Both the position numbers and the translations under genes were made by a program. A stretch of DNA of 64,000 nucleotides, taken from contig JABFGG010000003.1 in NCBI GenBank assembly GCA_013112575.1, positions 152,898 to 216,897 on the forward strand, read 5' to 3'. Origin of the DNA: Chloroflexota bacterium (GTDB lineage Bacteria > Chloroflexota > Anaerolineae > Anaerolineales > UBA11579). Shown here piece after piece: positions 1-64,000 of the stretch. Positions within the stretch are counted from its first letter, which is position 1. Each line of letters begins with the position of its first letter. Under the pieces are notes generated by a model. The model was not told where the DNA came from and did not search any database. It saw nothing but the letters and a program-made list of their open reading frames with translations.

Positions 1-319
1 GTTGGGGGATGTCCTTGAGGCGTTTGGTGAAATGTCCCAGGTCCCAGGCAGCCAGGCCAGAGATCACACTCAGCGCCAGCAATAGAGGGTTTACATCCAA
101 AAAGCTGCCCAGCGCGGCTAGCAGAAAACATAGCGCGAAACCAAAATTCCCCGGCCAGGATTGAGGCAGTTGCTGAAGCGCCAGCCATACCAACCCAACG
201 CCGATAGCAAACCATATGCCAACATATATATCCACCAACCAGAAACCCACTGCAATGAAAAGCGTTGAAACAATGATGGCAAAGATAGCTAAATAACGCG
301 AGAGGGTCAGATCGTTCAT
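1..319 (-). CDS. multi-pass membrane protein, N-terminal part only (continues past window start); last visible gene of the MoxR/DUF58 operon
   Basis: Minus-strand frame is open from ATG 317-319 (MNDLTLSRYLAIFAIIVSTLFIAVGFWLV...) to position 1 with no stop. ATGA overlap with the DUF58 stop. Hydrophobic helices. Absent from the ORF track because there is no stop in the window. Confidence 0.5.
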   Translation of the reverse strand, partial: MNDLTLSRYLAIFAIIVSTLFIAVGFWLVDIYVGIWFAIGVGLVWLALQQLPQSWPGNFGFALCFLLAALGSFLDVNPLLLALSVISGLAAWDLGHFTKRLKDIPQ

Positions 320-1599
320 AACAAGCCCGCCGTTTGATACCAAAGTGGCACATTATTGAGGGCCGCGTGGGCGGCATTCTCGAAGGTGGTGTTGACATCC
401 CAGTCCATTACAAAGATGCCCGCCTGGCGCAACTTGTTTAATAAGAGGCCGCGCTCAACGCTTGCAATACGGGCGGCTAAGGCCACGTTCTCGTTGTCTT
501 CCAGTAGGGGACGTTCGAATGAGATCGGATTGGGGCTAACGACCAGGATTTGGTAACCGCGGGCGCGTAAGCCGAGCAGCATACCTTCGTCACCATCCAT
601 TAAAGGGCTGATGATGACTAATTGGGAATTGGAGGGGAAGAGGCGCGTGGGCAGGTTTTCCATGGAACCGAAAACAAGACTATTGCCCAGAGTGGCGCGT
701 GCGAGGGAGCGCATGATGCGTTCACGCTGGACTTTGCCATAGGCCGGATAGGTCCAATCCAACAAGCTTCCGTAGAGCAGTAAACCAACCCGGTTGCCTG
801 TACGCAGGAAGGTTTCAGCCAGGGATGCGGTTGCCATAACCCCATGCTCAAAAAGGGATTGGTCAGCATATTTGACATTGACACGAAAACGTGCATCCAG
901 GATCAGGCCCACGTCGACCACGCGTTCCTGCTCAAAGATCTTGGTGAACAAGATATTGCTGTGCCGGGCAGTTGTGTTCCAGTCGATCCAGCGCAAAGAG
1001 TCGCCAGTCTGATATTCACGCAGCCCGAAGAATTCGACGCCAGGGCCACCGATGCGCGCAGGAACCTGCCCGGAAAAAGTACGTGTGCGGTTGGGGCGAA
1101 TAGCGATACGTTTGAGTGGTGGTGTTTGGGGAATAAAGAAAACCCGCCCAGGAGCCGGTACACGTGTTTGGCGCTGGAACAAATCGAATGGGTCACGACT
1201 TGTCACAGTTATGTCGGGGAGGCCGTAATAGCCGCGTGCGCCTGTAACTGTGTGGTCGATTTCAATCGTTTTATCTCGTGGAAGAAAAAGAGCATATTCC
1301 TTTTCTCCTTCCAGTGCTTTAAGGCCATCCGGCAAAAAGCTGGTCAGGTGCAGGTCTTCCTGATCCGTCCCGTTATTGCGGAGGCTAAGTTGAATCGAAA
1401 CTTCTTCCCCAGGGGAGGCGCGATCGGTGTTGACCAAGCGGGATATTTGGAATTGGGGTTCAGCGGGGCTAAAGAATAAACCGGCAAGGATATAAACAAC
1501 AAGAGGGATTAGCAAGGTGAGCAATAGCCCATTGAGCAAACCAAGGCCAAGTAACAATCCTCCCCAGACCAGAACCCCCAAAAAAGTTATGCGGTTCAT
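316..1599 (-). CDS. DUF58 domain protein (VWA-like, MoxR partner)
   Basis: Two N-terminal TM helices. Signature FFGLREYQTGDSLRWIDWNTTAR matches the DUF58 motif. Start overlaps the MoxR stop. Confidence 0.85.
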   Translation of the reverse strand: MNRITFLGVLVWGGLLLGLGLLNGLLLTLLIPLVVYILAGLFFSPAEPQFQISRLVNTDRASPGEEVSIQLSLRNNGTDQEDLHLTSFLPDGLKALEGEKEYALFLPRDKTIEIDHTVTGARGYYGLPDITVTSRDPFDLFQRQTRVPAPGRVFFIPQTPPLKRIAIRPNRTRTFSGQVPARIGGPGVEFFGLREYQTGDSLRWIDWNTTARHSNILFTKIFEQERVVDVGLILDARFRVNVKYADQSLFEHGVMATASLAETFLRTGNRVGLLLYGSLLDWTYPAYGKVQRERIMRSLARATLGNSLVFGSMENLPTRLFPSNSQLVIISPLMDGDEGMLLGLRARGYQILVVSPNPISFERPLLEDNENVALAARIASVERGLLLNKLRQAGIFVMDWDVNTTFENAAHAALNNVPLWYQTAGLL

Positions 1600-2561
1600 G
1601 CACCTGACTCTATGACGGGAACTGGTTGGCTGTCAAGAATGGCAGTGATAATCTCTTCCGCGGCAAAACGTTTGAGCCACAGGTCCGGTTTGAGGATGAG
1701 GCGGTGGACGAGGGCCGGGATGGCAAAATCTTTGATGTCATCCGGGAGTACAAAACCGCGATCCGCTAAGGCCGCGGCGGCGCGGGAAAGTTTTAACAAG
1801 GCCAGCGAACCGCGCGGGCTGGCGCCCACGGAGACTTGTTTGTCCGCCCGCGTGCGACTGACGATGTCGATGATGTATTGGTTTAGGTCGGGATTGATAT
1901 GCACTTCTTCCACGGCAGCCCGCAGCTGAAGCAATTCTTCTCCATTTGTGATGCGCTTGATCTCCACGTCATCTGTGCGCCGGTCCCTGCGGCGTTCGAG
2001 CATCTCAAGTTCATCTTTGGCTGAAGGATAGCCGACCGAGACTTTCATAATGAAGCGATCAAGTTGGGCTTCGGGCAGGGGGAAGGTGCCCTCGTACTCA
2101 ATGGGGTTTTGTGTGGCAAGCACGATAAAAGGCTTCGGTAAGGGCTGGGTTTCGCCCTCCAGCGTGACCTGCCCCTCTTGCATGGCCTCCAGTAAAGCAG
2201 ATTGTGTTTTGGGTGAGGCGCGATTGATCTCGTCTGCAAGGATAATGTTGGCAAAGATAGGTCCCTTGCGCAGCTCAAATTTGCTTTGCGAACGGTCAAA
2301 AACGTAGCCACCAGTGATATCTCCGGGCAGGAGGTCGGGAGTAAACTGGATGCGGCGGAAATCTAAACCGAGCGCCGTTGCCAGGCTTTTTGCCATGAGG
2401 GTTTTGCCCAGCCCCGGGTAGTCTTCGATAAGGACGTGCCCACCAACCATGACCGCTGTAATGATCTGGTTGAGCAATTCCCGTTTGCCGATAATGGCCT
2501 TTTCCACTTCCTTAATGATCTCTTCGCCAAGTGCAGCAACGGTGCGAGGGTTATTGCTCAT
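1596..2561 (-). CDS. MoxR-family AAA+ ATPase
   Basis: Walker A YPGLGKT, ADEINRASPKTQSALLEAMQE (AAA_3 / sensor region), about 320 aa as typical for MoxR. Confidence 0.9.
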   Translation of the reverse strand: MSNNPRTVAALGEEIIKEVEKAIIGKRELLNQIITAVMVGGHVLIEDYPGLGKTLMAKSLATALGLDFRRIQFTPDLLPGDITGGYVFDRSQSKFELRKGPIFANIILADEINRASPKTQSALLEAMQEGQVTLEGETQPLPKPFIVLATQNPIEYEGTFPLPEAQLDRFIMKVSVGYPSAKDELEMLERRRDRRTDDVEIKRITNGEELLQLRAAVEEVHINPDLNQYIIDIVSRTRADKQVSVGASPRGSLALLKLSRAAAALADRGFVLPDDIKDFAIPALVHRLILKPDLWLKRFAAEEIITAILDSQPVPVIESGA

Positions 2562-3162
2562 TATCTAACTCCAATTCAGATTCGAGGTAATCAACGATGG
2601 GTTCGTAACCCAATTCCTGGAGTGAATGGGTCTTTCCTAGATTGAAGCGAGGCAGCACTTGTTGAAAGCGACGGTAGTTGACACGCGACAAACGCAGGTC
2701 CAGGAATTTGAGGATGTGATCGGGGGTCTTTGCTTTACCAGCACGAGCGCGTTCACGCACCTGTTCGATGCTCTCCACTTCTTTATGGGCGATGACAGCC
2801 AGGGTGAGGTCACCCAATTGGCGGGCCATGTGGAGTTGAAAATACTGGCCCTCCTGAGAAAGTTCGATCCAGCGCGCCCAGGTCTGCAGTCGACTACGAT
2901 CCTCTACCGGTTGTTCAATCTCTTCATGGCTGCGTTTGCGCCTGATGTAAAGGCTGCGAAAGGCAACCAAAATGCCCACACCTATGAGTGCAGCCCATTG
3001 CAAGCTTTGGGGGATGCTCAGATAGAGCAATTGTAGTAAAGAAAGGAAAAGATAAAAGGGCTGGACAATACTTTCCCGAAAGATTTCGCGAAGGAATAAA
3101 GCCGCAATAGCCAGGATAAGAACAAGGACAAAAGCTAATATCAGGGTGCGGGAACGGTTCAT
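2551..3162 (-). CDS. membrane protein of unknown function in the MoxR operon
   Basis: ORF track gives 2551..3201. The internal ATG at 3160-3162 forms an ATGA overlap with the upstream stop and precedes the TM helices (MNRSRTLILAFVLVLILAIAALF). Start choice is an inference. Confidence 0.5.
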   Translation of the reverse strand: MNRSRTLILAFVLVLILAIAALFLREIFRESIVQPFYLFLSLLQLLYLSIPQSLQWAALIGVGILVAFRSLYIRRKRSHEEIEQPVEDRSRLQTWARWIELSQEGQYFQLHMARQLGDLTLAVIAHKEVESIEQVRERARAGKAKTPDHILKFLDLRLSRVNYRRFQQVLPRFNLGKTHSLQELGYEPIVDYLESELELDNEQ

Positions 3163-4010
3163 GTGCTGGTTTGAGCGTGAAGCACGATGGCACTCAGGCA
3201 ATCAATGGCTTGTGTTTCTTGTTGTGGATCGGGCTGTTTATTCCCATAACGCACCTGCTCAAAAAGACGCGTCAATTGCTGGACCTCTTGATTAGGCAGT
3301 CCCAAAGCACCCAGCCTGCGTTCAAATTGCCGTGGGGTCATAGCCTCGTGACGTTGGATACCGCGCGTGGCATTGAGGGTGCGGCTCATGTCTACGTAAC
3401 AGCGTTTGATGGTGTCGCCGATATCGGCGCCTGCATAGAGATCGTCGAGGGCTTCCTGTGCGTCCTGGGCGATCTCCTGTAAAGGCGTGGTCCGGAAGAA
3501 GCGCATGTAAATGTATACACCTAGTCCAGTAAGGACCAGTAATATGAAAAAACTAACTGCGTAAACCAGCCACTCTGGAGGGCTATTTGGGGCCACAACA
3601 ACAGGGTCGCCCAATACCTCTTCACCCCCCGCATTGGGAGCAAGGAGTTGGTCTAAATTGACGCGCCGCGAAAAATTCAATATCAGATAATAGATCGTGA
3701 GCATCCAGAGCAGCAGAGTGAGATAACGCCGAAAGCCCTGGCGCATTTCTGGTCTGAAGATGAACAGGATGATAGACAAGGGAAACAGCACATAGCCGAG
3801 GATATATATGGCAATGATAATAAAGGCGCGGACGTCTGGACTTACAAATTCATCAAGGGGGCTATCGTTAAATTGGCTACGTTCTGGGAATAATTGGAAG
3901 CGTTGACTTGGTTGTAGATCCAAGTCAGGCAAACTGGCGGACAAGATCACGAGAGCAAGCAGCGCGATGGCTGCAAGGGCCAGGAACCAGGTTTTGTTGC
4001 CAGGGACCAT
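3159..4010 (-). CDS. membrane protein with DUF4129-like C-terminal domain
   Basis: Several TM helices. The C-terminus (MTPRQFERRLGALGLP...LTRLFEQVRYGNKQP) resembles DUF4129, which commonly accompanies MoxR/DUF58. Confidence 0.6.
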   Translation of the reverse strand: MVPGNKTWFLALAAIALLALVILSASLPDLDLQPSQRFQLFPERSQFNDSPLDEFVSPDVRAFIIIAIYILGYVLFPLSIILFIFRPEMRQGFRRYLTLLLWMLTIYYLILNFSRRVNLDQLLAPNAGGEEVLGDPVVVAPNSPPEWLVYAVSFFILLVLTGLGVYIYMRFFRTTPLQEIAQDAQEALDDLYAGADIGDTIKRCYVDMSRTLNATRGIQRHEAMTPRQFERRLGALGLPNQEVQQLTRLFEQVRYGNKQPDPQQETQAIDCLSAIVLHAQTST

Positions 4011-4139
4011 TATCCTCCTTAGCGATCTTGTGCTTAATCATTTGCACGTTGGCCCAGGCATTGCCGGACCAACGTGCAGTGATGCCCAATGCTGCCGGGC
4101 AGGTTTGAATTGTTAAGTGCTGTGTTCAGTCAGTGGCTG

Positions 4140-4973
4140 CTAATCTGTGAGGATAGCGCCATCCGTGACCTTAATGCCAGCAAACGCAGGTGAAAAGACC
4201 ACTTCGGTATTGCCATTCTTACCGACTGTGAGGAAACCTTCTACACGCTTGTTGTCATACACGAAGATGTACTGGTAACGACCAGCGACCATATCCAGGC
4301 GGTTAAGGCCGGGAGAGATGCTGAAGAAGAACGTGGTCGGGCCGATCAAGGTAACATCAAGTGTTTCGGAATAGTGATTGGCGATGCGGAAGCGTACTGG
4401 ATTGATAGAATCAAAGTCATCGTAAATGAGACGTTCACAACTCTTAATAGTGAACTTGGTGGTGCCATTCTTTTTGACATCCAACACGCCGGTAAACAAC
4501 TGTCCGTCACAGGTCTCGTAAGAATAGAAGTAGTCACCAGAAACGATGGCGCGGAATTTGTTGGTGCCCAATTCCAAGTTGAGTGTATAGGTCTCGGGGC
4601 CAACCAGTTCCATCGTTATGGCTTCATCAATATGGACATTGATGACGATCTTGGGTTCAACGACTTCTTCGTCACAAGGCGGAATAATCAATTCTTGATT
4701 ATTATCTTCCACCGTGATCTCCCCGGCAATTTCGATGTCACACTCATCCACCTCGATAAAATAATCGTAAGTGCCAGCATTAACAGTTTTGTTGATCTTA
4801 CCGGGTGAAAGGGCGAATTTAAAGTCCTTGGGACCTTCGAGTGTGATGGTGACACCATCTTCGGTGTTGTTATGGATGAAAAGCTCGTATTTTTCGTCCT
4901 GGAGGGCAGGGGCAAATGCTGTGGTGAAAAGAATCGCCAGCATTGAAACCAGGAAAGCAGATCGCTTAATCAT
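4140..4973 (-). CDS. secreted protein with three internal beta-rich repeats, unknown function
   Basis: Signal peptide MIKRSAFLVSMLAILFTTAFAPA. A recurring approx 80-aa pattern (G.Y.Y...G.LTV..NG.T). Confidence 0.55.
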   Translation of the reverse strand: MIKRSAFLVSMLAILFTTAFAPALQDEKYELFIHNNTEDGVTITLEGPKDFKFALSPGKINKTVNAGTYDYFIEVDECDIEIAGEITVEDNNQELIIPPCDEEVVEPKIVINVHIDEAITMELVGPETYTLNLELGTNKFRAIVSGDYFYSYETCDGQLFTGVLDVKKNGTTKFTIKSCERLIYDDFDSINPVRFRIANHYSETLDVTLIGPTTFFFSISPGLNRLDMVAGRYQYIFVYDNKRVEGFLTVGKNGNTEVVFSPAFAGIKVTDGAILTD

Positions 4974-5162
4974 AGAATACTCCGTTTCACAAATCGAACA
5001 ACCGTTTGGTTGCGGGGCAAGTGCCCCAAATTTCGAAGCGGGATTCTATCACATATCAAATAAAGAGAATAAGTCGTGGGTACTGGCATTTTCAGGTGTT
5101 TTTAATGTTTCTGTAAAACGGAATCCAATTAATTACGCCTGAGGGAGGAATGAGGTTCAAGC

Positions 5163-6083
5163 TTATTCCTCCAAAAATAAGCCATCCACGCTCAAATAAC
5201 GCTGGCCACTATCTGCCAGCGTGCAAACGATGGTCTTCCCAGCGTTTGCGGGGCGTTGGGCGATCTCCAGTGTAGCTTGCACAACCGCACCAGAAGAAAT
5301 GCCCACCAGCATGCCTTCGGTGCGGGCCAGGCGGCGGCACATGGCAAAGGCCTGTGCTTCGCTGACGAGATAAATCTCATCGATGATTTCCCGGTCAAGC
5401 ACTTCAGGAACAAAGCCGGGAGCGGTGCCCATCATGCGGTGGGGCTGGAATTTGCCTTGGGAGATGAAAGGAGCTTCTTCAGGTTCGATGGCGATAAGCT
5501 GCACAGCAGGGTTTTGTTCTTTGAGATAATGGCCTGCTCCGCCAATGGTGCCGCCTGTGCCCAGGGCCGAAACCAGAATATCGACCTTGCCATCCGTATC
5601 CTCCCAGATCTCAGGGCCGGTGTTTGTGTAATGAGCTTTGGGATTGGATGGATTGCTGTGCTGGCCGACGTAAAAATAGTCCGGGTTGGCTTCAAGCATC
5701 TCTTGCAATTTGCGACGTGCCCCGGCAGTACCTTCTGCGGCCGGAGTAAGCACCAGTTCAGCGCCAAAAGCGGCCAGGACCTGACGGCGTTCCATACTCT
5801 GGATCTCGGACATGACGAGGATGGCGCGGTAACCTCTGATGGCAGCAATGAAGGCCACGGCCATGCCGGTGTTGCCGCTGGTAGCTTCGATAAGGGTGCT
5901 GCCTGGCCCCAGACGTCCTTCCGCTTCAGCGTCATTGATGATCTGCAAGACGGGCCGATCTTTGATGCTGAGAGGATTAAGGAACTCACATTTGGCGAAA
6001 ACCTGATGATCGGGAGCCAGCCGCCCCAAACGCACCAGAGGTGTCTTGCCGATAAATTCAGTGATGTCATTAAAATATTGCAT
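5163..6083 (-). CDS. cysK: cysteine synthase (O-acetylserine sulfhydrylase), PLP-dependent
   Basis: NPLSIKDRP (PLP lysine), SGNTG, GTGGTIGG motifs; 306 aa. Confidence 0.85.
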   Translation of the reverse strand: MQYFNDITEFIGKTPLVRLGRLAPDHQVFAKCEFLNPLSIKDRPVLQIINDAEAEGRLGPGSTLIEATSGNTGMAVAFIAAIRGYRAILVMSEIQSMERRQVLAAFGAELVLTPAAEGTAGARRKLQEMLEANPDYFYVGQHSNPSNPKAHYTNTGPEIWEDTDGKVDILVSALGTGGTIGGAGHYLKEQNPAVQLIAIEPEEAPFISQGKFQPHRMMGTAPGFVPEVLDREIIDEIYLVSEAQAFAMCRRLARTEGMLVGISSGAVVQATLEIAQRPANAGKTIVCTLADSGQRYLSVDGLFLEE

Positions 6084-6156
6084 TGTGGCTCCCAGACTGT
6101 TGAAATCTCGTGAAGCTTATCACTGAATCAGCAGAAAAAACCGGGCATGGTGTAAT

Positions 6157-6174
6157 ATTACCCAAATGGGTAAT
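6157..6174. promoter_or_regulatory. 18-bp perfect palindrome ATTACCCA-AA-TGGGTAAT in the divergent cysK / PNPOx-family promoter region
   Basis: Read directly: the 8-bp arms are exact reverse complements. Located 74 bp from the cysK start and 33 bp from the 6207 start. Confidence 0.35.
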
Positions 6175-6206
6175 CACCCATATATCTAAACCTATTGGAG
6201 AGATAG

Positions 6207-6770
6207 ATGGCGAAGGATTATGCCCAGATGGGCTACACTGAAATGCGGCGCGAAGACCGGGCAGTTGAAGATGACGCCTGGATCAAGGCGTATTTAGGGG
6301 AAGCGGCGATGGGGGTACTGGCGACCTCTTACGAAGGCCAGCCTTTCATTAACAGCAACCTATTCGTGTACGACGAGGTGGAACACGCCATTTACATGCA
6401 TACGGCGCAGGTGGGCCGCACGCGGGCCAACCTTGATGCCAACCCCAGGGTGTGTTTCCATACCTTCAGCATGGGACGCTTGTTGCCTGCTGATGAAGCC
6501 CTGGAATTCAGTGTGGAATATGCTGGGGTGATGGTGTTTGGGGAAGTGGTTATCGTGGAGGAGAACGAAGAAAAGGAACGTGGTTTGCAGCTTTTGCTGG
6601 ATAAATACGCCCCACATCTGCGCCCTGACCGTGATTATCGCTCAATCACCCCAGAGGAATTAAAACGCACTGCAGTGTATAAGATCAGGATCGATGAATG
6701 GGTGGGGAAGAAAAAGGAAGTTGAAGAGGATTTTCCGGGTGCGTTCATATATAATGAAAATGGAAAGTAG
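6207..6770 (+). CDS. pyridoxamine 5'-phosphate oxidase family flavoprotein
   Basis: N-terminus MRREDRAVEDDAWIKAYL..MGVLAT is typical of the Pyridox_ox_2 family. RBS GGAGAG upstream. Confidence 0.75.
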   Translation: MAKDYAQMGYTEMRREDRAVEDDAWIKAYLGEAAMGVLATSYEGQPFINSNLFVYDEVEHAIYMHTAQVGRTRANLDANPRVCFHTFSMGRLLPADEALEFSVEYAGVMVFGEVVIVEENEEKERGLQLLLDKYAPHLRPDRDYRSITPEELKRTAVYKIRIDEWVGKKKEVEEDFPGAFIYNENGK

Positions 6771-6841
6771 AGGCTTATCGTTCCGCGACCAGCGATACAA
6801 TTTTGCGTATAAGCTAGTAGATAAACGAACGGAGAAATAAG

Positions 6842-7249
6842 ATGACTGAAGACAAGGACATTGTACAAGAAGTAGACGAAGAATTGGACGCGCTGGACCA
6901 AGAAATGGATAGTGGTGATTCGGCCTGGGATTGGGGCGGATCGAATTCATGGATCTGGGGTTTGGCCTTAATCGCGGTTGGCGGATTGCTGCTGTTAGGC
7001 AATTTCACTGATTTTAATTTCATTGATGTGAGTAACTGGTGGGCCATTTTTATCCTGGTGCCGGGCATCTCAATGCTGGCAAACGCATTTAGTGCCTCAC
7101 GGCGTGGTCGTTCCGGGGGTGGACAGGCCATTTGGGGTGGTTTCCTGGTGTTGCTGGCGCTGTCGTTCTTCCTCAATATCTCTTTCGCCCTGATCTGGCC
7201 GGTGTTCCTGATTCTGGCCGGGGCAGGCTTGTTGTTCCGGGCTTTCTAG
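6842..7249 (+). CDS. small membrane protein, LiaI/LiaF-like TM region
   Basis: Acidic N-terminus followed by four hydrophobic helices (WGLALIAVGGLLLLGNF...). Confidence 0.45.
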   Translation: MTEDKDIVQEVDEELDALDQEMDSGDSAWDWGGSNSWIWGLALIAVGGLLLLGNFTDFNFIDVSNWWAIFILVPGISMLANAFSASRRGRSGGGQAIWGGFLVLLALSFFLNISFALIWPVFLILAGAGLLFRAF

Positions 7250-7272
7250 TTCCGGCTTTAGACTGATAGTGA

Positions 7273-7303
7273 AGAAACCAACCTGTTCAGGTTGGTTTCT
7301 TTT
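7273..7303. terminator. bidirectional rho-independent terminator between convergent genes
   Basis: 12-bp perfect stem AGAAACCAACCT/AGGTTGGTTTCT, loop GTTC, T-run. Confidence 0.65.
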
Positions 7304-7343
7304 AATTATTCACGCAAAGTATGCCAAGGGCGCGAAGTTTAAT

Positions 7344-7874
7344 CTAGACGTGGCGGGCGGCTAGCTCCGTGACAAAGCTATTGACCTCGAGGTCGATCTT
7401 GCGGCTGGCATCTCTATAATTCTCGCTGGTGTATTCCAGGGGCGAAAAGACGCGGTCAAAATCTATCCCGAATAGACTGGCATCTGTCACAAATGAGCCA
7501 GAGCGTACCTGCAAACCAACGTCATCGGGCAGACGCAACTTTACGTTGGTGACGAAGCCCATATAACGGAGATGGGTTTCGCCTTCGGGTATGTCCGCGC
7601 TGGTGAGGTCCAGGTCAGCGTCACCAACGAAGAACGAGGTTTCTTCATCATTGACCTGCCAGTCGCCATAGCGGTCGATCTCGCCAATGAAACGAAAACG
7701 CACGTTGGTGCCATCGGGGGCGAAGTTGGGGCGCAGGATGATCCACAGACCACCAGCCATCAAAGCTAAGGGCCAAAAGATGGCCCAGGTGTCGAGGTTG
7801 AACAGTCGGGCGGTAAATAGCACCACACCAAGAAGGATAAGAGCAATGCCAAGGAAAGAGCCGGGATTACGCAT
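7344..7874 (-). CDS. LiaF-like (DUF2154) cell-envelope stress protein
   Basis: Two N-terminal TM helices. C-terminal GDADLDLTSADIPEGETHL...VKLRLPDDVGLQV matches the pattern of the LiaF C-terminal domain. Confidence 0.5.
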   Translation of the reverse strand: MRNPGSFLGIALILLGVVLFTARLFNLDTWAIFWPLALMAGGLWIILRPNFAPDGTNVRFRFIGEIDRYGDWQVNDEETSFFVGDADLDLTSADIPEGETHLRYMGFVTNVKLRLPDDVGLQVRSGSFVTDASLFGIDFDRVFSPLEYTSENYRDASRKIDLEVNSFVTELAARHV

Positions 7875-7959
7875 GGGGGAGACTCCAGAAGGTTAGTCGG
7901 ATTTAGTAGGAAGATACTTGTACTTATTGTATCCAATAAGAGGGTGCTTTGGAAATTTG

Positions 7960-8937
7960 TTAAGGGATGGGAAGGACCCCATCACTGACTTTGCATTGGA
8001 TGGCTTCAGTGGGAGTTGGGATTATTGTTTCATCAATAAAAGTATTACCGTGTTCATTCAAGGCTTCGAAAGGCCAAAGAGGTCTGACGAGCACTTCATA
8101 GGTTAGATTTCCTTGACTATAAATGCCGTTCTTGATTTCTTTTGCCAGCCAATCAGTAACAAAATCCCCTTCGATAATTATTGGATATGAATCAATAATT
8201 GGAATGCCCTCTATAAACTCTTCGACCTCTGGGTGTTGCTCTCTACGAATCTGAACTAATTGATCTAAAGACATTGTGTTAATGGGCCAGGCTTGGCTAT
8301 TTATTTCTCCATAAGGAGTTTGCAACCACAGAATCAATTTTTCAGGTTGGTAAGGCTCTAGACCTATGGGCGAGAAGGATGCAAGAAGCTTGTATGTATC
8401 CGCTATGGCAGGCAATACGACGGGGGGCGGAGAGGGCCAGAGCCATTCATCAAGATCAAAATCCCAAACAAACCTTTCAAGGGCTTGATTCCATGAGGTA
8501 TTTGATCGCCAGCTGTCTACGGCAATGTGGGTATATTGAGATCCCTCAAAGGGGGGACGATATGTAGTGTAGTCATAATCAAAATATCCAACTTGGTCAA
8601 TTGTGTTAAGCAATTTACAGGTTTCTTCTCTAGATAAGGCCTTAGTTAATGGTTTAAATGTAAACCATTCTGATTGCGGGTTGGAAATAATTAGTTGCTT
8701 GTCCCCAAATAAGATTAGTTCTGGAGGAAAGTCATAGGAGCCACCACCATCACCAGGAGATTTATCTACAAATATTTGAATTGATTGAGGCACCCATGTG
8801 TGATCTTGTAAAGGAGGCACGAGTGTACTTGTCGGTGAAGGTGTAAGTAGGCTATGTTTAAAAGCTTCGTTGGTCAACTCAAAAGGAAAAGGTGTTTTTG
8901 GAGTGGGAGTGTGACTTGGGATGCTGCCGGCATGCAC
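7960..8937 (-). CDS. hypothetical protein; probably the body of a frameshifted lipoprotein gene (see findings)
   Basis: 325-aa ORF with no signal peptide. Its frame stays open upstream to 9120 without a start codon. The adjacent 8874..9143 ORF supplies a lipoprotein signal in another frame. Confidence 0.45.
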   Translation of the reverse strand: MHAGSIPSHTPTPKTPFPFELTNEAFKHSLLTPSPTSTLVPPLQDHTWVPQSIQIFVDKSPGDGGGSYDFPPELILFGDKQLIISNPQSEWFTFKPLTKALSREETCKLLNTIDQVGYFDYDYTTYRPPFEGSQYTHIAVDSWRSNTSWNQALERFVWDFDLDEWLWPSPPPVVLPAIADTYKLLASFSPIGLEPYQPEKLILWLQTPYGEINSQAWPINTMSLDQLVQIRREQHPEVEEFIEGIPIIDSYPIIIEGDFVTDWLAKEIKNGIYSQGNLTYEVLVRPLWPFEALNEHGNTFIDETIIPTPTEAIQCKVSDGVLPIP

Positions 8938-9163
8938 GCCAACGATATACGGCCAATCTGTTGTACTCGAAGGGGTAAAGAGGGTCGATAGTAGAAGTTG
9001 GTGAGGGGATGGTTGTGGCTGAAGGGACCTGTGGGTGTATAAGTAAGCGTAAGGATTTGAGGACTTGGGGGTGAATTGGTACAGCCTGATTGAAAAACCA
9101 TGGTTGCGAAGACCCCCAGATTAATTATCTTCTTACAGGGCATATTCCTCCCAACGATAGGTC

Positions 9164-9769
9164 TTAGGAATCAATCCAGGGATGAGACCGTTCCCAATCA
9201 CCAAAATATACGAACTCGTTGAGGGCTTTGCGTTGACGGGGGGCGGTTTCGCGTTCGGCTAAGTCTTCATCAAGCTGATCGGGTGTGCCTAGATATCCTA
9301 AGGCTAACATGGTGACGGGGTCGTAGTCCTCAGGGATGTTGAAGGCTTCGTAGGCTTTCTGGCGGCTGAAGCCGGCCATGGGGTGGGCGTAGAGGTTCAT
9401 GGAGACAGCCTGGGTGAGCAGGTTGGAGATGGCCATACCGAGGTCGTGGCGGGCATGTGCGTTATCCCGATGTTTATAGTCAAAGAAGGTCTTGGCGATG
9501 GCGAGGATTAAAACAGGGGCGTCTTTGGCCCAGCGGCTGTTGCCTTCAGAGAGAAGGTCAAGCAGCTGCTGATATTCGTTCGGGTGGTCTTTGGTAGCAA
9601 CGATAAACACCCAGGGTTGCTCGTTGCGTGAGGAGGGCGCCCAGCGAGCAGCTTCAAAGAGTGAAAGCAGATTTTCATGGCTGACCGGTTTGTCTGCAAA
9701 GGCGCGAGGGCTCCAGCGCAGTTCGATGAGTTCGTGAATAGGGTGCTGGTTGTCTGCAGCTTTGGGCAT
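9164..9769 (-). CDS. nitroreductase family protein
   Basis: RWSPRAF motif, about 200 aa, typical NADH/FMN nitroreductase layout. Confidence 0.85.
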   Translation of the reverse strand: MPKAADNQHPIHELIELRWSPRAFADKPVSHENLLSLFEAARWAPSSRNEQPWVFIVATKDHPNEYQQLLDLLSEGNSRWAKDAPVLILAIAKTFFDYKHRDNAHARHDLGMAISNLLTQAVSMNLYAHPMAGFSRQKAYEAFNIPEDYDPVTMLALGYLGTPDQLDEDLAERETAPRQRKALNEFVYFGDWERSHPWIDS

Positions 9770-9783
9770 AGTAGCTCACTCGA

Positions 9784-10611
9784 TTATTCGGATGCAGCAG
9801 TTCCGGCTTCTAGTTCCTGCAAAAATGACAAGGTAGCTTCGACGATGGCAGCCTGCTGGGAATCGGCATCAATTGTGGGGGTGAAATCGTTACGCTGATT
9901 GCCATACCAAGCGTACTGGGCGTGGTTGCCCCCTTCTATTAAAACATACTCAGTACTGGCCGGGAGCAAGTATTTGTTGTCGGCAACTTCTTGCACGGTA
10001 ACGAGGCCATCTTGAGAAGCGTGGATAGAGATCACATCGATGGATTGGCTGGAAAGGTTTTGGTCTTCTGCCGGGTAGGCGGCCCATAAAACCAGTCCAT
10101 CCACGTCTTGAATATGCGTGTTGGTGAACTCGGCGGCGACCACGCCACCCAGCGAGTGCCCGCCCACGGCCCAGGTTTCGATATTGGGGAAAGCGGCAAT
10201 GACTGGTTCGGCGGCATTGGGTTGCCAATTGGCCAATGCAAAGCGCACAGGCAGCAGCACGACGAGATAGCCCTGCTCGGCAATATCCTGAGCGAGAGGG
10301 GCGTAAGCTCGCGGGTCAATACGTGCACCGGGGTAGAAGATCAGGCCGGTACGTGGTGTGCTGTTCGCTGGGGTAAAAACCACCCAGCGGTCGTCTTCAA
10401 CGGAAACCAGGTCACTTGATTCCAGGGCGGGTAGGGCCTCTGCAACGGGCTGACGGGCAAAATTGGCCCAACGATAAAACCGGTAGCCCGTTCGTGCCCC
10501 CAGATAGATGACGGGGATAAGGATGATTCCCAAGGCGATGAGTAGGAAACGTCTTCGTATAGACATAAGAACCTGTGTGACTGTTTCAGAAATTGGGCGC
10601 AATTCTAGCAT
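9784..10611 (-). CDS. membrane-anchored alpha/beta hydrolase
   Basis: N-terminal TM helix and the nucleophile elbow GGHSLGG. Confidence 0.75.
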   Translation of the reverse strand: MLELRPISETVTQVLMSIRRRFLLIALGIILIPVIYLGARTGYRFYRWANFARQPVAEALPALESSDLVSVEDDRWVVFTPANSTPRTGLIFYPGARIDPRAYAPLAQDIAEQGYLVVLLPVRFALANWQPNAAEPVIAAFPNIETWAVGGHSLGGVVAAEFTNTHIQDVDGLVLWAAYPAEDQNLSSQSIDVISIHASQDGLVTVQEVADNKYLLPASTEYVLIEGGNHAQYAWYGNQRNDFTPTIDADSQQAAIVEATLSFLQELEAGTAASE

Positions 10612-10759
10612 AGCCCTTTTTGGTGTTTATGAGCGACTCATGTGTAAATGGCAATAAGAATATGGGTATTGCAGGAATACCAGGGGATGGGCAAATGGAC
10701 CTATCCGCAATACAATGAAGCTGCAAAATGGATAGTGTGTGTAAGAGGAGAAGGAAGAA

Positions 10760-11677
10760 ATGAGAAAGGTTTTACTATTATTAGGTTTGAGTGTCTGGCT
10801 GCTGGCGGCCTGTAACTTTAGCGGGGGCCAGGCTGCTGATACATTAGATGTGAACGCGGCCAGTACACAAGTAGAGCTAACTGTAGCGGCCCAGTTTACC
10901 AGTGACCAGAGCGCGATTGAAACCATTGTAGCGGGGACTGCAGGGCCGGATGGGCAAGCGCCCCCTCCACCACCCCCGGATCAGAATCAGGATGAGCCAC
11001 CTCCACCCCCATCGCCTGAACCCACTGCCACCGAGACGGTTGCCGAAACGCCAACCGAAACAACAACACCGACCCCTCAACCAACCGCAACGCTCTCCGG
11101 GGATGACCCGAAAAAAGACCTGGGCGCGCCCAGTTGGACCGATAATTTTAGCAATAGTAATAACTGGTTTGGTTATGATGAAGGGGACTCAAAGGTCGAG
11201 GTCAAGGGAGGCAAGTTGGAATTCACCGTCAAGCCTGCCTCTTCTGGAACTTTATGGACTGTTGCCCTGCCGGATCTGAGTAACTTCTATATAGAAGTTA
11301 TTGCCAAGACACCTGCCGCGTGTAGTGGAAAGGATCGTTATGGTCTATTGTTGCGTGCGCCTGATCCCAGTAAAGGCATGATCTTTGAGTTCTCATGTGA
11401 TGGATCCTATCGCATCGCCAAATGGGATGGTGCCACCTGGAGTGAGATAAAAAGCTGGACAGCCAGCGGCAATATCAATGCCGGGCCAGACCAGACCAAT
11501 CGCATGGGCGTTAAGGCTGTGGGCAATACCTTCCAATTGTACGTAGATGGAGTTTTGTTAACCGAGGTGACGGACAACGAGTTCGGCTCCGGGCGTTTTG
11601 GGTTGGTGGCTGGCTCTGATGCGACGGCCAACCTGCTGATCGAGTTTGATGATATGGCCTATTGGAATTTGCCGTAG
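10760..11677 (+). CDS. lipoprotein with Pro-rich linker and C-terminal jelly-roll (DUF1080/LamG-like) domain, paralog 1
   Basis: Lipobox LLAAC, PPPPPPDQNQDEPPPPPSP linker. The C-terminal domain ends GRFGLVAGSD...FDDMAYWNLP, shared with the 13447, 14252 and 18766 genes. Confidence 0.7.
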   Translation: MRKVLLLLGLSVWLLAACNFSGGQAADTLDVNAASTQVELTVAAQFTSDQSAIETIVAGTAGPDGQAPPPPPPDQNQDEPPPPPSPEPTATETVAETPTETTTPTPQPTATLSGDDPKKDLGAPSWTDNFSNSNNWFGYDEGDSKVEVKGGKLEFTVKPASSGTLWTVALPDLSNFYIEVIAKTPAACSGKDRYGLLLRAPDPSKGMIFEFSCDGSYRIAKWDGATWSEIKSWTASGNINAGPDQTNRMGVKAVGNTFQLYVDGVLLTEVTDNEFGSGRFGLVAGSDATANLLIEFDDMAYWNLP

Positions 11678-11693
11678 ATATTCCTGAAATATA

Positions 11694-11723
11694 CAAAGAG
11701 ACCTGTCTTGACAGGTCTCTTTG
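11694..11723. terminator. bidirectional terminator between convergent genes
   Basis: 13-bp perfect stem CAAAGAGACCTGT/ACAGGTCTCTTTG, 4-nt loop, T-rich tail. Confidence 0.65.
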
Positions 11724-11726
11724 TTG

Positions 11727-13166
11727 TTAAGCGGTTGCCTGGGCGGCACGGCGCTCGTATTGCAGCCCGACAAAGCTGATAAACAAAGCGAGGCCGATCA
11801 GGGAGGCTGTTACAAGGAAGGTGTCTTGCATACCTCCCAGTTGGAAAACAGGGGAAGCGGTGGTGGCTCCGCCGGGTAAGGGGGCGTTGTTATAAGCTAG
11901 CGTACGAAAAGCCCAGAAAGCCCCGAGGAGGGCAATGCCGGTGGTTTGCCCCAGTGTGCGCGTGATGGAAAGCAGGCCCGAAGCGATGCCCAGGCGTTCA
12001 TTGGGGACGGCACCCATGATTGCGCTGTTATTAGGGGACTGGAAGATGCCCATGCCAATACCAATGGGTGCCATGCGCAGGAGATAACCGATTTCGCTAG
12101 TATCTGTGGAGAGGGTGGTCATGGCGAGATAGCCGGATGCGATAACCAGCAGTCCGGTAATGGTGATGGGGCGCGTGCCAAAGCGATCGGAAAGGGAACC
12201 GGAGATGGGTGCAGTGATGCCCATGGCAATGGGCACGATGGCGAACAGGATGCCAACTTTCTGGGTTGTGAATCCCAGAACATTCTCTAAATAAAAGGGT
12301 ACCAAAATGAGTGCCCCGGCAATACAGATAAATGTGAGCAGGCCGGTAGAGATATTGACGGTAAATAAGGTGGTGCGGAAGATGTGCAGGTCGATCATGG
12401 GCTGTTCGGCATGCATTTCTATATAAATGAAGATAAAGAGGAAAAGCACCCATACAGCCAGGAGAACCAGCACAAGCGGGTCGTTGAGGCCGAGATTTTG
12501 ACCGAGTGTCAGGCCTAGCAACAAAGCCAATAAACTGATGAATAGCGTGATCGCTCCAGCAAAATCAAAACGTTGGCCCCCTTCCGGGTGGAAGTCTGGA
12601 ATGAAACGCAGGGCCATGATCGTGCCGATAATGCCGATGGGCAGGTTAACAAAGAAGATCCAGTGCCAATTGAGGTTTTCAATGATGAAACCACCCAGCA
12701 CAGGACCAGTGACAATGCCAATAGAGACTAAGGAACCGTTGATGCCCAGGGCGCGGCCACGCTCCTGAGGGGGGAAGGATTCTGTGACGATGGCAAAGCC
12801 CAGGGCCAGGACCATGGAAGCTCCTACAGCCTGCACAACACGGAAGGCGATCAGCCAATGCACGGTGGGAGAGAAACCACATAATACGGAACCGATGGTG
12901 AAAACCACGAAGCCAGCAGTGAAGATCTGCTTTTTACCGATCATGTCTCCCAGGCGACCAACACTGAGCATGAGGGTGGTTTGGGTGAGGAGGTAAGCGA
13001 GGACAACCCATTGCACTGTGGGGAAGTCGGTTTGCAGCTCGCGCACGAGTGTGGGCAGGGACACGTTGACGATCGAACCATCGACCGTGGCAAGAAAAAG
13101 ACTCATGCCGACAGCTGCCATAACGTACCATTTGCGCGAATAATCCACTGCTTGGGAAGCTTGCAT
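11727..13166 (-). CDS. MFS transporter, DHA2 (EmrB/QacA-type, 14-TMS) drug:H+ antiporter family
   Basis: 479 aa, about 14 hydrophobic segments, GRLGDMIGKK motif in loop 2-3. Confidence 0.85.
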   Translation of the reverse strand: MQASQAVDYSRKWYVMAAVGMSLFLATVDGSIVNVSLPTLVRELQTDFPTVQWVVLAYLLTQTTLMLSVGRLGDMIGKKQIFTAGFVVFTIGSVLCGFSPTVHWLIAFRVVQAVGASMVLALGFAIVTESFPPQERGRALGINGSLVSIGIVTGPVLGGFIIENLNWHWIFFVNLPIGIIGTIMALRFIPDFHPEGGQRFDFAGAITLFISLLALLLGLTLGQNLGLNDPLVLVLLAVWVLFLFIFIYIEMHAEQPMIDLHIFRTTLFTVNISTGLLTFICIAGALILVPFYLENVLGFTTQKVGILFAIVPIAMGITAPISGSLSDRFGTRPITITGLLVIASGYLAMTTLSTDTSEIGYLLRMAPIGIGMGIFQSPNNSAIMGAVPNERLGIASGLLSITRTLGQTTGIALLGAFWAFRTLAYNNAPLPGGATTASPVFQLGGMQDTFLVTASLIGLALFISFVGLQYERRAAQATA

Positions 13167-13335
13167 ACCTGTCCTTAAAAAGAGAAGGGACGAACCGGGT
13201 CCGCCCCAACGAATATGGTAATTTTATCAGGGAAATAAACTGCTCAGGCTGAGCGGTGTATCTGCTGCTTCATTAACCTTGCTTAGTTACAAGCTGACGG
13301 CAAAATGTTCTGAGATTCACAGGCCATTTATAATT

Positions 13336-13371
13336 AAAATTGTGTAACCTTTTAGTACTAGTTTACGTTAT
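13336..13371 (+). promoter_or_regulatory. candidate ECF-type promoter AAAATTG-TGTAAC-N17-CGTTAT
   Basis: TGTAAC at 13343-13348 and CGTTAT at 13366-13371. Same architecture and flanks as the motifs upstream of the sigma fusion and both beta-helix genes. Confidence 0.4.
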
Positions 13372-13446
13372 TTGGGCATATATCTATTTTGGTGTGCAAT
13401 TGTTTCTGATACAATTGCGCCCAATTTTTAATTCGAGGAGGAAGAA

Positions 13447-14121
13447 GTGAAACCTTTGAAACAAACCCGTTTATTCTTTTTTGGTCTGGCGATATTGCTG
13501 GCCTCTGTAGCCTGTGGCCTGGGTGATGTAACCGGCTTGATCGGTGGAGGCGGGGCATCTGGCCCAGAAGGCTCTGTATACTATGATGACTTTTCGAGTA
13601 CGTCGAGTGGTTGGGCCCAGTATGATGACTTCGATGGCATCAATGACTACGCCGATGGCACTTACCGTATCCTGGTGAACGACACTGAGTATTTCTCCTG
13701 GAGCATCATCGACGAAACTTTCAGTGATGCCAGTATTGAAGTTCAGGTTGTGGGAATGGGCGGCCCCTTTGATGCCGAGGCTGGCATTATATGCCGCTAT
13801 GTGGACGATAATAATTTCTATTTAATGACCATCACTGCGGATGGGTTCTATGCCATTTCGAAGTTCGTCAATAATGAATTCACAGCGCTAACCGGTAATG
13901 GTGATTACGCTGAAAGCAGCCTTATCAATCAGGGTAATTCGAGCAATGCCTTGCGTGCGGACTGTGTTGGTTCAACTCTGAGCCTGTATGTGAATGGGAC
14001 ACTGGTGGACTCGGTAACTGACTCGTCTTTAACCAGTGGTGATGTTGGTCTGGTAGCCGGTACGTTCACCGAACCGGGGTCTGATATCATTTTCGACGAC
14101 TTTACTGTTTATAACCCCTAA
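13447..14121 (+). CDS. lipoprotein consisting of the jelly-roll domain alone, paralog 2
   Basis: GTG start after GAGGAGGAAGAA. Lipobox LASVAC. Ends GDVGLVAGTFTEPGSDIIFDDFTVYNP. Confidence 0.7.
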   Translation: MKPLKQTRLFFFGLAILLASVACGLGDVTGLIGGGGASGPEGSVYYDDFSSTSSGWAQYDDFDGINDYADGTYRILVNDTEYFSWSIIDETFSDASIEVQVVGMGGPFDAEAGIICRYVDDNNFYLMTITADGFYAISKFVNNEFTALTGNGDYAESSLINQGNSSNALRADCVGSTLSLYVNGTLVDSVTDSSLTSGDVGLVAGTFTEPGSDIIFDDFTVYNP

Positions 14122-14142
14122 GAAATAGAGTTCAAAAATAAT

Positions 14143-14170
14143 AAAACGCCCGGCATCGCCGGGCGTTTTT
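14143..14170 (+). terminator. rho-independent terminator
   Basis: AAAACGCCCGG-CATCG-CCGGGCGTTTTT, a GC-rich stem plus T5. Confidence 0.8.
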
Positions 14171-14251
14171 GCTTTTACAAGCTATTTCATTTAATATGCA
14201 GTCATATGCCGCCCGGATTGCACGAATTGGGTATGCGGTGTAAAGTGGGGC

Positions 14252-15532
14252 ATGATGTTCAAGCAATGTGTGACCTTGCATAAATCCTGGTTTTCTATCC
14301 TTCTGCTGGCATTTTTTATAGGTGCCTGTGCAGCCCCGCCTACCGCGGAAGAGGATAAATCCTTGCCGGTTTTGCCTACCCTGCCAACCGAAGAAGAAGA
14401 TGTGCTTGCGCCTCCCGCTTTGGTGGTTCCTGAGGAAGAAGTCAATCCCATAGAAGAAAGCAGCGGACAACAAAGCCCTCAAGAATTGCTGGAGGCCGGC
14501 AATGCTGCAGAAGTGGCAGGTGATCTCGAGTCTGCATTGGGCTATTATGACCTGGCAATCCAGACAGCTCCAGAATACCCGGAAGCGTATTACACGCGGG
14601 CGCGTTTGTTCGCCGATTTGGCCCAGCCCTTGCTGGCGATAGAAGACTATAACCGGGCTATCGAACTGCAGCCGCAATGGGCATTAGCTTTCTATGGGCG
14701 CGGCGTGGCTTATTTTAATGCGGGAGACGGACAGCAGGCTGTGCTGGACCTGTCGGAAGCGATCCGCATCGATCCCACTATTGCCGAGGCCTACCGCGAT
14801 CGCGCCATTGTGGAACGCGGTTTGTACCTGCCCGAGTCGGTGATCGCTGATTTGCAAGTGTATCTGGCGCTGGCCCCTGATGCAGAAGACCGGCCGGATA
14901 TTGAAGCCTTGATTGGTGAATTGGAAGATGAGATTCTGCGCCTTGAAGTTTCTACGGAAGGCTTACCCTTTTTTGACGATTTCAGTGACAACTTGGCAAG
15001 CTGGTTCGACTCTACCGTACCGGAGTTGGGTGAAGTGGGCGAGGGCAAGCTGGACAGCGGCGGCTATCGTATTACCGTTGATGATGATCGTTTTGCCATT
15101 TGGGCGCGTACCGGGGCAAGTTTTACTGATATAGCTATTAATGTAGATGCGACCAAAGTTGGGGGGGATGATGATAATTTTTATGGTGTGATCTGTCGCT
15201 ATCAGAATATTGAGAATTTTTATGCTCTACTGGTGAGCAGTGATGGCTTCTATGGCATCGCCAAACGCCTTGACGGGGGTTCATTGGAGGCTTTCCGCGG
15301 TGGTCTGGAGCCAAGTGATGTGATCAATAAGGGCAGCGGGACCAATCGCATTCGGGCAGTGTGTGCACAGAGTACGATCAAGCTGTACGTCAATGATGTG
15401 TTGTTGATGCAGGTCACGGATAGCTCGATTCCCTTTGGGGACGTGGCGATGATCGCGGGTACTTACGATGTGCCCGGTACGGATATCCTGTTTGACAATT
15501 GGCAGGTAGAAGCGGCTTTGCCAACAGATTGA
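14252..15532 (+). CDS. lipoprotein with TPR repeats and C-terminal jelly-roll domain, paralog 3
   Basis: Lipobox FIGAC. About 4 TPR units (AYYTRARLF..., AFYGRGVAYF..., AYRDRAIV). Ends GDVAMIAGTYDVPGTDILFDNWQVEAALP. Confidence 0.75.
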   Translation: MMFKQCVTLHKSWFSILLLAFFIGACAAPPTAEEDKSLPVLPTLPTEEEDVLAPPALVVPEEEVNPIEESSGQQSPQELLEAGNAAEVAGDLESALGYYDLAIQTAPEYPEAYYTRARLFADLAQPLLAIEDYNRAIELQPQWALAFYGRGVAYFNAGDGQQAVLDLSEAIRIDPTIAEAYRDRAIVERGLYLPESVIADLQVYLALAPDAEDRPDIEALIGELEDEILRLEVSTEGLPFFDDFSDNLASWFDSTVPELGEVGEGKLDSGGYRITVDDDRFAIWARTGASFTDIAINVDATKVGGDDDNFYGVICRYQNIENFYALLVSSDGFYGIAKRLDGGSLEAFRGGLEPSDVINKGSGTNRIRAVCAQSTIKLYVNDVLLMQVTDSSIPFGDVAMIAGTYDVPGTDILFDNWQVEAALPTD

Positions 15533-15571
15533 TTTGAGTAATTGGGTTTTACAGCTATTGATTTGATATAT

Positions 15572-15604
15572 AAAGACCAGCCCAACGGCTGGTCTTTCCT
15601 TTTG
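15572..15604 (+). terminator. rho-independent terminator
   Basis: AAAGACCAGCC-CAAC-GGCTGGTCTTT followed by CCTTTTG. Confidence 0.7.
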
Positions 15605-15702
15605 CTGACTCCTTACATAGACGACGGCAGTCCGCATCTACGCTAAATGTCTTTGAGGCATGGGTAACCACCAGGTTCACTTCTGTTGCTTCCAAACTGC
15701 CC

Positions 15703-15733
15703 TTGACTTTAACCCTACGTCAAACTCCATAAT
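15703..15733 (+). promoter_or_regulatory. MerR-type promoter/operator P1 (TTGACT-19 nt-CATAAT with TTGAC...GTCAA dyad)
   Basis: The 19-nt spacer and internal dyad are read directly. Near-identical to P2 at 15984. Confidence 0.55.
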
Positions 15734-15739
15734 GACGGA

Positions 15740-15881
15740 ATGCTTTGCAATCAGCATGGATATGATGGATAACCATGCCGTCACCTGGCTGCACGTAATA
15801 CCTGAGCGCAGTTACGGACGCCATTAGAAAAACCCGCTCCAAAGATAAAGCAGCCACTACCGTAAGGACGTGGCTGTTTTT
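15740..15881 (+). other. short transcript predicted from P1 to a terminator (possible sRNA or 23-codon ORF 15756..15827)
   Basis: Bounded by P1 and the hairpin at 15851-15881. The ATG at 15756 opens a 23-codon frame (MDMMDNHAVTWLHVIPERSYGRH) with no clear RBS. Confidence 0.3.
15851..15881 (+). terminator. rho-independent terminator
   Basis: CAGCCAC-loop-GTGGCTG followed by TTTTT. Confidence 0.6.
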
Positions 15882-15983
15882 GATTCTAATGAGTAAGGAC
15901 AGGTGGCGAGGCTTTACATCGCTTATACCTGCCCTAACCCTTTTAATCCTCTGGGTTCTAACGTAATATTTATAAATCGGGGG

Positions 15984-16014
15984 TTGACCTTAACACTGTG
16001 TCAAACTCTATAAT
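15984..16014 (+). promoter_or_regulatory. MerR-type promoter/operator P2 (TTGACC-19 nt-TATAAT with TTGAC...GTCAA dyad)
   Basis: The 19-nt spacer is the hallmark of MerR-activated promoters. Lies immediately upstream of the merR-like gene. Confidence 0.65.
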
Positions 16015-16042
16015 GAGCGCAGTTAATACAAAAGAGGTAAAC

Positions 16043-16909
16043 ATGTTCCAAATTGGTGAGTTCTCCAAAATCGCAAGAGTGACAACCCGCATGCTGCGGC
16101 ATTACGACAAGCTGGGGCTGTTGACGCCCGACAAGATTGATGAGCAGACAGGCTACCGCTACTACAGCGCCCAGCAATTGCCACGCTTGAACCGCATCAT
16201 TGCCCTCAAAGACCTGGGACTCACCCTGGACCAGATTGGGCGCTTGCTGGAAGAAAGCATTTCCGCCGACGAGATCCGCGGCATGTTGATGATGAAGAAA
16301 GCGGAGATCGAACAAACACTGGCGGATGAAGTGGAGCGTTTGCGTTCGGTGGAGTCACGTTTGGTGCAGGTGGAACAAGAAGGGGTGCTGCCGGACGTGG
16401 AAGTGATATTAAAGAGTGTGCCGAAGAAGCGACTCCTTGCGGTCAGGGAGATCTGCCACAATGGCCTCCCGGACGCCCTGGCACTGTTCAAGGAGATCAC
16501 TATGGCTTTGCCGGCCCACGTTGACCAGAACATATTGGGGCAGTTTGTGGCACTTTCGCATTCAGAGACGTTTTTGAGCAAAGACATTGACGTAGAAATT
16601 GGTGTCTTCATTGAAGACCAGGATTATGAGGGTGAAGTAAACCTACCCGGTGGGGAAACCATGGTGTTACGGGAATTGCCAGCCGTAGAACTGATGGCCA
16701 CAATGATCGCGGTGGGTGCGCCGGATAAACGCCATATCGGCTATGGCAACCTGGGGCTCTGGGCAGAGGCCAATGGCTATGCTATTGTGGGCAACGAACG
16801 CGAAATCATCATAGAGCCGCCGCTGCCCGGCAGAGAGGAAGAGGGGGTAGTCGAAATTCAATTACCGGTGAAGAAGATCGAGGAAGAATCCATTCGTTTA
16901 TTACCCTGA
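16043..16909 (+). CDS. MerR-family transcriptional regulator with GyrI-like (BmrR/TipA-type) effector domain
   Basis: MFQIGEFSKIARVTTRMLRHYDKLGLL HTH, coiled-coil, then a GyrI-like C-terminal half. The ATG at 16043 follows AAAGAGG. The track start at 15998 lies inside the promoter. Confidence 0.85.
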   Translation: MFQIGEFSKIARVTTRMLRHYDKLGLLTPDKIDEQTGYRYYSAQQLPRLNRIIALKDLGLTLDQIGRLLEESISADEIRGMLMMKKAEIEQTLADEVERLRSVESRLVQVEQEGVLPDVEVILKSVPKKRLLAVREICHNGLPDALALFKEITMALPAHVDQNILGQFVALSHSETFLSKDIDVEIGVFIEDQDYEGEVNLPGGETMVLRELPAVELMATMIAVGAPDKRHIGYGNLGLWAEANGYAIVGNEREIIIEPPLPGREEEGVVEIQLPVKKIEEESIRLLP

Positions 16910-16955
16910 AGCGCGCAACAGGGTGATCTTAAAAACCAATTACAGGAGCGAATTA

Positions 16956-17465
16956 ATGATGACCAATTTGTATTATGAAGCCAAAACCAGCGCCTCTCCT
17001 GAGAAGATCTGGGAGATCCTGGCAGACCTGGGTGGGGTAATGTACTTCCATCCTTACGTGGAGAATTCGTATTACATCTCCGAGGATAAGGAAGGGGTGG
17101 GCGCAGCGCGCATCTGTGAATTCTTCAATGGGATGAAGATTGAAGAGACGGCGGCAGACTGGCAGCCCGGAAAGTCCTACACAGTTAATGTAGCCATGTT
17201 GGCGGGGATGACGCCGCCCATCGATACGCCTACGGGCGAACTGGGTCTGGAAGCTGATAGTGATGGCACTTGCATCTATATGCGCATTACTTACACCCCC
17301 AGGTACGGGTTGCTCGGCAGGGTCATGGATCGTGTGATGATTCGCAGGCAGTATGAAAAGATGATCCCCAATATCCTGCGGGGCCTCAAGCACTACGCCG
17401 AGACCGGTGAAGTGGTGGACTACGAAGTGTTCAAAAAACTTGAAAGCATTCCAACGGCTGTATAG
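16956..17465 (+). CDS. SRPBCC (polyketide cyclase/dehydrase-like) ligand-binding protein
   Basis: About 170 aa, START/Bet v1-like pattern. AGGAG lies 8 nt before the ATG at 16956. Confidence 0.65.
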   Translation: MMTNLYYEAKTSASPEKIWEILADLGGVMYFHPYVENSYYISEDKEGVGAARICEFFNGMKIEETAADWQPGKSYTVNVAMLAGMTPPIDTPTGELGLEADSDGTCIYMRITYTPRYGLLGRVMDRVMIRRQYEKMIPNILRGLKHYAETGEVVDYEVFKKLESIPTAV

Positions 17466-17508
17466 CGATTGGAATTACAAATATGAATAGAAGGAATAGA
17501 GTGCAAAC

Positions 17509-18324
17509 ATGAACGATTTCAAACAAACCTACGGTCCCTGGGCCGTGGTGACTGGAGCATCCTCCGGTATCGGTGAAGAATTTGCCCGCCAACTGGCATC
17601 GAAAGGATTGAACCTGGTGTTAGTAGCGCGGCGAAAGGAAAAACTGGATGCGTTGGGAGAAGAACTGTGCATGCAGCATGGCATCGACTATCGCAGCGCC
17701 AAAGTTGACCTTGCGGATACCGGTATTTTGGACGCAATTGAAACTGCAACGCATGACCTGGATATTGGTTTGCTGGTTTCGAATGCCGGATATGCCAAGA
17801 TGGGCGAGTTCCTTACCTTGCCTGCCGAAGAGCTGGAAAAGATGCTGCGCCTGAACGTGGTCACGCATATGGAATTGAGCCACTACTTTGGCAACCGCAT
17901 GGTCTCTAAGGGACGCAAAGGCGGTTTGCTACTAGTGTCATCCATGGCTGCTTTCCAGGGTGTGCCCTACCTGGCGAATTATTCTGGGGCTAAATCCTAT
18001 ATCCTCAATTTAGGGGAATCATTGAACAATGAGTTGAAGGACAAGGGCATCGATGTCTCGGTGTTGGTTCCTGGACCAACAGATACTGAGATGATGACCA
18101 GTGTGGATGCCGATATGAGCAGTATGCCGATGCCAGCTATGCCAGCCTCGCAAGCTGTTAAAGAGGCTCTACAGGCTCTGGAGCGTAACAAGCCTTATCT
18201 TGTTCCGGGAACATTGAACCGCTTGATGGTGGGGCTGATGGGACGACGGTTGTTAACACGCGGTGCTAACGTAAAAATGTGGGGGACGATAATGAAGCGC
18301 ACCTTGCTTCCCGTGAGCCGTTAA
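17509..18324 (+). CDS. short-chain dehydrogenase/reductase (SDR)
   Basis: TGASSGIG cofactor motif and YSGAKSY catalytic YxxxK. Confidence 0.85.
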   Translation: MNDFKQTYGPWAVVTGASSGIGEEFARQLASKGLNLVLVARRKEKLDALGEELCMQHGIDYRSAKVDLADTGILDAIETATHDLDIGLLVSNAGYAKMGEFLTLPAEELEKMLRLNVVTHMELSHYFGNRMVSKGRKGGLLLVSSMAAFQGVPYLANYSGAKSYILNLGESLNNELKDKGIDVSVLVPGPTDTEMMTSVDADMSSMPMPAMPASQAVKEALQALERNKPYLVPGTLNRLMVGLMGRRLLTRGANVKMWGTIMKRTLLPVSR

Positions 18325-18342
18325 AGATGTGCAATTTGTAAT

Positions 18343-18374
18343 AAAAAGCTCCGACATATTGTCGGAGCTTTTTT
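18343..18374. terminator. bidirectional terminator (SDR gene / cold-shock gene)
   Basis: AAAAAGCTCCGAC-ATATT-GTCGGAGCTTTTT. Confidence 0.75.
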
Positions 18375-18391
18375 GATTCTTGGAAAGAGCT

Positions 18392-18610
18392 TTATTCTAT
18401 TCCCCGCACTTCATGGGCTTCCGGGCCATTCTCACCTACTGTGAGTTGAAACTCGACGCGCTGCTCCGCCAAGAGGGCACGTTGCTCTTCATCTCCAATG
18501 ATGGCATTGAAGCGCACGTAGACGTCACCACCACCATCATCACGGACAATGAAGCCGTAACCCATGGTGGTGTTGAACCATTTGACTGTGCCGGTGTAAA
18601 TCTCTGTCAT
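18392..18610 (-). CDS. cold-shock protein (CspA family)
   Basis: GTVKWFNTTMGYGFI (RNP1) and VYVRFNAI (RNP2-like); 72 aa. Confidence 0.9.
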   Translation of the reverse strand: MTEIYTGTVKWFNTTMGYGFIVRDDGGGDVYVRFNAIIGDEEQRALLAEQRVEFQLTVGENGPEAHEVRGIE

Positions 18611-18765
18611 GGTAAACCTAGTATTTTTAGAATTAGTATTGAATTTTCATGGTTGATGAGCTGTTTGTCAAGCTTACACATCACTAAGCTAATTGATATG
18701 GCTCATTGGCTAAGGTATAGTTAGACTGAGGTAGTTGGTTGGGAGGCCCATTGCAAGGAGCGGAT

Positions 18766-19569
18766 ATGAGATCTGATGATCGCTTGGTTTTGACCTGTTT
18801 CGCAATCGTACTTGGATGTGGAGTTCTGATGGCATGCCTGGTAACGATGGGGAGCATAGGAATGATCGGGTGGACAGGCACAGTTCTGCAAGAGACATCG
18901 CAAGCCTACCAGACTAAAGCGGTCGAAACCGAGCAAGCTTACCAGGTAGATATCAAAGAAGCAGAAATGCTGTTTGATGAAGCTAAAGATTGGGAAGTTG
19001 TATTTAGTGATAGTTTTGATACAAATGAGAATGGCTGGGAGGATGACGCGTTTTCTTATGACTTGGTAGAAGGGGAGGTTGAGGTTGCCGATGGCAAGTA
19101 TTATTGGGATATGGAAGCCATTGAAGGTTTTATCTATTACGATTACCCTGAAATTGATGTTTTGGATGATTTTTACGTTGAAGTGGAGGCTGAACAATCT
19201 CGCGGTCCGGTCAATGGACAATACGGCTTAATATTTCTATATGCCAGCGGCAATTACTATTACTACTTTACAATCACTGAAGATCGCCGTTTTCAAGTTT
19301 ATCTACTCAGAGTCGGAAAGTGGGAAAGTATCATTCCACTCACTTTTAGTGAAGCGATCCAACCGGGAGAAAAGAATAAGCTGGCAATCATAGCAATAGA
19401 GGAAGACCTTTACTTTTATATCAACGACGCCTTCGTGCAATACGTTGGTAGTTCGTTATTGCTTCGCGGTCGAGTGGGGCTACTCACTGGTTTAAGGTTG
19501 GAAGGCGACACAGCTGAATTCGCGTTTGACAATTTTGAAGTGCGCGTACCGCCAGACGCGGGGGAATAA
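18766..19569 (+). CDS. membrane-anchored protein with C-terminal jelly-roll domain, paralog 4
   Basis: ATG at 18766 after AAGGAG. TM anchor LVLTCFAIVLGCGVLMACLV. Ends GRVGLLTGLRLEGDTAEFAFDNFEVRVPP. Confidence 0.65.
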   Translation: MRSDDRLVLTCFAIVLGCGVLMACLVTMGSIGMIGWTGTVLQETSQAYQTKAVETEQAYQVDIKEAEMLFDEAKDWEVVFSDSFDTNENGWEDDAFSYDLVEGEVEVADGKYYWDMEAIEGFIYYDYPEIDVLDDFYVEVEAEQSRGPVNGQYGLIFLYASGNYYYYFTITEDRRFQVYLLRVGKWESIIPLTFSEAIQPGEKNKLAIIAIEEDLYFYINDAFVQYVGSSLLLRGRVGLLTGLRLEGDTAEFAFDNFEVRVPPDAGE

Positions 19570-19582
19570 GGTTGGAAATTTC

Positions 19583-20062
19583 TTAGGCTTTCTCAGCGAG
19601 TTGTTCTTCAAGGTTAAAGAACCACACGCGTTCACCACGAAATAGTTCCTGTTCTGCATTCCAGGGGAAGAAGATCAAAACGTCAAATTCGACCGCTTTC
19701 CCCGAAGCATTATGGTGAAGCCATTTGCCTTCATGCGTGCCTGTAACGTGAGCTTCTTCAAAAACGCCTTGAGGTCCGATCACGATGTTTTGTAAATCAA
19801 AATGTACATCTGGGAAAGCTGTCAGTAATTCTGTATAGAAGCGCTCTGCCCCAGCGTGGCCGCGCCATTCAATTTCAGATTGAGGGATGGCATACACACA
19901 ATCTTCGGTGAGGGTGGCAATTAGGCCAGGGATGTCGCGGGCATCCTCTGCAACCGAATGGTCTCTCCACAAGCGGCGAATCTTTGTGAATTCATCTTTG
20001 TCGAGACGACGTCGCAGTTGGCTTAGGATATTGCTGTGGGCTTCGAGGGCAGGTTCACTCAT
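19583..20062 (-). CDS. SnoaL-like / NTF2-fold protein (ester cyclase-like)
   Basis: About 160 aa with a pattern typical of the SnoaL_2 family. Weak sequence-only call. Confidence 0.5.
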   Translation of the reverse strand: MSEPALEAHSNILSQLRRRLDKDEFTKIRRLWRDHSVAEDARDIPGLIATLTEDCVYAIPQSEIEWRGHAGAERFYTELLTAFPDVHFDLQNIVIGPQGVFEEAHVTGTHEGKWLHHNASGKAVEFDVLIFFPWNAEQELFRGERVWFFNLEEQLAEKA

Positions 20063-20123
20063 GGGGACTCCTTCTGAGGGCAGAGAGGTAAATCAAGCTT
20101 TCATTTTAACAGAGCAGAAAACG

Positions 20124-20155
20124 AAAAACGGGCTGCCATTTGGCAGCCCGTTTTT
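20124..20155 (-). terminator. rho-independent terminator after beta-helix gene 1
   Basis: AAAAACGGGCTGCC-ATTT-GGCAGCCCGTTTTT, a 14-bp stem with T-runs on both strands. Confidence 0.8.
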
Positions 20156-20160
20156 ATGAC

Positions 20161-22317
20161 TTAGGGGCAGATCACTTGTTGTTGCTGATTGAGATAACAG
20201 GGGATGGGTGTGTCCTCCGGTGCGGGCCGGTCGGATGTGGGCTTTGGTGTGGGGGTGGGTGGCTGCGGGACAGTAATCAGGCGCATCTCACTGAATGGAA
20301 TGCTGGGCGTGACGTCATCGCTATCCAGCCAGCAGTTGGTGTTGGCTACGTTGGGGTGAGAAGCTACCAGCCAATCTTGATTGCCATTGCCGGTGAAACC
20401 AGCACCGATCAATTGCGTTGATACACCCGAAGCTAAATTGCTGACGAGGCCATATTGCGGCCCAGGGCCGTTGTAACAGGGTGTAGTTGTAATGATGGTT
20501 ACTGTGCTGGGGCCGCCGGGTGTGGGGGTGCCGATGACAATGTCTGGGTCTTCCAGGGTCAGGAGGCTGGCACCAGTTTCGTAAGCGCCCGCATCACAAC
20601 TTGCTCCAACCGGGCGGCCAAAAGTACGTTGATCTTCCCCTAAACAAGAGCCGACCACGATGTCTACGGCTTCACTATCTGGGTCCAGGGCCAGGGTCCA
20701 GGTTTCGCCGCCATTGTCAGCCAGTGGGCCAATGCGCAATTCGGCGGGGGTAAAAGTCTCCGGGAAACCGCAGGTAGCATCGGAATCAACATTAGTGCCC
20801 TGTAGCGGGAAAGGAATGGCGCTGGGGCCGCTGCTGATGTTGCAGTCATCTAGACCATTTTCGGCGGCTAAGATACTGCGCACGAGGCTGACAGTATTTC
20901 CCCCCCTGAAGGCGGAAAGGCCAGATTCCCCGTTACGGGCGAGGGTGACAAAGCGCATAGCCAGGTCGCCATCGACTGCAATAATGCCGCTGTTGGTGTT
21001 TCCGGTGCTGGTTGAATTCAGCATGGTCATGTCGCCACGGTTTTCGATGCCGTCAAGTTCATTGTCGGCGATAAGGCTGCGATTGATGTAGGCTCGGGCG
21101 AGCGTGCCATTGTAGATGCCAGCATTACCGCCGTCATTCGCTCTGATGGTAGAGTCGAGAACCACTAAGTCGCCCGTTTCTGTCTGGTTCAGGATGCCGC
21201 CATTATGGTTATTTTCGATCAAGGAAGAATAAACGCGCAGCCAGCCCCGGCTTCCAATGCCGCCACCCAGGCTGGTGCCAGCATAGAAAGAGGCATTGTC
21301 GCGAACGGTGACCTCTTCAAGTGTGGCTTCGCTGGTTTCATCAATGAGGATGCCTGTGCGCGGGTTACTGTAAACGTTTCCTCCATTCATGGTGAGAATG
21401 GCATCGTCACTTAGTACGATACCCTCTTCATTCTCGAAGACATCTGTGTTTGTCAGGGTCGCTAAGCCCCCATCGATCCACAGGCCGGGATGATTCATGC
21501 TAAGGATATTGCCGTGCCCGCTGATATCTACACCCGTCAGGTTAGCGGTACCACTACTATAGACACCATAGGTGCCATTGTCCCTGACGATAGTGCCATT
21601 CATGGCCAGCAGGCCAGCGCTGCTGACCCCTGACATATAGTTGTTGGCAACTTCGCCACCCTGAATGTCCAGGTTGCCGCCAGAAACCCCGGCCCCGAAA
21701 GAGCCCTCAAGCTGAGTGGTGCCTGTCACATTTACGTTGATGAGCGTAACTAGGCCGGAACTGGAACTGCGGATGCCGTTGCCAATGCTGTCGACTACAT
21801 TGACATCTTCAACTATCACATCGGCGTTACCGCGAATTTCAATACCACTGCCGGGAGAATTGCCTGAGGCATTCTGGACTGTGAGATCTTCGATACGCAC
21901 GCGGGCGTCACCTGAAGCATAAAAAACTCCATACAATCCGCCGCCATCAATGAAGGTGCTGTCGCGGCCAGCTCCGGTAATGATCAAATTGTAGTCAATG
22001 CCCAGGGCGCTGGAACCTTCACGGAAACCTGTTTCAGGATAGGTTCCGGCAGCAATGAAGATTTGATCGTCATCGTCTGAGCGGGAAACGGCCTCTTGTA
22101 CAGTCAGGCAGGGGTCGTCAATGAAGGCACAGGAATTGCTGTCATCACCATCTGTGGCAACATACCACAAAGATGACTCTCGTTCTTCAGAAATGCCCGG
22201 TGTAGGGGTGCTGGTAGGCAAATTGCCCAGGATGTCCCGGGCCAGGTCCAATGGGCCGCAGGCCAGGGCTGTGAGCGTCATGGCGAAGACGCTGATGATA
22301 AGCTTTTTCTTGTACAT
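20161..22317 (-). CDS. right-handed parallel beta-helix lipoprotein with choice-of-anchor-Q-like region and C-terminal SH3-like/PT-linker/Cys-loop module (H1)
   Basis: Lipobox LTALAC. Many beta-helix repeats (N.A..GGGI-like turns). LADNGGETWTLAL...GEDQRTFGRPVGASCDAGAYE. The C-terminal approx 105 aa is shared with H2 and the sigma fusion. Confidence 0.8.
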   Translation of the reverse strand: MYKKKLIISVFAMTLTALACGPLDLARDILGNLPTSTPTPGISEERESSLWYVATDGDDSNSCAFIDDPCLTVQEAVSRSDDDDQIFIAAGTYPETGFREGSSALGIDYNLIITGAGRDSTFIDGGGLYGVFYASGDARVRIEDLTVQNASGNSPGSGIEIRGNADVIVEDVNVVDSIGNGIRSSSSGLVTLINVNVTGTTQLEGSFGAGVSGGNLDIQGGEVANNYMSGVSSAGLLAMNGTIVRDNGTYGVYSSGTANLTGVDISGHGNILSMNHPGLWIDGGLATLTNTDVFENEEGIVLSDDAILTMNGGNVYSNPRTGILIDETSEATLEEVTVRDNASFYAGTSLGGGIGSRGWLRVYSSLIENNHNGGILNQTETGDLVVLDSTIRANDGGNAGIYNGTLARAYINRSLIADNELDGIENRGDMTMLNSTSTGNTNSGIIAVDGDLAMRFVTLARNGESGLSAFRGGNTVSLVRSILAAENGLDDCNISSGPSAIPFPLQGTNVDSDATCGFPETFTPAELRIGPLADNGGETWTLALDPDSEAVDIVVGSCLGEDQRTFGRPVGASCDAGAYETGASLLTLEDPDIVIGTPTPGGPSTVTIITTTPCYNGPGPQYGLVSNLASGVSTQLIGAGFTGNGNQDWLVASHPNVANTNCWLDSDDVTPSIPFSEMRLITVPQPPTPTPKPTSDRPAPEDTPIPCYLNQQQQVICP

Positions 22318-22351
22318 GGTTTAGATCCTCTCTCTCGTGAGTTCTACTTAA

Positions 22352-22380
22352 TAAACGTATTCAGGTCAAATTTGTTATCA
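22352..22380 (-). promoter_or_regulatory. candidate ECF-type promoter TGATAAC-N16-CGTTTA for H1
   Basis: The reverse complement of 22374-22380 is TGATAAC and of 22352-22357 is CGTTTA. Lies about 35 nt upstream of the ATG. Confidence 0.45.
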
Positions 22381-22422
22381 ATTTTCTGTGCAGTATTACG
22401 TGTAGATGATTGATCTACTTTG

Positions 22423-23196
22423 TTACTTCTTCGTGAAAATGTGCCCGCAAAGGGGAGTTGTTGCAGAACCGAAGGGTGGTGAACCCAACCAGATATCGCT
22501 CAAAATCAGACGGCCTTGATCATCGATCAGGTAGGTTCCGGTGCCGTCGATGTTCTCGGGGAGATAATTGACGCCATCAGCTTGAATTTTGATGGTCTCT
22601 GTATCAAAACTGTATTCTCCGACATAATCGATGTAGGCTTCAAAGGGCCGCCAGGTGACACTGAGGCTGCCGTCGGCAGAGAAGATGAGTTCGCCAATGG
22701 GTTCCTCTACTGAGGTTTCATCGTAAGTGTCACATGTTTGTTGGGCCTTCTCTGTCCAGATGCCGACGAGCGGGTTGCCATCTAAGGAATAAACGGTGAC
22801 CTTTTCTTCGAAGACCTGCTGGCCTGAGGAAACAGAGGCTTGTACAGTGAAAGTCGCTCCGTTACCGACTTCGTCATCGGCAGTTAACAAACCGGTTTGT
22901 GTATCGATCTCGACTCCCTTTGGGGCATCTGCCAGAGACCAGTCTGCACTGGCTTCCACTGTTTCCCAGAATACACAACATTCAAGGGTAGCAAGCCTTA
23001 ATTCCAGTTGTCCGCCTGCTTCGATTTGCAGATTGCCACTTACGGGTGGACCTTCGATCTTTTGGGGGACTATTGAGATGGCCTCTGCATTCTCAAGGGT
23101 CGGTTGGGCGACCTGGCCGACTGAAGAACATGCCAGGGTGGCTACCAACAGTGCCAAAATGCTGATCCAATACCTTTTTATATAGATTGCTTTCAT
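22423..23196 (-). CDS. lipoprotein of unknown function, downstream of H2
   Basis: ATG at 23194-23196 after GAGGAGA. Signal/lipobox LLVATLACSS. The track start at 23265 adds an unlikely 23-aa extension. Confidence 0.6.
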   Translation of the reverse strand: MKAIYIKRYWISILALLVATLACSSVGQVAQPTLENAEAISIVPQKIEGPPVSGNLQIEAGGQLELRLATLECCVFWETVEASADWSLADAPKGVEIDTQTGLLTADDEVGNGATFTVQASVSSGQQVFEEKVTVYSLDGNPLVGIWTEKAQQTCDTYDETSVEEPIGELIFSADGSLSVTWRPFEAYIDYVGEYSFDTETIKIQADGVNYLPENIDGTGTYLIDDQGRLILSDIWLGSPPFGSATTPLCGHIFTKK

Positions 23197-23268
23197 GTTT
23201 AAACTCTCCTCTGCTCTAAAGGTAAACCCTTTTAGGAAGAATTTGTAACAGTTCTTGAGGGCCATAGC

Positions 23269-25479
23269 CTAGCAGGTGGGCACGCCGTTGCCGTTCAAGG
23301 GACACGGAGTAGGATCTTTGGCCGGTTCACGCGTCTCGTCCGGGGTAGGGAGGGGCGTGGGTGTGGGGCGGGCGGGAACGGTTATCAAGCGCATTTCGCC
23401 CAGTGGGATGCCAGTCGTGACGTTGTCGCCGGGCAGCCAGCAATTGACATTTTCGGCTGTAGGATGCGTGCCTACTACCCAGGCCTGATTGCCATTGCCG
23501 GTAAAACCTGCGCCGACCAATTCCATGGTGGTGCCTGCCGAGAAGTTATTGACAAAGCCCCAATCCGGGCCGGGGCCTGTGTAGCAGGGGGTGTCGGGGA
23601 TAAGCACGGTAATAGTAGTGGCGCCTCCCGGCTCTTCTTCGGCTGCTGTTGCAGGCGCCGCAGCAACAGCACCAGTCTCGTAAGCACCTACATCGCAACC
23701 TGCACCTACAGGTCGACCAAAATCACGCTGGTCTATAGGAGGACAGCTTCCGGTAGCAGCGTCGATGGCAGGGCTACTGGCTAACAAAGCATGAGTCATG
23801 GTCAGGCCGCCATTATCTGCCAATCCACCAAGGAGCAGGGCTGTGGGGGAATAGGTGGCTTCTACGCCGCAAGAGCCATCTGTATCGATGTTGACGCCGG
23901 AAGTAGTGCTGCCCTCCAGGCTAAGGAGGTTGATGCAGTCACTGGGAGCGTTGCGGGCGATGATGGTGTTGTCGACGTTGATGCCGGAAGTCAAAATGCC
24001 GAACTGGGTGTTCTCGGCGATGGTGGAGTAGGAGATCGTGGAATTGCCCCATAAGTATGCTCCCAACCCATTATTGTTGCTGATGGTGGTGTTGAGAATC
24101 CGAATCTCTCCGTCGCCTTCTACGCCTGCCCTGAAGCCCTCACCCGCAGCACCCTCAAGGGAGTTGTGCGCGATGAGGCTGTTATCGATGTGGAGAATGC
24201 CACCCAAGTTATAGATGGCGGGATAAGGCTCTTCGGGGTATACACTAGAGTAAAGGACATTGGTATAGCTCATATCCACAGTGCCGGTGGAATCATTTCT
24301 GATGGCTCCATCGCGATTGCGGAGCAATTCACTGTGGGTTATGGTCAGTGCCCCAAAATTGCTGATCGTCCAATTGCGCGGGCCGAGGGTGCCATTGTTC
24401 TCGAAGGTAGTCCCTTCAACGGTTGCCGACCCAGTGTCGGAGATGGAAAGGGCGGTTCCTGGATGATCGCGAACCGTGCTATCGATTAAGGTCAGGCTGC
24501 CGCCGGGGGAGACGTGGATGCCCCTATCGTTCTCCCGGATATTGCTGTTGTCGATCTGCATGGTGCTGTGGGTATCGATGCCGTAAAGATTGGCAGGCGC
24601 AAGATGGTTGTGGTGAACTCCAACAAAACTCAATTGCGCCGTCCCCATGCGGTGTTCGAGCCCCGCGAACTGATTCTGGGTCAGGGTCGTGCCTGTCAGG
24701 CTGATATTGCCCCAATTGAATATGCCAGTCTTATCGTTAGCAGCGATCTCCCCTCCATCGACGGTCATATCACCGAAATTGAGGATGCCGTGCTCGTGCC
24801 AGGTGCTCTCTGCCGGGCCGAAGCCCAGACCGTGTGCCCCGCTGATGTTGACGTTGATCAGCTCAACAGGCCCACTGCCGCGGTTCTCCACACCATTGCC
24901 AACGCAATCCACGAGGTTGACATCGACAACGCGTATTTCTGCGGTGGAGGTTTCCCCAATGTCGATGCAGTCACGTGCATTTTGTAGGGTCAGGTCCCGA
25001 ATAATGATGCGGCCTGCGCCGTCTATGGGGAAACCATTACTAACTTCGCCATCCACTCTGCGGTTAATGATGGTTGAGTCTGTGCCGGCGCCCATGATGG
25101 TGATGTTTCCCTCAAGTGAGCGGTAATAACTGTCATCCATCGTGTAGGTGCCTGGGCCAATGCGGACCACATGGTGGTTACGGCCTTCGGGGTCTGTCAC
25201 CGACAGAGCCAGACTAAGCGCGCGACCAACCGTTGCGCAAGGTGCAGGTTGGCAGTTGTTGAGATCTGATCCATCCGTGGCAACATGCCATTCCTGGATG
25301 AACAAATCGATGCCACCAACCGGTTCAGGTGGCGGACCACTTACCAGGGTCGGCGGCACGTCGATGATTGGCAATGGCGTTGGGCCTCCCAAAGTGCGAG
25401 GCATGTTGCAGGCTGTGAGTACCAATAATGTCAGAATGGCAATAGCAAAACTAAATTTCTTCTTGTAGGCAGGGTTCAT
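23269..25479 (-). CDS. right-handed parallel beta-helix lipoprotein, paralog of H1 (H2)
   Basis: Lipobox LVLTAC, beta-helix repeats, LADNGGLTMTHAL...IDQRDFGRPVGAGCDVGAYE, and the same C-terminal module as H1. Confidence 0.8.
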   Translation of the reverse strand: MNPAYKKKFSFAIAILTLLVLTACNMPRTLGGPTPLPIIDVPPTLVSGPPPEPVGGIDLFIQEWHVATDGSDLNNCQPAPCATVGRALSLALSVTDPEGRNHHVVRIGPGTYTMDDSYYRSLEGNITIMGAGTDSTIINRRVDGEVSNGFPIDGAGRIIIRDLTLQNARDCIDIGETSTAEIRVVDVNLVDCVGNGVENRGSGPVELINVNISGAHGLGFGPAESTWHEHGILNFGDMTVDGGEIAANDKTGIFNWGNISLTGTTLTQNQFAGLEHRMGTAQLSFVGVHHNHLAPANLYGIDTHSTMQIDNSNIRENDRGIHVSPGGSLTLIDSTVRDHPGTALSISDTGSATVEGTTFENNGTLGPRNWTISNFGALTITHSELLRNRDGAIRNDSTGTVDMSYTNVLYSSVYPEEPYPAIYNLGGILHIDNSLIAHNSLEGAAGEGFRAGVEGDGEIRILNTTISNNNGLGAYLWGNSTISYSTIAENTQFGILTSGINVDNTIIARNAPSDCINLLSLEGSTTSGVNIDTDGSCGVEATYSPTALLLGGLADNGGLTMTHALLASSPAIDAATGSCPPIDQRDFGRPVGAGCDVGAYETGAVAAAPATAAEEEPGGATTITVLIPDTPCYTGPGPDWGFVNNFSAGTTMELVGAGFTGNGNQAWVVGTHPTAENVNCWLPGDNVTTGIPLGEMRLITVPARPTPTPLPTPDETREPAKDPTPCPLNGNGVPTC

Positions 25480-25514
25480 GGGTTAGATCCTCTCTCTCGT
25501 TAGGTTCTGAGTAA

Positions 25515-25543
25515 TAAACGTAATAAGGGCCAAATAGTTATCA
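25515..25543 (-). promoter_or_regulatory. candidate ECF-type promoter TGATAAC-N16-CGTTTA for H2
   Basis: Same motif and spacing as upstream of H1. The about 70-nt leaders of H1 and H2 are nearly identical. Confidence 0.45.
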
Positions 25544-25819
25544 TTTTTCTTGTTTCCTGACATCTTTGGGTGATTTGACAGTGATCTTGATCTCAATAGA
25601 TGTGTCCTCATTCTCGTTCTTCTCCACTACATGATGGCGAAAAGTGTAGTTTCCAGTTTGATTTGTTTGTTGTTCTAAAAAGTCCAAAAGTTCGTAAATA
25701 GAGGCAAAATTGTTTCGTTCCTCTTTCCCTGGCTCTTCCAGCGAGGCTCGCCAAACTAACTGACCTTGTTCTTCAAGCTGCCATAAGCGCAGCATATAAG
25801 CCAGATAATCAGGCGGCAC
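25541..25819 (-). CDS. small hypothetical protein (LRLWQ...WRASLE...FASIYELLDFLEQQ motif)
   Basis: 92-aa ORF with a GTG start and no clear RBS. The N-terminal motif recalls a small conserved-hypothetical family, from memory only. Confidence 0.35.
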   Translation of the reverse strand: MPPDYLAYMLRLWQLEEQGQLVWRASLEEPGKEERNNFASIYELLDFLEQQTNQTGNYTFRHHVVEKNENEDTSIEIKITVKSPKDVRKQEK

Positions 25820-25948
25820 TTGAGAATACCAACTTGCTGTTAATCAGTGCCGGGTTGCAAAATGCTACAATATGTTGGTTAGGCGATGCAATTCTCATAG
25901 TCATTTGGCCAAAATTGTTGCGTGAATTGCAGTATAAATACCAAAACA

Positions 25949-25991
25949 GCGTTTCCAAAGGATTGCCAGGGCGTTTCCAACGCGTTTAAAA
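25949..25991 (+). promoter_or_regulatory. three phased direct repeats GCGTTTCCAA / GCGTTTCCAA / GCGTTTAAAA (22-bp and 11-bp spacing)
   Basis: Repeat starts at 25949, 25971 and 25982, read directly. Lies immediately upstream of the SARP/BTAD regulator start. Confidence 0.4.
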
Positions 25992-26003
25992 CCGAATCAT
26001 TTT

Positions 26004-28043
26004 ATGGAAGAAAAAGCGATAAGCATCCGTTTACTGGGATCATTCCAGGCTGAGTTGGGCGAAGGGCAGAAAGCCACATTTCGTTCCGATAGTGAACGCG
26101 CCCTATTGGCATTTCTCCTGATGGAAAAAGATCGCCCGCATCGCAGAGAGAGCCTGGGGGCTTTACTGTGGCCAGAAGTTAGCGAAAAACAAGCGCGCAA
26201 CAATTTGAGGGTGGCTTTACACCGCATGCGCCAGACGATGGAGGCCAATGGGCGGGAAGTCGTAATTGCCAACAACCGCGAACTGCAATTTAATGAAGAT
26301 GCGGATGTATGGTTGGATGTGTGGGCTTTTGAAGATGCCTTGCAGTCCGTGGAGTCTCATGACCATAAGGGCCTGGAAAGTTGTGTCAAGTGCCAGGAAA
26401 AACTCAGTGAAGCTGTTGAGCTTTACCGTGGCCCCTTTTTGCAGGGCTTCATGCTGGAAGATAGCCAGCCTTTCCTTGAATGGGTAGTTTTAAAGCAAGA
26501 ATGGTTACACCGCCAGGCATTGGAAACACTGGCAATACTTGCTGATGTACACGTGGCTTTGGAAGATTATGAGAAGGCAGAAGCCTTTGCGCGACGCCAA
26601 CTGACTCTGGAGCCCTGGAGAGAAGAGGCACATCGCCAACTGATGCATGCTCTGGCTCTGCGAGGTGAACGCAGTGCGGCGTTGGCACAATATGAAAGCT
26701 GCCGGGCTGTTCTGGAAGAAGAGTTGGGCGCGCCGCCTTCCGATACGACTGAGAAGCTTGTAGAAAGAATCCGTAGTGGAGAAGGTTATAGTGAAGAGCA
26801 AAGGGGTAGTACGAGAGTTAAACGAAAAGTTGAATTGACTGCAAGCACACGAGGATTCGACCGCCGTTGGCTTGTTGGCATAGCAGGAGTTGTTTTGTTG
26901 GTTGTGTTGGGTATTGTTGGCTTCGGAAGCATTTGGAGTAATTCCAAAAATGAAAAAAGGGGAGGGATTGCCTGGGAGTTTGAAGATGCGGGCGATACAG
27001 AAGGTTGGGTGCCTTTATATGACCTTGGCCCTTTGACCGTAAGAAGAGGACAACTGCATATCAATTCAACGGGTGATGACCCTTATTTATATATCCCGGA
27101 AGGTGTGGCATTCGATGCTCGAGAGCATCCGTTAATAGAGATGCGGATGAAAGTGTCTGATGGATATGTGGCCCAGGTGTTTTTCCACAATGAAGGTGAA
27201 ATTGATTTTGTGGAGGACAAATCTCAAGTTTTCCCCATTGTCCCAGACGGGGAGTTTCACACTTATATGCTTGATATGTCTGCACAGGATGGGTGGCAGG
27301 GTATGATCAGTGGGCTGCGCCTTGACCCCACGGATACAGTGGCTTCCGTGGAAATTGACTATATCCGCATTGTTCCCAAGGTAGAGGCGGAGAGCGCAGG
27401 TTTAATTGGGGGAAACGTGTATGACAATTTCAACGAACTGGGCTTCGATGGAGCCTATGATTCGGGCAAGTGGATCGAGCCGGATTGGCCGGGGTTAAAA
27501 TGTGAGATCTTCCAGCAAGATGGTGTGTTGCGGGCCTCTAATCATGAATCATTGATGGGATCGGGATGCACTTTTCGAGCCAAGCGACCGCTGGCAGTTG
27601 CTGGCGGTGAATTGGGCGATTATGCGGCAGATCTTCAACTGCTTGATACTCACAATGGCGGCTTTGCAGGGACCGTGTTGCGCATAACGACTGAGTTTGA
27701 AGGCGGGGGCTGGGCGGCGAGTTGTGGAATATTGGCGGATTTTGATGCCCTGAACGTGCAGTTTGACGTCAGCGATGCGCGGCTTAGCGAAGACGATTTT
27801 TTGTATCAGGCGAACCTTCCGGCTGACTACAATACCTGGTACGAAGTTGTGCTGCAAATTGATGAAGGGGCAAAGCGAATTACGTGCATGGTGGATGGAC
27901 AGGTTGTTGGGGAATACCTGCCCGAGAATGCTACCGAACTGGCTTCCGCTCTGATGAATCGCGAACTCGGTGTGTGGCACGAAACAGATGCTATGGCCAC
28001 CACGCTAATCGATGATGTCGAAATCCAAGTGAATTCAAGATAG
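26004..28043 (+). CDS. membrane-anchored SARP/BTAD-family transcriptional regulator with extracytoplasmic LamG/jelly-roll-like sensor region
   Basis: OmpR-type winged helix (IRLLGSFQAELGEG...LRVALHRMRQ), BTAD (LYRGPFL...EEAHRQLMHALALRGERSAALAQYESCRAVLEEELG), one TM helix (WLVGIAGVVLLVVLGIVGF), then about 370 aa outside. Confidence 0.75.
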   Translation: MEEKAISIRLLGSFQAELGEGQKATFRSDSERALLAFLLMEKDRPHRRESLGALLWPEVSEKQARNNLRVALHRMRQTMEANGREVVIANNRELQFNEDADVWLDVWAFEDALQSVESHDHKGLESCVKCQEKLSEAVELYRGPFLQGFMLEDSQPFLEWVVLKQEWLHRQALETLAILADVHVALEDYEKAEAFARRQLTLEPWREEAHRQLMHALALRGERSAALAQYESCRAVLEEELGAPPSDTTEKLVERIRSGEGYSEEQRGSTRVKRKVELTASTRGFDRRWLVGIAGVVLLVVLGIVGFGSIWSNSKNEKRGGIAWEFEDAGDTEGWVPLYDLGPLTVRRGQLHINSTGDDPYLYIPEGVAFDAREHPLIEMRMKVSDGYVAQVFFHNEGEIDFVEDKSQVFPIVPDGEFHTYMLDMSAQDGWQGMISGLRLDPTDTVASVEIDYIRIVPKVEAESAGLIGGNVYDNFNELGFDGAYDSGKWIEPDWPGLKCEIFQQDGVLRASNHESLMGSGCTFRAKRPLAVAGGELGDYAADLQLLDTHNGGFAGTVLRITTEFEGGGWAASCGILADFDALNVQFDVSDARLSEDDFLYQANLPADYNTWYEVVLQIDEGAKRITCMVDGQVVGEYLPENATELASALMNRELGVWHETDAMATTLIDDVEIQVNSR

Positions 28044-28214
28044 CAAAAAAGAGCTAGCCCATCATTGAAAATATAAGTCCCCCTTTTGAGATAGAGTGAT
28101 TCTAAACTGGGTATTTGAGAGCTTCCTCGCTACGCTCGGAATGACAGCTTTAGGTTCTGCAAGAAGTTTGTACCCCAAATGGTAACGGGAGCAACTAGCT
28201 GGATAAGTTTAGTA

Positions 28215-29675
28215 TCAGGGGCAGTATTGCTGCTGGTCTATGGCACAATCCGTAGGTTGTGGATCGTCACCAGGTTGGCGGGGGTCGTCTGGGGTGACGG
28301 TGGGTGTAGTTGTGGGTTTGGGAGGAATGAAGATGTAAGGAAGAACAGGGTTATCTTCGTCCAGGCTGATATCCCCCGCAATCAGCCAGCAATTCACATT
28401 CTCGATGTCCGGATGCGGTCCAACGTAATAAGGAACGTTAAAGCCCTCCCCAACAATCTTGATCTGAGTGCCAGCGGTGAGAGTGTTGACAATACCCCAC
28501 TGTAAGCCGGGACCTGAATAGCAGGTTGTATCTTCTTCTGCGGTTCCCAAAACTTCATCATCATCATCTGCTGGTTCATCCCCACCATCTGGTGGGAGGG
28601 GCGGAGAAACGTTCTCTGAATTCTCTGGGGTGCCTTCGAGCGCGGCGGTTGACAACGGTGTTTCTGTAATGAAAAGGGCTTCGACAGCTTCTTCTTCCGT
28701 TTCCTCTGGGGCTTCTACAGGCGCCACCGGAGGGGGAGGTGGTGGAGGGTCAAATATGGCCGCGAAAAGATTACTTTGTAAGGCTGCAATAACGCCTAGC
28801 ACGATAGTGGATGCAACGATGGCTACGCCACCGCCAGCAAGGACCTTGGGGCGGGCATTGCGCCAGCGTTTTCTACGGCGAAGGCGCTGCGTAGTGCCTG
28901 TGCGTTTGAGGATGCGCGGGCCCAAGCCAGCGGGCGGGATGAGCGGGATGAAGGCACTGAAGATCGTGGATACCGAAAGAAGATTGCGCTGGCGTTCCTG
29001 GCAGTATTCACAATCTTTGACATGCTGGCGGACGAGACGATCCTGAGCGCTGTCGGCTTCATTGTCATGGATGACGCCGATAAGTTCGCCCATGGTGGAA
29101 CATTCGGTGGAGGTTTCTTCCAGCAGCAAGCGAATGCCATAGGCTTCCTGGAATTTGTTGCGAGCACGATGGAGCAGAACCTTGACGTAGTCAATGGTAG
29201 TCTCCATGATCTCGGCGATCTCGTTGTAAGCATATTTGTGAAACTCGCGCAACAATAAAACCTCACGATACTGGGGGGCCAGTTTCTCTAGGGTTTTGCG
29301 CACACGTGCGGCAATATCGCCTTGAGAGGCAGCGCGTTCCGGGTCATTGTTGGGATCGCGGATGTTTTCAATCTGGTCGGCGGAATCGATCATATCGCGG
29401 TTCTGTCGGGTCTCATCAATAAAGCGATTGTGAACGATGCGAAAGACCCAGGCGCGGAAATTGTAGGGTGGGCCAAGACGCTTAAGGTTAGCGTGGGCGC
29501 GTATGAAAGCATCTTGTGTAAGGTCTTCGGCCCAGTCCTGATCATAAGCGAGGGTAACCGCATAGTTATAAACCGCCTGGAAATGCTCTTCAAAGAGATC
29601 TGCAAAAGCTTGCGGATCGCCCTGGGCGGCTTGCTGCACGAGGCGAGCATTAAGGTCAGTATGTGAGTCGTTCAC
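28215..29675 (-). CDS. ECF sigma factor fused to zinc anti-sigma (HxxxCxxC), TM helix and extracytoplasmic SH3-like module
   Basis: Region 2 (DLTQDAFIRAH...WVFRIVHNRFID), region 4 (QYREVLLLREFHKYAYNEIAEIM), HVKDCEYC, TM VLAGGGVAIVASTIVLGVIAAL, PPPPPPP linker. The C-terminal module is homologous to the H1/H2 termini. GTG start. Confidence 0.8.
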   Translation of the reverse strand: MNDSHTDLNARLVQQAAQGDPQAFADLFEEHFQAVYNYAVTLAYDQDWAEDLTQDAFIRAHANLKRLGPPYNFRAWVFRIVHNRFIDETRQNRDMIDSADQIENIRDPNNDPERAASQGDIAARVRKTLEKLAPQYREVLLLREFHKYAYNEIAEIMETTIDYVKVLLHRARNKFQEAYGIRLLLEETSTECSTMGELIGVIHDNEADSAQDRLVRQHVKDCEYCQERQRNLLSVSTIFSAFIPLIPPAGLGPRILKRTGTTQRLRRRKRWRNARPKVLAGGGVAIVASTIVLGVIAALQSNLFAAIFDPPPPPPPVAPVEAPEETEEEAVEALFITETPLSTAALEGTPENSENVSPPLPPDGGDEPADDDDEVLGTAEEDTTCYSGPGLQWGIVNTLTAGTQIKIVGEGFNVPYYVGPHPDIENVNCWLIAGDISLDEDNPVLPYIFIPPKPTTTPTVTPDDPRQPGDDPQPTDCAIDQQQYCP

Positions 29676-29685
29676 GTTTATCTAA

Positions 29686-29715
29686 ATAACGGGGTTTAGT
29701 GGGGTTTTGTTATCA
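29686..29715 (-). promoter_or_regulatory. candidate autoregulatory ECF-type promoter TGATAAC-N17-CGTTAT
   Basis: The reverse complement of 29709-29715 is TGATAAC and of 29686-29691 is CGTTAT. It lies only about 10 nt before the GTG start, implying a very short leader. Confidence 0.4.
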
Positions 29716-29876
29716 ATTTATTAGAAATTGGTTTTATGTAGTTGGTGCTTGCTAAAAGGCACTAGTTTTGACTATTCAGACTGTACCGCATTTGAGAAAA
29801 GAACGCAATGAGAGGAGGGTTTTATAGGCATCTTTCGCAGATTAGCAAAAGTACAGAAAGGTATAATCTGGCGGCA

Positions 29877-31370
29877 ATGGACAAGCAGCGAAGAAAATGG
29901 CTATGGCCAACAACACTGGGTGCTATCGCTTTACTGGGATTCGGATTGGTGTGGGCCAGTACGATCTGGGGGGCGGGTTTGATATCCGATTCTTTCCAGT
30001 ATGTATCCACGGCGCGTAACCTGGCAGGCGGGTTGGGTTTCCAGTTTGAGGTTGGAAAGAGTTTATTGCCCCTGGTGCATTACCCGCCTTTGTTTCCTTC
30101 TGTACTGGCAGGTTTTGAGATTGCGGGAATCGATGCTTTATTGGGAGCAAGGTTGATCAATGCCCTGCTTTTTGGGGCCAACGCTGTTTTGGTGGGTGTG
30201 AGCATAGAGAAAATCACAGCGTCCAAAGTCTGGGGGAGTATAGGCGCTTTGTTGACAGCAATTGCGGCAGTATTGCTGGGAGTACATAGTTGGGCGTTGA
30301 GTGAGCCTTTGTACATTTTCCTTGGTTTAGTAGGGTGGTTGATTTTGTCACAGTATCTGGAAAATAATCAATTGCGATTGCTCGTAGCAGCCAGTGGATT
30401 ATTTGGATTGGCATTTTTGGCTCGTTATGCTGGGGTAGCGATCGTAGTAGCAGGCGCGTTGGCAGTATTGCTTTTCTCTACTCAGAACTGGCGGAAGCGC
30501 GGGATGGATGCCGCGCTGCTAGGCATCATCAGCGTGAGTGTGTCAGGTCTGTGGGCCGTGCGCATCACATTGCTGGCAGGTAGTTTTGGGGCGCGTGAAT
30601 TGCAATACATCCCGCTAACTGCCGGGAATATCGAATCCCTCTTGAACAATATCCTGACCTGGGTTGTGCCTTTCCCGCTGGTGAACGGGCGCGAGGCATG
30701 GATTTTATTTGGTTTATTTATCGGTCTAGTTGTTTTTGGCTTGTATGTGCGAGTGAGCGATTTGAAGGTAAAAGAGATAGTGTGGTCTGAAAAGACGTTG
30801 TTTCGATTGCATAGCCTGTATTTCTGGGTGTATCCGGTATCGGTTGTGGCGGCCAAGATGTTTTTGGATCGCGGCATAGGTTTGAATGACCGCATGCTCT
30901 CCCCGATGTTAGTGTCCCTGATGATCGTGGGCGTGAGTATTGTGGCACAAGTGTGGAAAATGGATCAACGGCGATGGGTACGTGTAGTATTGGTCAGCGG
31001 AGCGGTGCTGTTCACAGCCTTCTATGGGGTGGAAACAGGACTGGCCATGCGTAGTTTTCGTGGAGAGGGGTTGGGCCTGGCGCGGGCGGATTGGCACAGC
31101 GCAGAATCCATTCAAGCTTTTGCAGATTTTGAGGATGAGGAATTCTATTCCAATTCACCTTCATCGCTTTATTTGTGGAGTTACAAGCCTGCCAACAACT
31201 TAAATTCATTTGCGCGAATGGCGGCGAGTGCTGATCCGGACAGAGCTTATATCGTGGTGTTTGCTCACGTCCCCACCAATAAGAACATTGAAGAAATGGC
31301 TGAAGGAGTAGAATTGGTTGTGGGGGATGAGGTGGCTGAGGTGTATTTATTTGTGCCCGAGGGGGAGTAG
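29877..31370 (+). CDS. polytopic membrane protein, GT-C (ArnT/PMT-like) glycosyltransferase candidate
   Basis: About 12 TM helices. DS motif in the first extracytoplasmic loop (GLISDSFQYVSTARNL). Soluble C-terminal domain. The ATG at 29877 is preferred over the track start at 29808. Confidence 0.5.
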   Translation: MDKQRRKWLWPTTLGAIALLGFGLVWASTIWGAGLISDSFQYVSTARNLAGGLGFQFEVGKSLLPLVHYPPLFPSVLAGFEIAGIDALLGARLINALLFGANAVLVGVSIEKITASKVWGSIGALLTAIAAVLLGVHSWALSEPLYIFLGLVGWLILSQYLENNQLRLLVAASGLFGLAFLARYAGVAIVVAGALAVLLFSTQNWRKRGMDAALLGIISVSVSGLWAVRITLLAGSFGARELQYIPLTAGNIESLLNNILTWVVPFPLVNGREAWILFGLFIGLVVFGLYVRVSDLKVKEIVWSEKTLFRLHSLYFWVYPVSVVAAKMFLDRGIGLNDRMLSPMLVSLMIVGVSIVAQVWKMDQRRWVRVVLVSGAVLFTAFYGVETGLAMRSFRGEGLGLARADWHSAESIQAFADFEDEEFYSNSPSSLYLWSYKPANNLNSFARMAASADPDRAYIVVFAHVPTNKNIEEMAEGVELVVGDEVAEVYLFVPEGE

Positions 31371-31380
31371 CAGGCGGCGG

Positions 31381-32151
31381 TCAGGGTTTTGTGAAAGTCA
31401 GGGCATAGAACTGGCCTGAAGGAAGCAATTTGACTTGTGCGTCTGTGATGTAGTGGGGAGCCAATCGTGTGATGGTTTCTAGGGCAGTTTGGGGATCATT
31501 GGCATAGCGTGCGTGGGCAGGCATACGTTTGAGTGTGGTTGTTGCACGACTGGCTTCATCCAAAACGTGAACTTGAGCGCCGGGCTTAGCGACACGAGCC
31601 ATTTCGGAAACCGCTTTGAAAGGATCCCCGAAAAACTGGATACCCCCCATGCTGAAGACCAGGTCAAAGGTATCATCGTGGAAGGGCAGGAATTGAGCGT
31701 CGGCGTGGAATAATTCGGCCTGACGGTCCAAGGCAGCCAACTTGCGTTGGGCGCGAAGGAGCATTGCCAGGGAAATATCCACACCAAAGAAGCGAGCATG
31801 TTTAGGCAGGTATTCGAAATTGCTGGCCGTGCCCACGGCGGACTCCAAGACCCAGGCATCTTGCGGTATTTCCAGATCGACGATGTAATCTTTGCGAACC
31901 TGCTCTTCCGTCCCATAATTGATGTGCGACCCAAATCTAACCGTGGCATCATAGGCGAACGCGAAACGGTCATAGAGCCAACGGTAAAAGCGGTTGCGTC
32001 TGGGTTGGGCACTGGACTGCATTATTGAAGGGATGCCTTGAATGATAGGGAAGCGCTGACCGGATGAAATGCCCACGAGTTGATCTCCGGAGAGGCGTAG
32101 AAGCTCACCTGTATAGGGGTTGCAGATGCGTGTGAGGGTCTCTGCTTGCAT
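31381..32151 (-). CDS. class I SAM-dependent methyltransferase with N-terminal Trm112-like segment
   Basis: Motif I region VLESAVGTASN. FDLVFSMGGIQFF and AKPGAQVHVLDE are typical of Methyltransf_11. Confidence 0.7.
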   Translation of the reverse strand: MQAETLTRICNPYTGELLRLSGDQLVGISSGQRFPIIQGIPSIMQSSAQPRRNRFYRWLYDRFAFAYDATVRFGSHINYGTEEQVRKDYIVDLEIPQDAWVLESAVGTASNFEYLPKHARFFGVDISLAMLLRAQRKLAALDRQAELFHADAQFLPFHDDTFDLVFSMGGIQFFGDPFKAVSEMARVAKPGAQVHVLDEASRATTTLKRMPAHARYANDPQTALETITRLAPHYITDAQVKLLPSGQFYALTFTKP

Positions 32152-32311
32152 AGGTAAATTATACGGCGGAAATGAGGATAGACTTAAGTCCTATAGGCGC
32201 TTTTGAGGTGTGGGGTACAATATTTACCTTATCGGTGGGTTTGTTTTAATAAATTGATTCAGTTGTTATTAACTTGTTGCTTGTCTTCGGGCAGGCATCC
32301 TTTCTATATAA

Positions 32312-33829
32312 ATGCAGAACCGTCAACGGCTAACAAGTTATTTAAAGTGGTTTGCACCGCCCCAATTTGCGGATGCAGAGAAAATGCGGCGCGTGAGATT
32401 GCTAAATGTAATCTTGTGGATGGCGCTTGTCCTTACCATTTTTTCGGGGATATTTGATCTCGCTTTTGGTACAAATCCCTGGCGGACACTCTGGTTTTCA
32501 CTCGTGCTTCTCTTGATCGAAGGGATTGCTTTGCTGTTGATGTGGCAGGGTTACCTTGACTGGGCGGCATTATTTTTTGTGGGTATGGTCTGGGTGGTTT
32601 ATAGTGGGCTGATCCTGATCACCGGTGGAATTTATAGTCCCGACGTTTATGGACAAATGCTTGTAGTGTTGGGGGCGGGATTGTTGCTGGGCTGGCAGGC
32701 TGCCGGCGTGTTCGCCGTAGCGAGCATTTTTTGGGTCGTGGCCGTATCTTATGCTGGGCTGTGGGGCTTCCTGGACTTCAGCAGCGTGCTTGATAACACT
32801 TTCGGAAGCCGACTGGTGTCATACATTACCCAATTGGTCGCAGTCAGTGTGCTATTGGGGCTGGCGGACCAGAGTATCAAGAATGCCCTAAAGCAGGCCA
32901 GCGAGAATGCCCAGAAATCGAATAGTATTCAAGCCCAACTTGAGGCCACATTGGATGCCCTGCCGGATATGATGTTCGAGGTTGGGCCACGGGGGCGTAT
33001 CCTGGATTATCGCGCCCCGAAAAACAGTGGTATCAATTTAGCTCCCGAAAGTTTTTTGTATAAACGCTTCAGTGAGGTGCTGCCCGAAGATGCATCCGCA
33101 GTGATCGCGGATGCATTAAATGAGGCTTCAGCAAGTGGTCGTTCCAGAGGGGCAACCTACTCAATGGATGTGAATGGAGAAACGCGCTGGTTTGAATTGT
33201 CTGTATCTGTTAAGGGAACTGCAGATGGCAATTTGATCGCGCTGGTACGTGAAGTGACCCACCGCATTGAAAGTGAACGGCGTTTGAAAGGAGATTTAAA
33301 AGAGACAGCAGCCTTGGCGCGAACGGATGATTTAACGGGCTTATTGAACAGGCGCGCAATCCTGGAAATGGCCGAAGCCGAGTTTGACAGGGCCCAACGC
33401 CAGAAAAAATCGGTGAGTTTATTATTGATCGATATGTTCAGATTAAAAGAGATCAATGACACACACGGCCACCTGACCGGCGATGCTGCTTTGAAGTTGT
33501 TGGCGCAAGTCTTGCGAGAGAACCGCAGACGCTACGATTGGGTTGGGCGTTGGGGCGGGGATGAATTTGTGGTGGTTTTGCCAGGGGTGGGTGATGAGAA
33601 GGCCTTACAAATGGCCGAGCGTTTGCTTGAGCAAGTGCAAGATACTTATGTATCTTTGCCAGACGGAGGTCAGGAACGACTGCGGGTGAGTGTCGGGGTG
33701 AGCTGTTTTGAAGAAGATGAGCATGAAAATGTCACCCTGGAAACATTGCTGACACAGGCAGATAAGGCCATGTACCAGGCCAAAGAGACCGGGCCGAATA
33801 CGGCGGGAGTGTATCAGGTAAAGAAGTAA
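32312..33829 (+). CDS. membrane sensor diguanylate cyclase (TM region - PAS - GGDEF)
   Basis: Six hydrophobic helices, a PAS-like segment, DDLTGLLNRRA and RWGGDEFVVVLPG. Confidence 0.85.
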   Translation: MQNRQRLTSYLKWFAPPQFADAEKMRRVRLLNVILWMALVLTIFSGIFDLAFGTNPWRTLWFSLVLLLIEGIALLLMWQGYLDWAALFFVGMVWVVYSGLILITGGIYSPDVYGQMLVVLGAGLLLGWQAAGVFAVASIFWVVAVSYAGLWGFLDFSSVLDNTFGSRLVSYITQLVAVSVLLGLADQSIKNALKQASENAQKSNSIQAQLEATLDALPDMMFEVGPRGRILDYRAPKNSGINLAPESFLYKRFSEVLPEDASAVIADALNEASASGRSRGATYSMDVNGETRWFELSVSVKGTADGNLIALVREVTHRIESERRLKGDLKETAALARTDDLTGLLNRRAILEMAEAEFDRAQRQKKSVSLLLIDMFRLKEINDTHGHLTGDAALKLLAQVLRENRRRYDWVGRWGGDEFVVVLPGVGDEKALQMAERLLEQVQDTYVSLPDGGQERLRVSVGVSCFEEDEHENVTLETLLTQADKAMYQAKETGPNTAGVYQVKK

Positions 33830-33874
33830 AGATTCTTGGGGGTGTGTATTTAAAAGCTATGTTACTTTAAGTAC

Positions 33875-35191
33875 ATGAAAGCTGTCTCTATATTGCCCTT
33901 AGCCTTTAGTCTGTTGCTATGGGGGTGCAGCGCGCCTCCGGCAACTCAATTACCAAGTGTTACAGAGATGGAAGCGGTATCCAATGAACTAACTGCAACA
34001 GCTACAGAACTTGCCTCACTAGTAGAATCGGTACGCACTGCTACTGAAACGCTGGAAGTGCAGGTCCCAACTCCCACAACGACAGTGGTTGAGGATGATG
34101 AAGTAGTCCAAGCAGGGGTGAATGGGATCATCCTATTCATTGGTGACGGTATGGGAGTCGGGCAGCGGACAGCAGCACGTTGGCTGGCTGCGGGGCAGGA
34201 TGGCCTGCTAGCGATGGATCAGATGGAGGTGGCGGGTTTGGCGCAAACGGCTGCCTACCAACGGCCGGTCACAGATTCGGCGGCGGGGGCAACTGCCATG
34301 TCGAGCGGGGTGCAGACGCGTTATGGGGTCGTGGGCCTGGATAAAGATTACGAGCCGGTTATCACTATTTTGGAGCAAGCTGAAGCACTGGGCTGGTCGA
34401 CTGGGTTAGTCACTACAGTGCAAATGGCGCACGCGACCCCGGCGTCGTTTGCAGCACACGTTGCAGATCGCGCTAATATGCTGGAGATCGCTCGCCAATA
34501 TCTTGTTGCAGATGTGGATGTTCTCATGGGCGGCGGGGAAGATGAATTCCTGCCGGGTGGGGAAAGAGGCTGTTATCCGGAACCGGGTGAACGCGGCGAT
34601 GGGAGTAACCTTGTTGCCCAGGCCCAGGAGTTGGGTTATCGTTATATATGTACAGCAGAGGAGTTATCTTCTCTTGATGTTGCCAATACACCCAAACTAC
34701 TAGGGTTGTTCGGCGATGAAGAGATGGTACGCCCCTTCTCACCGAGTTTGACTGAGATGACGATCAAGGCGGTTGAGATACTTTCCCAAAACCCTAATGG
34801 GTTTTTCTTGATGGTAGAAGGTGGGCAAATTGATTGGGCGGGGCATGCCAACGATGCTGCTTGGGCCATGGAGACCACCCTGGGATTTGATTCAGCGGTG
34901 GCATATGGGCAGGCTTATGCGGCAATTGATGGGAATGTGTTGGTGATCGTAGCGGCAGACCATGAAACGGGTGGAATGAGCGTGGGCCTAACCCCAGATG
35001 GAACTTTCAGGCAGGAGGGTCCGTTTACAGGGGCAGATGGGCAAGAGTTTTACGTGGATTGGCAAACCGGATCTCATACCGCGGTGGACATTCCGATTAA
35101 TGCACAGGGGCCTTATGCAAATATGTTGGAAGGGACATATCATTTGGCGCATATTTATGAGGTTATGTATGCGGCCTTGATGGGGAAATGA
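33875..35191 (+). CDS. secreted alkaline phosphatase (PhoA family)
   Basis: Lipoprotein-type signal LLLWGC, FIGDGMG, active-site DSAAGATAMSSG, and the HETGG metal site. Confidence 0.85.
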   Translation: MKAVSILPLAFSLLLWGCSAPPATQLPSVTEMEAVSNELTATATELASLVESVRTATETLEVQVPTPTTTVVEDDEVVQAGVNGIILFIGDGMGVGQRTAARWLAAGQDGLLAMDQMEVAGLAQTAAYQRPVTDSAAGATAMSSGVQTRYGVVGLDKDYEPVITILEQAEALGWSTGLVTTVQMAHATPASFAAHVADRANMLEIARQYLVADVDVLMGGGEDEFLPGGERGCYPEPGERGDGSNLVAQAQELGYRYICTAEELSSLDVANTPKLLGLFGDEEMVRPFSPSLTEMTIKAVEILSQNPNGFFLMVEGGQIDWAGHANDAAWAMETTLGFDSAVAYGQAYAAIDGNVLVIVAADHETGGMSVGLTPDGTFRQEGPFTGADGQEFYVDWQTGSHTAVDIPINAQGPYANMLEGTYHLAHIYEVMYAALMGK

Positions 35192-35324
35192 TGCATAAAA
35201 ATAGCTTATCGATAATAAGATTTTGTAGGTTTCAATAACAGTTTGCAAAACTGTAAAGCGTTTCAGGTAAAAAAGAGTACCTTTGGTATATGACTTGGCA
35301 TAATATGAAAGCTAATATGAAAGT

Positions 35325-36419
35325 ATGGCAATAAAACCTGGAGTACAACGCAGCCATGAACGACAAGAAGATATGCTCCAAACCCTGAATACCTTTGTGG
35401 CAAAAGTGGTCGGCAAATTGCGCGCGCCATCTAATTCAACTCGATCAAATTCCGATTTGCAGAAGGCTTTAGAGGTGAGCGAAGAACGTTTTCGCTTGCT
35501 GGCTGACCACATTGATGAAGTGTTCTGGTTGATCTCGGCGGATGGCAGCGAGGTGCAGTTCGTGAGCAGCGCTTATAAAAAACTGACCGGGCGGTCAAGT
35601 GAGATGTTGTTTGCTGATGCCAATGATTGGGAACACAGCATGGACCCCCAACATCGCCCGCGTTTCCAGGAGATGATGGCTGCTGTGCAAGGTGGGAAAG
35701 AGCCTGTTGAAAATGAACAGGAATTTGGGATCATGCGTGAGGATGGCAGTGTGCGCTGGGCGCGTATCCAGATCCAACCCATGCGCGATGAAAAAGGAGA
35801 ACTAATGATGTTCCTGGGGGTGGCTGTTGATGTAACGGAAAACAAAAGACTAGAACAAGAACTAAAGAAATCGTTAGCGCGCATTGAAGCCGAGGCGATG
35901 ATCGACGAGTTAACCGGATTGCTAAATCGCAGAGCTGTGATCCAGAATGCCACTGCAGAGCTCAGTCGCGCCATGCGAGAAAAACGCCCGGTAAGTTTGA
36001 TGGTAATCGACATTGACAATTTGAAAGCTGTAAATGATGAATATGGCCATCTTGTAGGAGATAAGATCTTAAAAATGGCTTCGGCGATCATCGAACACAG
36101 CACAAGACCTTATGATTGGGTGGGGCGTTGGGGCGGTGACGAATTCATGGTCATTTTGCCGGGGGCCGACCTGCGGGTTGCGAAGAATGTAGCTGCACGC
36201 ATGCAGCGTATGACGCGCGATTCTGTGCTTGAACTGGACGACCAGAATGAATTAGAAATCCGCTTTAGTCTTGGACTTACAGTTTTCTTCGGGACAACGT
36301 TTACAGCCGAACAATCTGAAGAAGAGATACTGGAAAGATTATTTGGGGAAGCAGACCAGGCTTTGTATGAAGCGAAACAGGCGGGGCGTGACCAGGTGAG
36401 GATTTACGGAGAAGATTAG
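35325..36419 (+). CDS. cytoplasmic PAS-GGDEF diguanylate cyclase
   Basis: PAS (EERFRLLADHIDEVFWL), DELTGLLNRRA, RWGGDEFMVILPG. The GGDEF half is closely related to that of the 32312 gene. Confidence 0.85.
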   Translation: MAIKPGVQRSHERQEDMLQTLNTFVAKVVGKLRAPSNSTRSNSDLQKALEVSEERFRLLADHIDEVFWLISADGSEVQFVSSAYKKLTGRSSEMLFADANDWEHSMDPQHRPRFQEMMAAVQGGKEPVENEQEFGIMREDGSVRWARIQIQPMRDEKGELMMFLGVAVDVTENKRLEQELKKSLARIEAEAMIDELTGLLNRRAVIQNATAELSRAMREKRPVSLMVIDIDNLKAVNDEYGHLVGDKILKMASAIIEHSTRPYDWVGRWGGDEFMVILPGADLRVAKNVAARMQRMTRDSVLELDDQNELEIRFSLGLTVFFGTTFTAEQSEEEILERLFGEADQALYEAKQAGRDQVRIYGED

Positions 36420-36484
36420 TTATTGGTGATTACCAATTCGTAGTTTTATAGAGTGGGGAAGAAATGCTATGCTGAAAACCAAAG

Positions 36485-37522
36485 TCATTCTGAAAGATCA
36501 AAGGCCAGGAGAATAGTTGCTGCGAGGGCAATGCGTGTGGCACGGTGCATGTATTGTGCATCGAGACGGTTGGGGATGTCGTTGCCTGTGTGATTGACAT
36601 CACGATTTTCAAGGGCTTCTATAAGACGAACTGCCGGAAACCCCGCGGCGCTAAAGGGCACGTGATCGGAGTAGAAGCCAGGGCGGTCAATGGTGGGTTG
36701 AACGAGGATCTGCATTTCCGGCACGTATAATTCGGCCACTGACGGCAGCCATTGCGCTAGCTGTCGTCCTGGGTGATTGGGATCGGGATCGGCGAAAACG
36801 CGCAACTCGGAAGCTCCTTGCTCCACCGTAGGGTTGCCTAAAGTGTCGAGAACGAGGACGGCTTGAAATGAAAGGCCGCGTGACTGGGCATCGGCAAGGT
36901 AGGCGGTGGCTCCACCAGCATTGATCTCTTCGGCGCTAAAGGCAACTAAGACAATCGTATATTGGGGTGTCTGGTTGGTCAGTAGGCGAGCGATCTCCAG
37001 TAAAGCAGCTACACCTGTCCCATTGTCATTGGCGCCCGGAGCAGGTGAAGTAGCGTCACGGATATCTGTAGTGCGCGAATCGTAATGTGCGCCGACCAGG
37101 ACGATCTGATCGCTCTGGCCCGGCAAGGTTGCCAGGATATTGCGCTGAGTAGTGTTGACCCCATTGTAGCTATAGGGGAATTCCTGAAAGGACACTTGCC
37201 AGCCCCCGCCAACATCTGAAAAACGTTCAGCAATTAGATCGGCGGCGGTGTGAATGCCGGGGCTGTTAACGTGGCGGGAGTTAATATCGGATAGGGCGGT
37301 GACGTGATCAAAGAGAAGGGCGGTGTTGACAAGGTCCAGTGTATTCTGAACAAAGCTGGCATCTATGGGTGAATCAAGTCCTTGGCCTGGCGGCAAATCT
37401 TCAGGAGCCAGAAATTCATCGGGGACAGGTGTAAAGAAGGCAATCTGGGTGGGTTGAGAGCTAAGTAGATTACATGCCAAAATGGCAGGGATTATAAAAA
37501 GCAGTGTGAAACGTTTTTTCAT
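36485..37522 (-). CDS. M28-family aminopeptidase, lipoprotein
   Basis: Lipobox ILAC, GAHYDS, GANDNGTGVAALLEIARLL. Confidence 0.8.
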   Translation of the reverse strand: MKKRFTLLFIIPAILACNLLSSQPTQIAFFTPVPDEFLAPEDLPPGQGLDSPIDASFVQNTLDLVNTALLFDHVTALSDINSRHVNSPGIHTAADLIAERFSDVGGGWQVSFQEFPYSYNGVNTTQRNILATLPGQSDQIVLVGAHYDSRTTDIRDATSPAPGANDNGTGVAALLEIARLLTNQTPQYTIVLVAFSAEEINAGGATAYLADAQSRGLSFQAVLVLDTLGNPTVEQGASELRVFADPDPNHPGRQLAQWLPSVAELYVPEMQILVQPTIDRPGFYSDHVPFSAAGFPAVRLIEALENRDVNHTGNDIPNRLDAQYMHRATRIALAATILLAFDLSE

Positions 37523-37650
37523 ATTGGCCGTTGCTGATTATATATCAGCAGAATTCATGAAGCTAATTGGTTAGCTGGTGTAGCTTTTGGTAAATTGTAG
37601 TATTCTTGTCATAATTGTGGCCCGATGGAAGATATTGCAAAGAAGCCTAT

Positions 37651-38058
37651 ATGGTCGACCTGATCTGGAATTTCCTGCGGGAAATTCAGGAAGACAAAGA
37701 ATATATTCTGGTGGCAACTTCGGGCTTACAAGCGCCTCCATTAAATATGGCCATGTCTGATGAGATCATAGAACTAACGAATCAGGTTGTGGGGCAGTTG
37801 CGGGATGCCGATGGTTGTATGGGTTATGCATTGCATAATTCCTTTATGCCCTATTCGGAGTGGACCGTGTCTATTTGGGAATCGGATGATGCAGTCAACC
37901 AATTCTTTCGGACGGGTACCCACCTCGCTGTGATCAAGAAGCTTGGAGAATTAATCCAGGCTAATTTCAAGCATGCACGATGGTTGATGGATGGTAGTGA
38001 ACTACCCCCTGCCTGGGAACAAATCCTGGAAGAGCTGGATCAGAAAGATGCGTACTGA
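37651..38058 (+). CDS. small hypothetical protein (ABM/DUF3291-like, weak)
   Basis: 135 aa from the ATG at 37651. There is only a loose resemblance to monooxygenase-like dimeric alpha-beta barrels. Confidence 0.35.
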   Translation: MVDLIWNFLREIQEDKEYILVATSGLQAPPLNMAMSDEIIELTNQVVGQLRDADGCMGYALHNSFMPYSEWTVSIWESDDAVNQFFRTGTHLAVIKKLGELIQANFKHARWLMDGSELPPAWEQILEELDQKDAY

Positions 38059-38086
38059 ATGGTTGGCAAGATGGCAAATCCCCAGA

Positions 38087-38590
38087 TCAGGGGCCTACAA
38101 AAGTATTGATCGTTAAAAGACAAGCCTCACCATCTTGTTGGATGACGTTCGAAAAACCCTCTTCCGTAAAAGAAATCGTCGTGCTCATGCCCGGTTGGGG
38201 GGAATAGCCGTAGACATCGGCGGATAATTTTACAAGAGTGGCTGACGTAGGTTCGTCTCCGAGGCGCTCAAGGACGACCTGGTTGTCAGAAAAGGTAAAG
38301 CGGAAGCTGGCCGTACGCTTGAGATCAAAGACAGAAGTGCAGTTGAATTCGGTGGTCTCTGAATTGTATTGATGCTCTCCCAGATTGGCACACTCTGCAG
38401 CACTGAGGCCATCACAAGGGTCAGCAGGAGTGGCTTCCTCTATTGGCTCATTCGTTGGTGTTTGTGTGGGAGCGACTTCAACTTCGGGGGTTGGGGTTGC
38501 AGTAGAAATAGAGGCTGACTGACTATTGCAGGAAGCCAAGGTAAGTGCAAAGATGGAAAGCAAGGCCAGTATAAAATTGCGATTGGGCAT
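38087..38590 (-). CDS. lipoprotein of unknown function
   Basis: ATG at 38588-38590 after AAGGA. Lipobox LTLASC and a PT-rich linker. Confidence 0.5.
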   Translation of the reverse strand: MPNRNFILALLSIFALTLASCNSQSASISTATPTPEVEVAPTQTPTNEPIEEATPADPCDGLSAAECANLGEHQYNSETTEFNCTSVFDLKRTASFRFTFSDNQVVLERLGDEPTSATLVKLSADVYGYSPQPGMSTTISFTEEGFSNVIQQDGEACLLTINTFVGP

Positions 38591-38791
38591 GATCATCCTT
38601 CTGAAGGTTTTGGTGATTATAGTTGCTTTCAATGCTCACTCACATAATATCTTTGAAAGTTCCGCGTTTCACAAGGATTGATTGAATGTCACCGCCTGAT
38701 AAGACAAATCTCCTATTTGCGAGGTTGTGAAGTTTTGTAAGAATGGTTATCCTACTGTTGGCCTTATAAGATCAAATATTTCGGAGGCAAT

Positions 38792-40396
38792 ATGAAAACT
38801 AATGTAAGAAGACAACTATTGATTACCGTCGCAGCACTTTTTCTAATCCAGGGATTGTGTGTAAATAGCGCTGCCCCTGATGATGAATTACCTGCGGATA
38901 ACAGCAATGTCGGGGGTGGAGAAGAAGTAGTAGTAGAAGAAGCAAATATTCAAGAACCTGAAGTGATTGGCGAAGATACGCAACCTTCAAATGGAAATGA
39001 AGAGAGTTATTTGATCGGTGACTTTGTTTGGGAAGATTTAAACGAGAATGGTGTCCAGGATGAAGGTGAACCGGGATTGGCAAACGTGCAAGTTGTGTTG
39101 TTGAGTACGAGCGGAGAGGTTTTGGCGGATACGCTCACGGATGAAGACGGAGCCTTCAGTTTTTCAGTCAGTGGTGAGGATGTCCAGTACCAGATACGTG
39201 TTGTAAGCCCAGAAGGATATTCTGTCACTTCTCTCGAGCAAGGCGGGGATGAAACGAAAGATAATAATGCCAATGCGGATGAATTGACCGAGCTGTTTTC
39301 GGCTGCTTCGTTAAGTGACCTAGGTAGTGTGGATATTGGCTTTGTGCCTGCACAAGTTGCAGCAGAACTATGCCCATTAACGGGTGAGGTGGTTGCAGAA
39401 GGGGAGTTGGGCTTAGCGCCCTTAGCGATTTCTCTTTCCCATTTCCCGCCACTGGCTACGCGCCCGCCGACCGGACTAACCTGGGCTCCGTGGGTGTTCG
39501 AGTTGTACACAGGGGAGGGCCAAACGCGTTTGCTCTCGCTATTTTATTGTGGCTTTGGAGAAATGGAAGAAGCCATTGAGACGCAGCAGGTTGATACCGG
39601 GCTAACTGTAAATGATGTGCGCATTGAGGGCGTGCGCTCTGGACGTGTGATCTACGGCAATATCGCCAAGTATTTTGCAGCAGCGATCATCCAGGGTGGC
39701 TCAGACCAGACGAACGTGGCGCCAGCTATTCAGGAACTGGTGTGCGCAAATGCGTACGGCAGCGACCCGGATGACATTGGCTCTGGAGGGATGAGCATTG
39801 AGCGTTTGTTGCGTCTGGCTGAAGAATGTAGAGACTTGATCGGAGAGCGCAACCTGGCCAGTTATCTGTTTGATGCGTCCCCACCGAGTGGTGGGCAAGA
39901 AGCCAGTGAGTTGTTGATGTTCTACAATATCGGCAACCAAACACAATGGGTGTACGACGCCGACCTGGGCGGCTACGTGCGATACCAGAATGGTGCTAAC
40001 AGCCAGGCTGAGTTCGAGACTTTTACGGTCAGCACGGATCGATTGACGGATGACGCTATCGTGCGGGAGAACGTGATCGTGATGGGTGTGGAGCATATAG
40101 CACTAAATGGTGATGAGACGATCTTCGACCTGGTGAACTTTGATTTCAGTATTGGGCCGGCGAAACTATTCCGTAATGGAATTGTCTATGATATTTGCTG
40201 GAATACGCTGAATACGGAGCCCAACCAGAAAGAGTTGCAGCCGGTGCGTTTCACCGATTGCAATGGAAACAGTATTGCACTAGCTCCGGGAAGTACTTGG
40301 GTGAATGTGGTCAATCTGGGCGACCAGTTCTTGCAGGAAGTGTCACCAGGTGTGTGGAAGGCGAGATTCAGTGCGCCGAGTTTCCAGGCGAACTAA
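38792..40396 (+). CDS. secreted protein with SdrD B-like (Cna-B type) domain and DUF3048-like region
   Basis: Signal peptide. GDFVWEDLNENGVQDEGEPGLANVQVVLL...TDEDGAFSF is a textbook SdrD_B repeat. The following region (ATRPPTGLTWAPWVFELYTGEGQTRLLSLFY) resembles the DUF3048 N-terminal domain. Confidence 0.65.
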   Translation: MKTNVRRQLLITVAALFLIQGLCVNSAAPDDELPADNSNVGGGEEVVVEEANIQEPEVIGEDTQPSNGNEESYLIGDFVWEDLNENGVQDEGEPGLANVQVVLLSTSGEVLADTLTDEDGAFSFSVSGEDVQYQIRVVSPEGYSVTSLEQGGDETKDNNANADELTELFSAASLSDLGSVDIGFVPAQVAAELCPLTGEVVAEGELGLAPLAISLSHFPPLATRPPTGLTWAPWVFELYTGEGQTRLLSLFYCGFGEMEEAIETQQVDTGLTVNDVRIEGVRSGRVIYGNIAKYFAAAIIQGGSDQTNVAPAIQELVCANAYGSDPDDIGSGGMSIERLLRLAEECRDLIGERNLASYLFDASPPSGGQEASELLMFYNIGNQTQWVYDADLGGYVRYQNGANSQAEFETFTVSTDRLTDDAIVRENVIVMGVEHIALNGDETIFDLVNFDFSIGPAKLFRNGIVYDICWNTLNTEPNQKELQPVRFTDCNGNSIALAPGSTWVNVVNLGDQFLQEVSPGVWKARFSAPSFQAN

Positions 40397-40416
40397 GAAA
40401 AGTTAGTGATTTTGAG

Positions 40417-40448
40417 AAGAGCCTCATTTCAATCGAGGCTCTTTTTTT
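40417..40448 (+). terminator. rho-independent terminator
   Basis: AAGAGCCTC-loop-GAGGCTCTT followed by a T-run. Confidence 0.7.
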
Positions 40449-40513
40449 GTTTAATCACGAATGACACTAATTACACGAATGTGATAGCCAATTTGTGGAT
40501 AGTCTTTGAATAT

Positions 40514-41563
40514 TTACTTCATTCCAGTAGTGGCGATGCCAGTGGTGATGTATTTCTGGAGAAAGGCGAAAACGACGGTAATCGGCAAGAGAGAGACGAC
40601 TGTGATAGCAAGGAGGAGATGCCACTGCACGTTCAGCTCTCCCTGGAAGGAGTTGAGGCCGATCTGGAGGGTAAAAAGCTCGCTGCGGCTGAGGACGATG
40701 AGGGGCCAGAGAAAATCGTTCCAGCGCCACATGACCGAAAAAATGGTGAGGACGGCCAAGGCGGGACGCGCCAAAGGCAGAATGATCTGGGCATAGATAC
40801 GCCACTCTGATGCACCTTCAATGCGGGCAGCTTCGATCAGTTCATCGGGGATGGTGAGCATGTACTGACGCAGAAGGAAGACACCCGTGGGGGTGGCAGC
40901 AGCAGGAATGATGACACCCAGTAAGTTATTGTTCCAGCCAATTTGAGTGATGACCAGGAAGACCGGCACAAGAATCACGGAAAGAGGGACCATCAAGGTG
41001 CTGAGCATTACGAGGAAGATAGATTGACGAGCGCGGAACTGGTATTTGCTGAGGGCAAAAGCAGCGAGACTGTTTACGAAGAGAGTGAGCAAGGTGGCCG
41101 CTACAGTGACAATTACACTGTTGAAGAAATAAAGAGGGAAGTTAAATGATTGTACACCTTCTACATAATTATCAAAGCGGAAAGAAATGGTTTCAACCGG
41201 AATGCGGTCTTCGACGCGGACTGAATAAGTGTTAGAAGGATTGGTGGGTTCAATCATTGTGGCCGTAGCGCCGTCCAGGTCGATCTGGACAAGTTGCCGA
41301 GACAGGCCATCTATTTGAACGTCAAAGAGGGGGAGAGGGTCAGCGTAACCATCGACATCTACCATGACTTGTTGGTAGGGCAGGAAGCGAGGTGGAAACT
41401 TGATGATCTCTGCACTGCTCTTGAATGAAGAAAGCACCAACCAGAGCATGGGGCCAAACATGAGAATAGTACCCAGGATGAGATACAGGTAGCTGAACAG
41501 GTCTGTGGAGTGTAGACGATTGACGCCGCGAGTACGACCGAGGAATTGTGAGATTGTGGCCAT
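40514..41563 (-). CDS. carbohydrate ABC transporter permease (MalG-like)
   Basis: The ATG at 41561-41563 lies 1 nt after the upstream stop. EAA-loop region IDGASEWRIYAQIILPLARPAL. The track start at 41800 overlaps the upstream gene and is rejected. Confidence 0.85.
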   Translation of the reverse strand: MATISQFLGRTRGVNRLHSTDLFSYLYLILGTILMFGPMLWLVLSSFKSSAEIIKFPPRFLPYQQVMVDVDGYADPLPLFDVQIDGLSRQLVQIDLDGATATMIEPTNPSNTYSVRVEDRIPVETISFRFDNYVEGVQSFNFPLYFFNSVIVTVAATLLTLFVNSLAAFALSKYQFRARQSIFLVMLSTLMVPLSVILVPVFLVITQIGWNNNLLGVIIPAAATPTGVFLLRQYMLTIPDELIEAARIEGASEWRIYAQIILPLARPALAVLTIFSVMWRWNDFLWPLIVLSRSELFTLQIGLNSFQGELNVQWHLLLAITVVSLLPITVVFAFLQKYITTGIATTGMK

Positions 41564-41564
41564 A

Positions 41565-42590
41565 TTACTCGTTATCCTCACGTTGGAGAACAAGCTGAAC
41601 GATAGTGAAGATGATGAGAACACCGGCCATAAGAATCGATGCAGTGGTGGCGATACCATATTGCCGTGTGGGGCTGGCAAAGCCATTGTCGTAAATGAAT
41701 TGGACGAGGTACTGCGTAGCTGTGCCGGGGCCACCACCAGTGAAGGCGAAAACAATGTCAAAGATCTGCACAGCGCGAATGAAGGAAAGCACGAGAACAA
41801 CGAGCATGGTAGGCATCAACAGAGGAAGCGTGACGCGAAAGAAAGATTGCAACTCATTAGCCCCGTCGATCTTGGCGGCTTCATACAGTTCTGAGGGGAT
41901 GCCTTGAAGACCAGCTAAGAGAATCAGGGTGTAAAAACCCATGTAAGCCCAGACACTGATCATGACGACCCAAAATTGGGCCCAGTTGGCATTAGCTAAA
42001 AAAGAAACGCTTTCAAAGCCGATTGCGGTGATAAGGCCGTTGAGGACGCCATTCTCCTGCAAGATCCATTTCCAGATGAGGGCAACAACGATAGGAGAGA
42101 GCAAGACGGGGTAAAAGAAAACGCTGCGGAAAAAGCCCCTGGCCTTGATACGGCGGTTGAGGATCACGGCTGTGAGGAGGGAGACCAGGACCATGAGAGC
42201 AACCTGGGCAATGACGTAGCCTGAAGTGTTAAAAACGGCGCGCCAAAACAGGTCCTGGGAACAGGTATTGGGATCGAAGTAGTTGGTGCAATTGAGCAGT
42301 TTGCTGAAATTGTCGAAGCCAACCCAACGGCGTTCAGTGGGGATGAAATTGCTGCCGCCCGTAAAGGCATAAGCAAAGTTGAGTAGCATGGGAAAAAGGA
42401 TAAAAATGCCAAAGATCAGCAGATTGGGAATAACAAAGATATAGGGCATGCGCCGCATGCCCATCCAGCGTTGCAGGTAACGGAAGGGAACATCAAAGAT
42501 GCTAACGATGAACTCGAGAGAGCGATTCCAAAAACGCTCAATAATGGTCTTTGGTGATTGGTCGGGGATGTCTTGAGAACGTGTGGTCAT
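41565..42590 (-). CDS. carbohydrate ABC transporter permease (MalF-like)
   Basis: Six TM helices. EAA loop EAAKIDGANELQSFFRVTLPLLMP. Confidence 0.85.
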   Translation of the reverse strand: MTTRSQDIPDQSPKTIIERFWNRSLEFIVSIFDVPFRYLQRWMGMRRMPYIFVIPNLLIFGIFILFPMLLNFAYAFTGGSNFIPTERRWVGFDNFSKLLNCTNYFDPNTCSQDLFWRAVFNTSGYVIAQVALMVLVSLLTAVILNRRIKARGFFRSVFFYPVLLSPIVVALIWKWILQENGVLNGLITAIGFESVSFLANANWAQFWVVMISVWAYMGFYTLILLAGLQGIPSELYEAAKIDGANELQSFFRVTLPLLMPTMLVVLVLSFIRAVQIFDIVFAFTGGGPGTATQYLVQFIYDNGFASPTRQYGIATTASILMAGVLIIFTIVQLVLQREDNE

Positions 42591-42623
42591 GTAGCTCGTT
42601 AGCGGTCTTGAATGAAGAAAAGA

Positions 42624-42650
42624 AAGGGGCGTGAATAACTCACGCCCCTT
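42624..42650 (-). other. intercistronic stem-loop between the SBP and permease genes
   Basis: AAGGGGCGTGA-ATAAC-TCACGCCCCTT. On the minus strand it is followed by TCTTTTCTTC. Such hairpins commonly stabilise SBP transcripts. Confidence 0.45.
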
Positions 42651-42672
42651 GTGCTATGGGATAACGAGGTGT

Positions 42673-43959
42673 TTACCCGGAGGCTTCTGCTATAGCGTCG
42701 TCAATGTCTTGCTGCAAACGCTCCAGGGCTTCATCCAGGGTGAGTTCGCCGGTGAGATATTGCGATATGCGGTCGGCACTATTGCGATAATAGGCGAAAG
42801 CAAAGGGATGGACATTCAGACCAACGGCCTGGTCTTGCAATTTGGGGATCTCGGCTGTGAAGACTGTGAGGGCGTCAAGAATGTTCTGGTCATCCGTGGC
42901 AAAGTCCACGCCTTGCGTGGCTACATCTGTTTGGGCAGGGAGGAACAGGGTCTGGGCGGACCACTGGCTATAGTTCTCTGCTTGAATGAGAAATTCCATG
43001 ACTTTGGCAACTTCTTCAGGATGTTCGGTGTCTGCAAAGGCAACCACACCAGCTCCACCAGCAACACCTGTAGAACCACCATCTCCGGAGGGGTTGGGTA
43101 CAACGACCCAATCAAAGGTGTCACCAACGTCGGTGGCAGTACCATTGATCTGCCAACTGCCAGTCATGCACATAACGAGTTCGCCGGATTTGAAGGCGTC
43201 AATACAGGAATTCACGCTGTCGCCGACCAACCAAACCTCTTCAGGGGTAAGGCCGTCTGTATGCCAGCCGTTGATTGTTTCGGCGAAGGCTCGGAAACCT
43301 GGAGTATCGACGGTGAAGTTGCCATCGGAATCGATGAGAGTGGCTCCCATGCTCATGGCAGGCCCAGCAAAACGGTGACCTGTGCGATCTACCGAGATAG
43401 CATACTGAGCGCCAGAGGCTTCAACCACTGCAGCAGTAGCAGCTGTCCAATCTGCCCAGGAGGCATCCGGACCAGGCATTTCAACGCCAGCCTGATCAAA
43501 GAGAGTCTTGTTCACAAAGGGGCCGGTCACTGTGAGGCCATCGGGATAGCCGTACAAACCATTTGTGTCACCATCCGGGCGCATGGCTGCCAAAACCGGC
43601 TCGGGGAAATTGTTGGTGAAATAATCATCGTCCTCGAGGAGGGGGAGGAGATCAAGAAGTTGGCCGCGATACGCGCCAAAGTTCGTAATGCGGGCAATGT
43701 CGGGGCCTTCACCAGTCTCAACCTGAACAGGAAGTTGTTCGTCGATTGTCTGGTAGGGGACTTCGTCGAGAACGACGGTGATGTCGGGGTTGGCTGCTTC
43801 GAACTGGTCGAGCAAGCCGCGCATGACCTCGGCTTCATTGCCATCGCTATAAATCGTAAAGCGGATTTCAACAGGGCCATCGCTGCCACCACAAGCCGTG
43901 ATAAGCAGGGCTGTGATGACGAGCACACTAAGCAATATTAGTAGTCGTTGGGGTTTCAT
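42673..43959 (-). CDS. ABC transporter extracellular solute-binding lipoprotein (family 1, sugar)
   Basis: Lipobox LLITAC, 428 aa, SBP_bac_1-like pattern. Confidence 0.85.
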   Translation of the reverse strand: MKPQRLLILLSVLVITALLITACGGSDGPVEIRFTIYSDGNEAEVMRGLLDQFEAANPDITVVLDEVPYQTIDEQLPVQVETGEGPDIARITNFGAYRGQLLDLLPLLEDDDYFTNNFPEPVLAAMRPDGDTNGLYGYPDGLTVTGPFVNKTLFDQAGVEMPGPDASWADWTAATAAVVEASGAQYAISVDRTGHRFAGPAMSMGATLIDSDGNFTVDTPGFRAFAETINGWHTDGLTPEEVWLVGDSVNSCIDAFKSGELVMCMTGSWQINGTATDVGDTFDWVVVPNPSGDGGSTGVAGGAGVVAFADTEHPEEVAKVMEFLIQAENYSQWSAQTLFLPAQTDVATQGVDFATDDQNILDALTVFTAEIPKLQDQAVGLNVHPFAFAYYRNSADRISQYLTGELTLDEALERLQQDIDDAIAEASG

Positions 43960-44075
43960 GAGGCTCCTTCTCTCAGGAATGGGAATTCAGCAAAGTAACT
44001 GCTGTAACTAATTTCACTAATCTTAACACAGTGTGAATTTTCGGGGGTGGGAGGGAAACGATATGTTACATTGGC

Positions 44076-44104
44076 TTGACTGAAATCGTATACGATTATA
44101 CACT
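44076..44104 (+). promoter_or_regulatory. promoter with embedded GntR-type operator (palindrome ATCGTATACGAT, 44085-44096)
   Basis: TTGACT at 44076-44081, a 12-bp perfect palindrome containing the GT-N-AC core, then TATACA/TACACT. Lies in the divergent region between the ABC operon and the gntR-like gene. Confidence 0.45.
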
Positions 44105-44110
44105 TGGGTA

Positions 44111-44758
44111 GTGGCTGAGTTAGAACTATCACGGGCAGGGGGCAGTACGGCTGACGCTGTGGCCGATGCCATACGCGAGTCGATACTGAAAGGGGATTTT
44201 AAAAGGGGAGTGGCTTTAAAGCAGGATGAACTGGCTGCTAAAGCGGGTGTTAGCAAAATCCCTGTGCGAGAGGCGCTGGTGAAACTGGAGGCGGAGGGAT
44301 TGGTGCAATTTTCACCGAATCGCGGGGCGGTAGTGGTTGATCTGTCTGTTGATGAAGTGCAGGAAATCACGCTGATGCGTATTGCGTTGGAGACTGTGCT
44401 CTTGAGGGAGGCCATTCCGTATTTGAAGATGCCAGAATATTCCCTAGCGGCAGGCCTGCTGAATGGTATTGCTAATGAACCAGATGCCTTTGAATGGGTG
44501 AAGCTTGATTGGGCGTTTCATGAAGCGCTTTATAAGGCGGCAAATTTGCCTAAGATTCTGAAAATGGCCCGGCAGCTCTACAACAACATGGCGCGATATA
44601 TGGTTGAGTTCCGATTAATTGCGACAGGGTTAAATTCCCAGCGGCAACACCGAGCTATCTTGAGGGCGAGCCGGAGAAAGAATGTTGGCCCAGCGAGCAG
44701 TTTTTTGGAGAACCATATACTAGATACAGGCAAGGCGATCATCGGGGCGATGAAATAG
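44111..44758 (+). CDS. GntR-family regulator, FadR subfamily (FCD domain)
   Basis: LKQDELAAKAGVSKIPVREALVKLEAEGLV HTH with an all-helical C-terminal domain. GTG start. Confidence 0.85.
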   Translation: MAELELSRAGGSTADAVADAIRESILKGDFKRGVALKQDELAAKAGVSKIPVREALVKLEAEGLVQFSPNRGAVVVDLSVDEVQEITLMRIALETVLLREAIPYLKMPEYSLAAGLLNGIANEPDAFEWVKLDWAFHEALYKAANLPKILKMARQLYNNMARYMVEFRLIATGLNSQRQHRAILRASRRKNVGPASSFLENHILDTGKAIIGAMK

Positions 44759-44762
44759 GATT

Positions 44763-44815
44763 TTGTAAAGGTCTTGACAGATACTTGATTAAATAGAACG
44801 TTTGTGCATAATTAA
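44763..44815 (+). promoter_or_regulatory. 53-bp promoter element, copy 1 (TTGACA ... TTGATT-16 nt-TGCATAAT)
   Basis: 49/53 identical to 59400-59452. TTGATT at 44785-44790, CATAAT at 44807-44812, preceded by TG. Confidence 0.55.
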
Positions 44816-44887
44816 TGATGCTGGGGAAGTTGTAAATCGTATTGGTGGTGGGGGAAATAGAGGATGAATTCATAAAGAGAAAGACAA

Positions 44888-46531
44888 TTGAAGATAAGTG
44901 ATGTGAAAGCAGCACAAGTGAATCAACCAACGCGTAAGCTGGATAAATGGGTCGAAGATGGGCCAAAGGCGTTTGGGCGATTTTATGCGGAAGTATTTGG
45001 GCGGGAATGCCCGCGGCACGCCATGGAAGAATGGATCAAACCATTGTATGCGGCGCGAGGCCTAGATAAAGGCTTGGTGATCGAGGCTTTCCGTGGGTCA
45101 AGCAAAACGACTACGGTGACGATCGGGTGGCTGGCATTTCAGATTGGGCTGAAGCCGCATAAGAGCTATATGCTGGTGCAGGTAGGGGATGAACTGGCAA
45201 AAGATACGGTGCAGGAAATTGCTGACCTGATCGAGTACAACCCCGGATGGCAAAGGGTTTTCCCGGATGTGGCAGCTGACCGTAAGGCAGGGTGGAGTAC
45301 GCGAGGGTATGAGGTCAAGCGGGTGGACATGGACTATGAGGATTGGCGACAATTGTGTGCCAATGAGAAAGGCAAAGACCCGAGCCTGGTGGGAATGGGA
45401 TACAAGTCGCGGGCGATCATTGGGAGACACCCAACAGGTGCGCTGATATTAGATGACATACATGATGAAAATAATACGCGGTCTGGGCGAGAATTAGCGA
45501 CGGTGATCAAGATCGTGCAAGGAACGATCTTGCCGACGGTGACGCCGGATACCTGGAAGGTGGCAGTCGGAACGCCGTGGCGAAGGGATGACGTGCTGGC
45601 ATATTTAAAGGGGACAGGGGAGTTCGAGAGTGTAAAGACGCCAGCGATAAGAGTCAAGGAAGCAGGAAGCAGGGATAAGGAATTAGGGTTGGGGGAGGGG
45701 AGCAAGGGGGCTATGGGAGCAGGGGAGCAAGGGGATAAAAGGAAAACGAAGAAAAAATGCAAAGAGTCTAAAGTCCCACAAAATTTTGAGGAGAGTATCT
45801 GGAAGGCAACGTGGTTTGAAGGCTTGCCATTAAAGGACGTGGAGAAGCAGCGGCGAGTGCTGGGTGAGGTGGAGTTCGCGCGAATGTATTTGCTGGACCT
45901 TGAGGCGGCAAGTGGTGTGCATTTGCGGTCAGGGTGGTTGCAGCGTTACCCGTACGAGGAAATCGGGAAGGATTGGCCGGTGGTGATGGGGGTGGACTAT
46001 GCTTCGGTGGCCGACCAGTTGAAGGCGAGTACGCGGGATTATTTCGCGGTGGCGATTGGGCGAGGTATCCCCGGTGGCGGTGTTGTATTGGTGGATGGCT
46101 TCCGGGGGAAAGTGTCGCAAGGCCAGGCTCAGCAGAAGCTGCAATCCATCGCCAGACAATATCCCACCTTGCAAACGATCGGGGTGGAGGCGGTGGGGAA
46201 GGGGGAGGAATTCTTCCATTTGATGCTGCGGACAAGCTGGCTGCCAGTGACACCGATGCAACCGGGGAGGAAAAGCAAGGGGTATCGCTTTGAGAAGGTG
46301 TTAGCGCCGATGTTCGAGTATGGGCGGGTAAAGGTTAGCTCGGCAGAGACACCATTCTTGCAGGCGTTTCGTGATGAGTGGGTGCGTTGGCCGTATGGTG
46401 AGCATGACGATACTTTGGATGCGGTGTATTGGATGTTGCAAGTGGCGAAACACCATATGGTGGTTGAAGAGGAGGGGGAGAGCCAGAAGCGAGAAAAAGT
46501 GAACCCGTTTGCGGAATTGGGGAGGGGATAA
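44888..46531 (+). CDS. terL: phage terminase large subunit
   Basis: Walker A-like FRGSSKTT, Walker B LILDDIHDE, nuclease motifs MGVDYA and HDDTLDAVYWML. TTG start is uncertain. Carries a low-complexity insert (see findings). Confidence 0.85.
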   Translation: MKISDVKAAQVNQPTRKLDKWVEDGPKAFGRFYAEVFGRECPRHAMEEWIKPLYAARGLDKGLVIEAFRGSSKTTTVTIGWLAFQIGLKPHKSYMLVQVGDELAKDTVQEIADLIEYNPGWQRVFPDVAADRKAGWSTRGYEVKRVDMDYEDWRQLCANEKGKDPSLVGMGYKSRAIIGRHPTGALILDDIHDENNTRSGRELATVIKIVQGTILPTVTPDTWKVAVGTPWRRDDVLAYLKGTGEFESVKTPAIRVKEAGSRDKELGLGEGSKGAMGAGEQGDKRKTKKKCKESKVPQNFEESIWKATWFEGLPLKDVEKQRRVLGEVEFARMYLLDLEAASGVHLRSGWLQRYPYEEIGKDWPVVMGVDYASVADQLKASTRDYFAVAIGRGIPGGGVVLVDGFRGKVSQGQAQQKLQSIARQYPTLQTIGVEAVGKGEEFFHLMLRTSWLPVTPMQPGRKSKGYRFEKVLAPMFEYGRVKVSSAETPFLQAFRDEWVRWPYGEHDDTLDAVYWMLQVAKHHMVVEEEGESQKREKVNPFAELGRG

Positions 46532-46638
46532 GGGCTAAATCCAGGATTTGGCTTCAGAGAACGTACCGCATTCTCTACTACGAGCAATGGAGCCTGGGAC
46601 GAAGAGGGCAAATATAAATATCGAGGTGAGAATTCATT

Positions 46639-48672
46639 ATGGGTAAAAAACAGGATCTGAGCAAAAGACGAATGGAAGCTTTGAGGCGCGGGGACCTCGA
46701 AACGGCGGATAAGCTCTTACGGGAGTTGATGCCGCGGCAGCGCAGAGATCAGGAGGCGCATGATCTGGAAAAAGAGGCATTACGGGCAAGACGCAGTAAA
46801 AAGCTGCGGGACAGGAACACCTATGATGTGGTGGCCGGGGACAGCTTCTTTTCGGTGGCAAGTGAGGTGTTAGGGGATGCGCGGCTGGCGGGGGCATTAC
46901 TTGAGGCGAACCCGAATGTTTACGTGCTGCGTCCGGGGATGGTGTTGGACCTGCCGGAATTGGACACTGAAGCAGAAGAACCACCGTTGTTCTCGGAGGA
47001 GGCTTACCGCGATGCGCTGATCTCACAGGAGTTGGTGGATGCGATTGGAGGCGATCCGAGTGGGGCGCGTGTGGGGGATGAAGACGTGGAGATAGAAGCG
47101 GATGAGGAATTTGTGCAGGACAGCCAGGAGGCCTTGGCGGGTCTGGGAATGGAGGAAGAAGCCCTGGCAGAAGCGGTGGCAGACCTGCTGATAAACCTGG
47201 GGTATACCGATGTGCCAGTACCCAAAGTGATGGAGAAGCCTGCCGCACAAGTAGAAGAGGATATTGACGAAGAAACGTTTGAGGGGCCAGCCCTTGAGAC
47301 CGAAGAGTACCTAGGGGCAGATGTAAGTTTGGAGGATGGGCCGCAACAAGATGAAACCCCACCGTCACCAGATGACGAAGGAAAGCGCGGAACTAGGAAG
47401 GTAGAAGGTAAGGGGACGTCAGAACCGGAACCGGCGGTTGTTCCGACAGAGGAAGTAGAGCCGACCGAAGTTGTCAACGAGCCCCTGCCCAGCTATGAGG
47501 AACTGGTGATCGCTGAGGAGACGAACTGGCCGCAATGGGAGAATGCCTTAGAGAACTCAGGCATCGAATTGAGGGATAATGAGGGTGAACTGAATCTTGA
47601 GGAGATCAGCACTTTTATTGCGGAAGATATTGAAGTAAATAAAGAACGTTATGCCCAGGAATTGGGAATGACAGTTGATGAGTTGGCAGAGGTTTCAAAA
47701 GAAAGAGTAGAGATTTGGCTGGAGGCAGCTGAATTGCATGGCCAGTTAGATGTTTTTAACACCTCATTATTACTGAAGCAGAATGATCAAGATATTTTTG
47801 GAGTCAATATTGATGTCATGGTTGATGGGGCCCCGATGGGTTTGGATGCTTACATCGAAACTCAGAACGATGCAGATATTGAATCGACTCGGCTGAATTT
47901 TTCAATAGCGTTGGTAAATATGGGTTTTGCTTTGTCAGGTGTTTCTCCTGATTATGATGATCCGGGAGAGGTATTTCGGGATGTATTCGGTGATGTAACA
48001 ATCAAATTTGACAGCAAATATAGTCAGGGTTGGGGGTGCAAGACTAACTCGAGTCGAGAGGTCGTGTGTGGGAGTGGTGGGTTGAGTTACAGTATTCCGC
48101 AATATGGATATTTTGGTTTATATCCCGAAGTAATCATCCATGAATTGGGCCATGTTTTGCATAGTAGAATAGCGAGAAACTTGGCAATAGGTTTAGGACG
48201 AACCCCGAATAACGAAGATAAAGAACTGGAACAGATCTACAAGGACAAATTAAGCTTATTTGACCCCTATATTCGTCTCGGTAGCACGAGTTTATACTTA
48301 GACGAAGATTACACAGATGGTGAAGGAATTGTTTTCGCTGGGCCAGGAATTGCTGAGCGGAGTGAGTTAGGATGGCAGTATACGGATAGGGATGGTTACC
48401 TGTCAGATTTACCTTATCAGATACATGGTTATGAATTATTTCCGCTACCTAAAACTCCTGAAGAACGAGAAGATTATGATGATCCTAATAGCCCGAATGA
48501 AAGATTTGCAGATATGTTTTTAAACTGGGTACTAGACTCATTTGACTACACTGACTCTGCTCAAGGAGCTGGCCAAGCCATGTATGATTGGGTTGATGAA
48601 AATGCTGCTGATTTTGTGTATTTTGCATCTCACACGTATTCAGAAGAATGGGACAATAGAATTGAGAATTGA
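46639..48672 (+). CDS. LysM-domain protein with acidic linker and C-terminal HExxH metallopeptidase-like domain
   Basis: Basic N-terminus. LysM (YDVVAGDSFFSVASEVLGD...LRPGMVLDLP). A long Asp/Glu-rich middle. VIIHELGHVLH near the C-terminus. No signal peptide. Confidence 0.7.
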   Translation: MGKKQDLSKRRMEALRRGDLETADKLLRELMPRQRRDQEAHDLEKEALRARRSKKLRDRNTYDVVAGDSFFSVASEVLGDARLAGALLEANPNVYVLRPGMVLDLPELDTEAEEPPLFSEEAYRDALISQELVDAIGGDPSGARVGDEDVEIEADEEFVQDSQEALAGLGMEEEALAEAVADLLINLGYTDVPVPKVMEKPAAQVEEDIDEETFEGPALETEEYLGADVSLEDGPQQDETPPSPDDEGKRGTRKVEGKGTSEPEPAVVPTEEVEPTEVVNEPLPSYEELVIAEETNWPQWENALENSGIELRDNEGELNLEEISTFIAEDIEVNKERYAQELGMTVDELAEVSKERVEIWLEAAELHGQLDVFNTSLLLKQNDQDIFGVNIDVMVDGAPMGLDAYIETQNDADIESTRLNFSIALVNMGFALSGVSPDYDDPGEVFRDVFGDVTIKFDSKYSQGWGCKTNSSREVVCGSGGLSYSIPQYGYFGLYPEVIIHELGHVLHSRIARNLAIGLGRTPNNEDKELEQIYKDKLSLFDPYIRLGSTSLYLDEDYTDGEGIVFAGPGIAERSELGWQYTDRDGYLSDLPYQIHGYELFPLPKTPEEREDYDDPNSPNERFADMFLNWVLDSFDYTDSAQGAGQAMYDWVDENAADFVYFASHTYSEEWDNRIEN

Positions 48673-48694
48673 ATTGGTAAGTTTTGGATAAAAC

Positions 48695-49672
48695 ATGAGA
48701 AATGACAAGGGTCTTTTTCAACGAATTGGAGGAACAGTTATCGGAAGTTTAGTAAAGGTGCTGTTGCTTATCTTTTTTTTACTAGTCGTAATCTCCTTCG
48801 TGAGTTGTTCACCGACGAATAGATACGATCCAAGATTGCTCATAGAGAATGGTCTCCAAATGAGTTGGTCACCTTCTGGGAAGGAAATTGCATATGTTGC
48901 AGATCGTGAGGGCTCTGACACTCATGATCTCTATCTATATGATACTCAGACAGGAAATATTAGCCAGGTTACTGAATTAGATGGCCCTTATGCACCTGCG
49001 TTTCCTAGTTGGTCCCCAAATGGTCAAAAGCTTTCATTTGTCCTTTATTCTGAGGGTTTAGATATTGTCTTATTAGATTTTGGTAAGTTTGACGGAACCC
49101 CACTAGACAGCATTGAATTAAGAGAATTAATTGCAAAAGGGGTCCCACCGACTCAAACTGGAGAGATATATGCCTGGAACGACGACCCCCATTGGTCACC
49201 AGACGGTACAAAGATAGCGTTCATTTCCTGGCTGGAGGAGAATGTTGAAATCTACATAATGGATGAGGAAGGAGACAATGCAATCAAAATTGGAGAACAG
49301 GTTGGAAAAAATTATGAGCCTACTTGGTCACCGGATGGAAATTCGCTTGCTTTTGTATCAGACCGAGACGGAAACCTCGAAATCTATACAGTGAACCTCA
49401 TTAGTTTGGAAGTATCAAGAATAACTAATAGTTCAGAAATAGACCAGTCTCCTGATTGGTCTCCTGATGGGAAATGGCTCGTATTCGAATCGATGAGAAC
49501 AGGGAACTGGGATCTGTTTGCGTTTCACCTAGAGAGTGGGGAGTTGGTGCAACTGACTTTTGATGAGGCGGATGACTATACTGCTGATTGGTCGCCAGAT
49601 GGAAGCTTGATCGGGTTTACGTCTTTGCGATTAGGTGAAGCGGCTTTGTATGTGATCGATGCGCCGGAGTAG
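48695..49672 (+). CDS. TolB-like PD40 beta-propeller lipoprotein 1
   Basis: Lipobox FVSC. Repeated WSPDG/WSPNG blades. Confidence 0.8.
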   Translation: MRNDKGLFQRIGGTVIGSLVKVLLLIFFLLVVISFVSCSPTNRYDPRLLIENGLQMSWSPSGKEIAYVADREGSDTHDLYLYDTQTGNISQVTELDGPYAPAFPSWSPNGQKLSFVLYSEGLDIVLLDFGKFDGTPLDSIELRELIAKGVPPTQTGEIYAWNDDPHWSPDGTKIAFISWLEENVEIYIMDEEGDNAIKIGEQVGKNYEPTWSPDGNSLAFVSDRDGNLEIYTVNLISLEVSRITNSSEIDQSPDWSPDGKWLVFESMRTGNWDLFAFHLESGELVQLTFDEADDYTADWSPDGSLIGFTSLRLGEAALYVIDAPE

Positions 49673-49712
49673 TGTTTAGCAAAGTCGGATTTTCGTCAAA
49701 GGGGTTCTTTAG

Positions 49713-50666
49713 ATGAAATCAATATGGATAGTATTCTTTTGCTTGCTTGTTGTAAGTGGAACCGGATGTGGTTCTAACAACAGAATTCAAGACCGCATTC
49801 GGCTGACAAATAACCTTAGCATAGATATTTTGCCAGACTGGGCACCGGATGGAACACAAATCGCATTTGTACGTAGAGAGGAAGATAATAACAATGCTCA
49901 CCAAGTTTTTGCAGTTCATGTATTGAATCAGATCGAAGAGGAACTCCTCAATAATGAAACCAGTTACAGAATAGATGGACTTGGCTGGTTGCCTGACGGA
50001 GAAGAGATTGCTTTTTTAATATTTGGTGGAGACGTTGGCCCTGCAGTCGGCATACTATCTTATATTCAGGGGGAAATACCACCTCCGAGCATTTTAAAGA
50101 TGGAGGTATTACGCGGTTTGGGCGACCGAGCATTTGTATGGAACTTTGAATGGTCATCAAGTGGGGAAGAAATTGCAATCATACGAAACTATGATGATAG
50201 CATTGCTCCTGGCTTATACACCGTGAAAAGAGATAATACTGAGTTGCAACAAATAACGCAGGGTTACGGAGCCTGGGGGCCAAGTTGGTCTCCAGATGGG
50301 AATAGGATTGTGTTCGAGCATATTGGGGAAATCGATCCGAATGATACTGTGTTTATGTCTGATGAAAATGGAGAAATATACACCATCAAAGTAGATGGAA
50401 CAGAACTTTTCCAAGTGACTAATCACATCGCGAATGACTCTGAGCCTGAATGGTCACCAGCAGGAGATTGGATAGCATTTGTTTCTGAGAGAGATGGAAA
50501 CAAGGAGTTGTATGTAATTCGACCTGATGGTAGGGAACTCACACGACTAACTGAGGAAGAGGCAGACGACTATTCGCCAACCTGGTCGCCAGATGGAACA
50601 CAGATCGCGTTTGTGTCTGAACGGGATGGGAACCCTGAGCTATATATTATGGATGTGCCGGAGTAG
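49713..50666 (+). CDS. TolB-like PD40 beta-propeller lipoprotein 2
   Basis: Lipobox SGTGC. Repeated WSPDG/WAPDG blades. Confidence 0.8.
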   Translation: MKSIWIVFFCLLVVSGTGCGSNNRIQDRIRLTNNLSIDILPDWAPDGTQIAFVRREEDNNNAHQVFAVHVLNQIEEELLNNETSYRIDGLGWLPDGEEIAFLIFGGDVGPAVGILSYIQGEIPPPSILKMEVLRGLGDRAFVWNFEWSSSGEEIAIIRNYDDSIAPGLYTVKRDNTELQQITQGYGAWGPSWSPDGNRIVFEHIGEIDPNDTVFMSDENGEIYTIKVDGTELFQVTNHIANDSEPEWSPAGDWIAFVSERDGNKELYVIRPDGRELTRLTEEEADDYSPTWSPDGTQIAFVSERDGNPELYIMDVPE

Positions 50667-50856
50667 AAGATAGAAGGAGCTAGGGGGCAGAAGAAACAAA
50701 AGGTCCAGAAGGGCCAAAGGAGTTAAAAGCGTAGAGGTTTGACAATAGGGGCGTAGGGAAAACAAGAAGCAAGACTTGCTCAAGTAATTTTGAATAGCGG
50801 GGGGGGTGTGAGGGGAAATTGAACATTGTCCATTTTTCTATTTAAAGGAGTTAGCG

Positions 50857-52761
50857 GTGAAGAGTTTGAATTATTACCAGGGTTTGGCGAATGAGATGGT
50901 GCAGGCTGACCGGGGGCGAGATGCGATGCTGAGGGCGATGGATGATATGTGGCATAACCGGTGGAGTTTGCCAAAAGGGATAAGCAATTTGCGGTGGGTG
51001 CACAAGGTGGTGAGCACGGACCCGCACGATGCACTACGAGCAGGTACGCGGGTACTGAGTAGTGTGGAACCGCGCATCAAGCTGCAGCCGCTGGCACCCA
51101 ATGAGGCGACACGCGAAAAAACGGATGGCATTGAACGAGCACTGGGATGGCATTTCCGAAATGCGAGCAGGCGGCGGCGGGCGAATGTGCTGCGAGACGT
51201 GGTATTGAGCACATTGTTATATGATGAGGTGGTGGCGCAGGTAGTGTATCTACCGGAGCAGATCGAGGCGATGAAGGCGTTCAAGGGAGACACGCGACGC
51301 CTGGAGGCAGCACGACGATATGGGCCATTTTCGATCCTAGTGAGGAACCCGCGGCAGGTGCACGTGCGGTATTCGGACTGGATGCCGGAAAGTGTGTTGT
51401 TAAAGAAGGTGATGCGGGTGGGGGAGGTGGTCGATTTTTGGGGGACAAAGGCCAGGGGCTTAAAAAATAAGCTGAAGGAGCAGGGGAGTAAGGGAGTGGG
51501 GGGGAAGAAGGATTGGGAATATTGCACGGTGTATGACTACATGGACCTGGATGTGCGGGTGGTGTGGGCTGTGCCGCATGCCGGGGGAAGCATGGTGAGC
51601 GATCCTTTAGGGGATGCGGAGGGCACAGGCGGGGTGCAAATCTTGCGAGAGAAACATGATCTGGGTTTCTTGCCGTGGGTGGCTAAGGTGGGGGGCACGA
51701 CACTGGAAGATGAGGCGGCTTTCCAGCGGATGCCGTTGTTGGCTTCGATCTACCAGAGCGGACAGTGGGATACGCAAAACATCGTGGATACCTTGATGGC
51801 GAGCGAAGTGATCGCATATGCGGCTGCGCCTCGCTTGAAGGTGTCCGGGCCGACGGACCAGGTGGAAGTGGATTATGGCGAGCCGGGACGGCCAGCGTAC
51901 GTGCCACCGGGGCATGAATTGAGTGCGATGACGCCTCCGGGGCTGGACCAGAGTCTGGCGGTGCTGGCAGAGCGGATCGGAAGCCGGATGGCAAAAAGCA
52001 CAGTGCCGCGAGTGTTGCAGAGCGGGGATTTCCCATCGGGGACGGCGTTTTCGACGCTGAACCTGGCGACGCAGAGCGGGATCAAGTCATTGGCGCCGTA
52101 TAAAGAACTGGCTGAAGAGGCGCTGGTGGATGTGTTCACGCAGATGTTGTATTGGGTGAAATATGCCAATGAGCCTGTGCTGGCATTTGGAAAGAAACGC
52201 GATGATCCAGGCAGCCAGTACACGATCTACCCGAAGGATATTGACCTGGAGAGTGTTTACATGGAGGTTGAATTGACGGCGGATGTGCCGACAGACCGGA
52301 TGGCGCGCATCAACGCAGCCTCGATGGCGGTGCGGGACCTGAATTACTCAAAATCGCGGGCACTGGAACAGGTGGGCGAATCCGACCCGGGCTTCATCAT
52401 GGAGCAAGCGCGTGAGGAAACGCTGGATGAAGTTGACCTGGAAATTGAAAAACAACGTAAGCTGGCATTGGGGAAGCTGGAGATCGAGAAGATGGTGAAA
52501 GAGATACAGGAAGGGGAAGAGGAGGCGAAAGCGCCAGAGGAAGCAGAAGTATCAGAGGGGCCAGTGGCAGTAGCCGGGCAGCCCCAAAATATCCAAGAGC
52601 TATTAAAGCAGCCGAAGTTCCGGGAGCGTGTGCATGAGGTCATGGGGCAGGGGTTTAACCCGGCGGCGGGTGGCAGCCCTCCAGTGCAGGCAGACCCTGA
52701 ACTCAGCAATCGTAAAAAGCCAGCAACTACAAAGACAGGTGAAGAGGTCGCAGAGGTATAG
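50857..52761 (+). CDS. phage portal protein (candidate)
   Basis: 634 aa, lies between the terminase and capsid genes, acidic C-terminal tail, GTG start after AGGAG. The call rests on size and synteny, not on a recognised motif. Confidence 0.6.
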   Translation: MKSLNYYQGLANEMVQADRGRDAMLRAMDDMWHNRWSLPKGISNLRWVHKVVSTDPHDALRAGTRVLSSVEPRIKLQPLAPNEATREKTDGIERALGWHFRNASRRRRANVLRDVVLSTLLYDEVVAQVVYLPEQIEAMKAFKGDTRRLEAARRYGPFSILVRNPRQVHVRYSDWMPESVLLKKVMRVGEVVDFWGTKARGLKNKLKEQGSKGVGGKKDWEYCTVYDYMDLDVRVVWAVPHAGGSMVSDPLGDAEGTGGVQILREKHDLGFLPWVAKVGGTTLEDEAAFQRMPLLASIYQSGQWDTQNIVDTLMASEVIAYAAAPRLKVSGPTDQVEVDYGEPGRPAYVPPGHELSAMTPPGLDQSLAVLAERIGSRMAKSTVPRVLQSGDFPSGTAFSTLNLATQSGIKSLAPYKELAEEALVDVFTQMLYWVKYANEPVLAFGKKRDDPGSQYTIYPKDIDLESVYMEVELTADVPTDRMARINAASMAVRDLNYSKSRALEQVGESDPGFIMEQAREETLDEVDLEIEKQRKLALGKLEIEKMVKEIQEGEEEAKAPEEAEVSEGPVAVAGQPQNIQELLKQPKFRERVHEVMGQGFNPAAGGSPPVQADPELSNRKKPATTKTGEEVAEV

Positions 52762-52763
52762 TC

Positions 52764-54389
52764 ATGGGTGATAAGAATCGAGAGATCGCAGAGTATTACA
52801 AGAAACGAAGAAGAGGGGAACGGGATGATGAAATGCTGGACCGGATCGTGGGGGGAGGGAGGCGACAGCGAAGGGCCAAGGCTGAGGAGAGGGAGGCCAA
52901 ACGGGAGTATCGAAAAAAGCGTAGCCTGTTACAAAATGCGTACACGGTGCAGCTGGGCGATAGCTGGTTCAGCATTGCGGGGAGCGAAATGGGAGACCAG
53001 CGCTATGCAGGAGACCTGGCGAGGGCAAACCCGGGGTTTGACGTATTGAAGCCGGGGACGGTAATCATGCTGCCGCCTGCGGGGGGAGAGGAGACACCTA
53101 TCCTGACATACGAAGATTATGAGATGTTGGAGGGTATTCAGGAAAAGGTGGAAGAGGCACAAGAGCCGCCGGTGACAGCAGCAAACAGCCCAGTCTATGG
53201 TGATCCTGCAGGAATAGAAGCGGAACACGACATGATACAAGCCTATTTGGATAGGCAAGAAGCGGATGAGACTCCTGTAGATGAAGAGGCGAATGGACTG
53301 GAGGAGGAATTCAATGTGGCGGATTATGAGGCGGAGGCGCAAGCGATAGCACAGATGTTGTTGGAGATGCAAGCTTTGCGTGAGCAGGAGGAAGAGGGGT
53401 CAATAAAGGTGGCGGCCCTTGCGCAGGATGTTGTTTTGCAGGAAGAAACGCAAGAGCAAAAAGAAGCAAATGAATTGTTGGATACCTGGTTTCAGACCCA
53501 AGTAGCAGATATGAAAATCCTGGGGCAGGATAATTACCGTGCAATTCATAATGAGTACAAGGCATTACAAAATGGAATTAGCCAGGGTAGCGTTACGCGT
53601 AATGAAATGTTTAGAAGGGTATATGGAACGGAATATGTGCCGACCCCCACACCAACGCCTACAGAGGGATTGCCCCCACCTATTGTAGAAGTACGGCCAT
53701 TAGAAACTGATACACCTGAGCCTATTCTCACACCAGAGCCTATTCGAATACCTACTGCAGAACCTACAGCAGCAAATTGGGTAGAGGTCTTGGAGTCGTA
53801 TGCTCCAATGAATGGGGATGGATTTTTTGTTTCAGGAAATCGTCATGGGACAGAAATACTTAAAGGATTGCATGTGGGTGTTGACATTGCCGCAGATGAC
53901 CGTATTGTTGAGGCCAATGTGGCGGGGAAAGTGTACTTCTTCCAGACCCTCAAGGGTGCTGGAGGAATAATCGAAACAAGAGCCTTTGACCCTGCATTGG
54001 AATACCCTGAAAATGATGATAGTTATGAGGACTTTGGGAATTATGTAGTGCTCGTAAGTGAATTCAACGGTGAGACTTACTATCAAGTCTTTGCTCATTT
54101 AGAGTCATTCAGTCATGATTTTCAGAATGGTGATGAAGTGCCCGCTGGAACTTTATTAGGGGAAATGGGGAAAACAGGCGCTACTGAAGAGTATCATGTC
54201 CATTGGGAGATTCGAACAGAGGACGGAGTCAATATAGATGAAAATGGGGTGATTCGATTTGATATTTTTGAACGGGTTTTAGCGGACGGCACATATCCTA
54301 CCTATTATGCGCAATCAGAGGAAGAGTTAGAGCAGTTTACAATTAACCCATATGATTTCACTAATCTGCTGAATTCTATTGACAATTAA
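52764..54389 (+). CDS. LysM-domain protein with acidic linker and C-terminal M23 peptidase domain
   Basis: Start lies 2 nt after the portal stop. Basic N-terminus. LysM (YTVQLGDSWFSIAGSEMGD...LKPGTVIMLPP). M23 motifs HVGVDIAA and YHVHWEIR. Confidence 0.75.
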   Translation: MGDKNREIAEYYKKRRRGERDDEMLDRIVGGGRRQRRAKAEEREAKREYRKKRSLLQNAYTVQLGDSWFSIAGSEMGDQRYAGDLARANPGFDVLKPGTVIMLPPAGGEETPILTYEDYEMLEGIQEKVEEAQEPPVTAANSPVYGDPAGIEAEHDMIQAYLDRQEADETPVDEEANGLEEEFNVADYEAEAQAIAQMLLEMQALREQEEEGSIKVAALAQDVVLQEETQEQKEANELLDTWFQTQVADMKILGQDNYRAIHNEYKALQNGISQGSVTRNEMFRRVYGTEYVPTPTPTPTEGLPPPIVEVRPLETDTPEPILTPEPIRIPTAEPTAANWVEVLESYAPMNGDGFFVSGNRHGTEILKGLHVGVDIAADDRIVEANVAGKVYFFQTLKGAGGIIETRAFDPALEYPENDDSYEDFGNYVVLVSEFNGETYYQVFAHLESFSHDFQNGDEVPAGTLLGEMGKTGATEEYHVHWEIRTEDGVNIDENGVIRFDIFERVLADGTYPTYYAQSEEELEQFTINPYDFTNLLNSIDN

Positions 54390-54485
54390 TAAATGTGTGG
54401 TTAAAAACTCGAGCAAGTGAGGAAATCTTGGTAACATGAAAAGGACGTTCGTTCCTGAAAGGCGAAAAAGCGGTCGAGGTGTTTC

Positions 54486-55136
54486 ATGAATAATATAATC
54501 AAACGTAGAAAAAAGACTGTGGTAATTGTGAGTTTCGCAATACTCATATTGACCGGGTGTCAAAGTGGAATACTCACTGTCCCTACCCAAACTCAGGAGG
54601 TGAAGCCAATATTTGCCCCTGAGCCAACTCTTGAAGGCTCGTGGGCAGGTTTGCCATTCGGCGAGAACTGGGAGCTCAGAGTCGTTGGGGCGGATGAGGA
54701 GCGGGAAAACCCCTGGTTGTATGCTTACTTTGAAGGGCAGGAAGTCCTGGCGAATAGAGATTATGAGGGCTGCGAGTTGACCTATTGGTTTGGTTCTGGG
54801 GAAGGAATAGATGAGTTTGGGGAATTCCCTGAATTCTTTTCTTATATCTCTTTTGAGCAAAAGATAGGAGGAAATGATTTTGGTGTTATTCTCCATCTTT
54901 TAGAAGGAGAACTCGATTATATTAAATATGTCTTTGACTCAAAGATATACGGGGCATCCAACGTATATGAAAATGGATATGTTGGTACTTTGCGTCTTCG
55001 ATTGATCGATACCGAGATCGATCCATGCATCCAAGAAACGAAGTGGCTATTAGCGGAGATAGACCCAAGTGGGATGTATGCGATGCGAGATCCATTCATG
55101 GAATGGAATAATGTGAGGCGATTTGGGGATGAATAA
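54486..55136 (+). CDS. lipoprotein of unknown function, paralog A
   Basis: Lipobox ILTGC. About 90 percent DNA identity to 58398-58952. Confidence 0.6.
   Translation: MNNIIKRRKKTVVIVSFAILILTGCQSGILTVPTQTQEVKPIFAPEPTLEGSWAGLPFGENWELRVVGADEERENPWLYAYFEGQEVLANRDYEGCELTYWFGSGEGIDEFGEFPEFFSYISFEQKIGGNDFGVILHLLEGELDYIKYVFDSKIYGASNVYENGYVGTLRLRLIDTEIDPCIQETKWLLAEIDPSGMYAMRDPFMEWNNVRRFGDE
54618..55136 (+). repeat. direct repeat copy A (about 0.52 kb)
   Basis: Aligns with 58398-58952 at a 3780-bp offset. For example, CCTGAGCCAACTCTTGAAGGCTCGTGGGCAGGTTTGCCA is identical in both. Confidence 0.8.
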
Positions 55137-55175
55137 GGGGGGATTGATGAATAAGCAAGGGATTTTGTAGTTGCG

Positions 55176-56126
55176 ATGAGAACATTGTGGATTCCTGTGA
55201 TTTATTTGCTTTTTGTTGTGGGGTGTAAAGGCTTTTGGGAAGAGCCGCGGCTAGAAGGTCACATAGCGTTCATGATGGAAGTGGAAGGGAATCATGATAT
55301 TTACATCATGGAACCCAATGGGGACAATGTCAGAAGATTAACGGACCACGCTGCTTATGATATGGAACCGGCCCTCTCCCCTGATGGGCAAAAAGTCGTT
55401 TTCGTTTCAGATCGCGATAAGAATTGGGATATCTACATGGTGGATGTGGACGGTAGTAATGTAACCCAGCTTACATTTTCCTCTATGGCGAATGAGAGCT
55501 TTGAAGAGTTTTCAAAAGCACTTGATTGGGGAACACACTGGTCTCCGGATGGGAGATGGATCGCATTCCAGTCGCAGCGAGACGGCAATGCTGAGATATA
55601 CGTAATGCGCTCGGATGGGAGCAATCAAAAAAGATTGACCTTTCACCCAGCGGATGATGCTCTGCCGACATGGTCGCCAGACGGTACACAAATAGGTTTC
55701 ATGTCTGCGAGGCCAAGTCCAGTAGACATCCCTGTGCGGAACTTTGATACCTATCTGTTGGACACAGAAAGTGGTGTAGTCAGTAGAGTAACTGAATATG
55801 TTGGCCTGGATGGGCCTCCTGTATGGTCACCAGATGGAGATCTGATAGCCATCGCCTCGGAACGAGAAGGGGGACAAAGAATATTCATTGTAGATGTCAG
55901 TAGTGGTGAATGGCGATTATTGACGGAGGCGTATGATGAGGGAAATGAAGAGTTTAATGGAGAGCTAGATGGAGAGATACGTGAGGGTTCTGAAAGTTGG
56001 TCACCAGATGGTAATTGGCTGGTGTTAACCTACGGAGCCAAGATCTGTACGATACATAAAGAGGGACATAGTTTGAATTGTATTGAAGGAATAAGTCGTG
56101 CAGCACAGCCTGATTGGGGACCGTGA
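55176..56126 (+). CDS. TolB-like PD40 beta-propeller lipoprotein 3
   Basis: Lipobox VVGC. Repeated SPDG blades. Confidence 0.8.
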   Translation: MRTLWIPVIYLLFVVGCKGFWEEPRLEGHIAFMMEVEGNHDIYIMEPNGDNVRRLTDHAAYDMEPALSPDGQKVVFVSDRDKNWDIYMVDVDGSNVTQLTFSSMANESFEEFSKALDWGTHWSPDGRWIAFQSQRDGNAEIYVMRSDGSNQKRLTFHPADDALPTWSPDGTQIGFMSARPSPVDIPVRNFDTYLLDTESGVVSRVTEYVGLDGPPVWSPDGDLIAIASEREGGQRIFIVDVSSGEWRLLTEAYDEGNEEFNGELDGEIREGSESWSPDGNWLVLTYGAKICTIHKEGHSLNCIEGISRAAQPDWGP

Positions 56127-56219
56127 TTCTTGGGGAAGGAATAGCTAAAGAGACCTTCAAAACTCTTGCAAAATAAGTTTAGATGGCTCTTGAAGCGCGA
56201 AGTGAAAGCAGAGTGATTG

Positions 56220-57149
56220 ATGAGTAATGGGATTTTGATCTATCTAGCGAAACTTTGGTTTTCATTAGTTTTATCTGGTTTGTTTGTGGCTAGCTGTACT
56301 TTCCTTGAATCGACAACAAAACCGGAGGGTCAATTACTATTTGTTGGAGAATCTGAAGATGGGTTAGATTCTGAAGCTTTTGTTTACAATTTAGAAAAAG
56401 AAATCACAAACCAATTGACAGATAATGAAATCACTGATTATTATGCAAAATTTTCGGCTGATGGCAAGCAAATTGCGGTGGCTGCGGGGTTACCAATGCC
56501 GGGAATAGTATTAGTAGATATAGAAACTCAAGACCTTTATCAATTGACTAATGAGGAAACTTTAGTTGGTTATTTATCCTGGTCATCTGATGGGGAGTGG
56601 ATTGCCTTTTCCAAAGATATGGATTCAGGTTCTGTCAATTCAGATATTTATAGAGTAAATATTGACAATAGTACAGTCTCTAAATTCTTTGGCACGGACG
56701 GCAATGACATTCGTGTATTATGGTCACCTGATGGAAACCAAGTAGCATTCAGTTCAAATTTTGAGGCTATTGAATTTAACGACTATGATGTATATGTTTA
56801 CGAGATTGATGATGCTAGTATTGTTAGATTGACATTTGAAGATTCGGATGATGCACCGCTATCCTGGTCTCCAGATGGGAAATACTTAATTGTGTCTTCT
56901 GGAACTGGACTAGATAATCAGGATAAGCGGTTTTTCTTGTTAGAGGTTGATACAGGCAACAAAGAACCTCTAATCGAAGATAAAAATTATTCAACAGGAA
57001 AAAATGAGAATTCTGCAATTTGGTCACCTGATGGGAATTGGATCGCTATAGATGTGGATGGCAGGATTTGTATTATGGATCTGAAGGGTGAACTCTACGA
57101 TTGCTATACGGAAGGATATAAATATATATTGACTGATTGGGGGCCGTGA
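56220..57149 (+). CDS. TolB-like PD40 beta-propeller lipoprotein 4
   Basis: Lipobox FVASC. WSSDG/WSPDG blades. ATG at 56220 (the track uses TTG at 56217). Confidence 0.75.
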   Translation: MSNGILIYLAKLWFSLVLSGLFVASCTFLESTTKPEGQLLFVGESEDGLDSEAFVYNLEKEITNQLTDNEITDYYAKFSADGKQIAVAAGLPMPGIVLVDIETQDLYQLTNEETLVGYLSWSSDGEWIAFSKDMDSGSVNSDIYRVNIDNSTVSKFFGTDGNDIRVLWSPDGNQVAFSSNFEAIEFNDYDVYVYEIDDASIVRLTFEDSDDAPLSWSPDGKYLIVSSGTGLDNQDKRFFLLEVDTGNKEPLIEDKNYSTGKNENSAIWSPDGNWIAIDVDGRICIMDLKGELYDCYTEGYKYILTDWGP

Positions 57150-57182
57150 AATTTGAGTGTCGGGAATGATGAAGTAATAAAA

Positions 57183-58091
57183 ATGGTGAGGCAAATATAT
57201 CTTCTAATACTAGTTTCGTTGATGATGATTGGATGCAGTCGAATTGAAGAGCAGCAAATTGCTTTTCATACGGGTACGGTAATGATCGACGCGCAAATCT
57301 ACGTAGTGGATCTGAATGGACAAAACCTAACACAGCTAACTGACAGCCGCGGCTCCAATTCGGCTCCGACCTGGTCGCCTGATGGCAGCCAGATTGCTTT
57401 TGTGTCCACACGGGACACGAATTTTGAAATCTATATCATGAACGCAGATGGGAGTGGACAATACAATTTCACAGAGAGCCGGGCCCACGATAGGAACCCA
57501 ACGTGGTCTCCTGATGGGAAATGGATCCTCTTTGAATCACGAGTCAATGACACAGAATATCGCGATCTCTATCGTAAGAATGTGGAGACTGGTGAATTAG
57601 TCCAACTGACGGACACTCCAGAACTGGCTGAGTTCCACCCAGCATGGTCAACAGATGGAAGTCAAATCGCATTCTCAGTCCTTAATAAGGACGCTGCTTT
57701 GGATATCTACATCATGGACAAAGATGGAGGTAACGTAGAGCGAATCACTGGGGAGATAAGAAACGTTGACTATCCGATATGGGGAAGATCTGGAGATAAA
57801 ATCTATTTTGTCACATTTGGGTGGTTTGAAGTAGGCAAGCGTGAGATTGTTGCATATGATCTGGAAACAGGTGAATTGAGCCAAATAAGTTTTGATGGTC
57901 AGCCCAAGGGGGAATTTGTGATTACGCCGGATGGTTCAAATATCCTGTTTGAATCCTCCGTGGAGATAGGTCAAAATGAGGATGGGATCAGATTAACGCG
58001 TGGAGCAATCTTTGTCATGAATATTGACGGGACAGGATTGGAATTGCTGCCTATTTATATCAGTGCCAGTGGTGTTGCGTGGAGGCCGTGA
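57183..58091 (+). CDS. TolB-like PD40 beta-propeller lipoprotein 5
   Basis: Lipobox MMIGC. WSPDG/WSTDG blades. The ATG at 57183 is preferred over the TTG at 57153. Confidence 0.75.
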   Translation: MVRQIYLLILVSLMMIGCSRIEEQQIAFHTGTVMIDAQIYVVDLNGQNLTQLTDSRGSNSAPTWSPDGSQIAFVSTRDTNFEIYIMNADGSGQYNFTESRAHDRNPTWSPDGKWILFESRVNDTEYRDLYRKNVETGELVQLTDTPELAEFHPAWSTDGSQIAFSVLNKDAALDIYIMDKDGGNVERITGEIRNVDYPIWGRSGDKIYFVTFGWFEVGKREIVAYDLETGELSQISFDGQPKGEFVITPDGSNILFESSVEIGQNEDGIRLTRGAIFVMNIDGTGLELLPIYISASGVAWRP

Positions 58092-58140
58092 ATAATCTCT
58101 CTGGTTTTTGAAAAACTCGTTAAATTGGTTTAGCTATGAT

Positions 58141-58176
58141 AATTGAGCCTGCATTTACTGATGTAGGCTCAATTTT
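58141..58176 (+). terminator. terminator-like hairpin after PD40 gene 5
   Basis: 10-bp stem AATTGAGCCT/AGGCTCAATT, 14-nt loop, followed by TTAT. A TGgTAAAAT extended -10 follows at 58185-58193. Confidence 0.45.
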
Positions 58177-58244
58177 ATGCCAAATGGTAAAATCTGCCGC
58201 CAAGGTTTGAGAAGAAGAGGGATGGATATTTGTAGGAGCCCTTG

Positions 58245-58952
58245 ATGCTGACTAATTGTTTAAGCGTATTTCGTTCGTATTGCTTCCTTTTTAGCTGCTT
58301 GATATTTGTTGGTGCCTGTAGTTCTGTAGGGAATAGCGGAGAAGAGGGATTAGTTCCTGCTGCTATTCAAACTGAGGAAGCGAAGACAGTATTCGTCCCT
58401 GAGCCAACTCTTGAAGGCTCGTGGGCAGGTTTGCCATACGGTGAAAACTGGGAGCTCAGGGTTGTTGAAGAGGATGAGGAGCGGGTAGACCACGAGTTGT
58501 ATACTTACTTTGGGGAGCGGGCAGACCGCTGGTTGTATGCTTACTTTGAAGGGCAAGAAGTCCTTGTGAATAGAAATCATGATGGCTGCGAGTTGACCTA
58601 TTGGTTTGGTTCGGGGGAAAGAGGAGAAGAGTTTGGGGAAGGCCCTGAATTTCTTTCTACTATCTCTTTTGAGCAAAATTTAGGAGGGAATGATTTTGAT
58701 GTTATTCTCAATCTTGTGGCCGGAAAACTCGATTACATTAAATATATCTTTGACTCAAAGATATACGGAGCATCCAACGTATATGAAAATGGGTATCTTG
58801 GTACTTTGCGACTTCGATTGATCGATACCGAGATCAATCCATGCATCCAAGAAACGAAGTGGCTATTAGCGGAGATAGATCCGAGTGGGATGTATGCGAT
58901 GCGAGATCCATTCATGGAATGGAATAATGTGAGGCGATTTGGGGTTCCATAG
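58245..58952 (+). CDS. lipoprotein of unknown function, paralog B
   Basis: ATG after AGGAG. Lipobox FVGAC. Carries a 15-codon internal duplication relative to paralog A. Confidence 0.6.
   Translation: MLTNCLSVFRSYCFLFSCLIFVGACSSVGNSGEEGLVPAAIQTEEAKTVFVPEPTLEGSWAGLPYGENWELRVVEEDEERVDHELYTYFGERADRWLYAYFEGQEVLVNRNHDGCELTYWFGSGERGEEFGEGPEFLSTISFEQNLGGNDFDVILNLVAGKLDYIKYIFDSKIYGASNVYENGYLGTLRLRLIDTEINPCIQETKWLLAEIDPSGMYAMRDPFMEWNNVRRFGVP
58398..58952 (+). repeat. direct repeat copy B (about 0.55 kb)
   Basis: See copy A. Confidence 0.8.
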
Positions 58953-58962
58953 ATGGGTACAG

Positions 58963-58989
58963 AAAAGGACACCCATGGGTGTCCTTTTT
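58963..58989. terminator. bidirectional terminator between lipoprotein B and rpsU
   Basis: AAAAGGACACCC/GGGTGTCCTTTT palindromic stem with A/T runs on both sides. Confidence 0.75.
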
Positions 58990-59009
58990 ATGTGTTGAAT
59001 TTGGGGTGA

Positions 59010-59213
59010 TCAGCGGCGGCGGTTACGTTGGGAAACACGACGGCGGGCGCGGCGGATGGCTTTCTTCTTTTGAATGCGGCGCTCTTCGGATTTGGAGACG
59101 AACCAGCGTTTGCGGCGGATGTCACCGAGGACCCCGCTGCGGGTAACGGTCTTGCGGAAGCGGCTATAAAGCTGCTGCTGCGACTCGTTGGAGCGTAATT
59201 CTACTTTTGGCAC
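59010..59213 (-). CDS. rpsU: 30S ribosomal protein bS21
   Basis: VPKVELRSNESQQQLYSRFRKTVTRSGVLGDIRRKRWFVSKSEERRIQKKKAIRRARRR fits the S21 pattern. GTG at 59211-59213 lies 7 nt after AAAGGAGGTGA. Confidence 0.85.
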   Translation of the reverse strand: MPKVELRSNESQQQLYSRFRKTVTRSGVLGDIRRKRWFVSKSEERRIQKKKAIRRARRRVSQRNRRR

Positions 59214-59399
59214 TGGAGGTTCACCTCCTTTCATATAAAGCGTAATCGCTTTGTTTTTGGCCTATGAACTGACCGAGCGGGATTATACCTTGGGGAGGGG
59301 AAGTGTACAAGGGCGCGACAATGTGGGGGGAAGATGAAGGTTCGGACACGGACGAGGCATGCCTCGCCCCTACAAAATCTCCAACAATTCCGCGTAGGC

Positions 59400-59452
59400 T
59401 TGTAAAGGTCTTGACAAAGGCTTGATTAAATAGAACATTTGTGCATAATTAA
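59400..59452 (+). promoter_or_regulatory. 53-bp promoter element, copy 2
   Basis: TTGACA at 59411-59416, TTGATT at 59422-59427, CATAAT at 59444-59449. 4 mismatches to copy 1. Confidence 0.55.
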
Positions 59453-59510
59453 GGGCACAAGCAAACCCGAGCTGGGGGCTAGAGAACGGATGACCTCAAA
59501 GGAGCAGGAA

Positions 59511-60116
59511 ATGACAGAAGCACTGGAGAGCGGCGCTAAACGCGAGGAAGCTGGTGAAAACAGCCAGGTTTCGACAGCACAGCGTGACGAGCAAACTTCA
59601 GGTGAAGTTGAACGGCCAAATTCCCCACTGGAAAAGCAGATCGAGGAGCACATTGCTTCGGAGGTGGAGCGACGGTTCCAGAGTGCAAAAGATAAACGGT
59701 GGGCGCAACTTGAGCGGCAGTATGGGGCTTTGAGTGAGTTACAAAAGGCAATGGACGGGCAGGATGAAATTCAAGCCACTGATGACAACTGGGTGATCGA
59801 TAAAGCCCAGGGGTTGTTAAAAATGGCGGGATTGGAAAACGATCCGGAAGTAAGCGCGTTGTTGAGAGAGAAGCCCTATGGTGCGGATAATGATGGCTAC
59901 GTGGCCCTATTGAGTGATCTGACCGAGGTGGTTTTGCGACGCAATAGTCGTGGGCCCACAAATGGGGCGGCGGTGGCCCAGCCAAGTGGTGGCCTGCCTG
60001 TGAATGACCTGAGAGAGGATTATGAGTTACGAAAACGCCAACTCGTTGCGGGGGATGTGAATGCGCTAATGGCTTTGAAACGAGAGTTCCGGGCGAAGGG
60101 TTTGGATATTTTTTAG
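59511..60116 (+). CDS. scaffolding-like protein (acidic, helical), immediately upstream of the capsid gene
   Basis: ATG at 59511 lies 6 nt after AAGGAG. The track start at 59439 lies inside the promoter. Charged helical composition and position support the call. Confidence 0.45.
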   Translation: MTEALESGAKREEAGENSQVSTAQRDEQTSGEVERPNSPLEKQIEEHIASEVERRFQSAKDKRWAQLERQYGALSELQKAMDGQDEIQATDDNWVIDKAQGLLKMAGLENDPEVSALLREKPYGADNDGYVALLSDLTEVVLRRNSRGPTNGAAVAQPSGGLPVNDLREDYELRKRQLVAGDVNALMALKREFRAKGLDIF

Positions 60117-60200
60117 CAGTGAGCCTTTAGCTGTGAGTAGATAATTATTAGAAATTTCCTCACGGTGAATGGGCATTAGTGGTTTATCAGGAGAAGGTAA

Positions 60201-61331
60201 ATGGCAGTTTTGGAGCAACCAAAGACAAGTTATAGCGACACGACCTCCCAGGCAAGGGTGATCAGTGACGTGATCCAGATGGTGGATCCGCGTGATACTC
60301 CCTTGATCGCAAAACTGGGATTGGACGGGGCGCGCGAGAAGTTCAAGATCCAGTTGAATGGTCATAAAGTGGAATTGCTGGAAGATGAATTGGACCCGCT
60401 GGAAGATGCGCTGGATGGGGCACTGGATAATTCGGCGACGAGCAGCATCGGTGTGGATGATGCTACCAAATTCCAGGACGGACATATCATCTTGATCGAT
60501 AATGAGAAGATGGTGGTGAAGTCCGCTGACTCGACGGGGAATACTGTGGACGTGTACGGACGTGGTTTTGGGAGCACGACGGCGGTATCCCATACGGACA
60601 ACAGCACAATCACGATCATCGGTATGGCGCGTTTGGAAGGCGATGACGCAGATTACGGGCCAATCGTAGATCTGTCAGCACCGTTTAACTACACAAGCAT
60701 TTTCCAGAAGGCGGTACAGGTATCTGGCACCCAACAGGTGATTTCCCAATATGGGATCGATGATGAATTCATGTACCAGGCCAATAAGGCCGTGCCTCAT
60801 CTGTTACGCCTGGTAGAGCGACAGGCATTCTATGGTGAACGTGAAGTAGGTTCCGGCTCGGCGCCCCGTTCCATGGGTGGGCTGAGTACGTTCATCACGG
60901 ATAACTCGGTGGATGCCGGTGGTGGGATTGCCAAGTCTGACGTGGACGCTTTGATGGAAGAGATCACGATGGATGGGGGGTATCCTGATTTGCTAGTGAT
61001 GAACCCTCGGATCGCGAACGACTTACGTGGTTTGTTGGATAGCTCGAGTTTTGTGCGTGTGTCCCAGGATGAGAACAAACTGGGTGTGGATGCTATTGAG
61101 CGTGTGATGACGCAATATGGTGAGTTGGAACTGGTGATGGATCGTTGGTGCCCGGAAGATACGGCCTACATTTTGCAATCCGACAAAGTGGGTTTCTACA
61201 CACTGCGTCCGTTTGCCAGCCACGAACTGGCCCGCTCTGGCGACAGTTTGAAGGGGGAAGTAATCGGCGAGGTGAGCGTGCTGGTGGCCAATGATAAGGC
61301 GCATGGAAAGATCACGGGAATCACAACCTAA
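60201..61331 (+). CDS. phage major capsid protein (HK97-fold, SU10/DUF5309-like by recollection)
   Basis: 376 aa. N-terminal ISDVIQMVDPRDTPLIAKLG...HKVELLEDELDP pattern. Strong RBS GGAGAAGG. Followed by a strong hairpin. Confidence 0.7.
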   Translation: MAVLEQPKTSYSDTTSQARVISDVIQMVDPRDTPLIAKLGLDGAREKFKIQLNGHKVELLEDELDPLEDALDGALDNSATSSIGVDDATKFQDGHIILIDNEKMVVKSADSTGNTVDVYGRGFGSTTAVSHTDNSTITIIGMARLEGDDADYGPIVDLSAPFNYTSIFQKAVQVSGTQQVISQYGIDDEFMYQANKAVPHLLRLVERQAFYGEREVGSGSAPRSMGGLSTFITDNSVDAGGGIAKSDVDALMEEITMDGGYPDLLVMNPRIANDLRGLLDSSSFVRVSQDENKLGVDAIERVMTQYGELELVMDRWCPEDTAYILQSDKVGFYTLRPFASHELARSGDSLKGEVIGEVSVLVANDKAHGKITGITT

Positions 61332-61383
61332 GCCTGAGTTATAGCCTGGGGGTGACTGTGCTAGTCACTCCTATATAACAAAA

Positions 61384-61448
61384 GGCGGAGCGGGCAGGCG
61401 GCGCAACAATTATTGGTGAATAAACGACTGGCCCGCTCCGCCAGCGGG
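61384..61448 (+). other. GC-rich stem structures downstream of the capsid gene
   Basis: GGCGGAGCGGGC (61384-61395) pairs with GCCCGCTCCGCC (61431-61442). An overlapping local hairpin CCCGC...GCGGG is followed by GATTTTA. Confidence 0.4.
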
Positions 61449-61508
61449 GATTTTAGAAAGAAAGTTTGATTTATTGGTACGCAGTGTGGCAGGTTTGAGA
61501 GGGTATTA

Positions 61509-62360
61509 ATGGCTTTTACTTTTAGCGATCTTTTACAAGCAGTGTATGCTGAATTGGGGCAATTGCAGACAGGAACAATAAGCAGTGGTTCAACAACAAC
61601 GGTGATAGATGGAGAGATAAGCGGCTGGCATAAAGATGGGGATTGGAAAAACGGGGCAATCTTTATCATTGATGTCGGTGGAGCAGCTCCTGAAGGTGAA
61701 TTTTCCCGAATTAGTGGATACGATGACAGTGCAGGTCAATTTGACTTAGCAACCGCATTAAGTGCGGCAGTGAGCGTGGGGGATAATTATGGATTTGTGT
61801 CGGCATATTATTCACTCGGAACTATGATCGAGTTGGTGAATGCCGGATTACGCACATTGGGTGACATTGCACTCGTAAATACGACAACTCTGGATAGTTC
61901 TGCTGGTCAAAGCGAATATACGGCAACGGTGAATTGGAAACGCCGACGGCCGATGGCGATAGATTATCAGGGTCAACCCGGAGTGAGTGGTAACAACCAA
62001 TGGGTGCGAGTGTACGATTGGGAATACGTGCCCAGCCTGCCGGGTGAAGACGGGCTGATCATATTCAATGAAGAATTACCGGCCGGCCGAGACGTGCGTA
62101 TCTGGTACGTTGACCGGCATCCACGGTTGAGCCAATTTGATGATGTTGTATCAGAGACAATAGCACTGGAGTTAGCTGTGGCGGCAGGGGTAGAGCGTGC
62201 GTTGCGATACCAGAACTCGAGATTGGCAGGGAGTGAACCCTTTCTGGTGCAGAGATGGAATGATGCCAAAGTTGAACTGGCACGGGCACAGGTCAGTTTT
62301 CCCGTGTGGACGCCGCGGCGTGTGGCTAATTTGATGCAAGTGCGGGCAGGGAGCGTATAA
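61509..62360 (+). CDS. phage structural protein of unknown role (head-completion/adaptor position)
   Basis: 283-aa ORF directly after the capsid gene. No recognisable motif. Confidence 0.4.
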   Translation: MAFTFSDLLQAVYAELGQLQTGTISSGSTTTVIDGEISGWHKDGDWKNGAIFIIDVGGAAPEGEFSRISGYDDSAGQFDLATALSAAVSVGDNYGFVSAYYSLGTMIELVNAGLRTLGDIALVNTTTLDSSAGQSEYTATVNWKRRRPMAIDYQGQPGVSGNNQWVRVYDWEYVPSLPGEDGLIIFNEELPAGRDVRIWYVDRHPRLSQFDDVVSETIALELAVAAGVERALRYQNSRLAGSEPFLVQRWNDAKVELARAQVSFPVWTPRRVANLMQVRAGSV

Positions 62361-62362
62361 AA

Positions 62363-64000
62363 ATGGCAATCATTGTTCATCCTGGCGCGCCAAACCCAAC
62401 CCATGAGATCAGTTTGAGCGATGGGGTGCAAACCTGGGGACTTAAATTGGATGGAGGTCCCGGCGCTTTGCAGGAAATCCCCATGACGCCATCTACGCTG
62501 CAATTCACTGGTGGTGGTAGCAAATTTGGAGACTGGGAACCGGGGATGTCCCACATTGAACAGCGTACGTGGGAAGGCGGGCGCGGCCTGGAAGATTTTG
62601 CGGAGGACAGTACGCGTTATTACGACAGCATGAATGCCTGGACGCTGACTCCTGGACGGGTGATGCCAGCGCCGCAATGGCGATTTGCGAAAGGCTTGAG
62701 AGAGAGTTATGAGGAGTTGCCTGGGAATGTGAGTTGGCGAGCTTTGCTAGGGAATGAAAAATATGTTTCAGCAGCTATCACAGTAGGGGAATCTGGTTTT
62801 GATGTACAAGCTGCTTATATCTGGCTAAGACGCAAGGGCTCCCCTGGGGTTTTGACCGCTGCAATATACAGCGATAGTGGCGGAGAACCTGACGAGGCTT
62901 TGCCTAATTCGAGCCAGAGTGTGTCAATTGCAGATGTGGAGGATGTTGTGAGTGTGTTCCAGGTCTTTGATGTTTCTCAAAGCGCTGACCTTGCAGCAGA
63001 TACTGTTTATCACTTAGTAGTCTACGCTAGCGCAAATGATAACGCGGCGAACCATTGGGAAGTAGGTGTTTACACATTTGGGGAAGGGGCGCGAATTTCT
63101 GTAGATGGCATAAGTTGGAGCCAGGCAACATATAGCCTGTATCACCGGATTGTGGATGCCGGTATTAAGCGGCGCATGCATATGTTCGAATTAGAGGGGG
63201 CCTTGTATGCTGTGGATGAGCGTGAGGATGGCTCAGCGGCAAAGCTTTACATGAATGGGGATCGCGGCGTTCAAAATGACTCTGTGAGCGGCAGCCAAAG
63301 TGTCAGCAACCTAGTAGATGAGGATAAAAGTTGGGTAGCAGATAGGTGGGCTGGGGCCTGGGTCAGGATCGTGTCCGGGTCGGGAGAAGGTCAGCAACGA
63401 CTGCTTGAAAGTAACACTGCTGATACGCTGGTGCTTGGCGCTGATTGGGACGTCACACCTGACAACACTACTAATTATGTAATCTATGCAACGGATGAGT
63501 GGGCGGATATCACGCCTGACAGTGGCGATCAATTTTCGGCTCCGGTAAGTTCTGTTGTGGTTTTCAATGATATTGTCGCATTTGCCCAAGGACAAGCTGC
63601 AAATGTTTTGAAAATGAGGTTCAACGCAGCGGCCTCCCCCCCGGCACATGATTTCGATGCAGACTCAAATAAGGCTGACTTACTCTATGTGTTTTATGAT
63701 CCGGATGATGGGGCGCAAGTGTGGCGGGCAAGCAATGATGTAAAAACTGTATCGAGATCCAATCCTACTCTTTGGGGAATAAACTTATCCTTTGCTACAG
63801 CCATTGAGATCGGTGAAGATAGTGCGCCAATTACGCGGCTGGTCGATTACAACTACCAGCTATGGATACTGAAAACTGATAGCGCCTGGGTTATCGATAA
63901 GGATGCGAACGATAATGACATTGCACGAAAGCTGAATCTGGGACTAAGCGCGCTGAGAGATGTGCGGAATGGGCTGGCGGCGACAGTGCAGAAAGGCTTT
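62363..64000 (+). CDS. large phage structural protein, N-terminal 546 codons (continues past window end)
   Basis: I translated the frame from the ATG at 62363 (MAIIVHPGAPNPTHEISLSDG...) to 64000 and found no stop. Not in the ORF track because it is open-ended. Start lies 2 nt after the upstream stop. Confidence 0.55.
   Translation, partial: MAIIVHPGAPNPTHEISLSDGVQTWGLKLDGGPGALQEIPMTPSTLQFTGGGSKFGDWEPGMSHIEQRTWEGGRGLEDFAEDSTRYYDSMNAWTLTPGRVMPAPQWRFAKGLRESYEELPGNVSWRALLGNEKYVSAAITVGESGFDVQAAYIWLRRKGSPGVLTAAIYSDSGGEPDEALPNSSQSVSIADVEDVVSVFQVFDVSQSADLAADTVYHLVVYASANDNAANHWEVGVYTFGEGARISVDGISWSQATYSLYHRIVDAGIKRRMHMFELEGALYAVDEREDGSAAKLYMNGDRGVQNDSVSGSQSVSNLVDEDKSWVADRWAGAWVRIVSGSGEGQQRLLESNTADTLVLGADWDVTPDNTTNYVIYATDEWADITPDSGDQFSAPVSSVVVFNDIVAFAQGQAANVLKMRFNAAASPPAHDFDADSNKADLLYVFYDPDDGAQVWRASNDVKTVSRSNPTLWGINLSFATAIEIGEDSAPITRLVDYNYQLWILKTDSAWVIDKDANDNDIARKLNLGLSALRDVRNGLAATVQKGF

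Follow-up and report, generated by a model that had tools for sequence, protein, structure and literature searches.

In the ECF52-type fusion SCO4117 of Streptomyces coelicolor, an ECF sigma factor is followed by a zf-HC2 domain, a transmembrane helix, a proline-rich linker and an outside binding domain; positive autoregulation is putative, and activation by proteolytic release has been proposed (PMC5826349, PMC8999054). The Chloroflexi fusion described here has the same domain order and likewise shows putative positive autoregulation. ECF52 has been described as restricted to Actinobacteria whereas the present family belongs to Chloroflexi/Anaerolineae, and the two are compared here by architecture. 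The outside part of SCO4117 is a carbohydrate-binding module; the present family has in its place a predicted SH3b-like domain or another module (of three or more further types), and this part matches a domain of neighbouring or target proteins, which has not been reported for ECF52. ECF48, ECF53, ECF115 and IutY are further near systems.

In the sigmaI-RsgI systems of Clostridium thermocellum, the outside domain of a membrane anti-sigma factor is akin to modules of the regulated secreted proteins, sensor and products recognise a common polymer, and proteolysis relays the signal (PMC10328401, PMC4711584, PMC6852018). The present fusion also has an outside sensor of the same kind as its targets' modules, but this likeness is functional only: the sigmaI class is not ECF, its anti-sigma has a different fold, the two are separate polypeptides, and the targets are cellulosomal enzymes rather than beta-helix lipoproteins. 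Membership of the sigmaI-RsgI class was rejected because the present sigma is ECF and its anti-sigma is of the ZAS type. The anti-sigma segment is instead homologous to RsiW, although, unlike in the sigmaW-RsiW pair of Bacillus subtilis, sigma and anti-sigma form one polypeptide. The sigmaX, sigmaW and sigmaM promoters of B. subtilis read TG(A/T)AAC-N16-17-CGT(A/C); the promoter of the fusion (TGTAAC-N17-CGTT) resembles them, but here an A/T-rich stretch comes after the CGTT of the -10.

We analysed a stretch of 64 kb (the window) that holds the gene of the fusion and four copies of a promoter motif. In our judgement these sites are very probably the cognate promoters of a one-polypeptide ECF sigma/anti-sigma system (28215-29675) whose putative beta-helix targets carry the sensor's module. 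Taken alone, the promoter adds a member to a known kind, the textbook ECF autoregulon; what is possibly new, as a variant, is the matched sensor and target domain. With a fifth promoter on another contig, the locus offers a clean, testable regulon for an unstudied sigma/anti-sigma fusion family of uncultured Chloroflexi.

The sigma/anti-sigma fusion

The product of the gene at 28215-29675 joins an ECF sigma factor to a zinc anti-sigma domain, which resembles those of RsiW and ChrR, and to a membrane anchor. Its parts, all on the minus strand, are:

28215-29675, minus: fused sigma factor, 486 aa (Pfam and profile matches)
about 29154-29597, minus: ECF sigma regions 2 and 4 (Pfam Sigma70_r2, r4_2)
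29001-29102, minus: zinc anti-sigma motif C-x25-H-x3-C-x2-C (invariant residues, profile search)
28779-28844, minus: transmembrane helix (hydrophobicity)
28728-28748, minus: poly-proline (sequence)
28383-28523, minus: SH3b-like domain (predicted fold)
28218-28250, minus: C-x8-C-P tail (sequence)

Pfam matches were obtained to Sigma70_r2 (5e-15, aa 27-93), Sigma70_r4_2 (4e-12, aa 124-174) and Sigma70_ECF (7e-5), and the score against TIGR02937 was 105 bits (cut-off 42.9). Regions 2 and 4 are the only sigma regions present, as is characteristic of ECF (group 4) factors, and the best NCBIfam and PDB matches are SigM, SigY and SigW. Directly after region 4 lies the anti-sigma domain with its H-x3-C-x2-C motif. 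All of 15 sequences share the motif residues C192, H218, C222 and C225, profile positions 193-262 match RsiW (1.3e-4) and ChrR (3.9e-4), and PF13490 is annotated in relatives. The mean Kyte-Doolittle value of residues 278-299 is 2.3, and PPPPPPP follows at aa 310-316. The outside domain gave no Pfam match. Its AF2 model (pLDDT 60) found SH3b cell-wall-binding domains as top Foldseek matches, weakly (E = 0.02-0.1), and we describe the predicted fold as SH3b-like. Actinobacterial matches to the fusion cover the sigma core only (∼ 30% identity), and the genome collection searched contained no relative closer than 49% identity. No other ECF gene was found in the window.

Promoter motif and putative target genes

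The four sites have the general form (T)GATAAC or TGTAAC, 16-17 nt, CGTT. They and the genes that they precede are:

13336-13374, plus: ECF-type promoter of the 224-aa lipoprotein gene, AAAATTGTGTAAC-N17-CGTTATTTG, CGTT to GTG 77 nt
13407-13415, plus: extended -10-like element TGATACAAT in the leader of the same gene, invariant in the window and in the related loci L002 and L001
13447-14121, plus: 224-aa lipoprotein, weak DUF1080 (3-keto-disaccharide-hydrolase-like) jelly-roll match
14143-14169: bidirectional terminator hairpin after the 224-aa gene
10760-11677, 14957-15508 and 19000-19551: paralogues of the 224-aa lipoprotein
20124-20155, minus: strong intrinsic terminator hairpin (14 pairs) closing the H2-orf280-H1 block
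20161-22317, minus: H1, 718-aa lipoprotein with beta-helix, choice-of-anchor Q domain and a C-terminal module like that of H2 (Pfam, NCBIfam)
20164-20478, minus: C-terminal module of H1 (sequence comparison)
22350-22385, minus: ECF-type promoter of H1, AAAATTGATAAC-N16-CGTTTATTA, CGTT end to ATG 36 nt
22423-23265, minus: orf280, lipoprotein of unknown fold, probable start Met24 (sequence)
23269-25479, minus: H2, 736-aa lipoprotein with right-handed beta-helix (Pfam Beta_helix 2e-16), choice-of-anchor Q domain (NF041518, 5.6e-22) and C-terminal SH3b-like module with Cys tail
23272-23586, minus: C-terminal module and Cys tail of H2, 45-50% identical to the sigma C-terminus
25513-25548, minus: ECF-type promoter of H2, AAAAATGATAAC-N16-CGTTTATTA, CGTT end to ATG 37 nt
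29684-29719, minus: ECF-type promoter of the sigma gene, TAAATTGATAAC-N17-CGTTATTTA, CGTT end to GTG 12 nt

All four copies quoted in the earlier note are present letter for letter, each intergenic, in the right orientation and 12-77 nt upstream of a start codon. The ECF-type signature claimed for them (AAC in the -35, CGT in the -10 and a 16-17 nt spacer) was found at every one, as well as at H3 (DWQ07_06570), the third of the beta-helix paralogues, which is encoded on a different contig of the same MAG; there TGATAAC-N17-CGTT, the fifth copy, lies 63 nt before the ATG. Relaxed scans of the window gave no further match near a gene start, as had been stated from inspection by eye. The H1 and H2 leaders, which were said to be almost identical over about 70 nt, do share GAGAGAGAGGATCTAA(A/C)CCATG, but each measures only ∼ 30 nt as judged from the CGTT-to-ATG distances; ∼ 70 nt corresponds to the whole promoter plus leader, or to the leader of the 224-aa gene alone. 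The sigma gene has no Shine-Dalgarno sequence before its GTG.

H1 and H2 carry PF13229 (8e-15 and 2e-16), and NF041518 follows the right-handed beta-helix in both (57.3 and 77.8 bits, cut-off 25). Orf280 is probably co-transcribed with H2, since it lies directly downstream with no terminator between; it is missing from L002.

TGATAAC-N15-18-CGTT occurs three times in the window against 0.06 expected, and none of 100 shuffles reached three matches. The looser GTAAC-N15-18-CGTT occurs twice against 0.88 expected; the site of the 224-aa gene is thus not significant by pattern alone, and the case for this candidate promoter rests on its flanks, position and conservation. A weight matrix built only from sigma promoters of other genomes in the family placed the four sites at ranks 1, 2, 4 and 8 among 128,000 window positions, with the best score (16.9 bits) at the 224-aa gene. 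Because shuffled sequences reach similar maxima with this matrix (mean 13.6 bits, maximum 21.0), it is not significant by itself and was not used as proof. Across 517 kb of family loci, [GA]T[AC]AC-N16-17-CGTT was found 88 times against 19.2 ± 3.2 in shuffles, a 4.6-fold enrichment.

Conservation of a group-specific motif upstream of an ECF gene is an accepted bioinformatic sign of autoregulation (PMC7826278). Of 45 related loci, 41 have GT(A/C)AC-N17-CGTT at a constant place immediately before the sigma gene, with 6-20 nt between the end of CGTT and the start codon; the motif is kept down to 29% protein identity while spacer and flanks diverge. The TAAC and CGTT blocks are invariant upstream of five sigma orthologues (44-100% identity), and the consensus from more than 40 loci is TGT(A/C)AC-N17-CGTT. 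These comparisons support the proposal that the sigma gene is autoregulated through its own promoter motif. The wider idea of a regulon of the fused sigma is supported as well: the motif travels with the sigma family, and at least 13 other family loci have a second copy in front of a nearby lipoprotein gene, some of these genes encoding beta-helix proteins of the H1 and H2 type. Orthologous promoters were found in L002, in the case of the H1 orthologue with TGTT and a spacer of 15 nt; coverage of this assembly is 5.5x, and it contains frameshifts.

Extent and reader of the proposed regulon

The 224-aa gene is the weakest member of the regulon: the -35 is degenerate in the 77% orthologue of L001 (TGTCAG) and a conserved extended -10 lies downstream. 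Its DUF1080 match is below the gathering cut-off (Pfam, E = 0.0047). TGATACAAT may be a second, housekeeping-type promoter downstream of the ECF-like site. A narrower regulon, in which the sigma and beta-helix genes are the true targets, the 224-aa gene is expressed mainly from the extended -10 and the ECF-like site before it has little activity or is a vestige, is worth weighing, although we think it unlikely. The invariance of the -10-like element in three orthologues would fit it, as would the lack in the 224-aa protein of the C-terminal module common to the sigma factor, H1, H2 and H3. Against it, TGTAAC is the family-consensus -35, the TGTAAC-N17-CGTT site is the best-scoring in the window and it is conserved in L002; moreover, dual housekeeping and ECF promoters are common, and the same pairing is seen in other family loci. 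A leader hairpin (13394-13420) was considered as an attenuator and rejected, its 5' arm being conserved in neither L002 nor L001. The terminator hairpin after the 224-aa gene leaves it monocistronic.

That the motif is read by another factor, be it the housekeeping sigma, the SARP/BTAD regulator encoded between the sigma gene and H2 (26004-28043) or an ECF sigma elsewhere in the genome, seems to us improbable. TTGATA does look like a sigma-70 -35, but the nearest -10-like hexamer is 20-21 nt away, which is too far, and a sigma-70 consensus scan finds nothing at the sites. The SARP/BTAD gene is absent from L001, L002, L003 and other family loci that keep the motif, and the sites have no tandem heptamer repeats. 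Related ECFs are known to cross-recognize promoters in Bacillus; here, no second ECF gene accompanies the fusion in the window, and it is with this sigma family that the motif travels.

Duplication leftover at H1 and H2 combined with coincidence at the other two sites is very improbable and already largely refuted: H1 and H2 are paralogues and so not fully independent observations, the looser pattern is not enriched and the matrix scores lie inside the null range, but the two proteins are only 36% identical, only the -35, -10 and ribosome-binding blocks are kept in upstream regions that have otherwise diverged (spacer included), the contexts of the sigma, 224-aa and H3 sites are unrelated, and the motif persists before distant sigma orthologues and is enriched across the family loci.

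Sensor domain and proposed mechanism

The outside domain of the sigma fusion is homologous to the C-terminal module of the beta-helix targets (E = 2e-15 against H2, 1e-12 against H1; 8e-16 in a further comparison). A word-indexed search for this module returned two fragments only. Matching between sigma and neighbour modules was seen in 17 family loci, and four module types co-vary; exceptions are targets of the N_BRCA1_IG type and a 240-aa lipoprotein, which have no match to the ectodomain of their own sigma. Since the beta-helix targets end in the sensor's SH3b-like module and Cys tail, sensor and target products most likely share one cell-envelope ligand or binding partner. The match between the sensor and the co-encoded targets, which comes in several interchangeable modules, suggests that such one-component sigma systems choose as their signal the ligand or partner of their own products. 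A more specific version is possible, if on the doubtful side: the sensor domain may be a copy of the targets' anchoring or interaction module that competes with the products, or binds beside them, at a cell-envelope site or processing machine, so that occupancy of the site by products would feed back on sigma release, an arrangement kept through at least four co-varying module types in Chloroflexi. If true, one-component ECF systems would have a principle of sensing by product mimicry. Testing the sensor/target claim does not require a culture of the organism, and the family offers orthogonal sigma, promoter and sensor parts.

We propose that, in the resting state, sigma is probably kept at the membrane in cis by the anti-sigma domain. 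When the outside domain receives a signal, cleavage outside and subsequently within the membrane would probably follow, freeing sigma; these two cleavages are modelled on the sigmaW-RsiW pathway and on the scheme proposed for ECF52 fusions, and no genes for equivalents of the proteases PrsW and RasP were identified. Free sigma, together with core RNA polymerase, would recognise (T)G(A/T)TAAC-N16-17-CGTT. Its own gene would be transcribed, giving positive feedback through a near-leaderless mRNA, and so would H2 with orf280, H1 and, on the other contig, H3; the 224-aa lipoprotein gene is a less certain target. A shared ligand or partner would couple synthesis of the products to the state of the envelope site.

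Promoter sites and their possible readers

The earlier note claimed four copies of an ECF-type promoter motif (TGATAAC or TGTAAC −35, N16–17, CGTT −10) in the window, and all are present exactly as quoted. They were read from the sequence at these positions:

22385–22350, (−) strand: ECF-type promoter of H1 (20161–22317), a beta-helix, choice-of-anchor Q lipoprotein gene
25548–25513, (−) strand: ECF-type promoter of H2 (23269–25479), a second gene of this kind
29719–29684, (−) strand: ECF-type promoter of the sigma gene (28215–29675)
13336–13374, (+) strand: ECF-type promoter of a 224-aa lipoprotein gene (13447–14121)

The pattern TGATAAC-N15–18-CGTT has three matches in the window against 0.06 expected, and none of 100 shuffles gave three or more. 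The looser GTAAC-N15–18-CGTT has two against 0.88 expected, so the fourth site, that of the 224-aa gene, is not significant on the core pattern alone. Relaxed scans of the window gave no additional copy close to the start of a gene. The sequence GAGAGAGAGGATCTAA(A/C)CCATG is indeed common to the H1 and H2 leaders. The proposed leader length of ∼70 nt applies only to the 224-aa gene; for H1 and H2 it is ∼30 nt (36–37 nt from the end of CGTT to ATG). The −35 of the H2 promoter also contains the TGA stop of a 92-aa ORF (…YMLRLWQLEEQGQLVWRASLEEPGKEERNNFASIYELLDFLEQQT…; 25541–25819, (−) strand), for which a Pfam search gave no match.

A SARP/BTAD regulator, which the 92-aa ORF adjoins, is encoded beside the sigma gene and was considered as reader of the motif, but its gene is missing in related loci that retain the motif. 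Recognition by sigma-70 fails on the spacing of 20–21 nt. No other ECF genes were found in the window.

The sigma factor and conservation of its promoter

The 486-aa product, from an uncultured Chloroflexi MAG (locus tags DWQ07_...), contains sigma regions 2 and 4 only (Pfam; TIGR02937). In the segment that follows, C192, H218, C222 and C225 are invariant in an alignment of 15 relatives, and as a profile this segment matches the anti-sigma domains of RsiW and ChrR. A single hydrophobic helix (aa 278–299), a poly-proline run and a C-terminal outside domain complete the chain. Together these features identify the protein as a fusion of sigma and anti-sigma. Its domains follow one another as they do in SCO4117 and similar ECF52 proteins (PMC5826349) and in other sigma/anti-sigma fusions (reviewed in PMC8999054).

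Related loci were collected by exact protein look-up (three) and by genome and metagenome scans. Directly 5′ of the sigma gene, GT(A/C)AC-N17-CGTT occurs in 41 of 45 family loci, with 6–20 nt between CGTT and the start codon. The −35 is TGTAAC or GATAAC in the closer clade and TGTCAC in the more distant one (29–40% identity). When the sigma promoters of five orthologues (44–100% identity) are aligned, TAAC and CGTT are essentially the only invariant blocks. The motif pattern occurs 88 times in 517 kb of family loci, compared with 19.2 ± 3.2 in shuffles. Such family-wide conservation largely excludes chance or paralogy as the source of the motif. A group-specific motif kept upstream of an ECF gene is the accepted signature of ECF autoregulation (PMC7826278), and the conservation in 41 loci supports the earlier proposal that the sigma gene is autoregulated.

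The start codon lies very close to CGTT and lacks a Shine-Dalgarno sequence (CGTT-ATTTAG-ATGATG in the related locus L003), which suggests that the sigma mRNA has little or no leader. In the distant clade (L100, L102, L104, L105, L108, L109, L111–L113, L120) a conserved extended −10-type element, (C/T)(A/G)TGCTATAGTC, lies ∼45 nt 5′ of the ECF promoter and suggests a dual promoter, basal and autoregulated. In L090, L092 and L094 a histidine kinase and a response regulator (∼7126–9412 in L090) take the place of the beta-helix lipoprotein after the sigma gene.

Putative regulon members

The H1 and H2 proteins share only 36% identity. Upstream of their genes the −35, −10 and ribosome-binding blocks are kept while spacer and flanks have diverged, which argues for selection and not a duplication relic. 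In L002, a locus whose sigma is 91% identical, the orthologues of the two beta-helix genes and of the 224-aa gene are all preceded by the motif; one copy has TGTT and a spacer of 15 nt, in an assembly with 5.5× coverage and frameshifts. A third paralogue, H3 (P0020, DWQ07_06570), on a different contig of the same MAG (QQUH01000003.1), was found through C-terminal similarity to sigma and shares its C-terminal module with H1 and H2. Its ATG is preceded, at 63 nt, by a fifth promoter copy (TGATAAC-N17-CGTT; 5910–5937 of L164, the H3 locus), which amounts to a successful out-of-window prediction. Across the family, further copies precede neighbouring lipoprotein genes encoding beta-helix, choice-of-anchor Q or PMP-repeat proteins, N_BRCA1_IG-domain proteins and a 240-aa family.

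20155–20124: strong terminator closing the H2-orf280-H1 block
14143–14169: terminator after the 224-aa gene
15998–19569: insertion relative to L002, MerR/SRPBCC/SDR/276-aa group
22423–23265: insertion relative to L002, orf280 (lipoprotein gene)
25541–28043: insertion relative to L002, SARP regulator and 92-aa ORF (both missing there between sigma and H2)

No terminator separates H2 from orf280, so the two are probably co-transcribed. The three insertions all lie within the sigma-to-MFS block.

The weakest member is the 224-aa gene, which its terminator makes monocistronic. Its site is the best match in the window to a weight matrix derived from the sigma promoters of other genomes and is kept in L002; in the related locus L001 the −35 reads TGTCAG. 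An extended −10-like TGATACAAT in the leader (13407–13415) is invariant in the window, L001 and L002. The altered −35 and this conserved element suggest dual or mainly housekeeping control. A hairpin with T-run (13394–13420) that overlaps TGATACAAT is not conserved. A stretch of 9 kb holds four DUF1080-like jelly-roll domains that are paralogues of one another (10760–11677, 13447–14121, 14957–15508, 19000–19551); one is fused to a TPR protein, and only one carries the ECF motif.

A module common to the putative sensor and its candidate targets

The C-terminal module of H1, H2 and H3 has a homologue in the outside domain of sigma (E = 8e-16; 45–50% identity between sigma and H2):

28218–28523: module copy in sigma, by sequence homology
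20164–20478: module copy in H1, by sequence homology
23272–23586: module copy in H2, by sequence homology

It comprises a small beta-barrel with two conserved Cys (CY.GPG...NCWL), a Pro/Thr linker and a terminal C-x8–10-C(P) tail. The AlphaFold model is of moderate confidence (pLDDT 60), and its best structural neighbours, at weak E = 0.02–0.1, are SH3b cell-wall-binding domains of Listeria phage endolysins and clostridial SH3b domains. The position after the choice-of-anchor Q domain in H1 and H2 fits an anchoring or binding role.

The related locus L085 (9992–14064) shows this relation with a different module: its sigma ectodomain and the C-terminus of the motif-driven beta-helix lipoprotein next to it share a Cys-rich domain of 145 aa (44% identity, E = 4e-37), which is unrelated to the module of the window. 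The ectodomain matches a neighbouring gene product in 17 family loci, including L085 and L121. Cross-comparison gives four module classes, matching within and not between classes; some motif-driven targets have no domain in common with their sigma. The matched modules suggest a common envelope ligand for sensor and products, or binding of one to the other.

A mechanism can be proposed beside the features that were observed, namely the architecture, the conserved promoter, the classes of target and the matched domains. The anti-sigma domain would inhibit sigma in cis until a signal led to release by proteolysis, as happens with RsiW and has been proposed for ECF52; released sigma would then activate its own gene and induce the beta-helix lipoproteins. 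The closest functional parallel is offered by the RsgI anti-sigma factors of Clostridium thermocellum, in which the outside carbohydrate-binding modules are similar to modules of the enzymes under their control (PMC10328401, PMC4711584). Promoter and regulon are of an already known type. New at most is a family of fusions in Chloroflexi whose ectodomains co-vary with domains of their neighbours, and of which a non-exhaustive search of the searchable literature found no description.

A similar terminal Cys motif (…C-x-C-P or C-x8–10-C-P as the last residues) closes several modules that otherwise differ, in sigmas and partners alike (window 28218–28250; the H1 and H2 ends; targets in L085, L088 and L110); it may form a disulfide knot or serve as a recognition tag.

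Follow-up and report, generated by a model that had tools for sequence, protein, structure and literature searches.

A C-terminal SH3b-like module shared by a fused ECF sigma factor and the beta-helix lipoproteins it probably regulates

Why does a putative transcriptional regulator end in the same module as two lipoproteins encoded in its vicinity? The question is raised by three minus-strand genes in the window, the 64-kb stretch of Chloroflexota DNA analyzed here: A (20161–22317) and B (23269–25479), which encode the lipoproteins, and C (28215–29675), which encodes a sigma factor fused to an anti-sigma region and a sensor. The initial annotation had aligned the three C-termini and proposed that the sensor domain of C is homologous to the tails of A and B. 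Formal alignment placed the modules at the same positions and confirmed the homology, with similarity far above chance. BLASTP with composition correction gave E values of 2e-16 for A–C and 3e-20 for B–C, and Smith–Waterman scores of the cores alone were 146 and 162, compared with shuffle means of approximately 25 (SD 5, maximum 59; z approximately 26). When a profile of the three modules was run through all six reading frames of the window, it recovered these three copies alone, and the next match had an E value of 0.01.

The motif described initially, C-Y-x-G-P-G ... G-x-G-F ... H-P ... N-x-N-C-W, was read correctly. The common region of approximately 105 amino acids is likewise real, but it is not a single domain. 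It consists of a core of approximately 70 amino acids with two invariant cysteines (minus strand, 20266–20484 in A, 23374–23592 in B, and 28320–28529, residues 383–452, in C), a Pro/Thr linker (20203–20265, 23308–23373, and 28251–28319), and a Cys-x(8–10)-Cys loop tail (20164–20202, 23272–23307, and 28218–28250), which in C is of the Cys-x8-Cys type (DCAIDQQQYCP). The module of C is 38–45% identical to those of A and B and carries a four-residue loop deletion; across the window lineage, sensor and cargo are 38–47% identical, and no excess of shared codons was seen between them. The tails co-vary (CAIDQQQYCP in C and CYLNQQQQVICP in A; CPNPIIYPDTCTP in P0109 and CPNAKRYPQTCTP in P0131), and in relatives the tail is swapped for other Cys-bounded elements, namely a CPVxF knot or an fn3-like domain. 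No Pfam model covers the composite module. An exhaustive search for further proteins carrying it yielded 755 cluster representatives, chiefly choice-of-anchor Q beta-helix lipoproteins, which defines a previously unannotated SH3b-like family with two invariant cysteines. Its architectures are diverse, and the core also occurs internally, in tandem, or before fn3-like domains.

The core had been thought to resemble a bacterial SH3 fold, and structure prediction agreed. The AlphaFold2 model (pLDDT 82) has 7–8 strands and resembles an SH3-like small beta-barrel. The top 50 Foldseek matches in the PDB were all SH3, SH3b, or SH3b-containing structures, with E values of only 5e-3 to 0.1 and target-normalized TM scores of 0.6–0.68 for single-domain targets. 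Pfam SH3_3 (PF08239) matched C alone, with an E value of 0.12 and 13 bits, short of its gathering score of 27, and gave no match to A or B. A family profile of 53 sequences, searched against the PDB, gave 8b2g (E = 1e-3), 8b2h (2e-3), and 2krs (4e-3) as its best matches, covering only the first 26–32 positions. Farther out in the family, members consist of tandem NCRTGPG...CWxWG repeats, a pattern typical of SH3b domains. These fold matches are consistent with each other but statistically weak, and together they support a predicted SH3b-like core. Among solved structures, the closest relatives are fungal cell-wall-binding domains with an SH3-like fold; these contain two disulfides, one of which keeps a C-terminal loop close to the binding pocket, and bind a peptidoglycan-type peptide (PMC10394673). 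Like these domains of GH24/GH184 muramidases (8b2g, 8b2h), the module combines a predicted SH3-like beta-barrel with an N-terminal C-x-x-G-P-G motif; unlike them, it does not reach the Pfam SH3_3 cutoff, shows a distinctive conserved ending, (L/F)x(I/V)xxPP(K/L)PT, and carries modular Cys-bounded tails.

A and B were described initially as lipoproteins with a beta-helix, and both attributes were borne out. Judged by eye, a lipobox follows the hydrophobic N-terminal segment in each (...LTALAC-G in A and ...LVLTAC-N in B). The beta-helix of A spans 20833–22170 (Pfam and NCBIfam), and B matched Pfam Beta_helix with an E value of 2e-16 as a right-handed beta-helix. Both scored above the cutoff of 25 bits for choice_anch_Q (NCBIfam NF041518), at 57.3 bits in A (20575–20736) and 77.8 bits in B (23674–23835). 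The two proteins are full-length paralogues (36% identity, E = 1e-101), and their 5' leaders and ribosome-binding sites are nearly identical (GAGAGAGAGGATCTAA(A/C)CCATG). Their homologues bear names that refer to a choice-of-anchor Q or CSLREA domain. A and B thus resemble the choice-of-anchor Q, CSLREA, and Chlamydia-PMP-like surface proteins, but the module terminates only 7 of 102 broader homologues, other choice-of-anchor Q members ending in transmembrane anchors, dockerins, or PKD domains. The full-length model of A (AlphaFold2, pLDDT 83) resembles carbohydrate-active beta-helices only generically. A gene for a 280-amino acid lipoprotein (22423–23265, minus strand) begins 3 nt past the stop codon of B and is therefore probably co-transcribed with it; this protein lacks the module, matches no Pfam family, and is not present in locus L001.

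C is a single polypeptide of 486 amino acids initiated with a GTG codon, and it is 100% identical to a sigma factor in NCBI labeled "MAG: Chloroflexi bacterium". Its residues 1–180 (29136–29675) contain only the sigma2 and sigma4 regions (Pfam Sigma70_r2, 5e-15; Sigma70_r4_2, 4e-12) and score 105 bits on the NCBIfam ECF model TIGR02937 (sigma70-ECF; cutoff 43), which identifies C as an ECF sigma factor. A putative zinc-binding anti-sigma (ZAS) region follows (28971–29108). Its H-x3-C-x2-C motif, HVKDCEYC (29001–29024), was read from the sequence; Pfam zf-HC2 matched C weakly (E = 0.049) and scored in homologues including P0158, P0160, P0163, and P0166. Kyte–Doolittle analysis with a 19-residue window predicted one transmembrane helix (residues 277–309, 28749–28847; peak 2.34) and no second segment like it in C. 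An extracytoplasmic linker, Pro-rich (PPPPPPP) and then acidic (28524–28748), leads to the SH3b-like sensor.

The initial annotation had supposed that C regulates A and B, and the promoters support this. The ECF-type motif TGATAAC-N16/17-CGTT occurs exactly three times in the window, against 0.05 expected, always on the minus strand and directly upstream of C (29688–29715, N17, ending 12 nt ahead of the GTG start), B (25517–25543, N16), and A (22354–22380, N16). The motif is kept upstream of the sigma genes in loci L001, L003, and L005, with a variant, TGTAAC-N17-CGTT, in L004. In L001, where the gene order of the window is conserved, the B orthologue also has the motif and the A orthologue has TGATAAC-N16-TGTT. 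In L004, a distant C orthologue is followed 70 nt on by a gene for a beta-helix/choice-of-anchor Q lipoprotein. Because the promoter is shared and gene order or linkage is kept in these loci, C very probably controls A and B; the promoter assignment itself follows the logic of the motif alone. The motif also lies approximately 65 nt upstream of P0016, an unlinked third cargo gene (L008). P0016 and protein A have the same locus-tag prefix (DWQ07), and therefore apparently come from the same MAG. An uncharacterized Chloroflexi ECF sigma factor thereby gains a concrete, testable regulon in the form of a promoter, a sensor domain, and targets.

Sensor–cargo pairing was also seen in other loci. In L004 the two modules share 77% amino acid and 79% nucleotide identity, and 67% of the codons for identical residues are the same; their identity to the window modules is only approximately 30%. 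In L006, 48 nt separate a sigma fusion from the following gene, which encodes a different protein with a 42%-identical SH3b-like module. In a bootstrapped neighbor-joining tree, none of 200 replicates grouped the sigma-borne modules as a clade; instead, each module fell with the cargo clade from its own locus, in three divergent loci (200, 195, and 188 of 200). Since the sigma modules group with those of their neighbors and not with other sigma modules, the tree indicates repeated capture or concerted evolution. The pairing has its limits. A C orthologue in L003 (77% identical) has no adjoining cargo gene, and no sigma fusion lies close to most of the cargo genes examined (L008, L009, and L011). 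The sigma fusions in L005 and L007 have other ectodomains that share nothing detectable with their neighbors; therefore, sensor–cargo matching is not universal in this sigma family.

On balance, these observations are best explained by an autoregulated ECF one-component system whose sensor and cargo share a ligand in the envelope, a reading to which we give somewhat more than even weight. As the sensor of C is a paralogue of the targeting domain of A and B and matches that of P0016, all of them most likely recognize one extracytoplasmic ligand. Judging from SH3b domains, this would be a peptide or glycan of the cell wall, or else a surface or substrate polysaccharide. The architecture of C (sigma factor, H-x3-C-x2-C motif, one transmembrane helix, Pro-rich linker, and binding domain) counts in favor of this mechanism because it matches that of the ECF52 fusions and IutY. 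We infer that a change in how far the sensor is occupied by ligand would set off regulated intramembrane proteolysis and release the sigma part, and that the freed sigma factor would then direct transcription from TGATAAC-N16/17-CGTT of its own gene, A, B with the 280-amino acid lipoprotein gene, and P0016. Competition between cargo and sensor, or feedback, is just one possible reading of a shared ligand. In that special case, which has a defined sign and follows the competition proposed initially, sensor and cargo would compete for limited identical envelope sites: free sites would switch the sigma factor on, and accumulating cargo would displace the sensor and switch it off. The regulator and its products do carry the same domain, the regulon is autoregulated through a shared promoter, and modules and tails match locus by locus, as competition for one site would require. 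However, identical affinity is not assured with a four-residue loop deletion and such limited identity in C, and the documented precedent, RsgI, represents substrate induction and not competition (PMC4711584). We thus regard this reading as rather unlikely. Equally doubtful is its evolutionary extension, in which matching is actively maintained, the ectodomain being repeatedly overwritten by, or co-evolving with, the adjacent cargo targeting domain, such that the regulator measures the free sites for its own products as a self-titrating envelope homeostat. If it held, ECF one-component systems would have a general and portable rule of design, built on a single reusable SH3b-like module.

The module might instead be a generic anchor that fastens many proteins to the wall and merely positions C, while the signal is sensed elsewhere, for example as redox or zinc at the ZAS motif. 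ZAS domains can respond to thiol stress, the module family is broad and sometimes tandem, the module occupies the anchor slot of choice-of-anchor Q proteins, and the sigma fusion of L003 stands without cargo. Nevertheless, all three window copies fall within one promoter-defined regulon, sigma–cargo pairing recurs in three divergent loci, and sigma modules have been re-matched repeatedly to those of their neighbors, which mere anchoring would not need. We therefore consider generic anchoring improbable, and a C-terminal sorting or processing signal more improbable still. In that account, the module and Cys tail would be recognized by a dedicated protease or attachment enzyme, with C acting as a decoy or substrate. 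The extreme C-terminal position, equal to that of the sorting domains of choice-of-anchor families, and the conserved Pro/Thr linker preceding a short Cys-bounded tail fit such a role. Set against this, the end of the module is neither hydrophobic nor basic, lacking the helix and basic tail of sortase/exosortase-type signals (sortase, exosortase, and T9SS signals were considered), no sortase gene, and among the scanned flanking genes no protease family, turned up in four loci (window, L001, L003, and L004), and the Foldseek matches point to a binding fold. With no sorting features, no such gene nearby in that scan, and internal or tandem copies in relatives, the shared "processing machinery" of the initial annotation was the weaker half of its idea. 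The least probable account, and a very improbable one, is direct homotypic contact, in which the cargo module would bind the sensor module, possibly via the Cys tails, so that the products would feed back with no third ligand involved. The very high sensor–cargo identity in L004 and the co-varying tails speak for it, but SH3b domains are usually monomeric, and within the window lineage the two modules are far less alike and share no codon excess.

The preferred shared-ligand reading has partial counterparts among known regulators. ECF52 (SCO4117 of Streptomyces coelicolor), ECF48, ECF53, and IutY of Pseudomonas putida likewise join an ECF sigma factor, a zinc-finger anti-sigma region, one or more transmembrane helices, a proline-rich extracytoplasmic linker, and a terminal binding domain in one autoregulated polypeptide. 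Activation by proteolysis has been proposed for the ECF52 fusions and shown for IutY (PMC5826349, PMC8999054). C has this architecture, with HVKDCEYC, one transmembrane segment, the Pro-rich linker, and the SH3b-like end. However, ECF52 is described as exclusive to Actinobacteria and carries the smart00776 carbohydrate-binding module, whereas C comes from a Chloroflexi MAG and has an SH3b-like sensor with two invariant cysteines; C thus departs from ECF52 in host and terminal domain and resembles it in architecture. Sharing of the sensor with regulon proteins goes unmentioned in the ECF52 literature cited here.

Such sharing is known from SigI/RsgI of Clostridium thermocellum, in which the outer sensors (CBM3, PA14, and GH10) are homologous to modules of their own regulon, the GH10 domain of RsgI6 being 57% identical to Xyn10D, and serve in substrate sensing (PMC4711584); signaling there is also proteolytic (PMC4711584, PMC10328401). 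In contrast to C, sigma and anti-sigma are separate, the sigma-I family lacks sigma4, the sensors bind plant polysaccharide, and the targets are secreted cellulosomal enzymes and not lipoproteins. C, a fusion with sigma4, is thus no SigI/RsgI system, and the resemblance is functional only. C is a new version of a known design: the rule that the sensor copies the binding module of the cargo extends from clostridial RsgI to another phylum, in which it applies to fused ECF sigma factors. The three separate sensor-to-neighbor matchings, of a kind hard to see in the clostridial system, suggest that selection favors the match. In Bacillus subtilis, RsgI and PBP1 also carry the same kind of extracytoplasmic element on regulator and effector, with the sensor reporting the effector's sites (PMC9732909), although there the elements are disordered regions of unrelated protein families and not a folded homologous domain.

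Three minus-strand genes in the window, A, B and C, encode proteins that end in the same module. A (20161–22317, 718 aa) and B (23269–25479, 736 aa) are paralogous over their full length (36% identity, E=1e-101), and each carries a lipoprotein signal sequence, a right-handed beta-helix (Pfam Beta_helix) and a choice-of-anchor Q domain scoring above the NCBIfam cutoff. C (28215–29675, 486 aa) is a fused ECF sigma/anti-sigma protein with sigma regions 2 and 4, an H-x3-C-x2-C anti-sigma motif (HVKDCEYC) and a single transmembrane helix (residues 277–309), followed by a linker that is first proline-rich and later acidic and by the module as an outer sensor. The module was found where the initial annotation had placed it, at the C-termini of all three proteins. 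BLASTP aligned these termini significantly (A–C, 2e-16; B–C, 3e-20), and Smith-Waterman scores of the core alone lay ~26 standard deviations above those of shuffled sequences, ruling out chance or low-complexity similarity. A module profile searched against the six-frame translation of the window returned exactly three copies, with none beyond A, B and C. The module is composite: a ~70-residue core, which begins C-(Y/W/F)-x-G-P-G and finishes C-W, is followed by a 21–23-residue Pro/Thr linker and a terminal Cys-x(8-10)-Cys loop. Both core cysteines are invariant in 53 diverse family members.

Pfam and NCBIfam hold no model for the module, and the sole trace was a sub-threshold SH3_3 match on C (E=0.12). 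AlphaFold2 gave a confident core for the module of A (mean pLDDT 82), whose top Foldseek matches in the Protein Data Bank (PDB) were all SH3, SH3b or SH3b-containing structures (2krs, 2kt8, 3npf, Abl, spectrin); for single-domain targets, the target-normalised TM-scores were 0.6–0.68, with E-values of only 5e-3 to 0.1. When the family profile was compared with PDB sequences, SH3b domains ranked first (8b2g at 1e-3, 8b2h, 2krs). The 8b2g and 8b2h structures are fungal SH3-like cell-wall-binding domains with two disulfides each, one of which keeps the C-terminal loop close to the binding pocket, and their ligand is a peptidoglycan-type peptide (PMC10394673). The model, the structural and profile matches and these features of 8b2g and 8b2h together support the earlier guess of an SH3b fold for the core, and we concluded that the module family is a divergent, unannotated SH3b-like family.

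A word-index protein search returned only five close relatives and so understates the family. HMMER, run exhaustively against 1.84 billion cluster representatives, retrieved 755 proteins at E≤1e-3, 85 of them at E≤1e-10. In about one third of the best 150 of the 755, a beta-helix and/or choice-of-anchor Q region is clear, and these proteins end in the core, a PPKPT-type linker and a Cys-bounded tail; a lipobox is present in many of them. Tail variants among the same 150 include a Q-rich loop, a CPVxF...C knot and an fn3-like domain ending GC(I/L/M)(F/A), and the remoter matches are tandem SH3b-like repeats; the 150 include two sigma fusions, P0008, which is orthologous to C at 77% identity, and P0109, a distant orthologue of C. 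The module occurs on only 7 of 102 broader beta-helix homologues, the rest ending in transmembrane anchors, dockerin, PKD or other domains, a variety that fits the "choice-of-anchor" concept. Six choice-of-anchor Q homologues (P0197, P0200, P0206, P0220, P0252 and P0258) finish with the short motif (F/Y)LP-x-(I/V/L)-x-(K/R), which may be another Chloroflexi C-terminal signal. The module pattern had no match in species-representative genomes, and a metagenome scan yielded one locus (L002, 5' end incomplete); the taxonomic spread, read from source names only, covers Chloroflexi and Anaerolineae.

The usual ECF promoter signature combines a -35 "AAC" with a -10 "CGT". In the 64 kb of the window, exactly three sites match the motif TGATAAC-N16/17-CGTT, where 0.05 would be expected, and none of 100 shuffles yielded three. 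These minus-strand sites lie immediately upstream of C (29688–29715), B (25517–25543) and A (22354–22380). This common ECF-type motif supports the claim that C would regulate A and B. The same motif precedes the sigma gene and the orthologues of B and A (the latter with TGTT) at the syntenic locus L001, as well as the sigma genes of L003 and L005, and a variant, TGTAAC-N17-CGTT, lies upstream of the sigma gene of L004. At L008, it was found ~65 nt upstream of the gene for P0016, a third beta-helix/choice-of-anchor Q/module protein. The locus tags of P0016 (DWQ07_06570) and protein A (DWQ07_23075) have the same prefix, so P0016 apparently belongs to the regulon from an unlinked position in the genome of A. 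A looser variant, GGTAAC-N16-CGTTATAT, precedes the gene for P0019 (L011). No motif was found upstream of cargo gene P0013 (L010); the gene preceding it (L010 1–145) ends in ...PPPCNPQQQCP, a Cys-loop tail of the same kind, so there are also tandem module-bearing genes that lack a promoter motif of their own.

The promoter of the sigma gene ends 9–14 nt ahead of the start codon in the window (29676–29715, minus), L001, L003 and L004, and the start codon is GTG in the first three; judged by this spacing, the sigma mRNA would be leaderless or nearly so. Unlike the sigma gene, A and B have a common conserved leader of ~30 nt with a GAGAGAGAGGA ribosome-binding site.

The pairing of sensor and cargo was followed across other loci. 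At L001, a metagenome contig of long-read style, both beta-helix genes lie directly after the sigma gene on the same strand. The sigma fusion and the B orthologue there (9034–10492 and 10715–12918) are each broken in the gene calls into two ORFs that overlap or adjoin (337+163 aa; 516+218 aa); the breaks are probably artefacts of frameshift errors in the Pro-rich regions. At L004, a beta-helix/choice-of-anchor Q lipoprotein gene starts 70 nt after that of P0109, whose N-terminal part matches C at E=3e-86. The sensor and cargo modules of L004 are 77% identical to each other, compared with only ~30% to the window modules; their nucleotide identity is 79%, and identical residues use identical codons in 67% of cases. 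At L006, the gene 48 nt after another sigma fusion encodes a protein without a beta-helix, and its SH3b-like module shares 42% identity with that of the sensor. In a bootstrapped neighbour-joining tree, the sigma-borne modules were monophyletic in 0 of 200 replicates, and each fell within the cargo clade of its own locus (200, 195 and 188 of 200 replicates). The module tails also co-vary between sensor and cargo. As the sigma parts are one family and the modules group by locus, at least three re-matchings of the sensor to its local cargo must, on this sequence evidence, have occurred, and either capture or concerted evolution would account for them. The sigma fusion of L003 has no adjoining cargo gene, and the cargo genes of L008, L009 and L011 have no adjoining sigma gene. 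Fusions with non-SH3 ectodomains (SdrD_B or Ig-like; L005 and L007) gave no BLASTP match to their neighbours.

In its architecture, C resembles ECF52-type fusions, with the same order of sigma, zinc finger, transmembrane helix, Pro-rich linker and binding domain. Proteolysis has been proposed to activate ECF52 fusions, and release by Prc and RseP has been shown for IutY, a fused sigma/anti-sigma protein (PMC5826349, PMC8999054). The RsgI anti-sigma sensors of C. thermocellum, which are modules of the CBM3, PA14 or GH10 type with homologous counterparts in the enzymes under their control (PMC4711584), are a clear precedent for the sharing of modules by sensor and cargo; in a related case, the RsgI sensor and PBP1 effector of B. 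subtilis have an extracytoplasmic targeting element in common (PMC9732909). The initial annotation had suggested that regulator and cargo compete for the same wall ligand or for processing machinery. On the basis of the ECF52-like architecture and the RsgI and PBP1 precedents, we favour a shared-ligand sensor, in which the SH3b-like domains of C and its cargo would bind a common ligand (envelope or substrate), ligand occupancy at the sensor would control proteolytic release of the sigma part, and the freed sigma part would drive transcription of C and of the cargo genes. The processing alternative is weak because no sortase gene was found in the window, L001, L003 or L004, nor any protease family among the flanking genes scanned there, the module lacks any sorting-signal features, and it is internal and tandem in relatives. 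The initial interpretation is partly supported: the support extends to homology, the SH3b fold and regulation, but not to competition or processing. The system combines known kinds, an ECF52-like fusion and an RsgI-like sharing of a module by sensor and cargo; what is new is the phylum, the domain family and the unusually clear evolutionary evidence for sensor–cargo matching. A search of one literature library on anti-sigma, SH3b and ECF in combination found no paper.

The full-length AlphaFold2 model of A (pLDDT 83) consists of a long beta-helix, the choice-of-anchor Q domain, a disordered linker and the SH3-like domain. Its likeness to lacto-N-biosidases, pectate/alginate lyases, epimerases and phage tailspikes is only generic (TM 0.2–0.4), and an adhesin-like or glycan-active role of the cargo is possible.

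Among the neighbouring genes, one for a 280-aa lipoprotein begins 3 nt beyond the stop codon of B and probably shares a transcript with it. The interval from the sigma gene to B holds, on the plus strand (26004–28043) and so opposite to both, a gene for a SARP/BTAD-type membrane-anchored regulator with a winged helix, a BTAD domain, one transmembrane helix (residues 284–314) and an ectodomain of ~350 aa without an assigned family; the gene is missing from L001. This ectodomain matched nothing else in the window, and no domain shared with neighbours was detected in it or in the 280-aa lipoprotein. A 92-aa ORF of no family (25541–25819, minus) lies between the SARP gene and B; as its last 3 nt, within the stop codon, are also part of the B promoter, it may not be a real gene. 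Divergent from the sigma gene is a gene for a multi-pass membrane protein (29808–31370, plus) with a weak match to PMT_2 (GT-C glycosyltransferase; E=1e-3), whose position is kept in L001 (7510–8850, minus) and L003 (1–264, minus) even without cargo genes; we speculate that it could glycosylate the Pro/Thr linkers.

A related motif, TGTAAC-N16-CGTT (13343–13369, plus), precedes a gene for a 224-aa DUF1080/3-keto-disaccharide-hydrolase-like protein (13447–14121) and is kept almost base for base in L001 (~18061, minus). This gene possibly belongs to the same regulon, or else a different ECF sigma factor may control it. Its LamG/DUF1080-like domain is common to four proteins (10760–11677, 13447–14121, the C-terminal half of 14252–15532, and 18739–19569; phmmer E 1e-5 to 4e-36), which form a second paralogous extracytoplasmic module family in the neighbourhood. 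GC skew is positive in all 2-kb bins of the window (1–64000), reaching 0.34 near 44–52 kb, and is unusually strong and uniform.

Follow-up and report, generated by a model that had tools for sequence, protein, structure and literature searches.

The locus considered here raises the question of what the shared C-terminal tail of two neighbouring choice-of-anchor proteins is for. Within the window (the whole 64-kb stretch of Chloroflexota DNA that was analysed), P1 (718 aa; 20161..22317, minus strand) and P2 (736 aa; 23269..25479, minus strand) each have one N-terminal hydrophobic stretch that ends in a lipobox-like sequence (...LTALAC in P1, ...VLTAC in P2), and both match the Pfam Beta_helix family (PF13229; 55.2 and 60.4 bits, respectively). 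They are exported right-handed beta-helix proteins, probably lipidated at their N-termini, in agreement with their earlier designation as lipoproteins. The DQR...GAYE segment, which the preliminary description had taken for a choice-of-anchor Q region, proved to be one in an NCBIfam HMM search: NF041518 (choice_anch_Q) matched P1 (57.3 bits, E = 1.4e-15; residues 528-581, 20575..20736, minus strand) and P2 (77.8 bits, E = 5.6e-22; residues 549-602, 23674..23835, minus strand) far above its curated cutoff of 25 bits. In both proteins this segment closes the beta-helix. P1 is identical to NCBI entry KAA3643398.1, annotated as 'hypothetical protein [Chloroflexota bacterium]'. Between the two genes lies a third, on the same strand, encoding a 257-aa predicted lipoprotein (22423..23196; a longer version of the ORF starts at 23265) for which no family match was found in Pfam or NCBIfam.

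The naming logic of the choice-of-anchor families has been set out by NCBIfam (bioRxiv 10.1101/2023.03.06.531300). In those families that carry LPXTG, PEP-CTERM or T9SS signals, the Q domain ends the beta-helix and a variable element comes behind it, as is the case here; a sorting signal in this position is the usual context of the NF041518 family, not something that the model demands. What sets P1 and P2 apart is that the Q domain is followed by a folded SH3b-type domain, with neither a TM helix nor a recognised sorting signal. Behind ...GAYE comes a beta-rich domain of approximately 85 aa, then a Pro/Thr linker of about 20 residues and a terminal C-x9-C loop whose nine residues are rich in Q, N and P. 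In P1, the domain spans residues 601-685 (20263..20517, minus strand; Cys614 and Cys662), and the linker (…SDRPAPED…) and terminal loop CYLNQQQQVICP occupy 20164..20262 on the same strand; in P2, the corresponding elements are residues 617-703 (23371..23631, minus strand; Cys632 and Cys680) and a linker (…DETREPAKD…) and loop (CPLNGNGVPTC) at 23272..23370 (minus strand). A third copy of the tail, outside the 20161-25479 interval, forms the C-terminus of a 486-aa protein, P3 (28215..29675, minus strand). This copy (28218..28556, minus strand) comprises an SH3b-like domain at residues 374-453 (28317..28556, minus strand; Cys385 and Cys429) followed by a linker (…DDPRQPGDD…) and the loop CAIDQQQYCP (28218..28316, minus strand). 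The earlier reading of the P1 and P2 tails as an SH3-like domain, PT linker and Cys loop devoid of a terminal TM helix was confirmed: the last 80 residues of P1, P2 and P3 contain no hydrophobic segment (KD19 maxima of 1.0, 0.62 and 0.67, respectively), and the C-terminal hydropathy maximum stays at or below 1.6 (17-residue window) in 147 of 148 relatives, the exception being P0096 (1.9).

No Pfam or NCBIfam sorting-signal model matched the tail (E <= 1). The Pfam SH3_3 model (PF08239), whose gathering threshold is 27 bits, scored 13 bits (E 0.12) on the third copy and did not match copies 1 and 2. An AF2 model of the P2 domain, built from a 40-sequence alignment, reached a pLDDT of 88.6 and a pTM of 0.79. 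Upon comparison of this model with the PDB by Foldseek, the best 50 of 545 matches (E <= 10) were all SH3 domains or SH3-domain-containing proteins, and the closest fits among those listed were to SH3b domains from peptidoglycan hydrolases and related proteins, including YrvJ (9a7d; TMq 0.63, rmsd 2.2) as well as 2kt8, 2krs, 4krt, 3npf and 6biq. At the sequence level, a profile of the tail domain matched the SH3b domains 8b2h, 8b2g and 2krs in the PDB (E 0.003-0.013), and a profile made from the three window tails only retrieved proteins with Pfam SH3_3 in the matched segments (e.g. P0035, P0036). As modelled, the tails of P1, P2 and P3 each fold, at their core, into a divergent SH3 domain of the bacterial (SH3b) type, sharing its fold and a detectable sequence relationship with the cell-wall-targeting domains of the Pfam SH3_3 clan, among them those of the endolysin Psm (4krt), YrvJ (9a7d), CPF_0587 (2krs) and a fungal muramidase (8b2g). 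Known SH3b domains serve as non-covalent targeting modules at the C-termini of exported proteins, often in tandem, a role that the window tails would share; unlike them, the window tails fall below the SH3_3 threshold, have an invariant pair of cysteines (CYxGPG … NCW) and continue into a conserved PT linker, which contains an Arg motif, and then a terminal loop closed by a predicted disulfide. Nearest to the tail by presumed function are the GW modules, also SH3-like, of InlB and Ami from Listeria; no GW-module match was reported in the Pfam search of the window proteins. Across 165 instances of the domain, the two cysteines are both present in 139 and both absent in 16 (discordant in 10), and in P1, P2 and P3 the cysteines outside the cytoplasm are arranged as sequential pairs. 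This co-occurrence is the signature of an internal disulfide that would stabilise the SH3b domain.

Pro-rich peptides flanked by Arg are the classical ligands of SH3 folds, and the tail could alternatively be a protein-protein module whose SH3-like domain recognises the Pro/Arg-containing linker, or the Cys loop, of a second tail. In that case the tails would assemble with one another into a lattice at the surface, and P3 would directly gauge the amount of P1 and P2, as a feedback, and not an envelope polymer. Domain, linker and loop are indeed conserved as one unit in sensor and effectors alike, and a single linker Arg in Pro/acidic surroundings is found in most of the 30 members listed of the window's subfamily. 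The same Arg motif is absent, however, from other subfamilies, the linker and loop came out of AF2 modelling with low confidence (pLDDT below 50 at residues 99-106) and undocked from the domain, and the nearest structural relatives, the SH3b domains from wall hydrolases, have peptidoglycan as their ligand, not PxxP peptides. We thus consider a protein-protein module unlikely.

The third bearer of the tail, P3, is a one-component ECF sigma factor: sigma regions 2 and 4 are followed by a zinc finger of the ZAS type, one TM helix, a Pro-rich/acidic spacer and, finally, the SH3-like tail. Its sigma domain (residues 10-178; 29142..29648, minus strand) matched TIGR02937 (105.4 bits, cutoff 42.9) together with Pfam Sigma70_r2 and Sigma70_r4_2, that is, regions 2 and 4 only. 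The zinc-finger anti-sigma segment (residues 197-226; 28998..29087, minus strand) matched zf-HC2 weakly (E 0.049), and its H-x3-C-x2-C motif, HVKDCEYC, was read in the sequence. A basic cluster, RRRKRWRNARPK, precedes the only TM helix (residues ~277-309; 28749..28847, minus strand; KD19 maximum 2.34) and therefore places the N-terminus inside and the C-terminus outside; the complete tail is the extracytoplasmic end of the protein, and this outer domain may serve as a sensor.

The occurrence of the tail on P3 bears on the proposal, made in the preliminary description, that the tail is a lineage-specific anchoring or sorting domain. Such a signal, residing especially in the linker motif and Cys loop, would be read by a dedicated machinery, would replace the LPXTG, PEP-CTERM or T9SS signals of other choice-of-anchor Q proteins, and would lead to covalent or disulfide attachment to the wall, sheath or S-layer. 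A folded domain can be a sorting signal, as is the T9SS CTD, and the position of the tail directly behind the Q domain is suggestive, since the close Q-domain homologue P0166 has in this position a C-terminus read by eye as LPQTG, hydrophobic stretch and basic residues, while in the homologue P0164 nothing follows the Q domain. Also in favour of a signal, the terminal motif stays at the extreme C-terminus throughout the window's subfamily (30 of 30 members), the linker showing a semi-conserved [DE]-P-R-[EQ]-P and the loop ending in …C-P in 14 members, and carriers hold the domain only on their extracytoplasmic parts, which disposes of the concern that it might occur mostly on cytoplasmic proteins. 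Several observations are nonetheless at odds with it. The tripartite sorting signature (short motif, TM helix, basic cluster) is absent from all three window tails, and genes resembling sortases, exosortases or rhombosortases were not seen in the approximately 20 ORFs scanned or read at about 10-40 kb. In relatives, the SH3-like domain is also N-terminal, internal or tandem, other motifs take the place of the terminal Cys motif, and Q-domain proteins alone bear the domain with four different terminal motifs. P1 and P2 already possess a predicted lipoprotein anchor, and the same tail ends P3, a membrane-embedded sigma/anti-sigma sensor that needs no sorting. What stands of the proposal is that the tail is non-canonical, TM-less and without a Pfam or NCBIfam model of its own; as its core is of the SH3b type, a classical non-covalent binding fold, a processed sorting signal is unlikely, and the full scenario with a dedicated reader very much so, while non-covalent surface anchoring is plausible.

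Upstream of all three tail genes, on the minus strand, lies an ECF-type promoter-like site: TGATAAC-N16-CGTT 37 nt before the P1 ATG (22354..22380) and 38 nt before the P2 ATG (25517..25543), and TGATAAC-N17-CGTT 13 nt before the P3 GTG (29688..29715). TGATAAC-N15-18-CGTT occurs three times in the 64 kb (0.06 expected), each time directly upstream of a tail gene and on the correct strand. The site before P3 suggests that this gene is autoregulated and its mRNA nearly leaderless. Three related metagenome contigs preserve the motif while their spacers have diverged; it accompanies a beta-helix homologue (L002), a sigma-fusion homologue (L006) and, in L007, adjacent and co-oriented genes for the sigma fusion and the P2 and P1 orthologues. 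L007 contains two exact matches (0.01 expected) and a third with one mismatch, and these three genes carry the only SH3-tail copies in its 20.6 kb. Judging from these sites, P3 appears to read all three promoters and to switch on P1, P2 and its own gene.

Conservation and linkage also bear on the possibility that the tail is a stable, protease-resistant spacer or end-cap, common on the exoproteins of the phylum and devoid of a specific targeting role, which would have reached the sigma fusion by domain shuffling among neighbouring genes. Many Chloroflexota exoproteins among the matches do end in assorted small Cys-rich motifs behind PT linkers, and the passengers of the tail are mostly of one type, the beta-helix. 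Yet P1 and P2 conserve the tail domain (59% identity) better than the passenger (36%), the P3 copy is an old paralogue (40-45% identity to P1 and P2) retained in orthologues (P0007 is 77% identical to P3 overall), and the shared promoter and conserved linkage favour functional coupling. A mere spacer accordingly strikes us as quite improbable.

Given that P3 bears the tail of P1 and P2 and appears to activate all three genes, the three proteins look like a sensor-and-effector set, and we lean, at slightly better than an even chance, towards an ECF52-like, RsgI-like regulon with one common binding module. P3 has its layout (sigma domain, zinc-finger anti-sigma domain, TM helix, Pro-rich extension and C-terminal extracytoplasmic binding domain) in common with ECF52-type one-component ECF sigma factors such as SCO4117 of Streptomyces coelicolor, and both appear autoregulated (PMC5826349, PMC8999054). 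As described, ECF52 is confined to Actinobacteria and its outer domain is a carbohydrate-binding one, whereas P3 has a Chloroflexota host, an SH3b domain instead, and a sensor domain shared with the proteins it is thought to regulate; the SCO4117 motif, CSGYN-17-SRHA, is also different from the TGATAAC-N16-CGTT found here (PMC5826349, PMC8999054). Because its host is a Chloroflexota bacterium, P3 likely belongs to an independent or related ECF group. Modules of the kind that RsgI anti-sigma factors use as sensors also occur on the secreted proteins under their control. In the SigI/RsgI systems of Clostridium thermocellum, a membrane anti-sigma factor senses an extracellular polymer through an extracellular binding module, and proteolytic release activates the sigma factor (PMC10328401, PMC6852018, PMC4711584); the polymers sensed by RsgI binding modules are polysaccharides (PMC10328401, PMC6852018). 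SigI/RsgI, however, consists of separate sigma-I and RsgI family proteins with a SEAL-type autoproteolytic domain, whereas P3 combines both jobs in one ECF polypeptide, which has a ZAS motif; the SigI and RsgI families were not reported among its matches, ECF models being matched instead. The resemblance is a functional analogy only.

In the proposed regulon, the tail would recognise a single ligand outside the cytoplasm; by analogy with other SH3b domains, a polymer of the cell wall or matrix is the likeliest candidate. As part of P1 and P2, the tail would target the beta-helix to this ligand or retain it there, and as part of P3 it would report the state of the ligand; signalling would free the P3 sigma domain, probably through regulated proteolysis, which has been proposed for ECF52 and shown for RsgI, and the freed domain would activate the P3 gene along with those of the two beta-helix proteins. 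In a bolder version, which we regard as a long shot, the acidic-Pro-Arg motif and the Q/N/P-rich disulfide loop would form a TM-less wall or sheath attachment signal and P3 would be a mechanical sensor of the envelope. If this were true, attachment would proceed via a disulfide or protease-mediated link to the Chloroflexota wall or sheath, and P3, held in the membrane and attached to the wall through its tail, would sense envelope integrity and control its own tail-bearing effectors.

The beta-helix proteins P1 (718 aa; 20161..22317, minus strand) and P2 (736 aa; 23269..25479, minus strand) are encoded by ORFs lying exactly where the preliminary description placed them, and the DQR...GAYE segment that it took for a choice-of-anchor Q region proved to be one in both. 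The NCBIfam model NF041518, whose curated cutoff is 25 bits, is matched well over that value by residues 528-581 of P1 (57.3 bits, E 1.4e-15) and 549-602 of P2 (77.8 bits, E 5.6e-22). Both proteins also match Pfam Beta_helix, and each has, at the N-terminus, a single hydrophobic segment closing in a lipobox-like ...LTALAC / ...VLTAC. The tail described after the Q segment is likewise present in the two proteins: GAYE is followed by a beta-rich domain of about 85 residues, a Pro/Thr linker and a terminal C-x9-C loop, and a hydropathy scan showed the final 80 residues of both to be free of hydrophobic segments. No Pfam or NCBIfam model covers this tail region, a sequence search found no PDB relative of the beta-helix passenger, and P1 is listed at NCBI as "hypothetical protein [Chloroflexota bacterium]". 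Scanning genome contigs yielded a single reference-genome orthologue (L003, from an Anaerolineales MAG), which has the full architecture.

A third complete tail closes P3 (28215..29675, minus strand), a fusion of sigma and anti-sigma elements. Its sigma part comprises Sigma70_r2 and r4_2 and scores 105 bits against TIGR02937 (cutoff 43), with SigM/SigY/SigW-type factors as its nearest NCBIfam similarities; it is followed by an HxxxCxxC zinc-finger anti-sigma motif, to which the zf-HC2 HMM gives a weak match (E 0.049), and then by a basic cluster, one transmembrane (TM) helix, a Pro-rich/acidic spacer and the tail. The basic cluster and single TM helix yield a predicted topology that places this tail outside the cell. 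When metagenomes were scanned with the sigma fusion, all matches were distant ECF sigma factors (24-31% identity), and the tail domain was not found in contig L008.

While word-index homologue searches gave merely 2, 2 and 5 matches, an exhaustive search with a profile built from the tail domain only was productive, matching 231 cluster representatives at E <= 1e-3. The AlphaFold model obtained with a 40-sequence alignment is confident and all-beta (pLDDT 88.6, pTM 0.79), an earlier one from five sequences having been too uncertain for use (pLDDT 66). The domain profile matched SH3b chains in the PDB at E 0.003-0.013, with CYtGPG aligned to NCRSGPG, and weaker matches of a window-only profile fell on proteins carrying Pfam SH3_3 at the matched segments; the copies in the window fall short of the SH3_3 threshold. 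Since sequence tests and fold agree and the window copies score below that threshold, the tail domain belongs to the SH3b superfamily as a divergent member. Its two cysteines are both present in 139 instances and both absent in 16 (discordant in 10/165), and every cysteine in the extracytoplasmic parts of P1, P2 and P3 belongs to a sequential pair, a pattern that fits disulfides in an exported protein. A T9SS-CTD-like sorted domain was also considered and rejected, as no such model matched, the fold is an SH3 barrel rather than the CTD beta-sandwich and the domain is also found at internal positions and in tandem.

Among the 148 relatives analyzed as carriers, nearly all of the complete N-termini begin with a signal or a lipobox-like segment, and the C-terminal hydropathy maximum is at most 1.6 in all but one (P0096, 1.9). 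The subfamily found in the window, in which the domain, Pro/Thr linker and two-Cys loop stand at the very end, accounts for 30 relatives; most are choice-of-anchor Q beta-helices, the others including DUF1565-type beta-helices (P0019, P0021), a small TM protein (P0016) and sigma/anti-sigma fusions (P0007). The same SH3-like domain is found in other Q proteins with other endings, either a 4-Cys GCLY…GACTP or an fn3-like domain ending in …GC[ILMF]x, and in further proteins it lies N-terminally or in tandem arrays, some of which end in a PSI-like 4-Cys motif. These varied endings and positions indicate that the SH3-like domain is what stays constant, the terminal Cys motif being modular. Five close homologues of the Q domain end in an LPQTG with hydrophobic and basic tail (P0166), in dockerin-like repeats (P0163), in nothing (one) and in the SH3-like tail (two); the first two are by-eye readings confirmed by no Pfam or NCBIfam model and are therefore given little weight.

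Small Cys-rich endings also follow a Pro/Thr linker in other SH3-like subfamilies (P0028, P0030, P0037, P0046, P0048, P0052, P0085, P0114; and P0039, P0062, P0065, P0067, P0087, P0098-P0106). One is PSI-like (CSQYNTNP..C..C.W..C.NKP; P0028 scores PSI at E 3.5e-4), another GCLY…C…C…GACTP. Such terminal disulfide knobs seem to be common practice among these exoproteins. A tail copy at a contig end (P0001, L001:332-763), 76% identical to that of P2, is preceded by a stop codon and unrelated GC-rich sequence; possibly a product of chimeric assembly or a piece of a gene, it was left out as evidence for stand-alone tails.

The preliminary description had proposed the tail as a candidate lineage-specific anchoring or sorting domain. 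That it is processed in the manner of a sorting signal is unlikely, because it has neither a TM helix nor a basic end, matches no sorting model, has no sortase-like neighbor among the ORFs inspected (at about 10-40 kb in the window), and occurs on a TM-anchored sensor, the domain being elsewhere internal and in tandem. Anchoring in the sense of non-covalent binding, by analogy with other SH3b domains, is plausible and would suit the choice-of-anchor slot; SH3b domains are typical non-covalent binders of cell-wall polymers. What a binding domain leaves unaccounted for is the extreme C-terminus (linkers and loops at 20164-20262 in P1, 23272-23370 in P2 and 28218-28316 in P3). Most of the listed subfamily members have a lone Arg amid acidic and Pro residues (EPRE, DPRQP) 4-15 residues ahead of the loop, which is usually nine residues long, rich in Q/N/P and ends in …C-P in 14/30. 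Judging from the window linkers and relatives P0001-P0033, this acidic-Pro-Arg motif is semi-conserved (variants EPRE, DPRQP and SDRPAPED) and could be a cleavage or recognition site. The Arg motif and Cys loop, kept even on the sensor, are not explained by a binding domain, and two minority readings therefore stay alive, namely that the extreme C-terminus is a TM-less attachment signal, or that the SH3-like domain interacts with the linker.

The three tail genes share an ECF-type promoter-like motif, TGATAAC-N16/17-CGTT(T)A (22354-22380, 25517-25543 and 29688-29715, minus strand), read as TGATAAC-N16-CGTTTATTA ahead of P1 and of P2 and as TGATAAC-N17-CGTTATTTA 13 nt upstream of the P3 GTG. 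The pattern TGATAAC-N15-18-CGTT occurs exactly three times on both strands of the 64-kb window, at these sites only, versus 0.06 expected. An AAC at -35 with a CGT at -10 is the ECF signature of SigW/SigX/SigM-type promoters. As the pattern was derived from these same window sites, independent support was sought in other contigs. Its elements, with a diverged spacer, precede a beta-helix homologue in L002 (8015-8041) and the sigma-fusion homologue P0007 in L006 (290-317). Contig L007 (6733-6760 and 8366-8392), likewise with diverged spacers, has the exact motif upstream of the sigma fusion, where it stands 13 nt from the GTG as in P3, and of the P2 orthologue, as well as a version with one mismatch upstream of the P1 orthologue; the motif was not found upstream of the more distant L003 orthologue. 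The sigma fusion, P2 and P1 orthologues of L007 are adjacent, co-oriented and the sole SH3-tail copies in 20.6 kb. In the window the run is interrupted between P3 and P2 by a SARP/BTAD regulator and a small ORF.

That regulator (26004..28043, plus strand; BTAD 90 bits, Trans_reg_C), which combines a TM segment with a large extracytoplasmic region at its C-terminal end, is missing at this position in L007. The small ORF (92 aa; 25541..25819, minus strand; …YMLRLWQLEE…WRASLEEPG…) is found immediately upstream of the promoter of P2, divergent from the regulator, and matches no Pfam or NCBIfam family. Between P2 and P1 lies a 257-aa predicted lipoprotein (22423..23196, minus strand); in its longer ORF version it begins 3 bp past the stop codon of P2. 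It matches no family, and none of the genes called in L007 from one beta-helix gene to the other corresponds to it. Divergent from the sigma-fusion gene is a multi-TM protein (29808..31370, plus strand) with weak similarity to PMT_2 (GT39-like glycosyltransferase), which could be related to envelope glycan synthesis; the arrangement is conserved in L007, with a 447-aa gene at this position. Further away, four exported or lipoprotein-like proteins (10760..11677, 13447..14121, 14252..15532 and 18739..19569, all plus strand) apparently share a C-terminal domain of ~180 aa and look like a local paralogue family; one matches Pfam 3keto-disac_hyd (DUF1080-like, 34 bits).

The tail is best read as a recognition module common to a sensor and its effectors. 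P3 would sense an extracytoplasmic ligand through its SH3b-type tail and, probably activated by proteolysis, would transcribe its own gene and both effector genes; the same tail would target or retain the two beta-helix lipoproteins. The architecture of P3 resembles that of ECF52, a group thought to be activated by proteolysis and said to be exclusive to Actinobacteria (PMC5826349, PMC8999054), to which the host of P3 does not belong; the sensor/effector logic is similar to that of the polysaccharide-sensing RsgI/SigI systems (PMC10328401, PMC6852018, PMC4711584). These are new forms of types already described: the SH3b subfamily is a divergent one, the ECF52-like fusion comes from outside Actinobacteria, and the logic linking sensor and effectors is RsgI-like.

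These results define an unannotated, disulfide-bearing SH3b subfamily of at least 231 cluster representatives currently missed by Pfam and NCBIfam, and extend the ECF52-type architecture beyond Actinobacteria. To curators of choice-of-anchor families they suggest that the slot after the Q segment is filled in Chloroflexota by a non-covalent binding domain rather than a sortase-type signal. Two proteins so far annotated as "hypothetical", from a phylum that has been little studied, become part of a testable three-gene circuit, in which a one-component ECF sigma sensor would act through a defined promoter motif on two surface beta-helix proteins sharing its recognition module.
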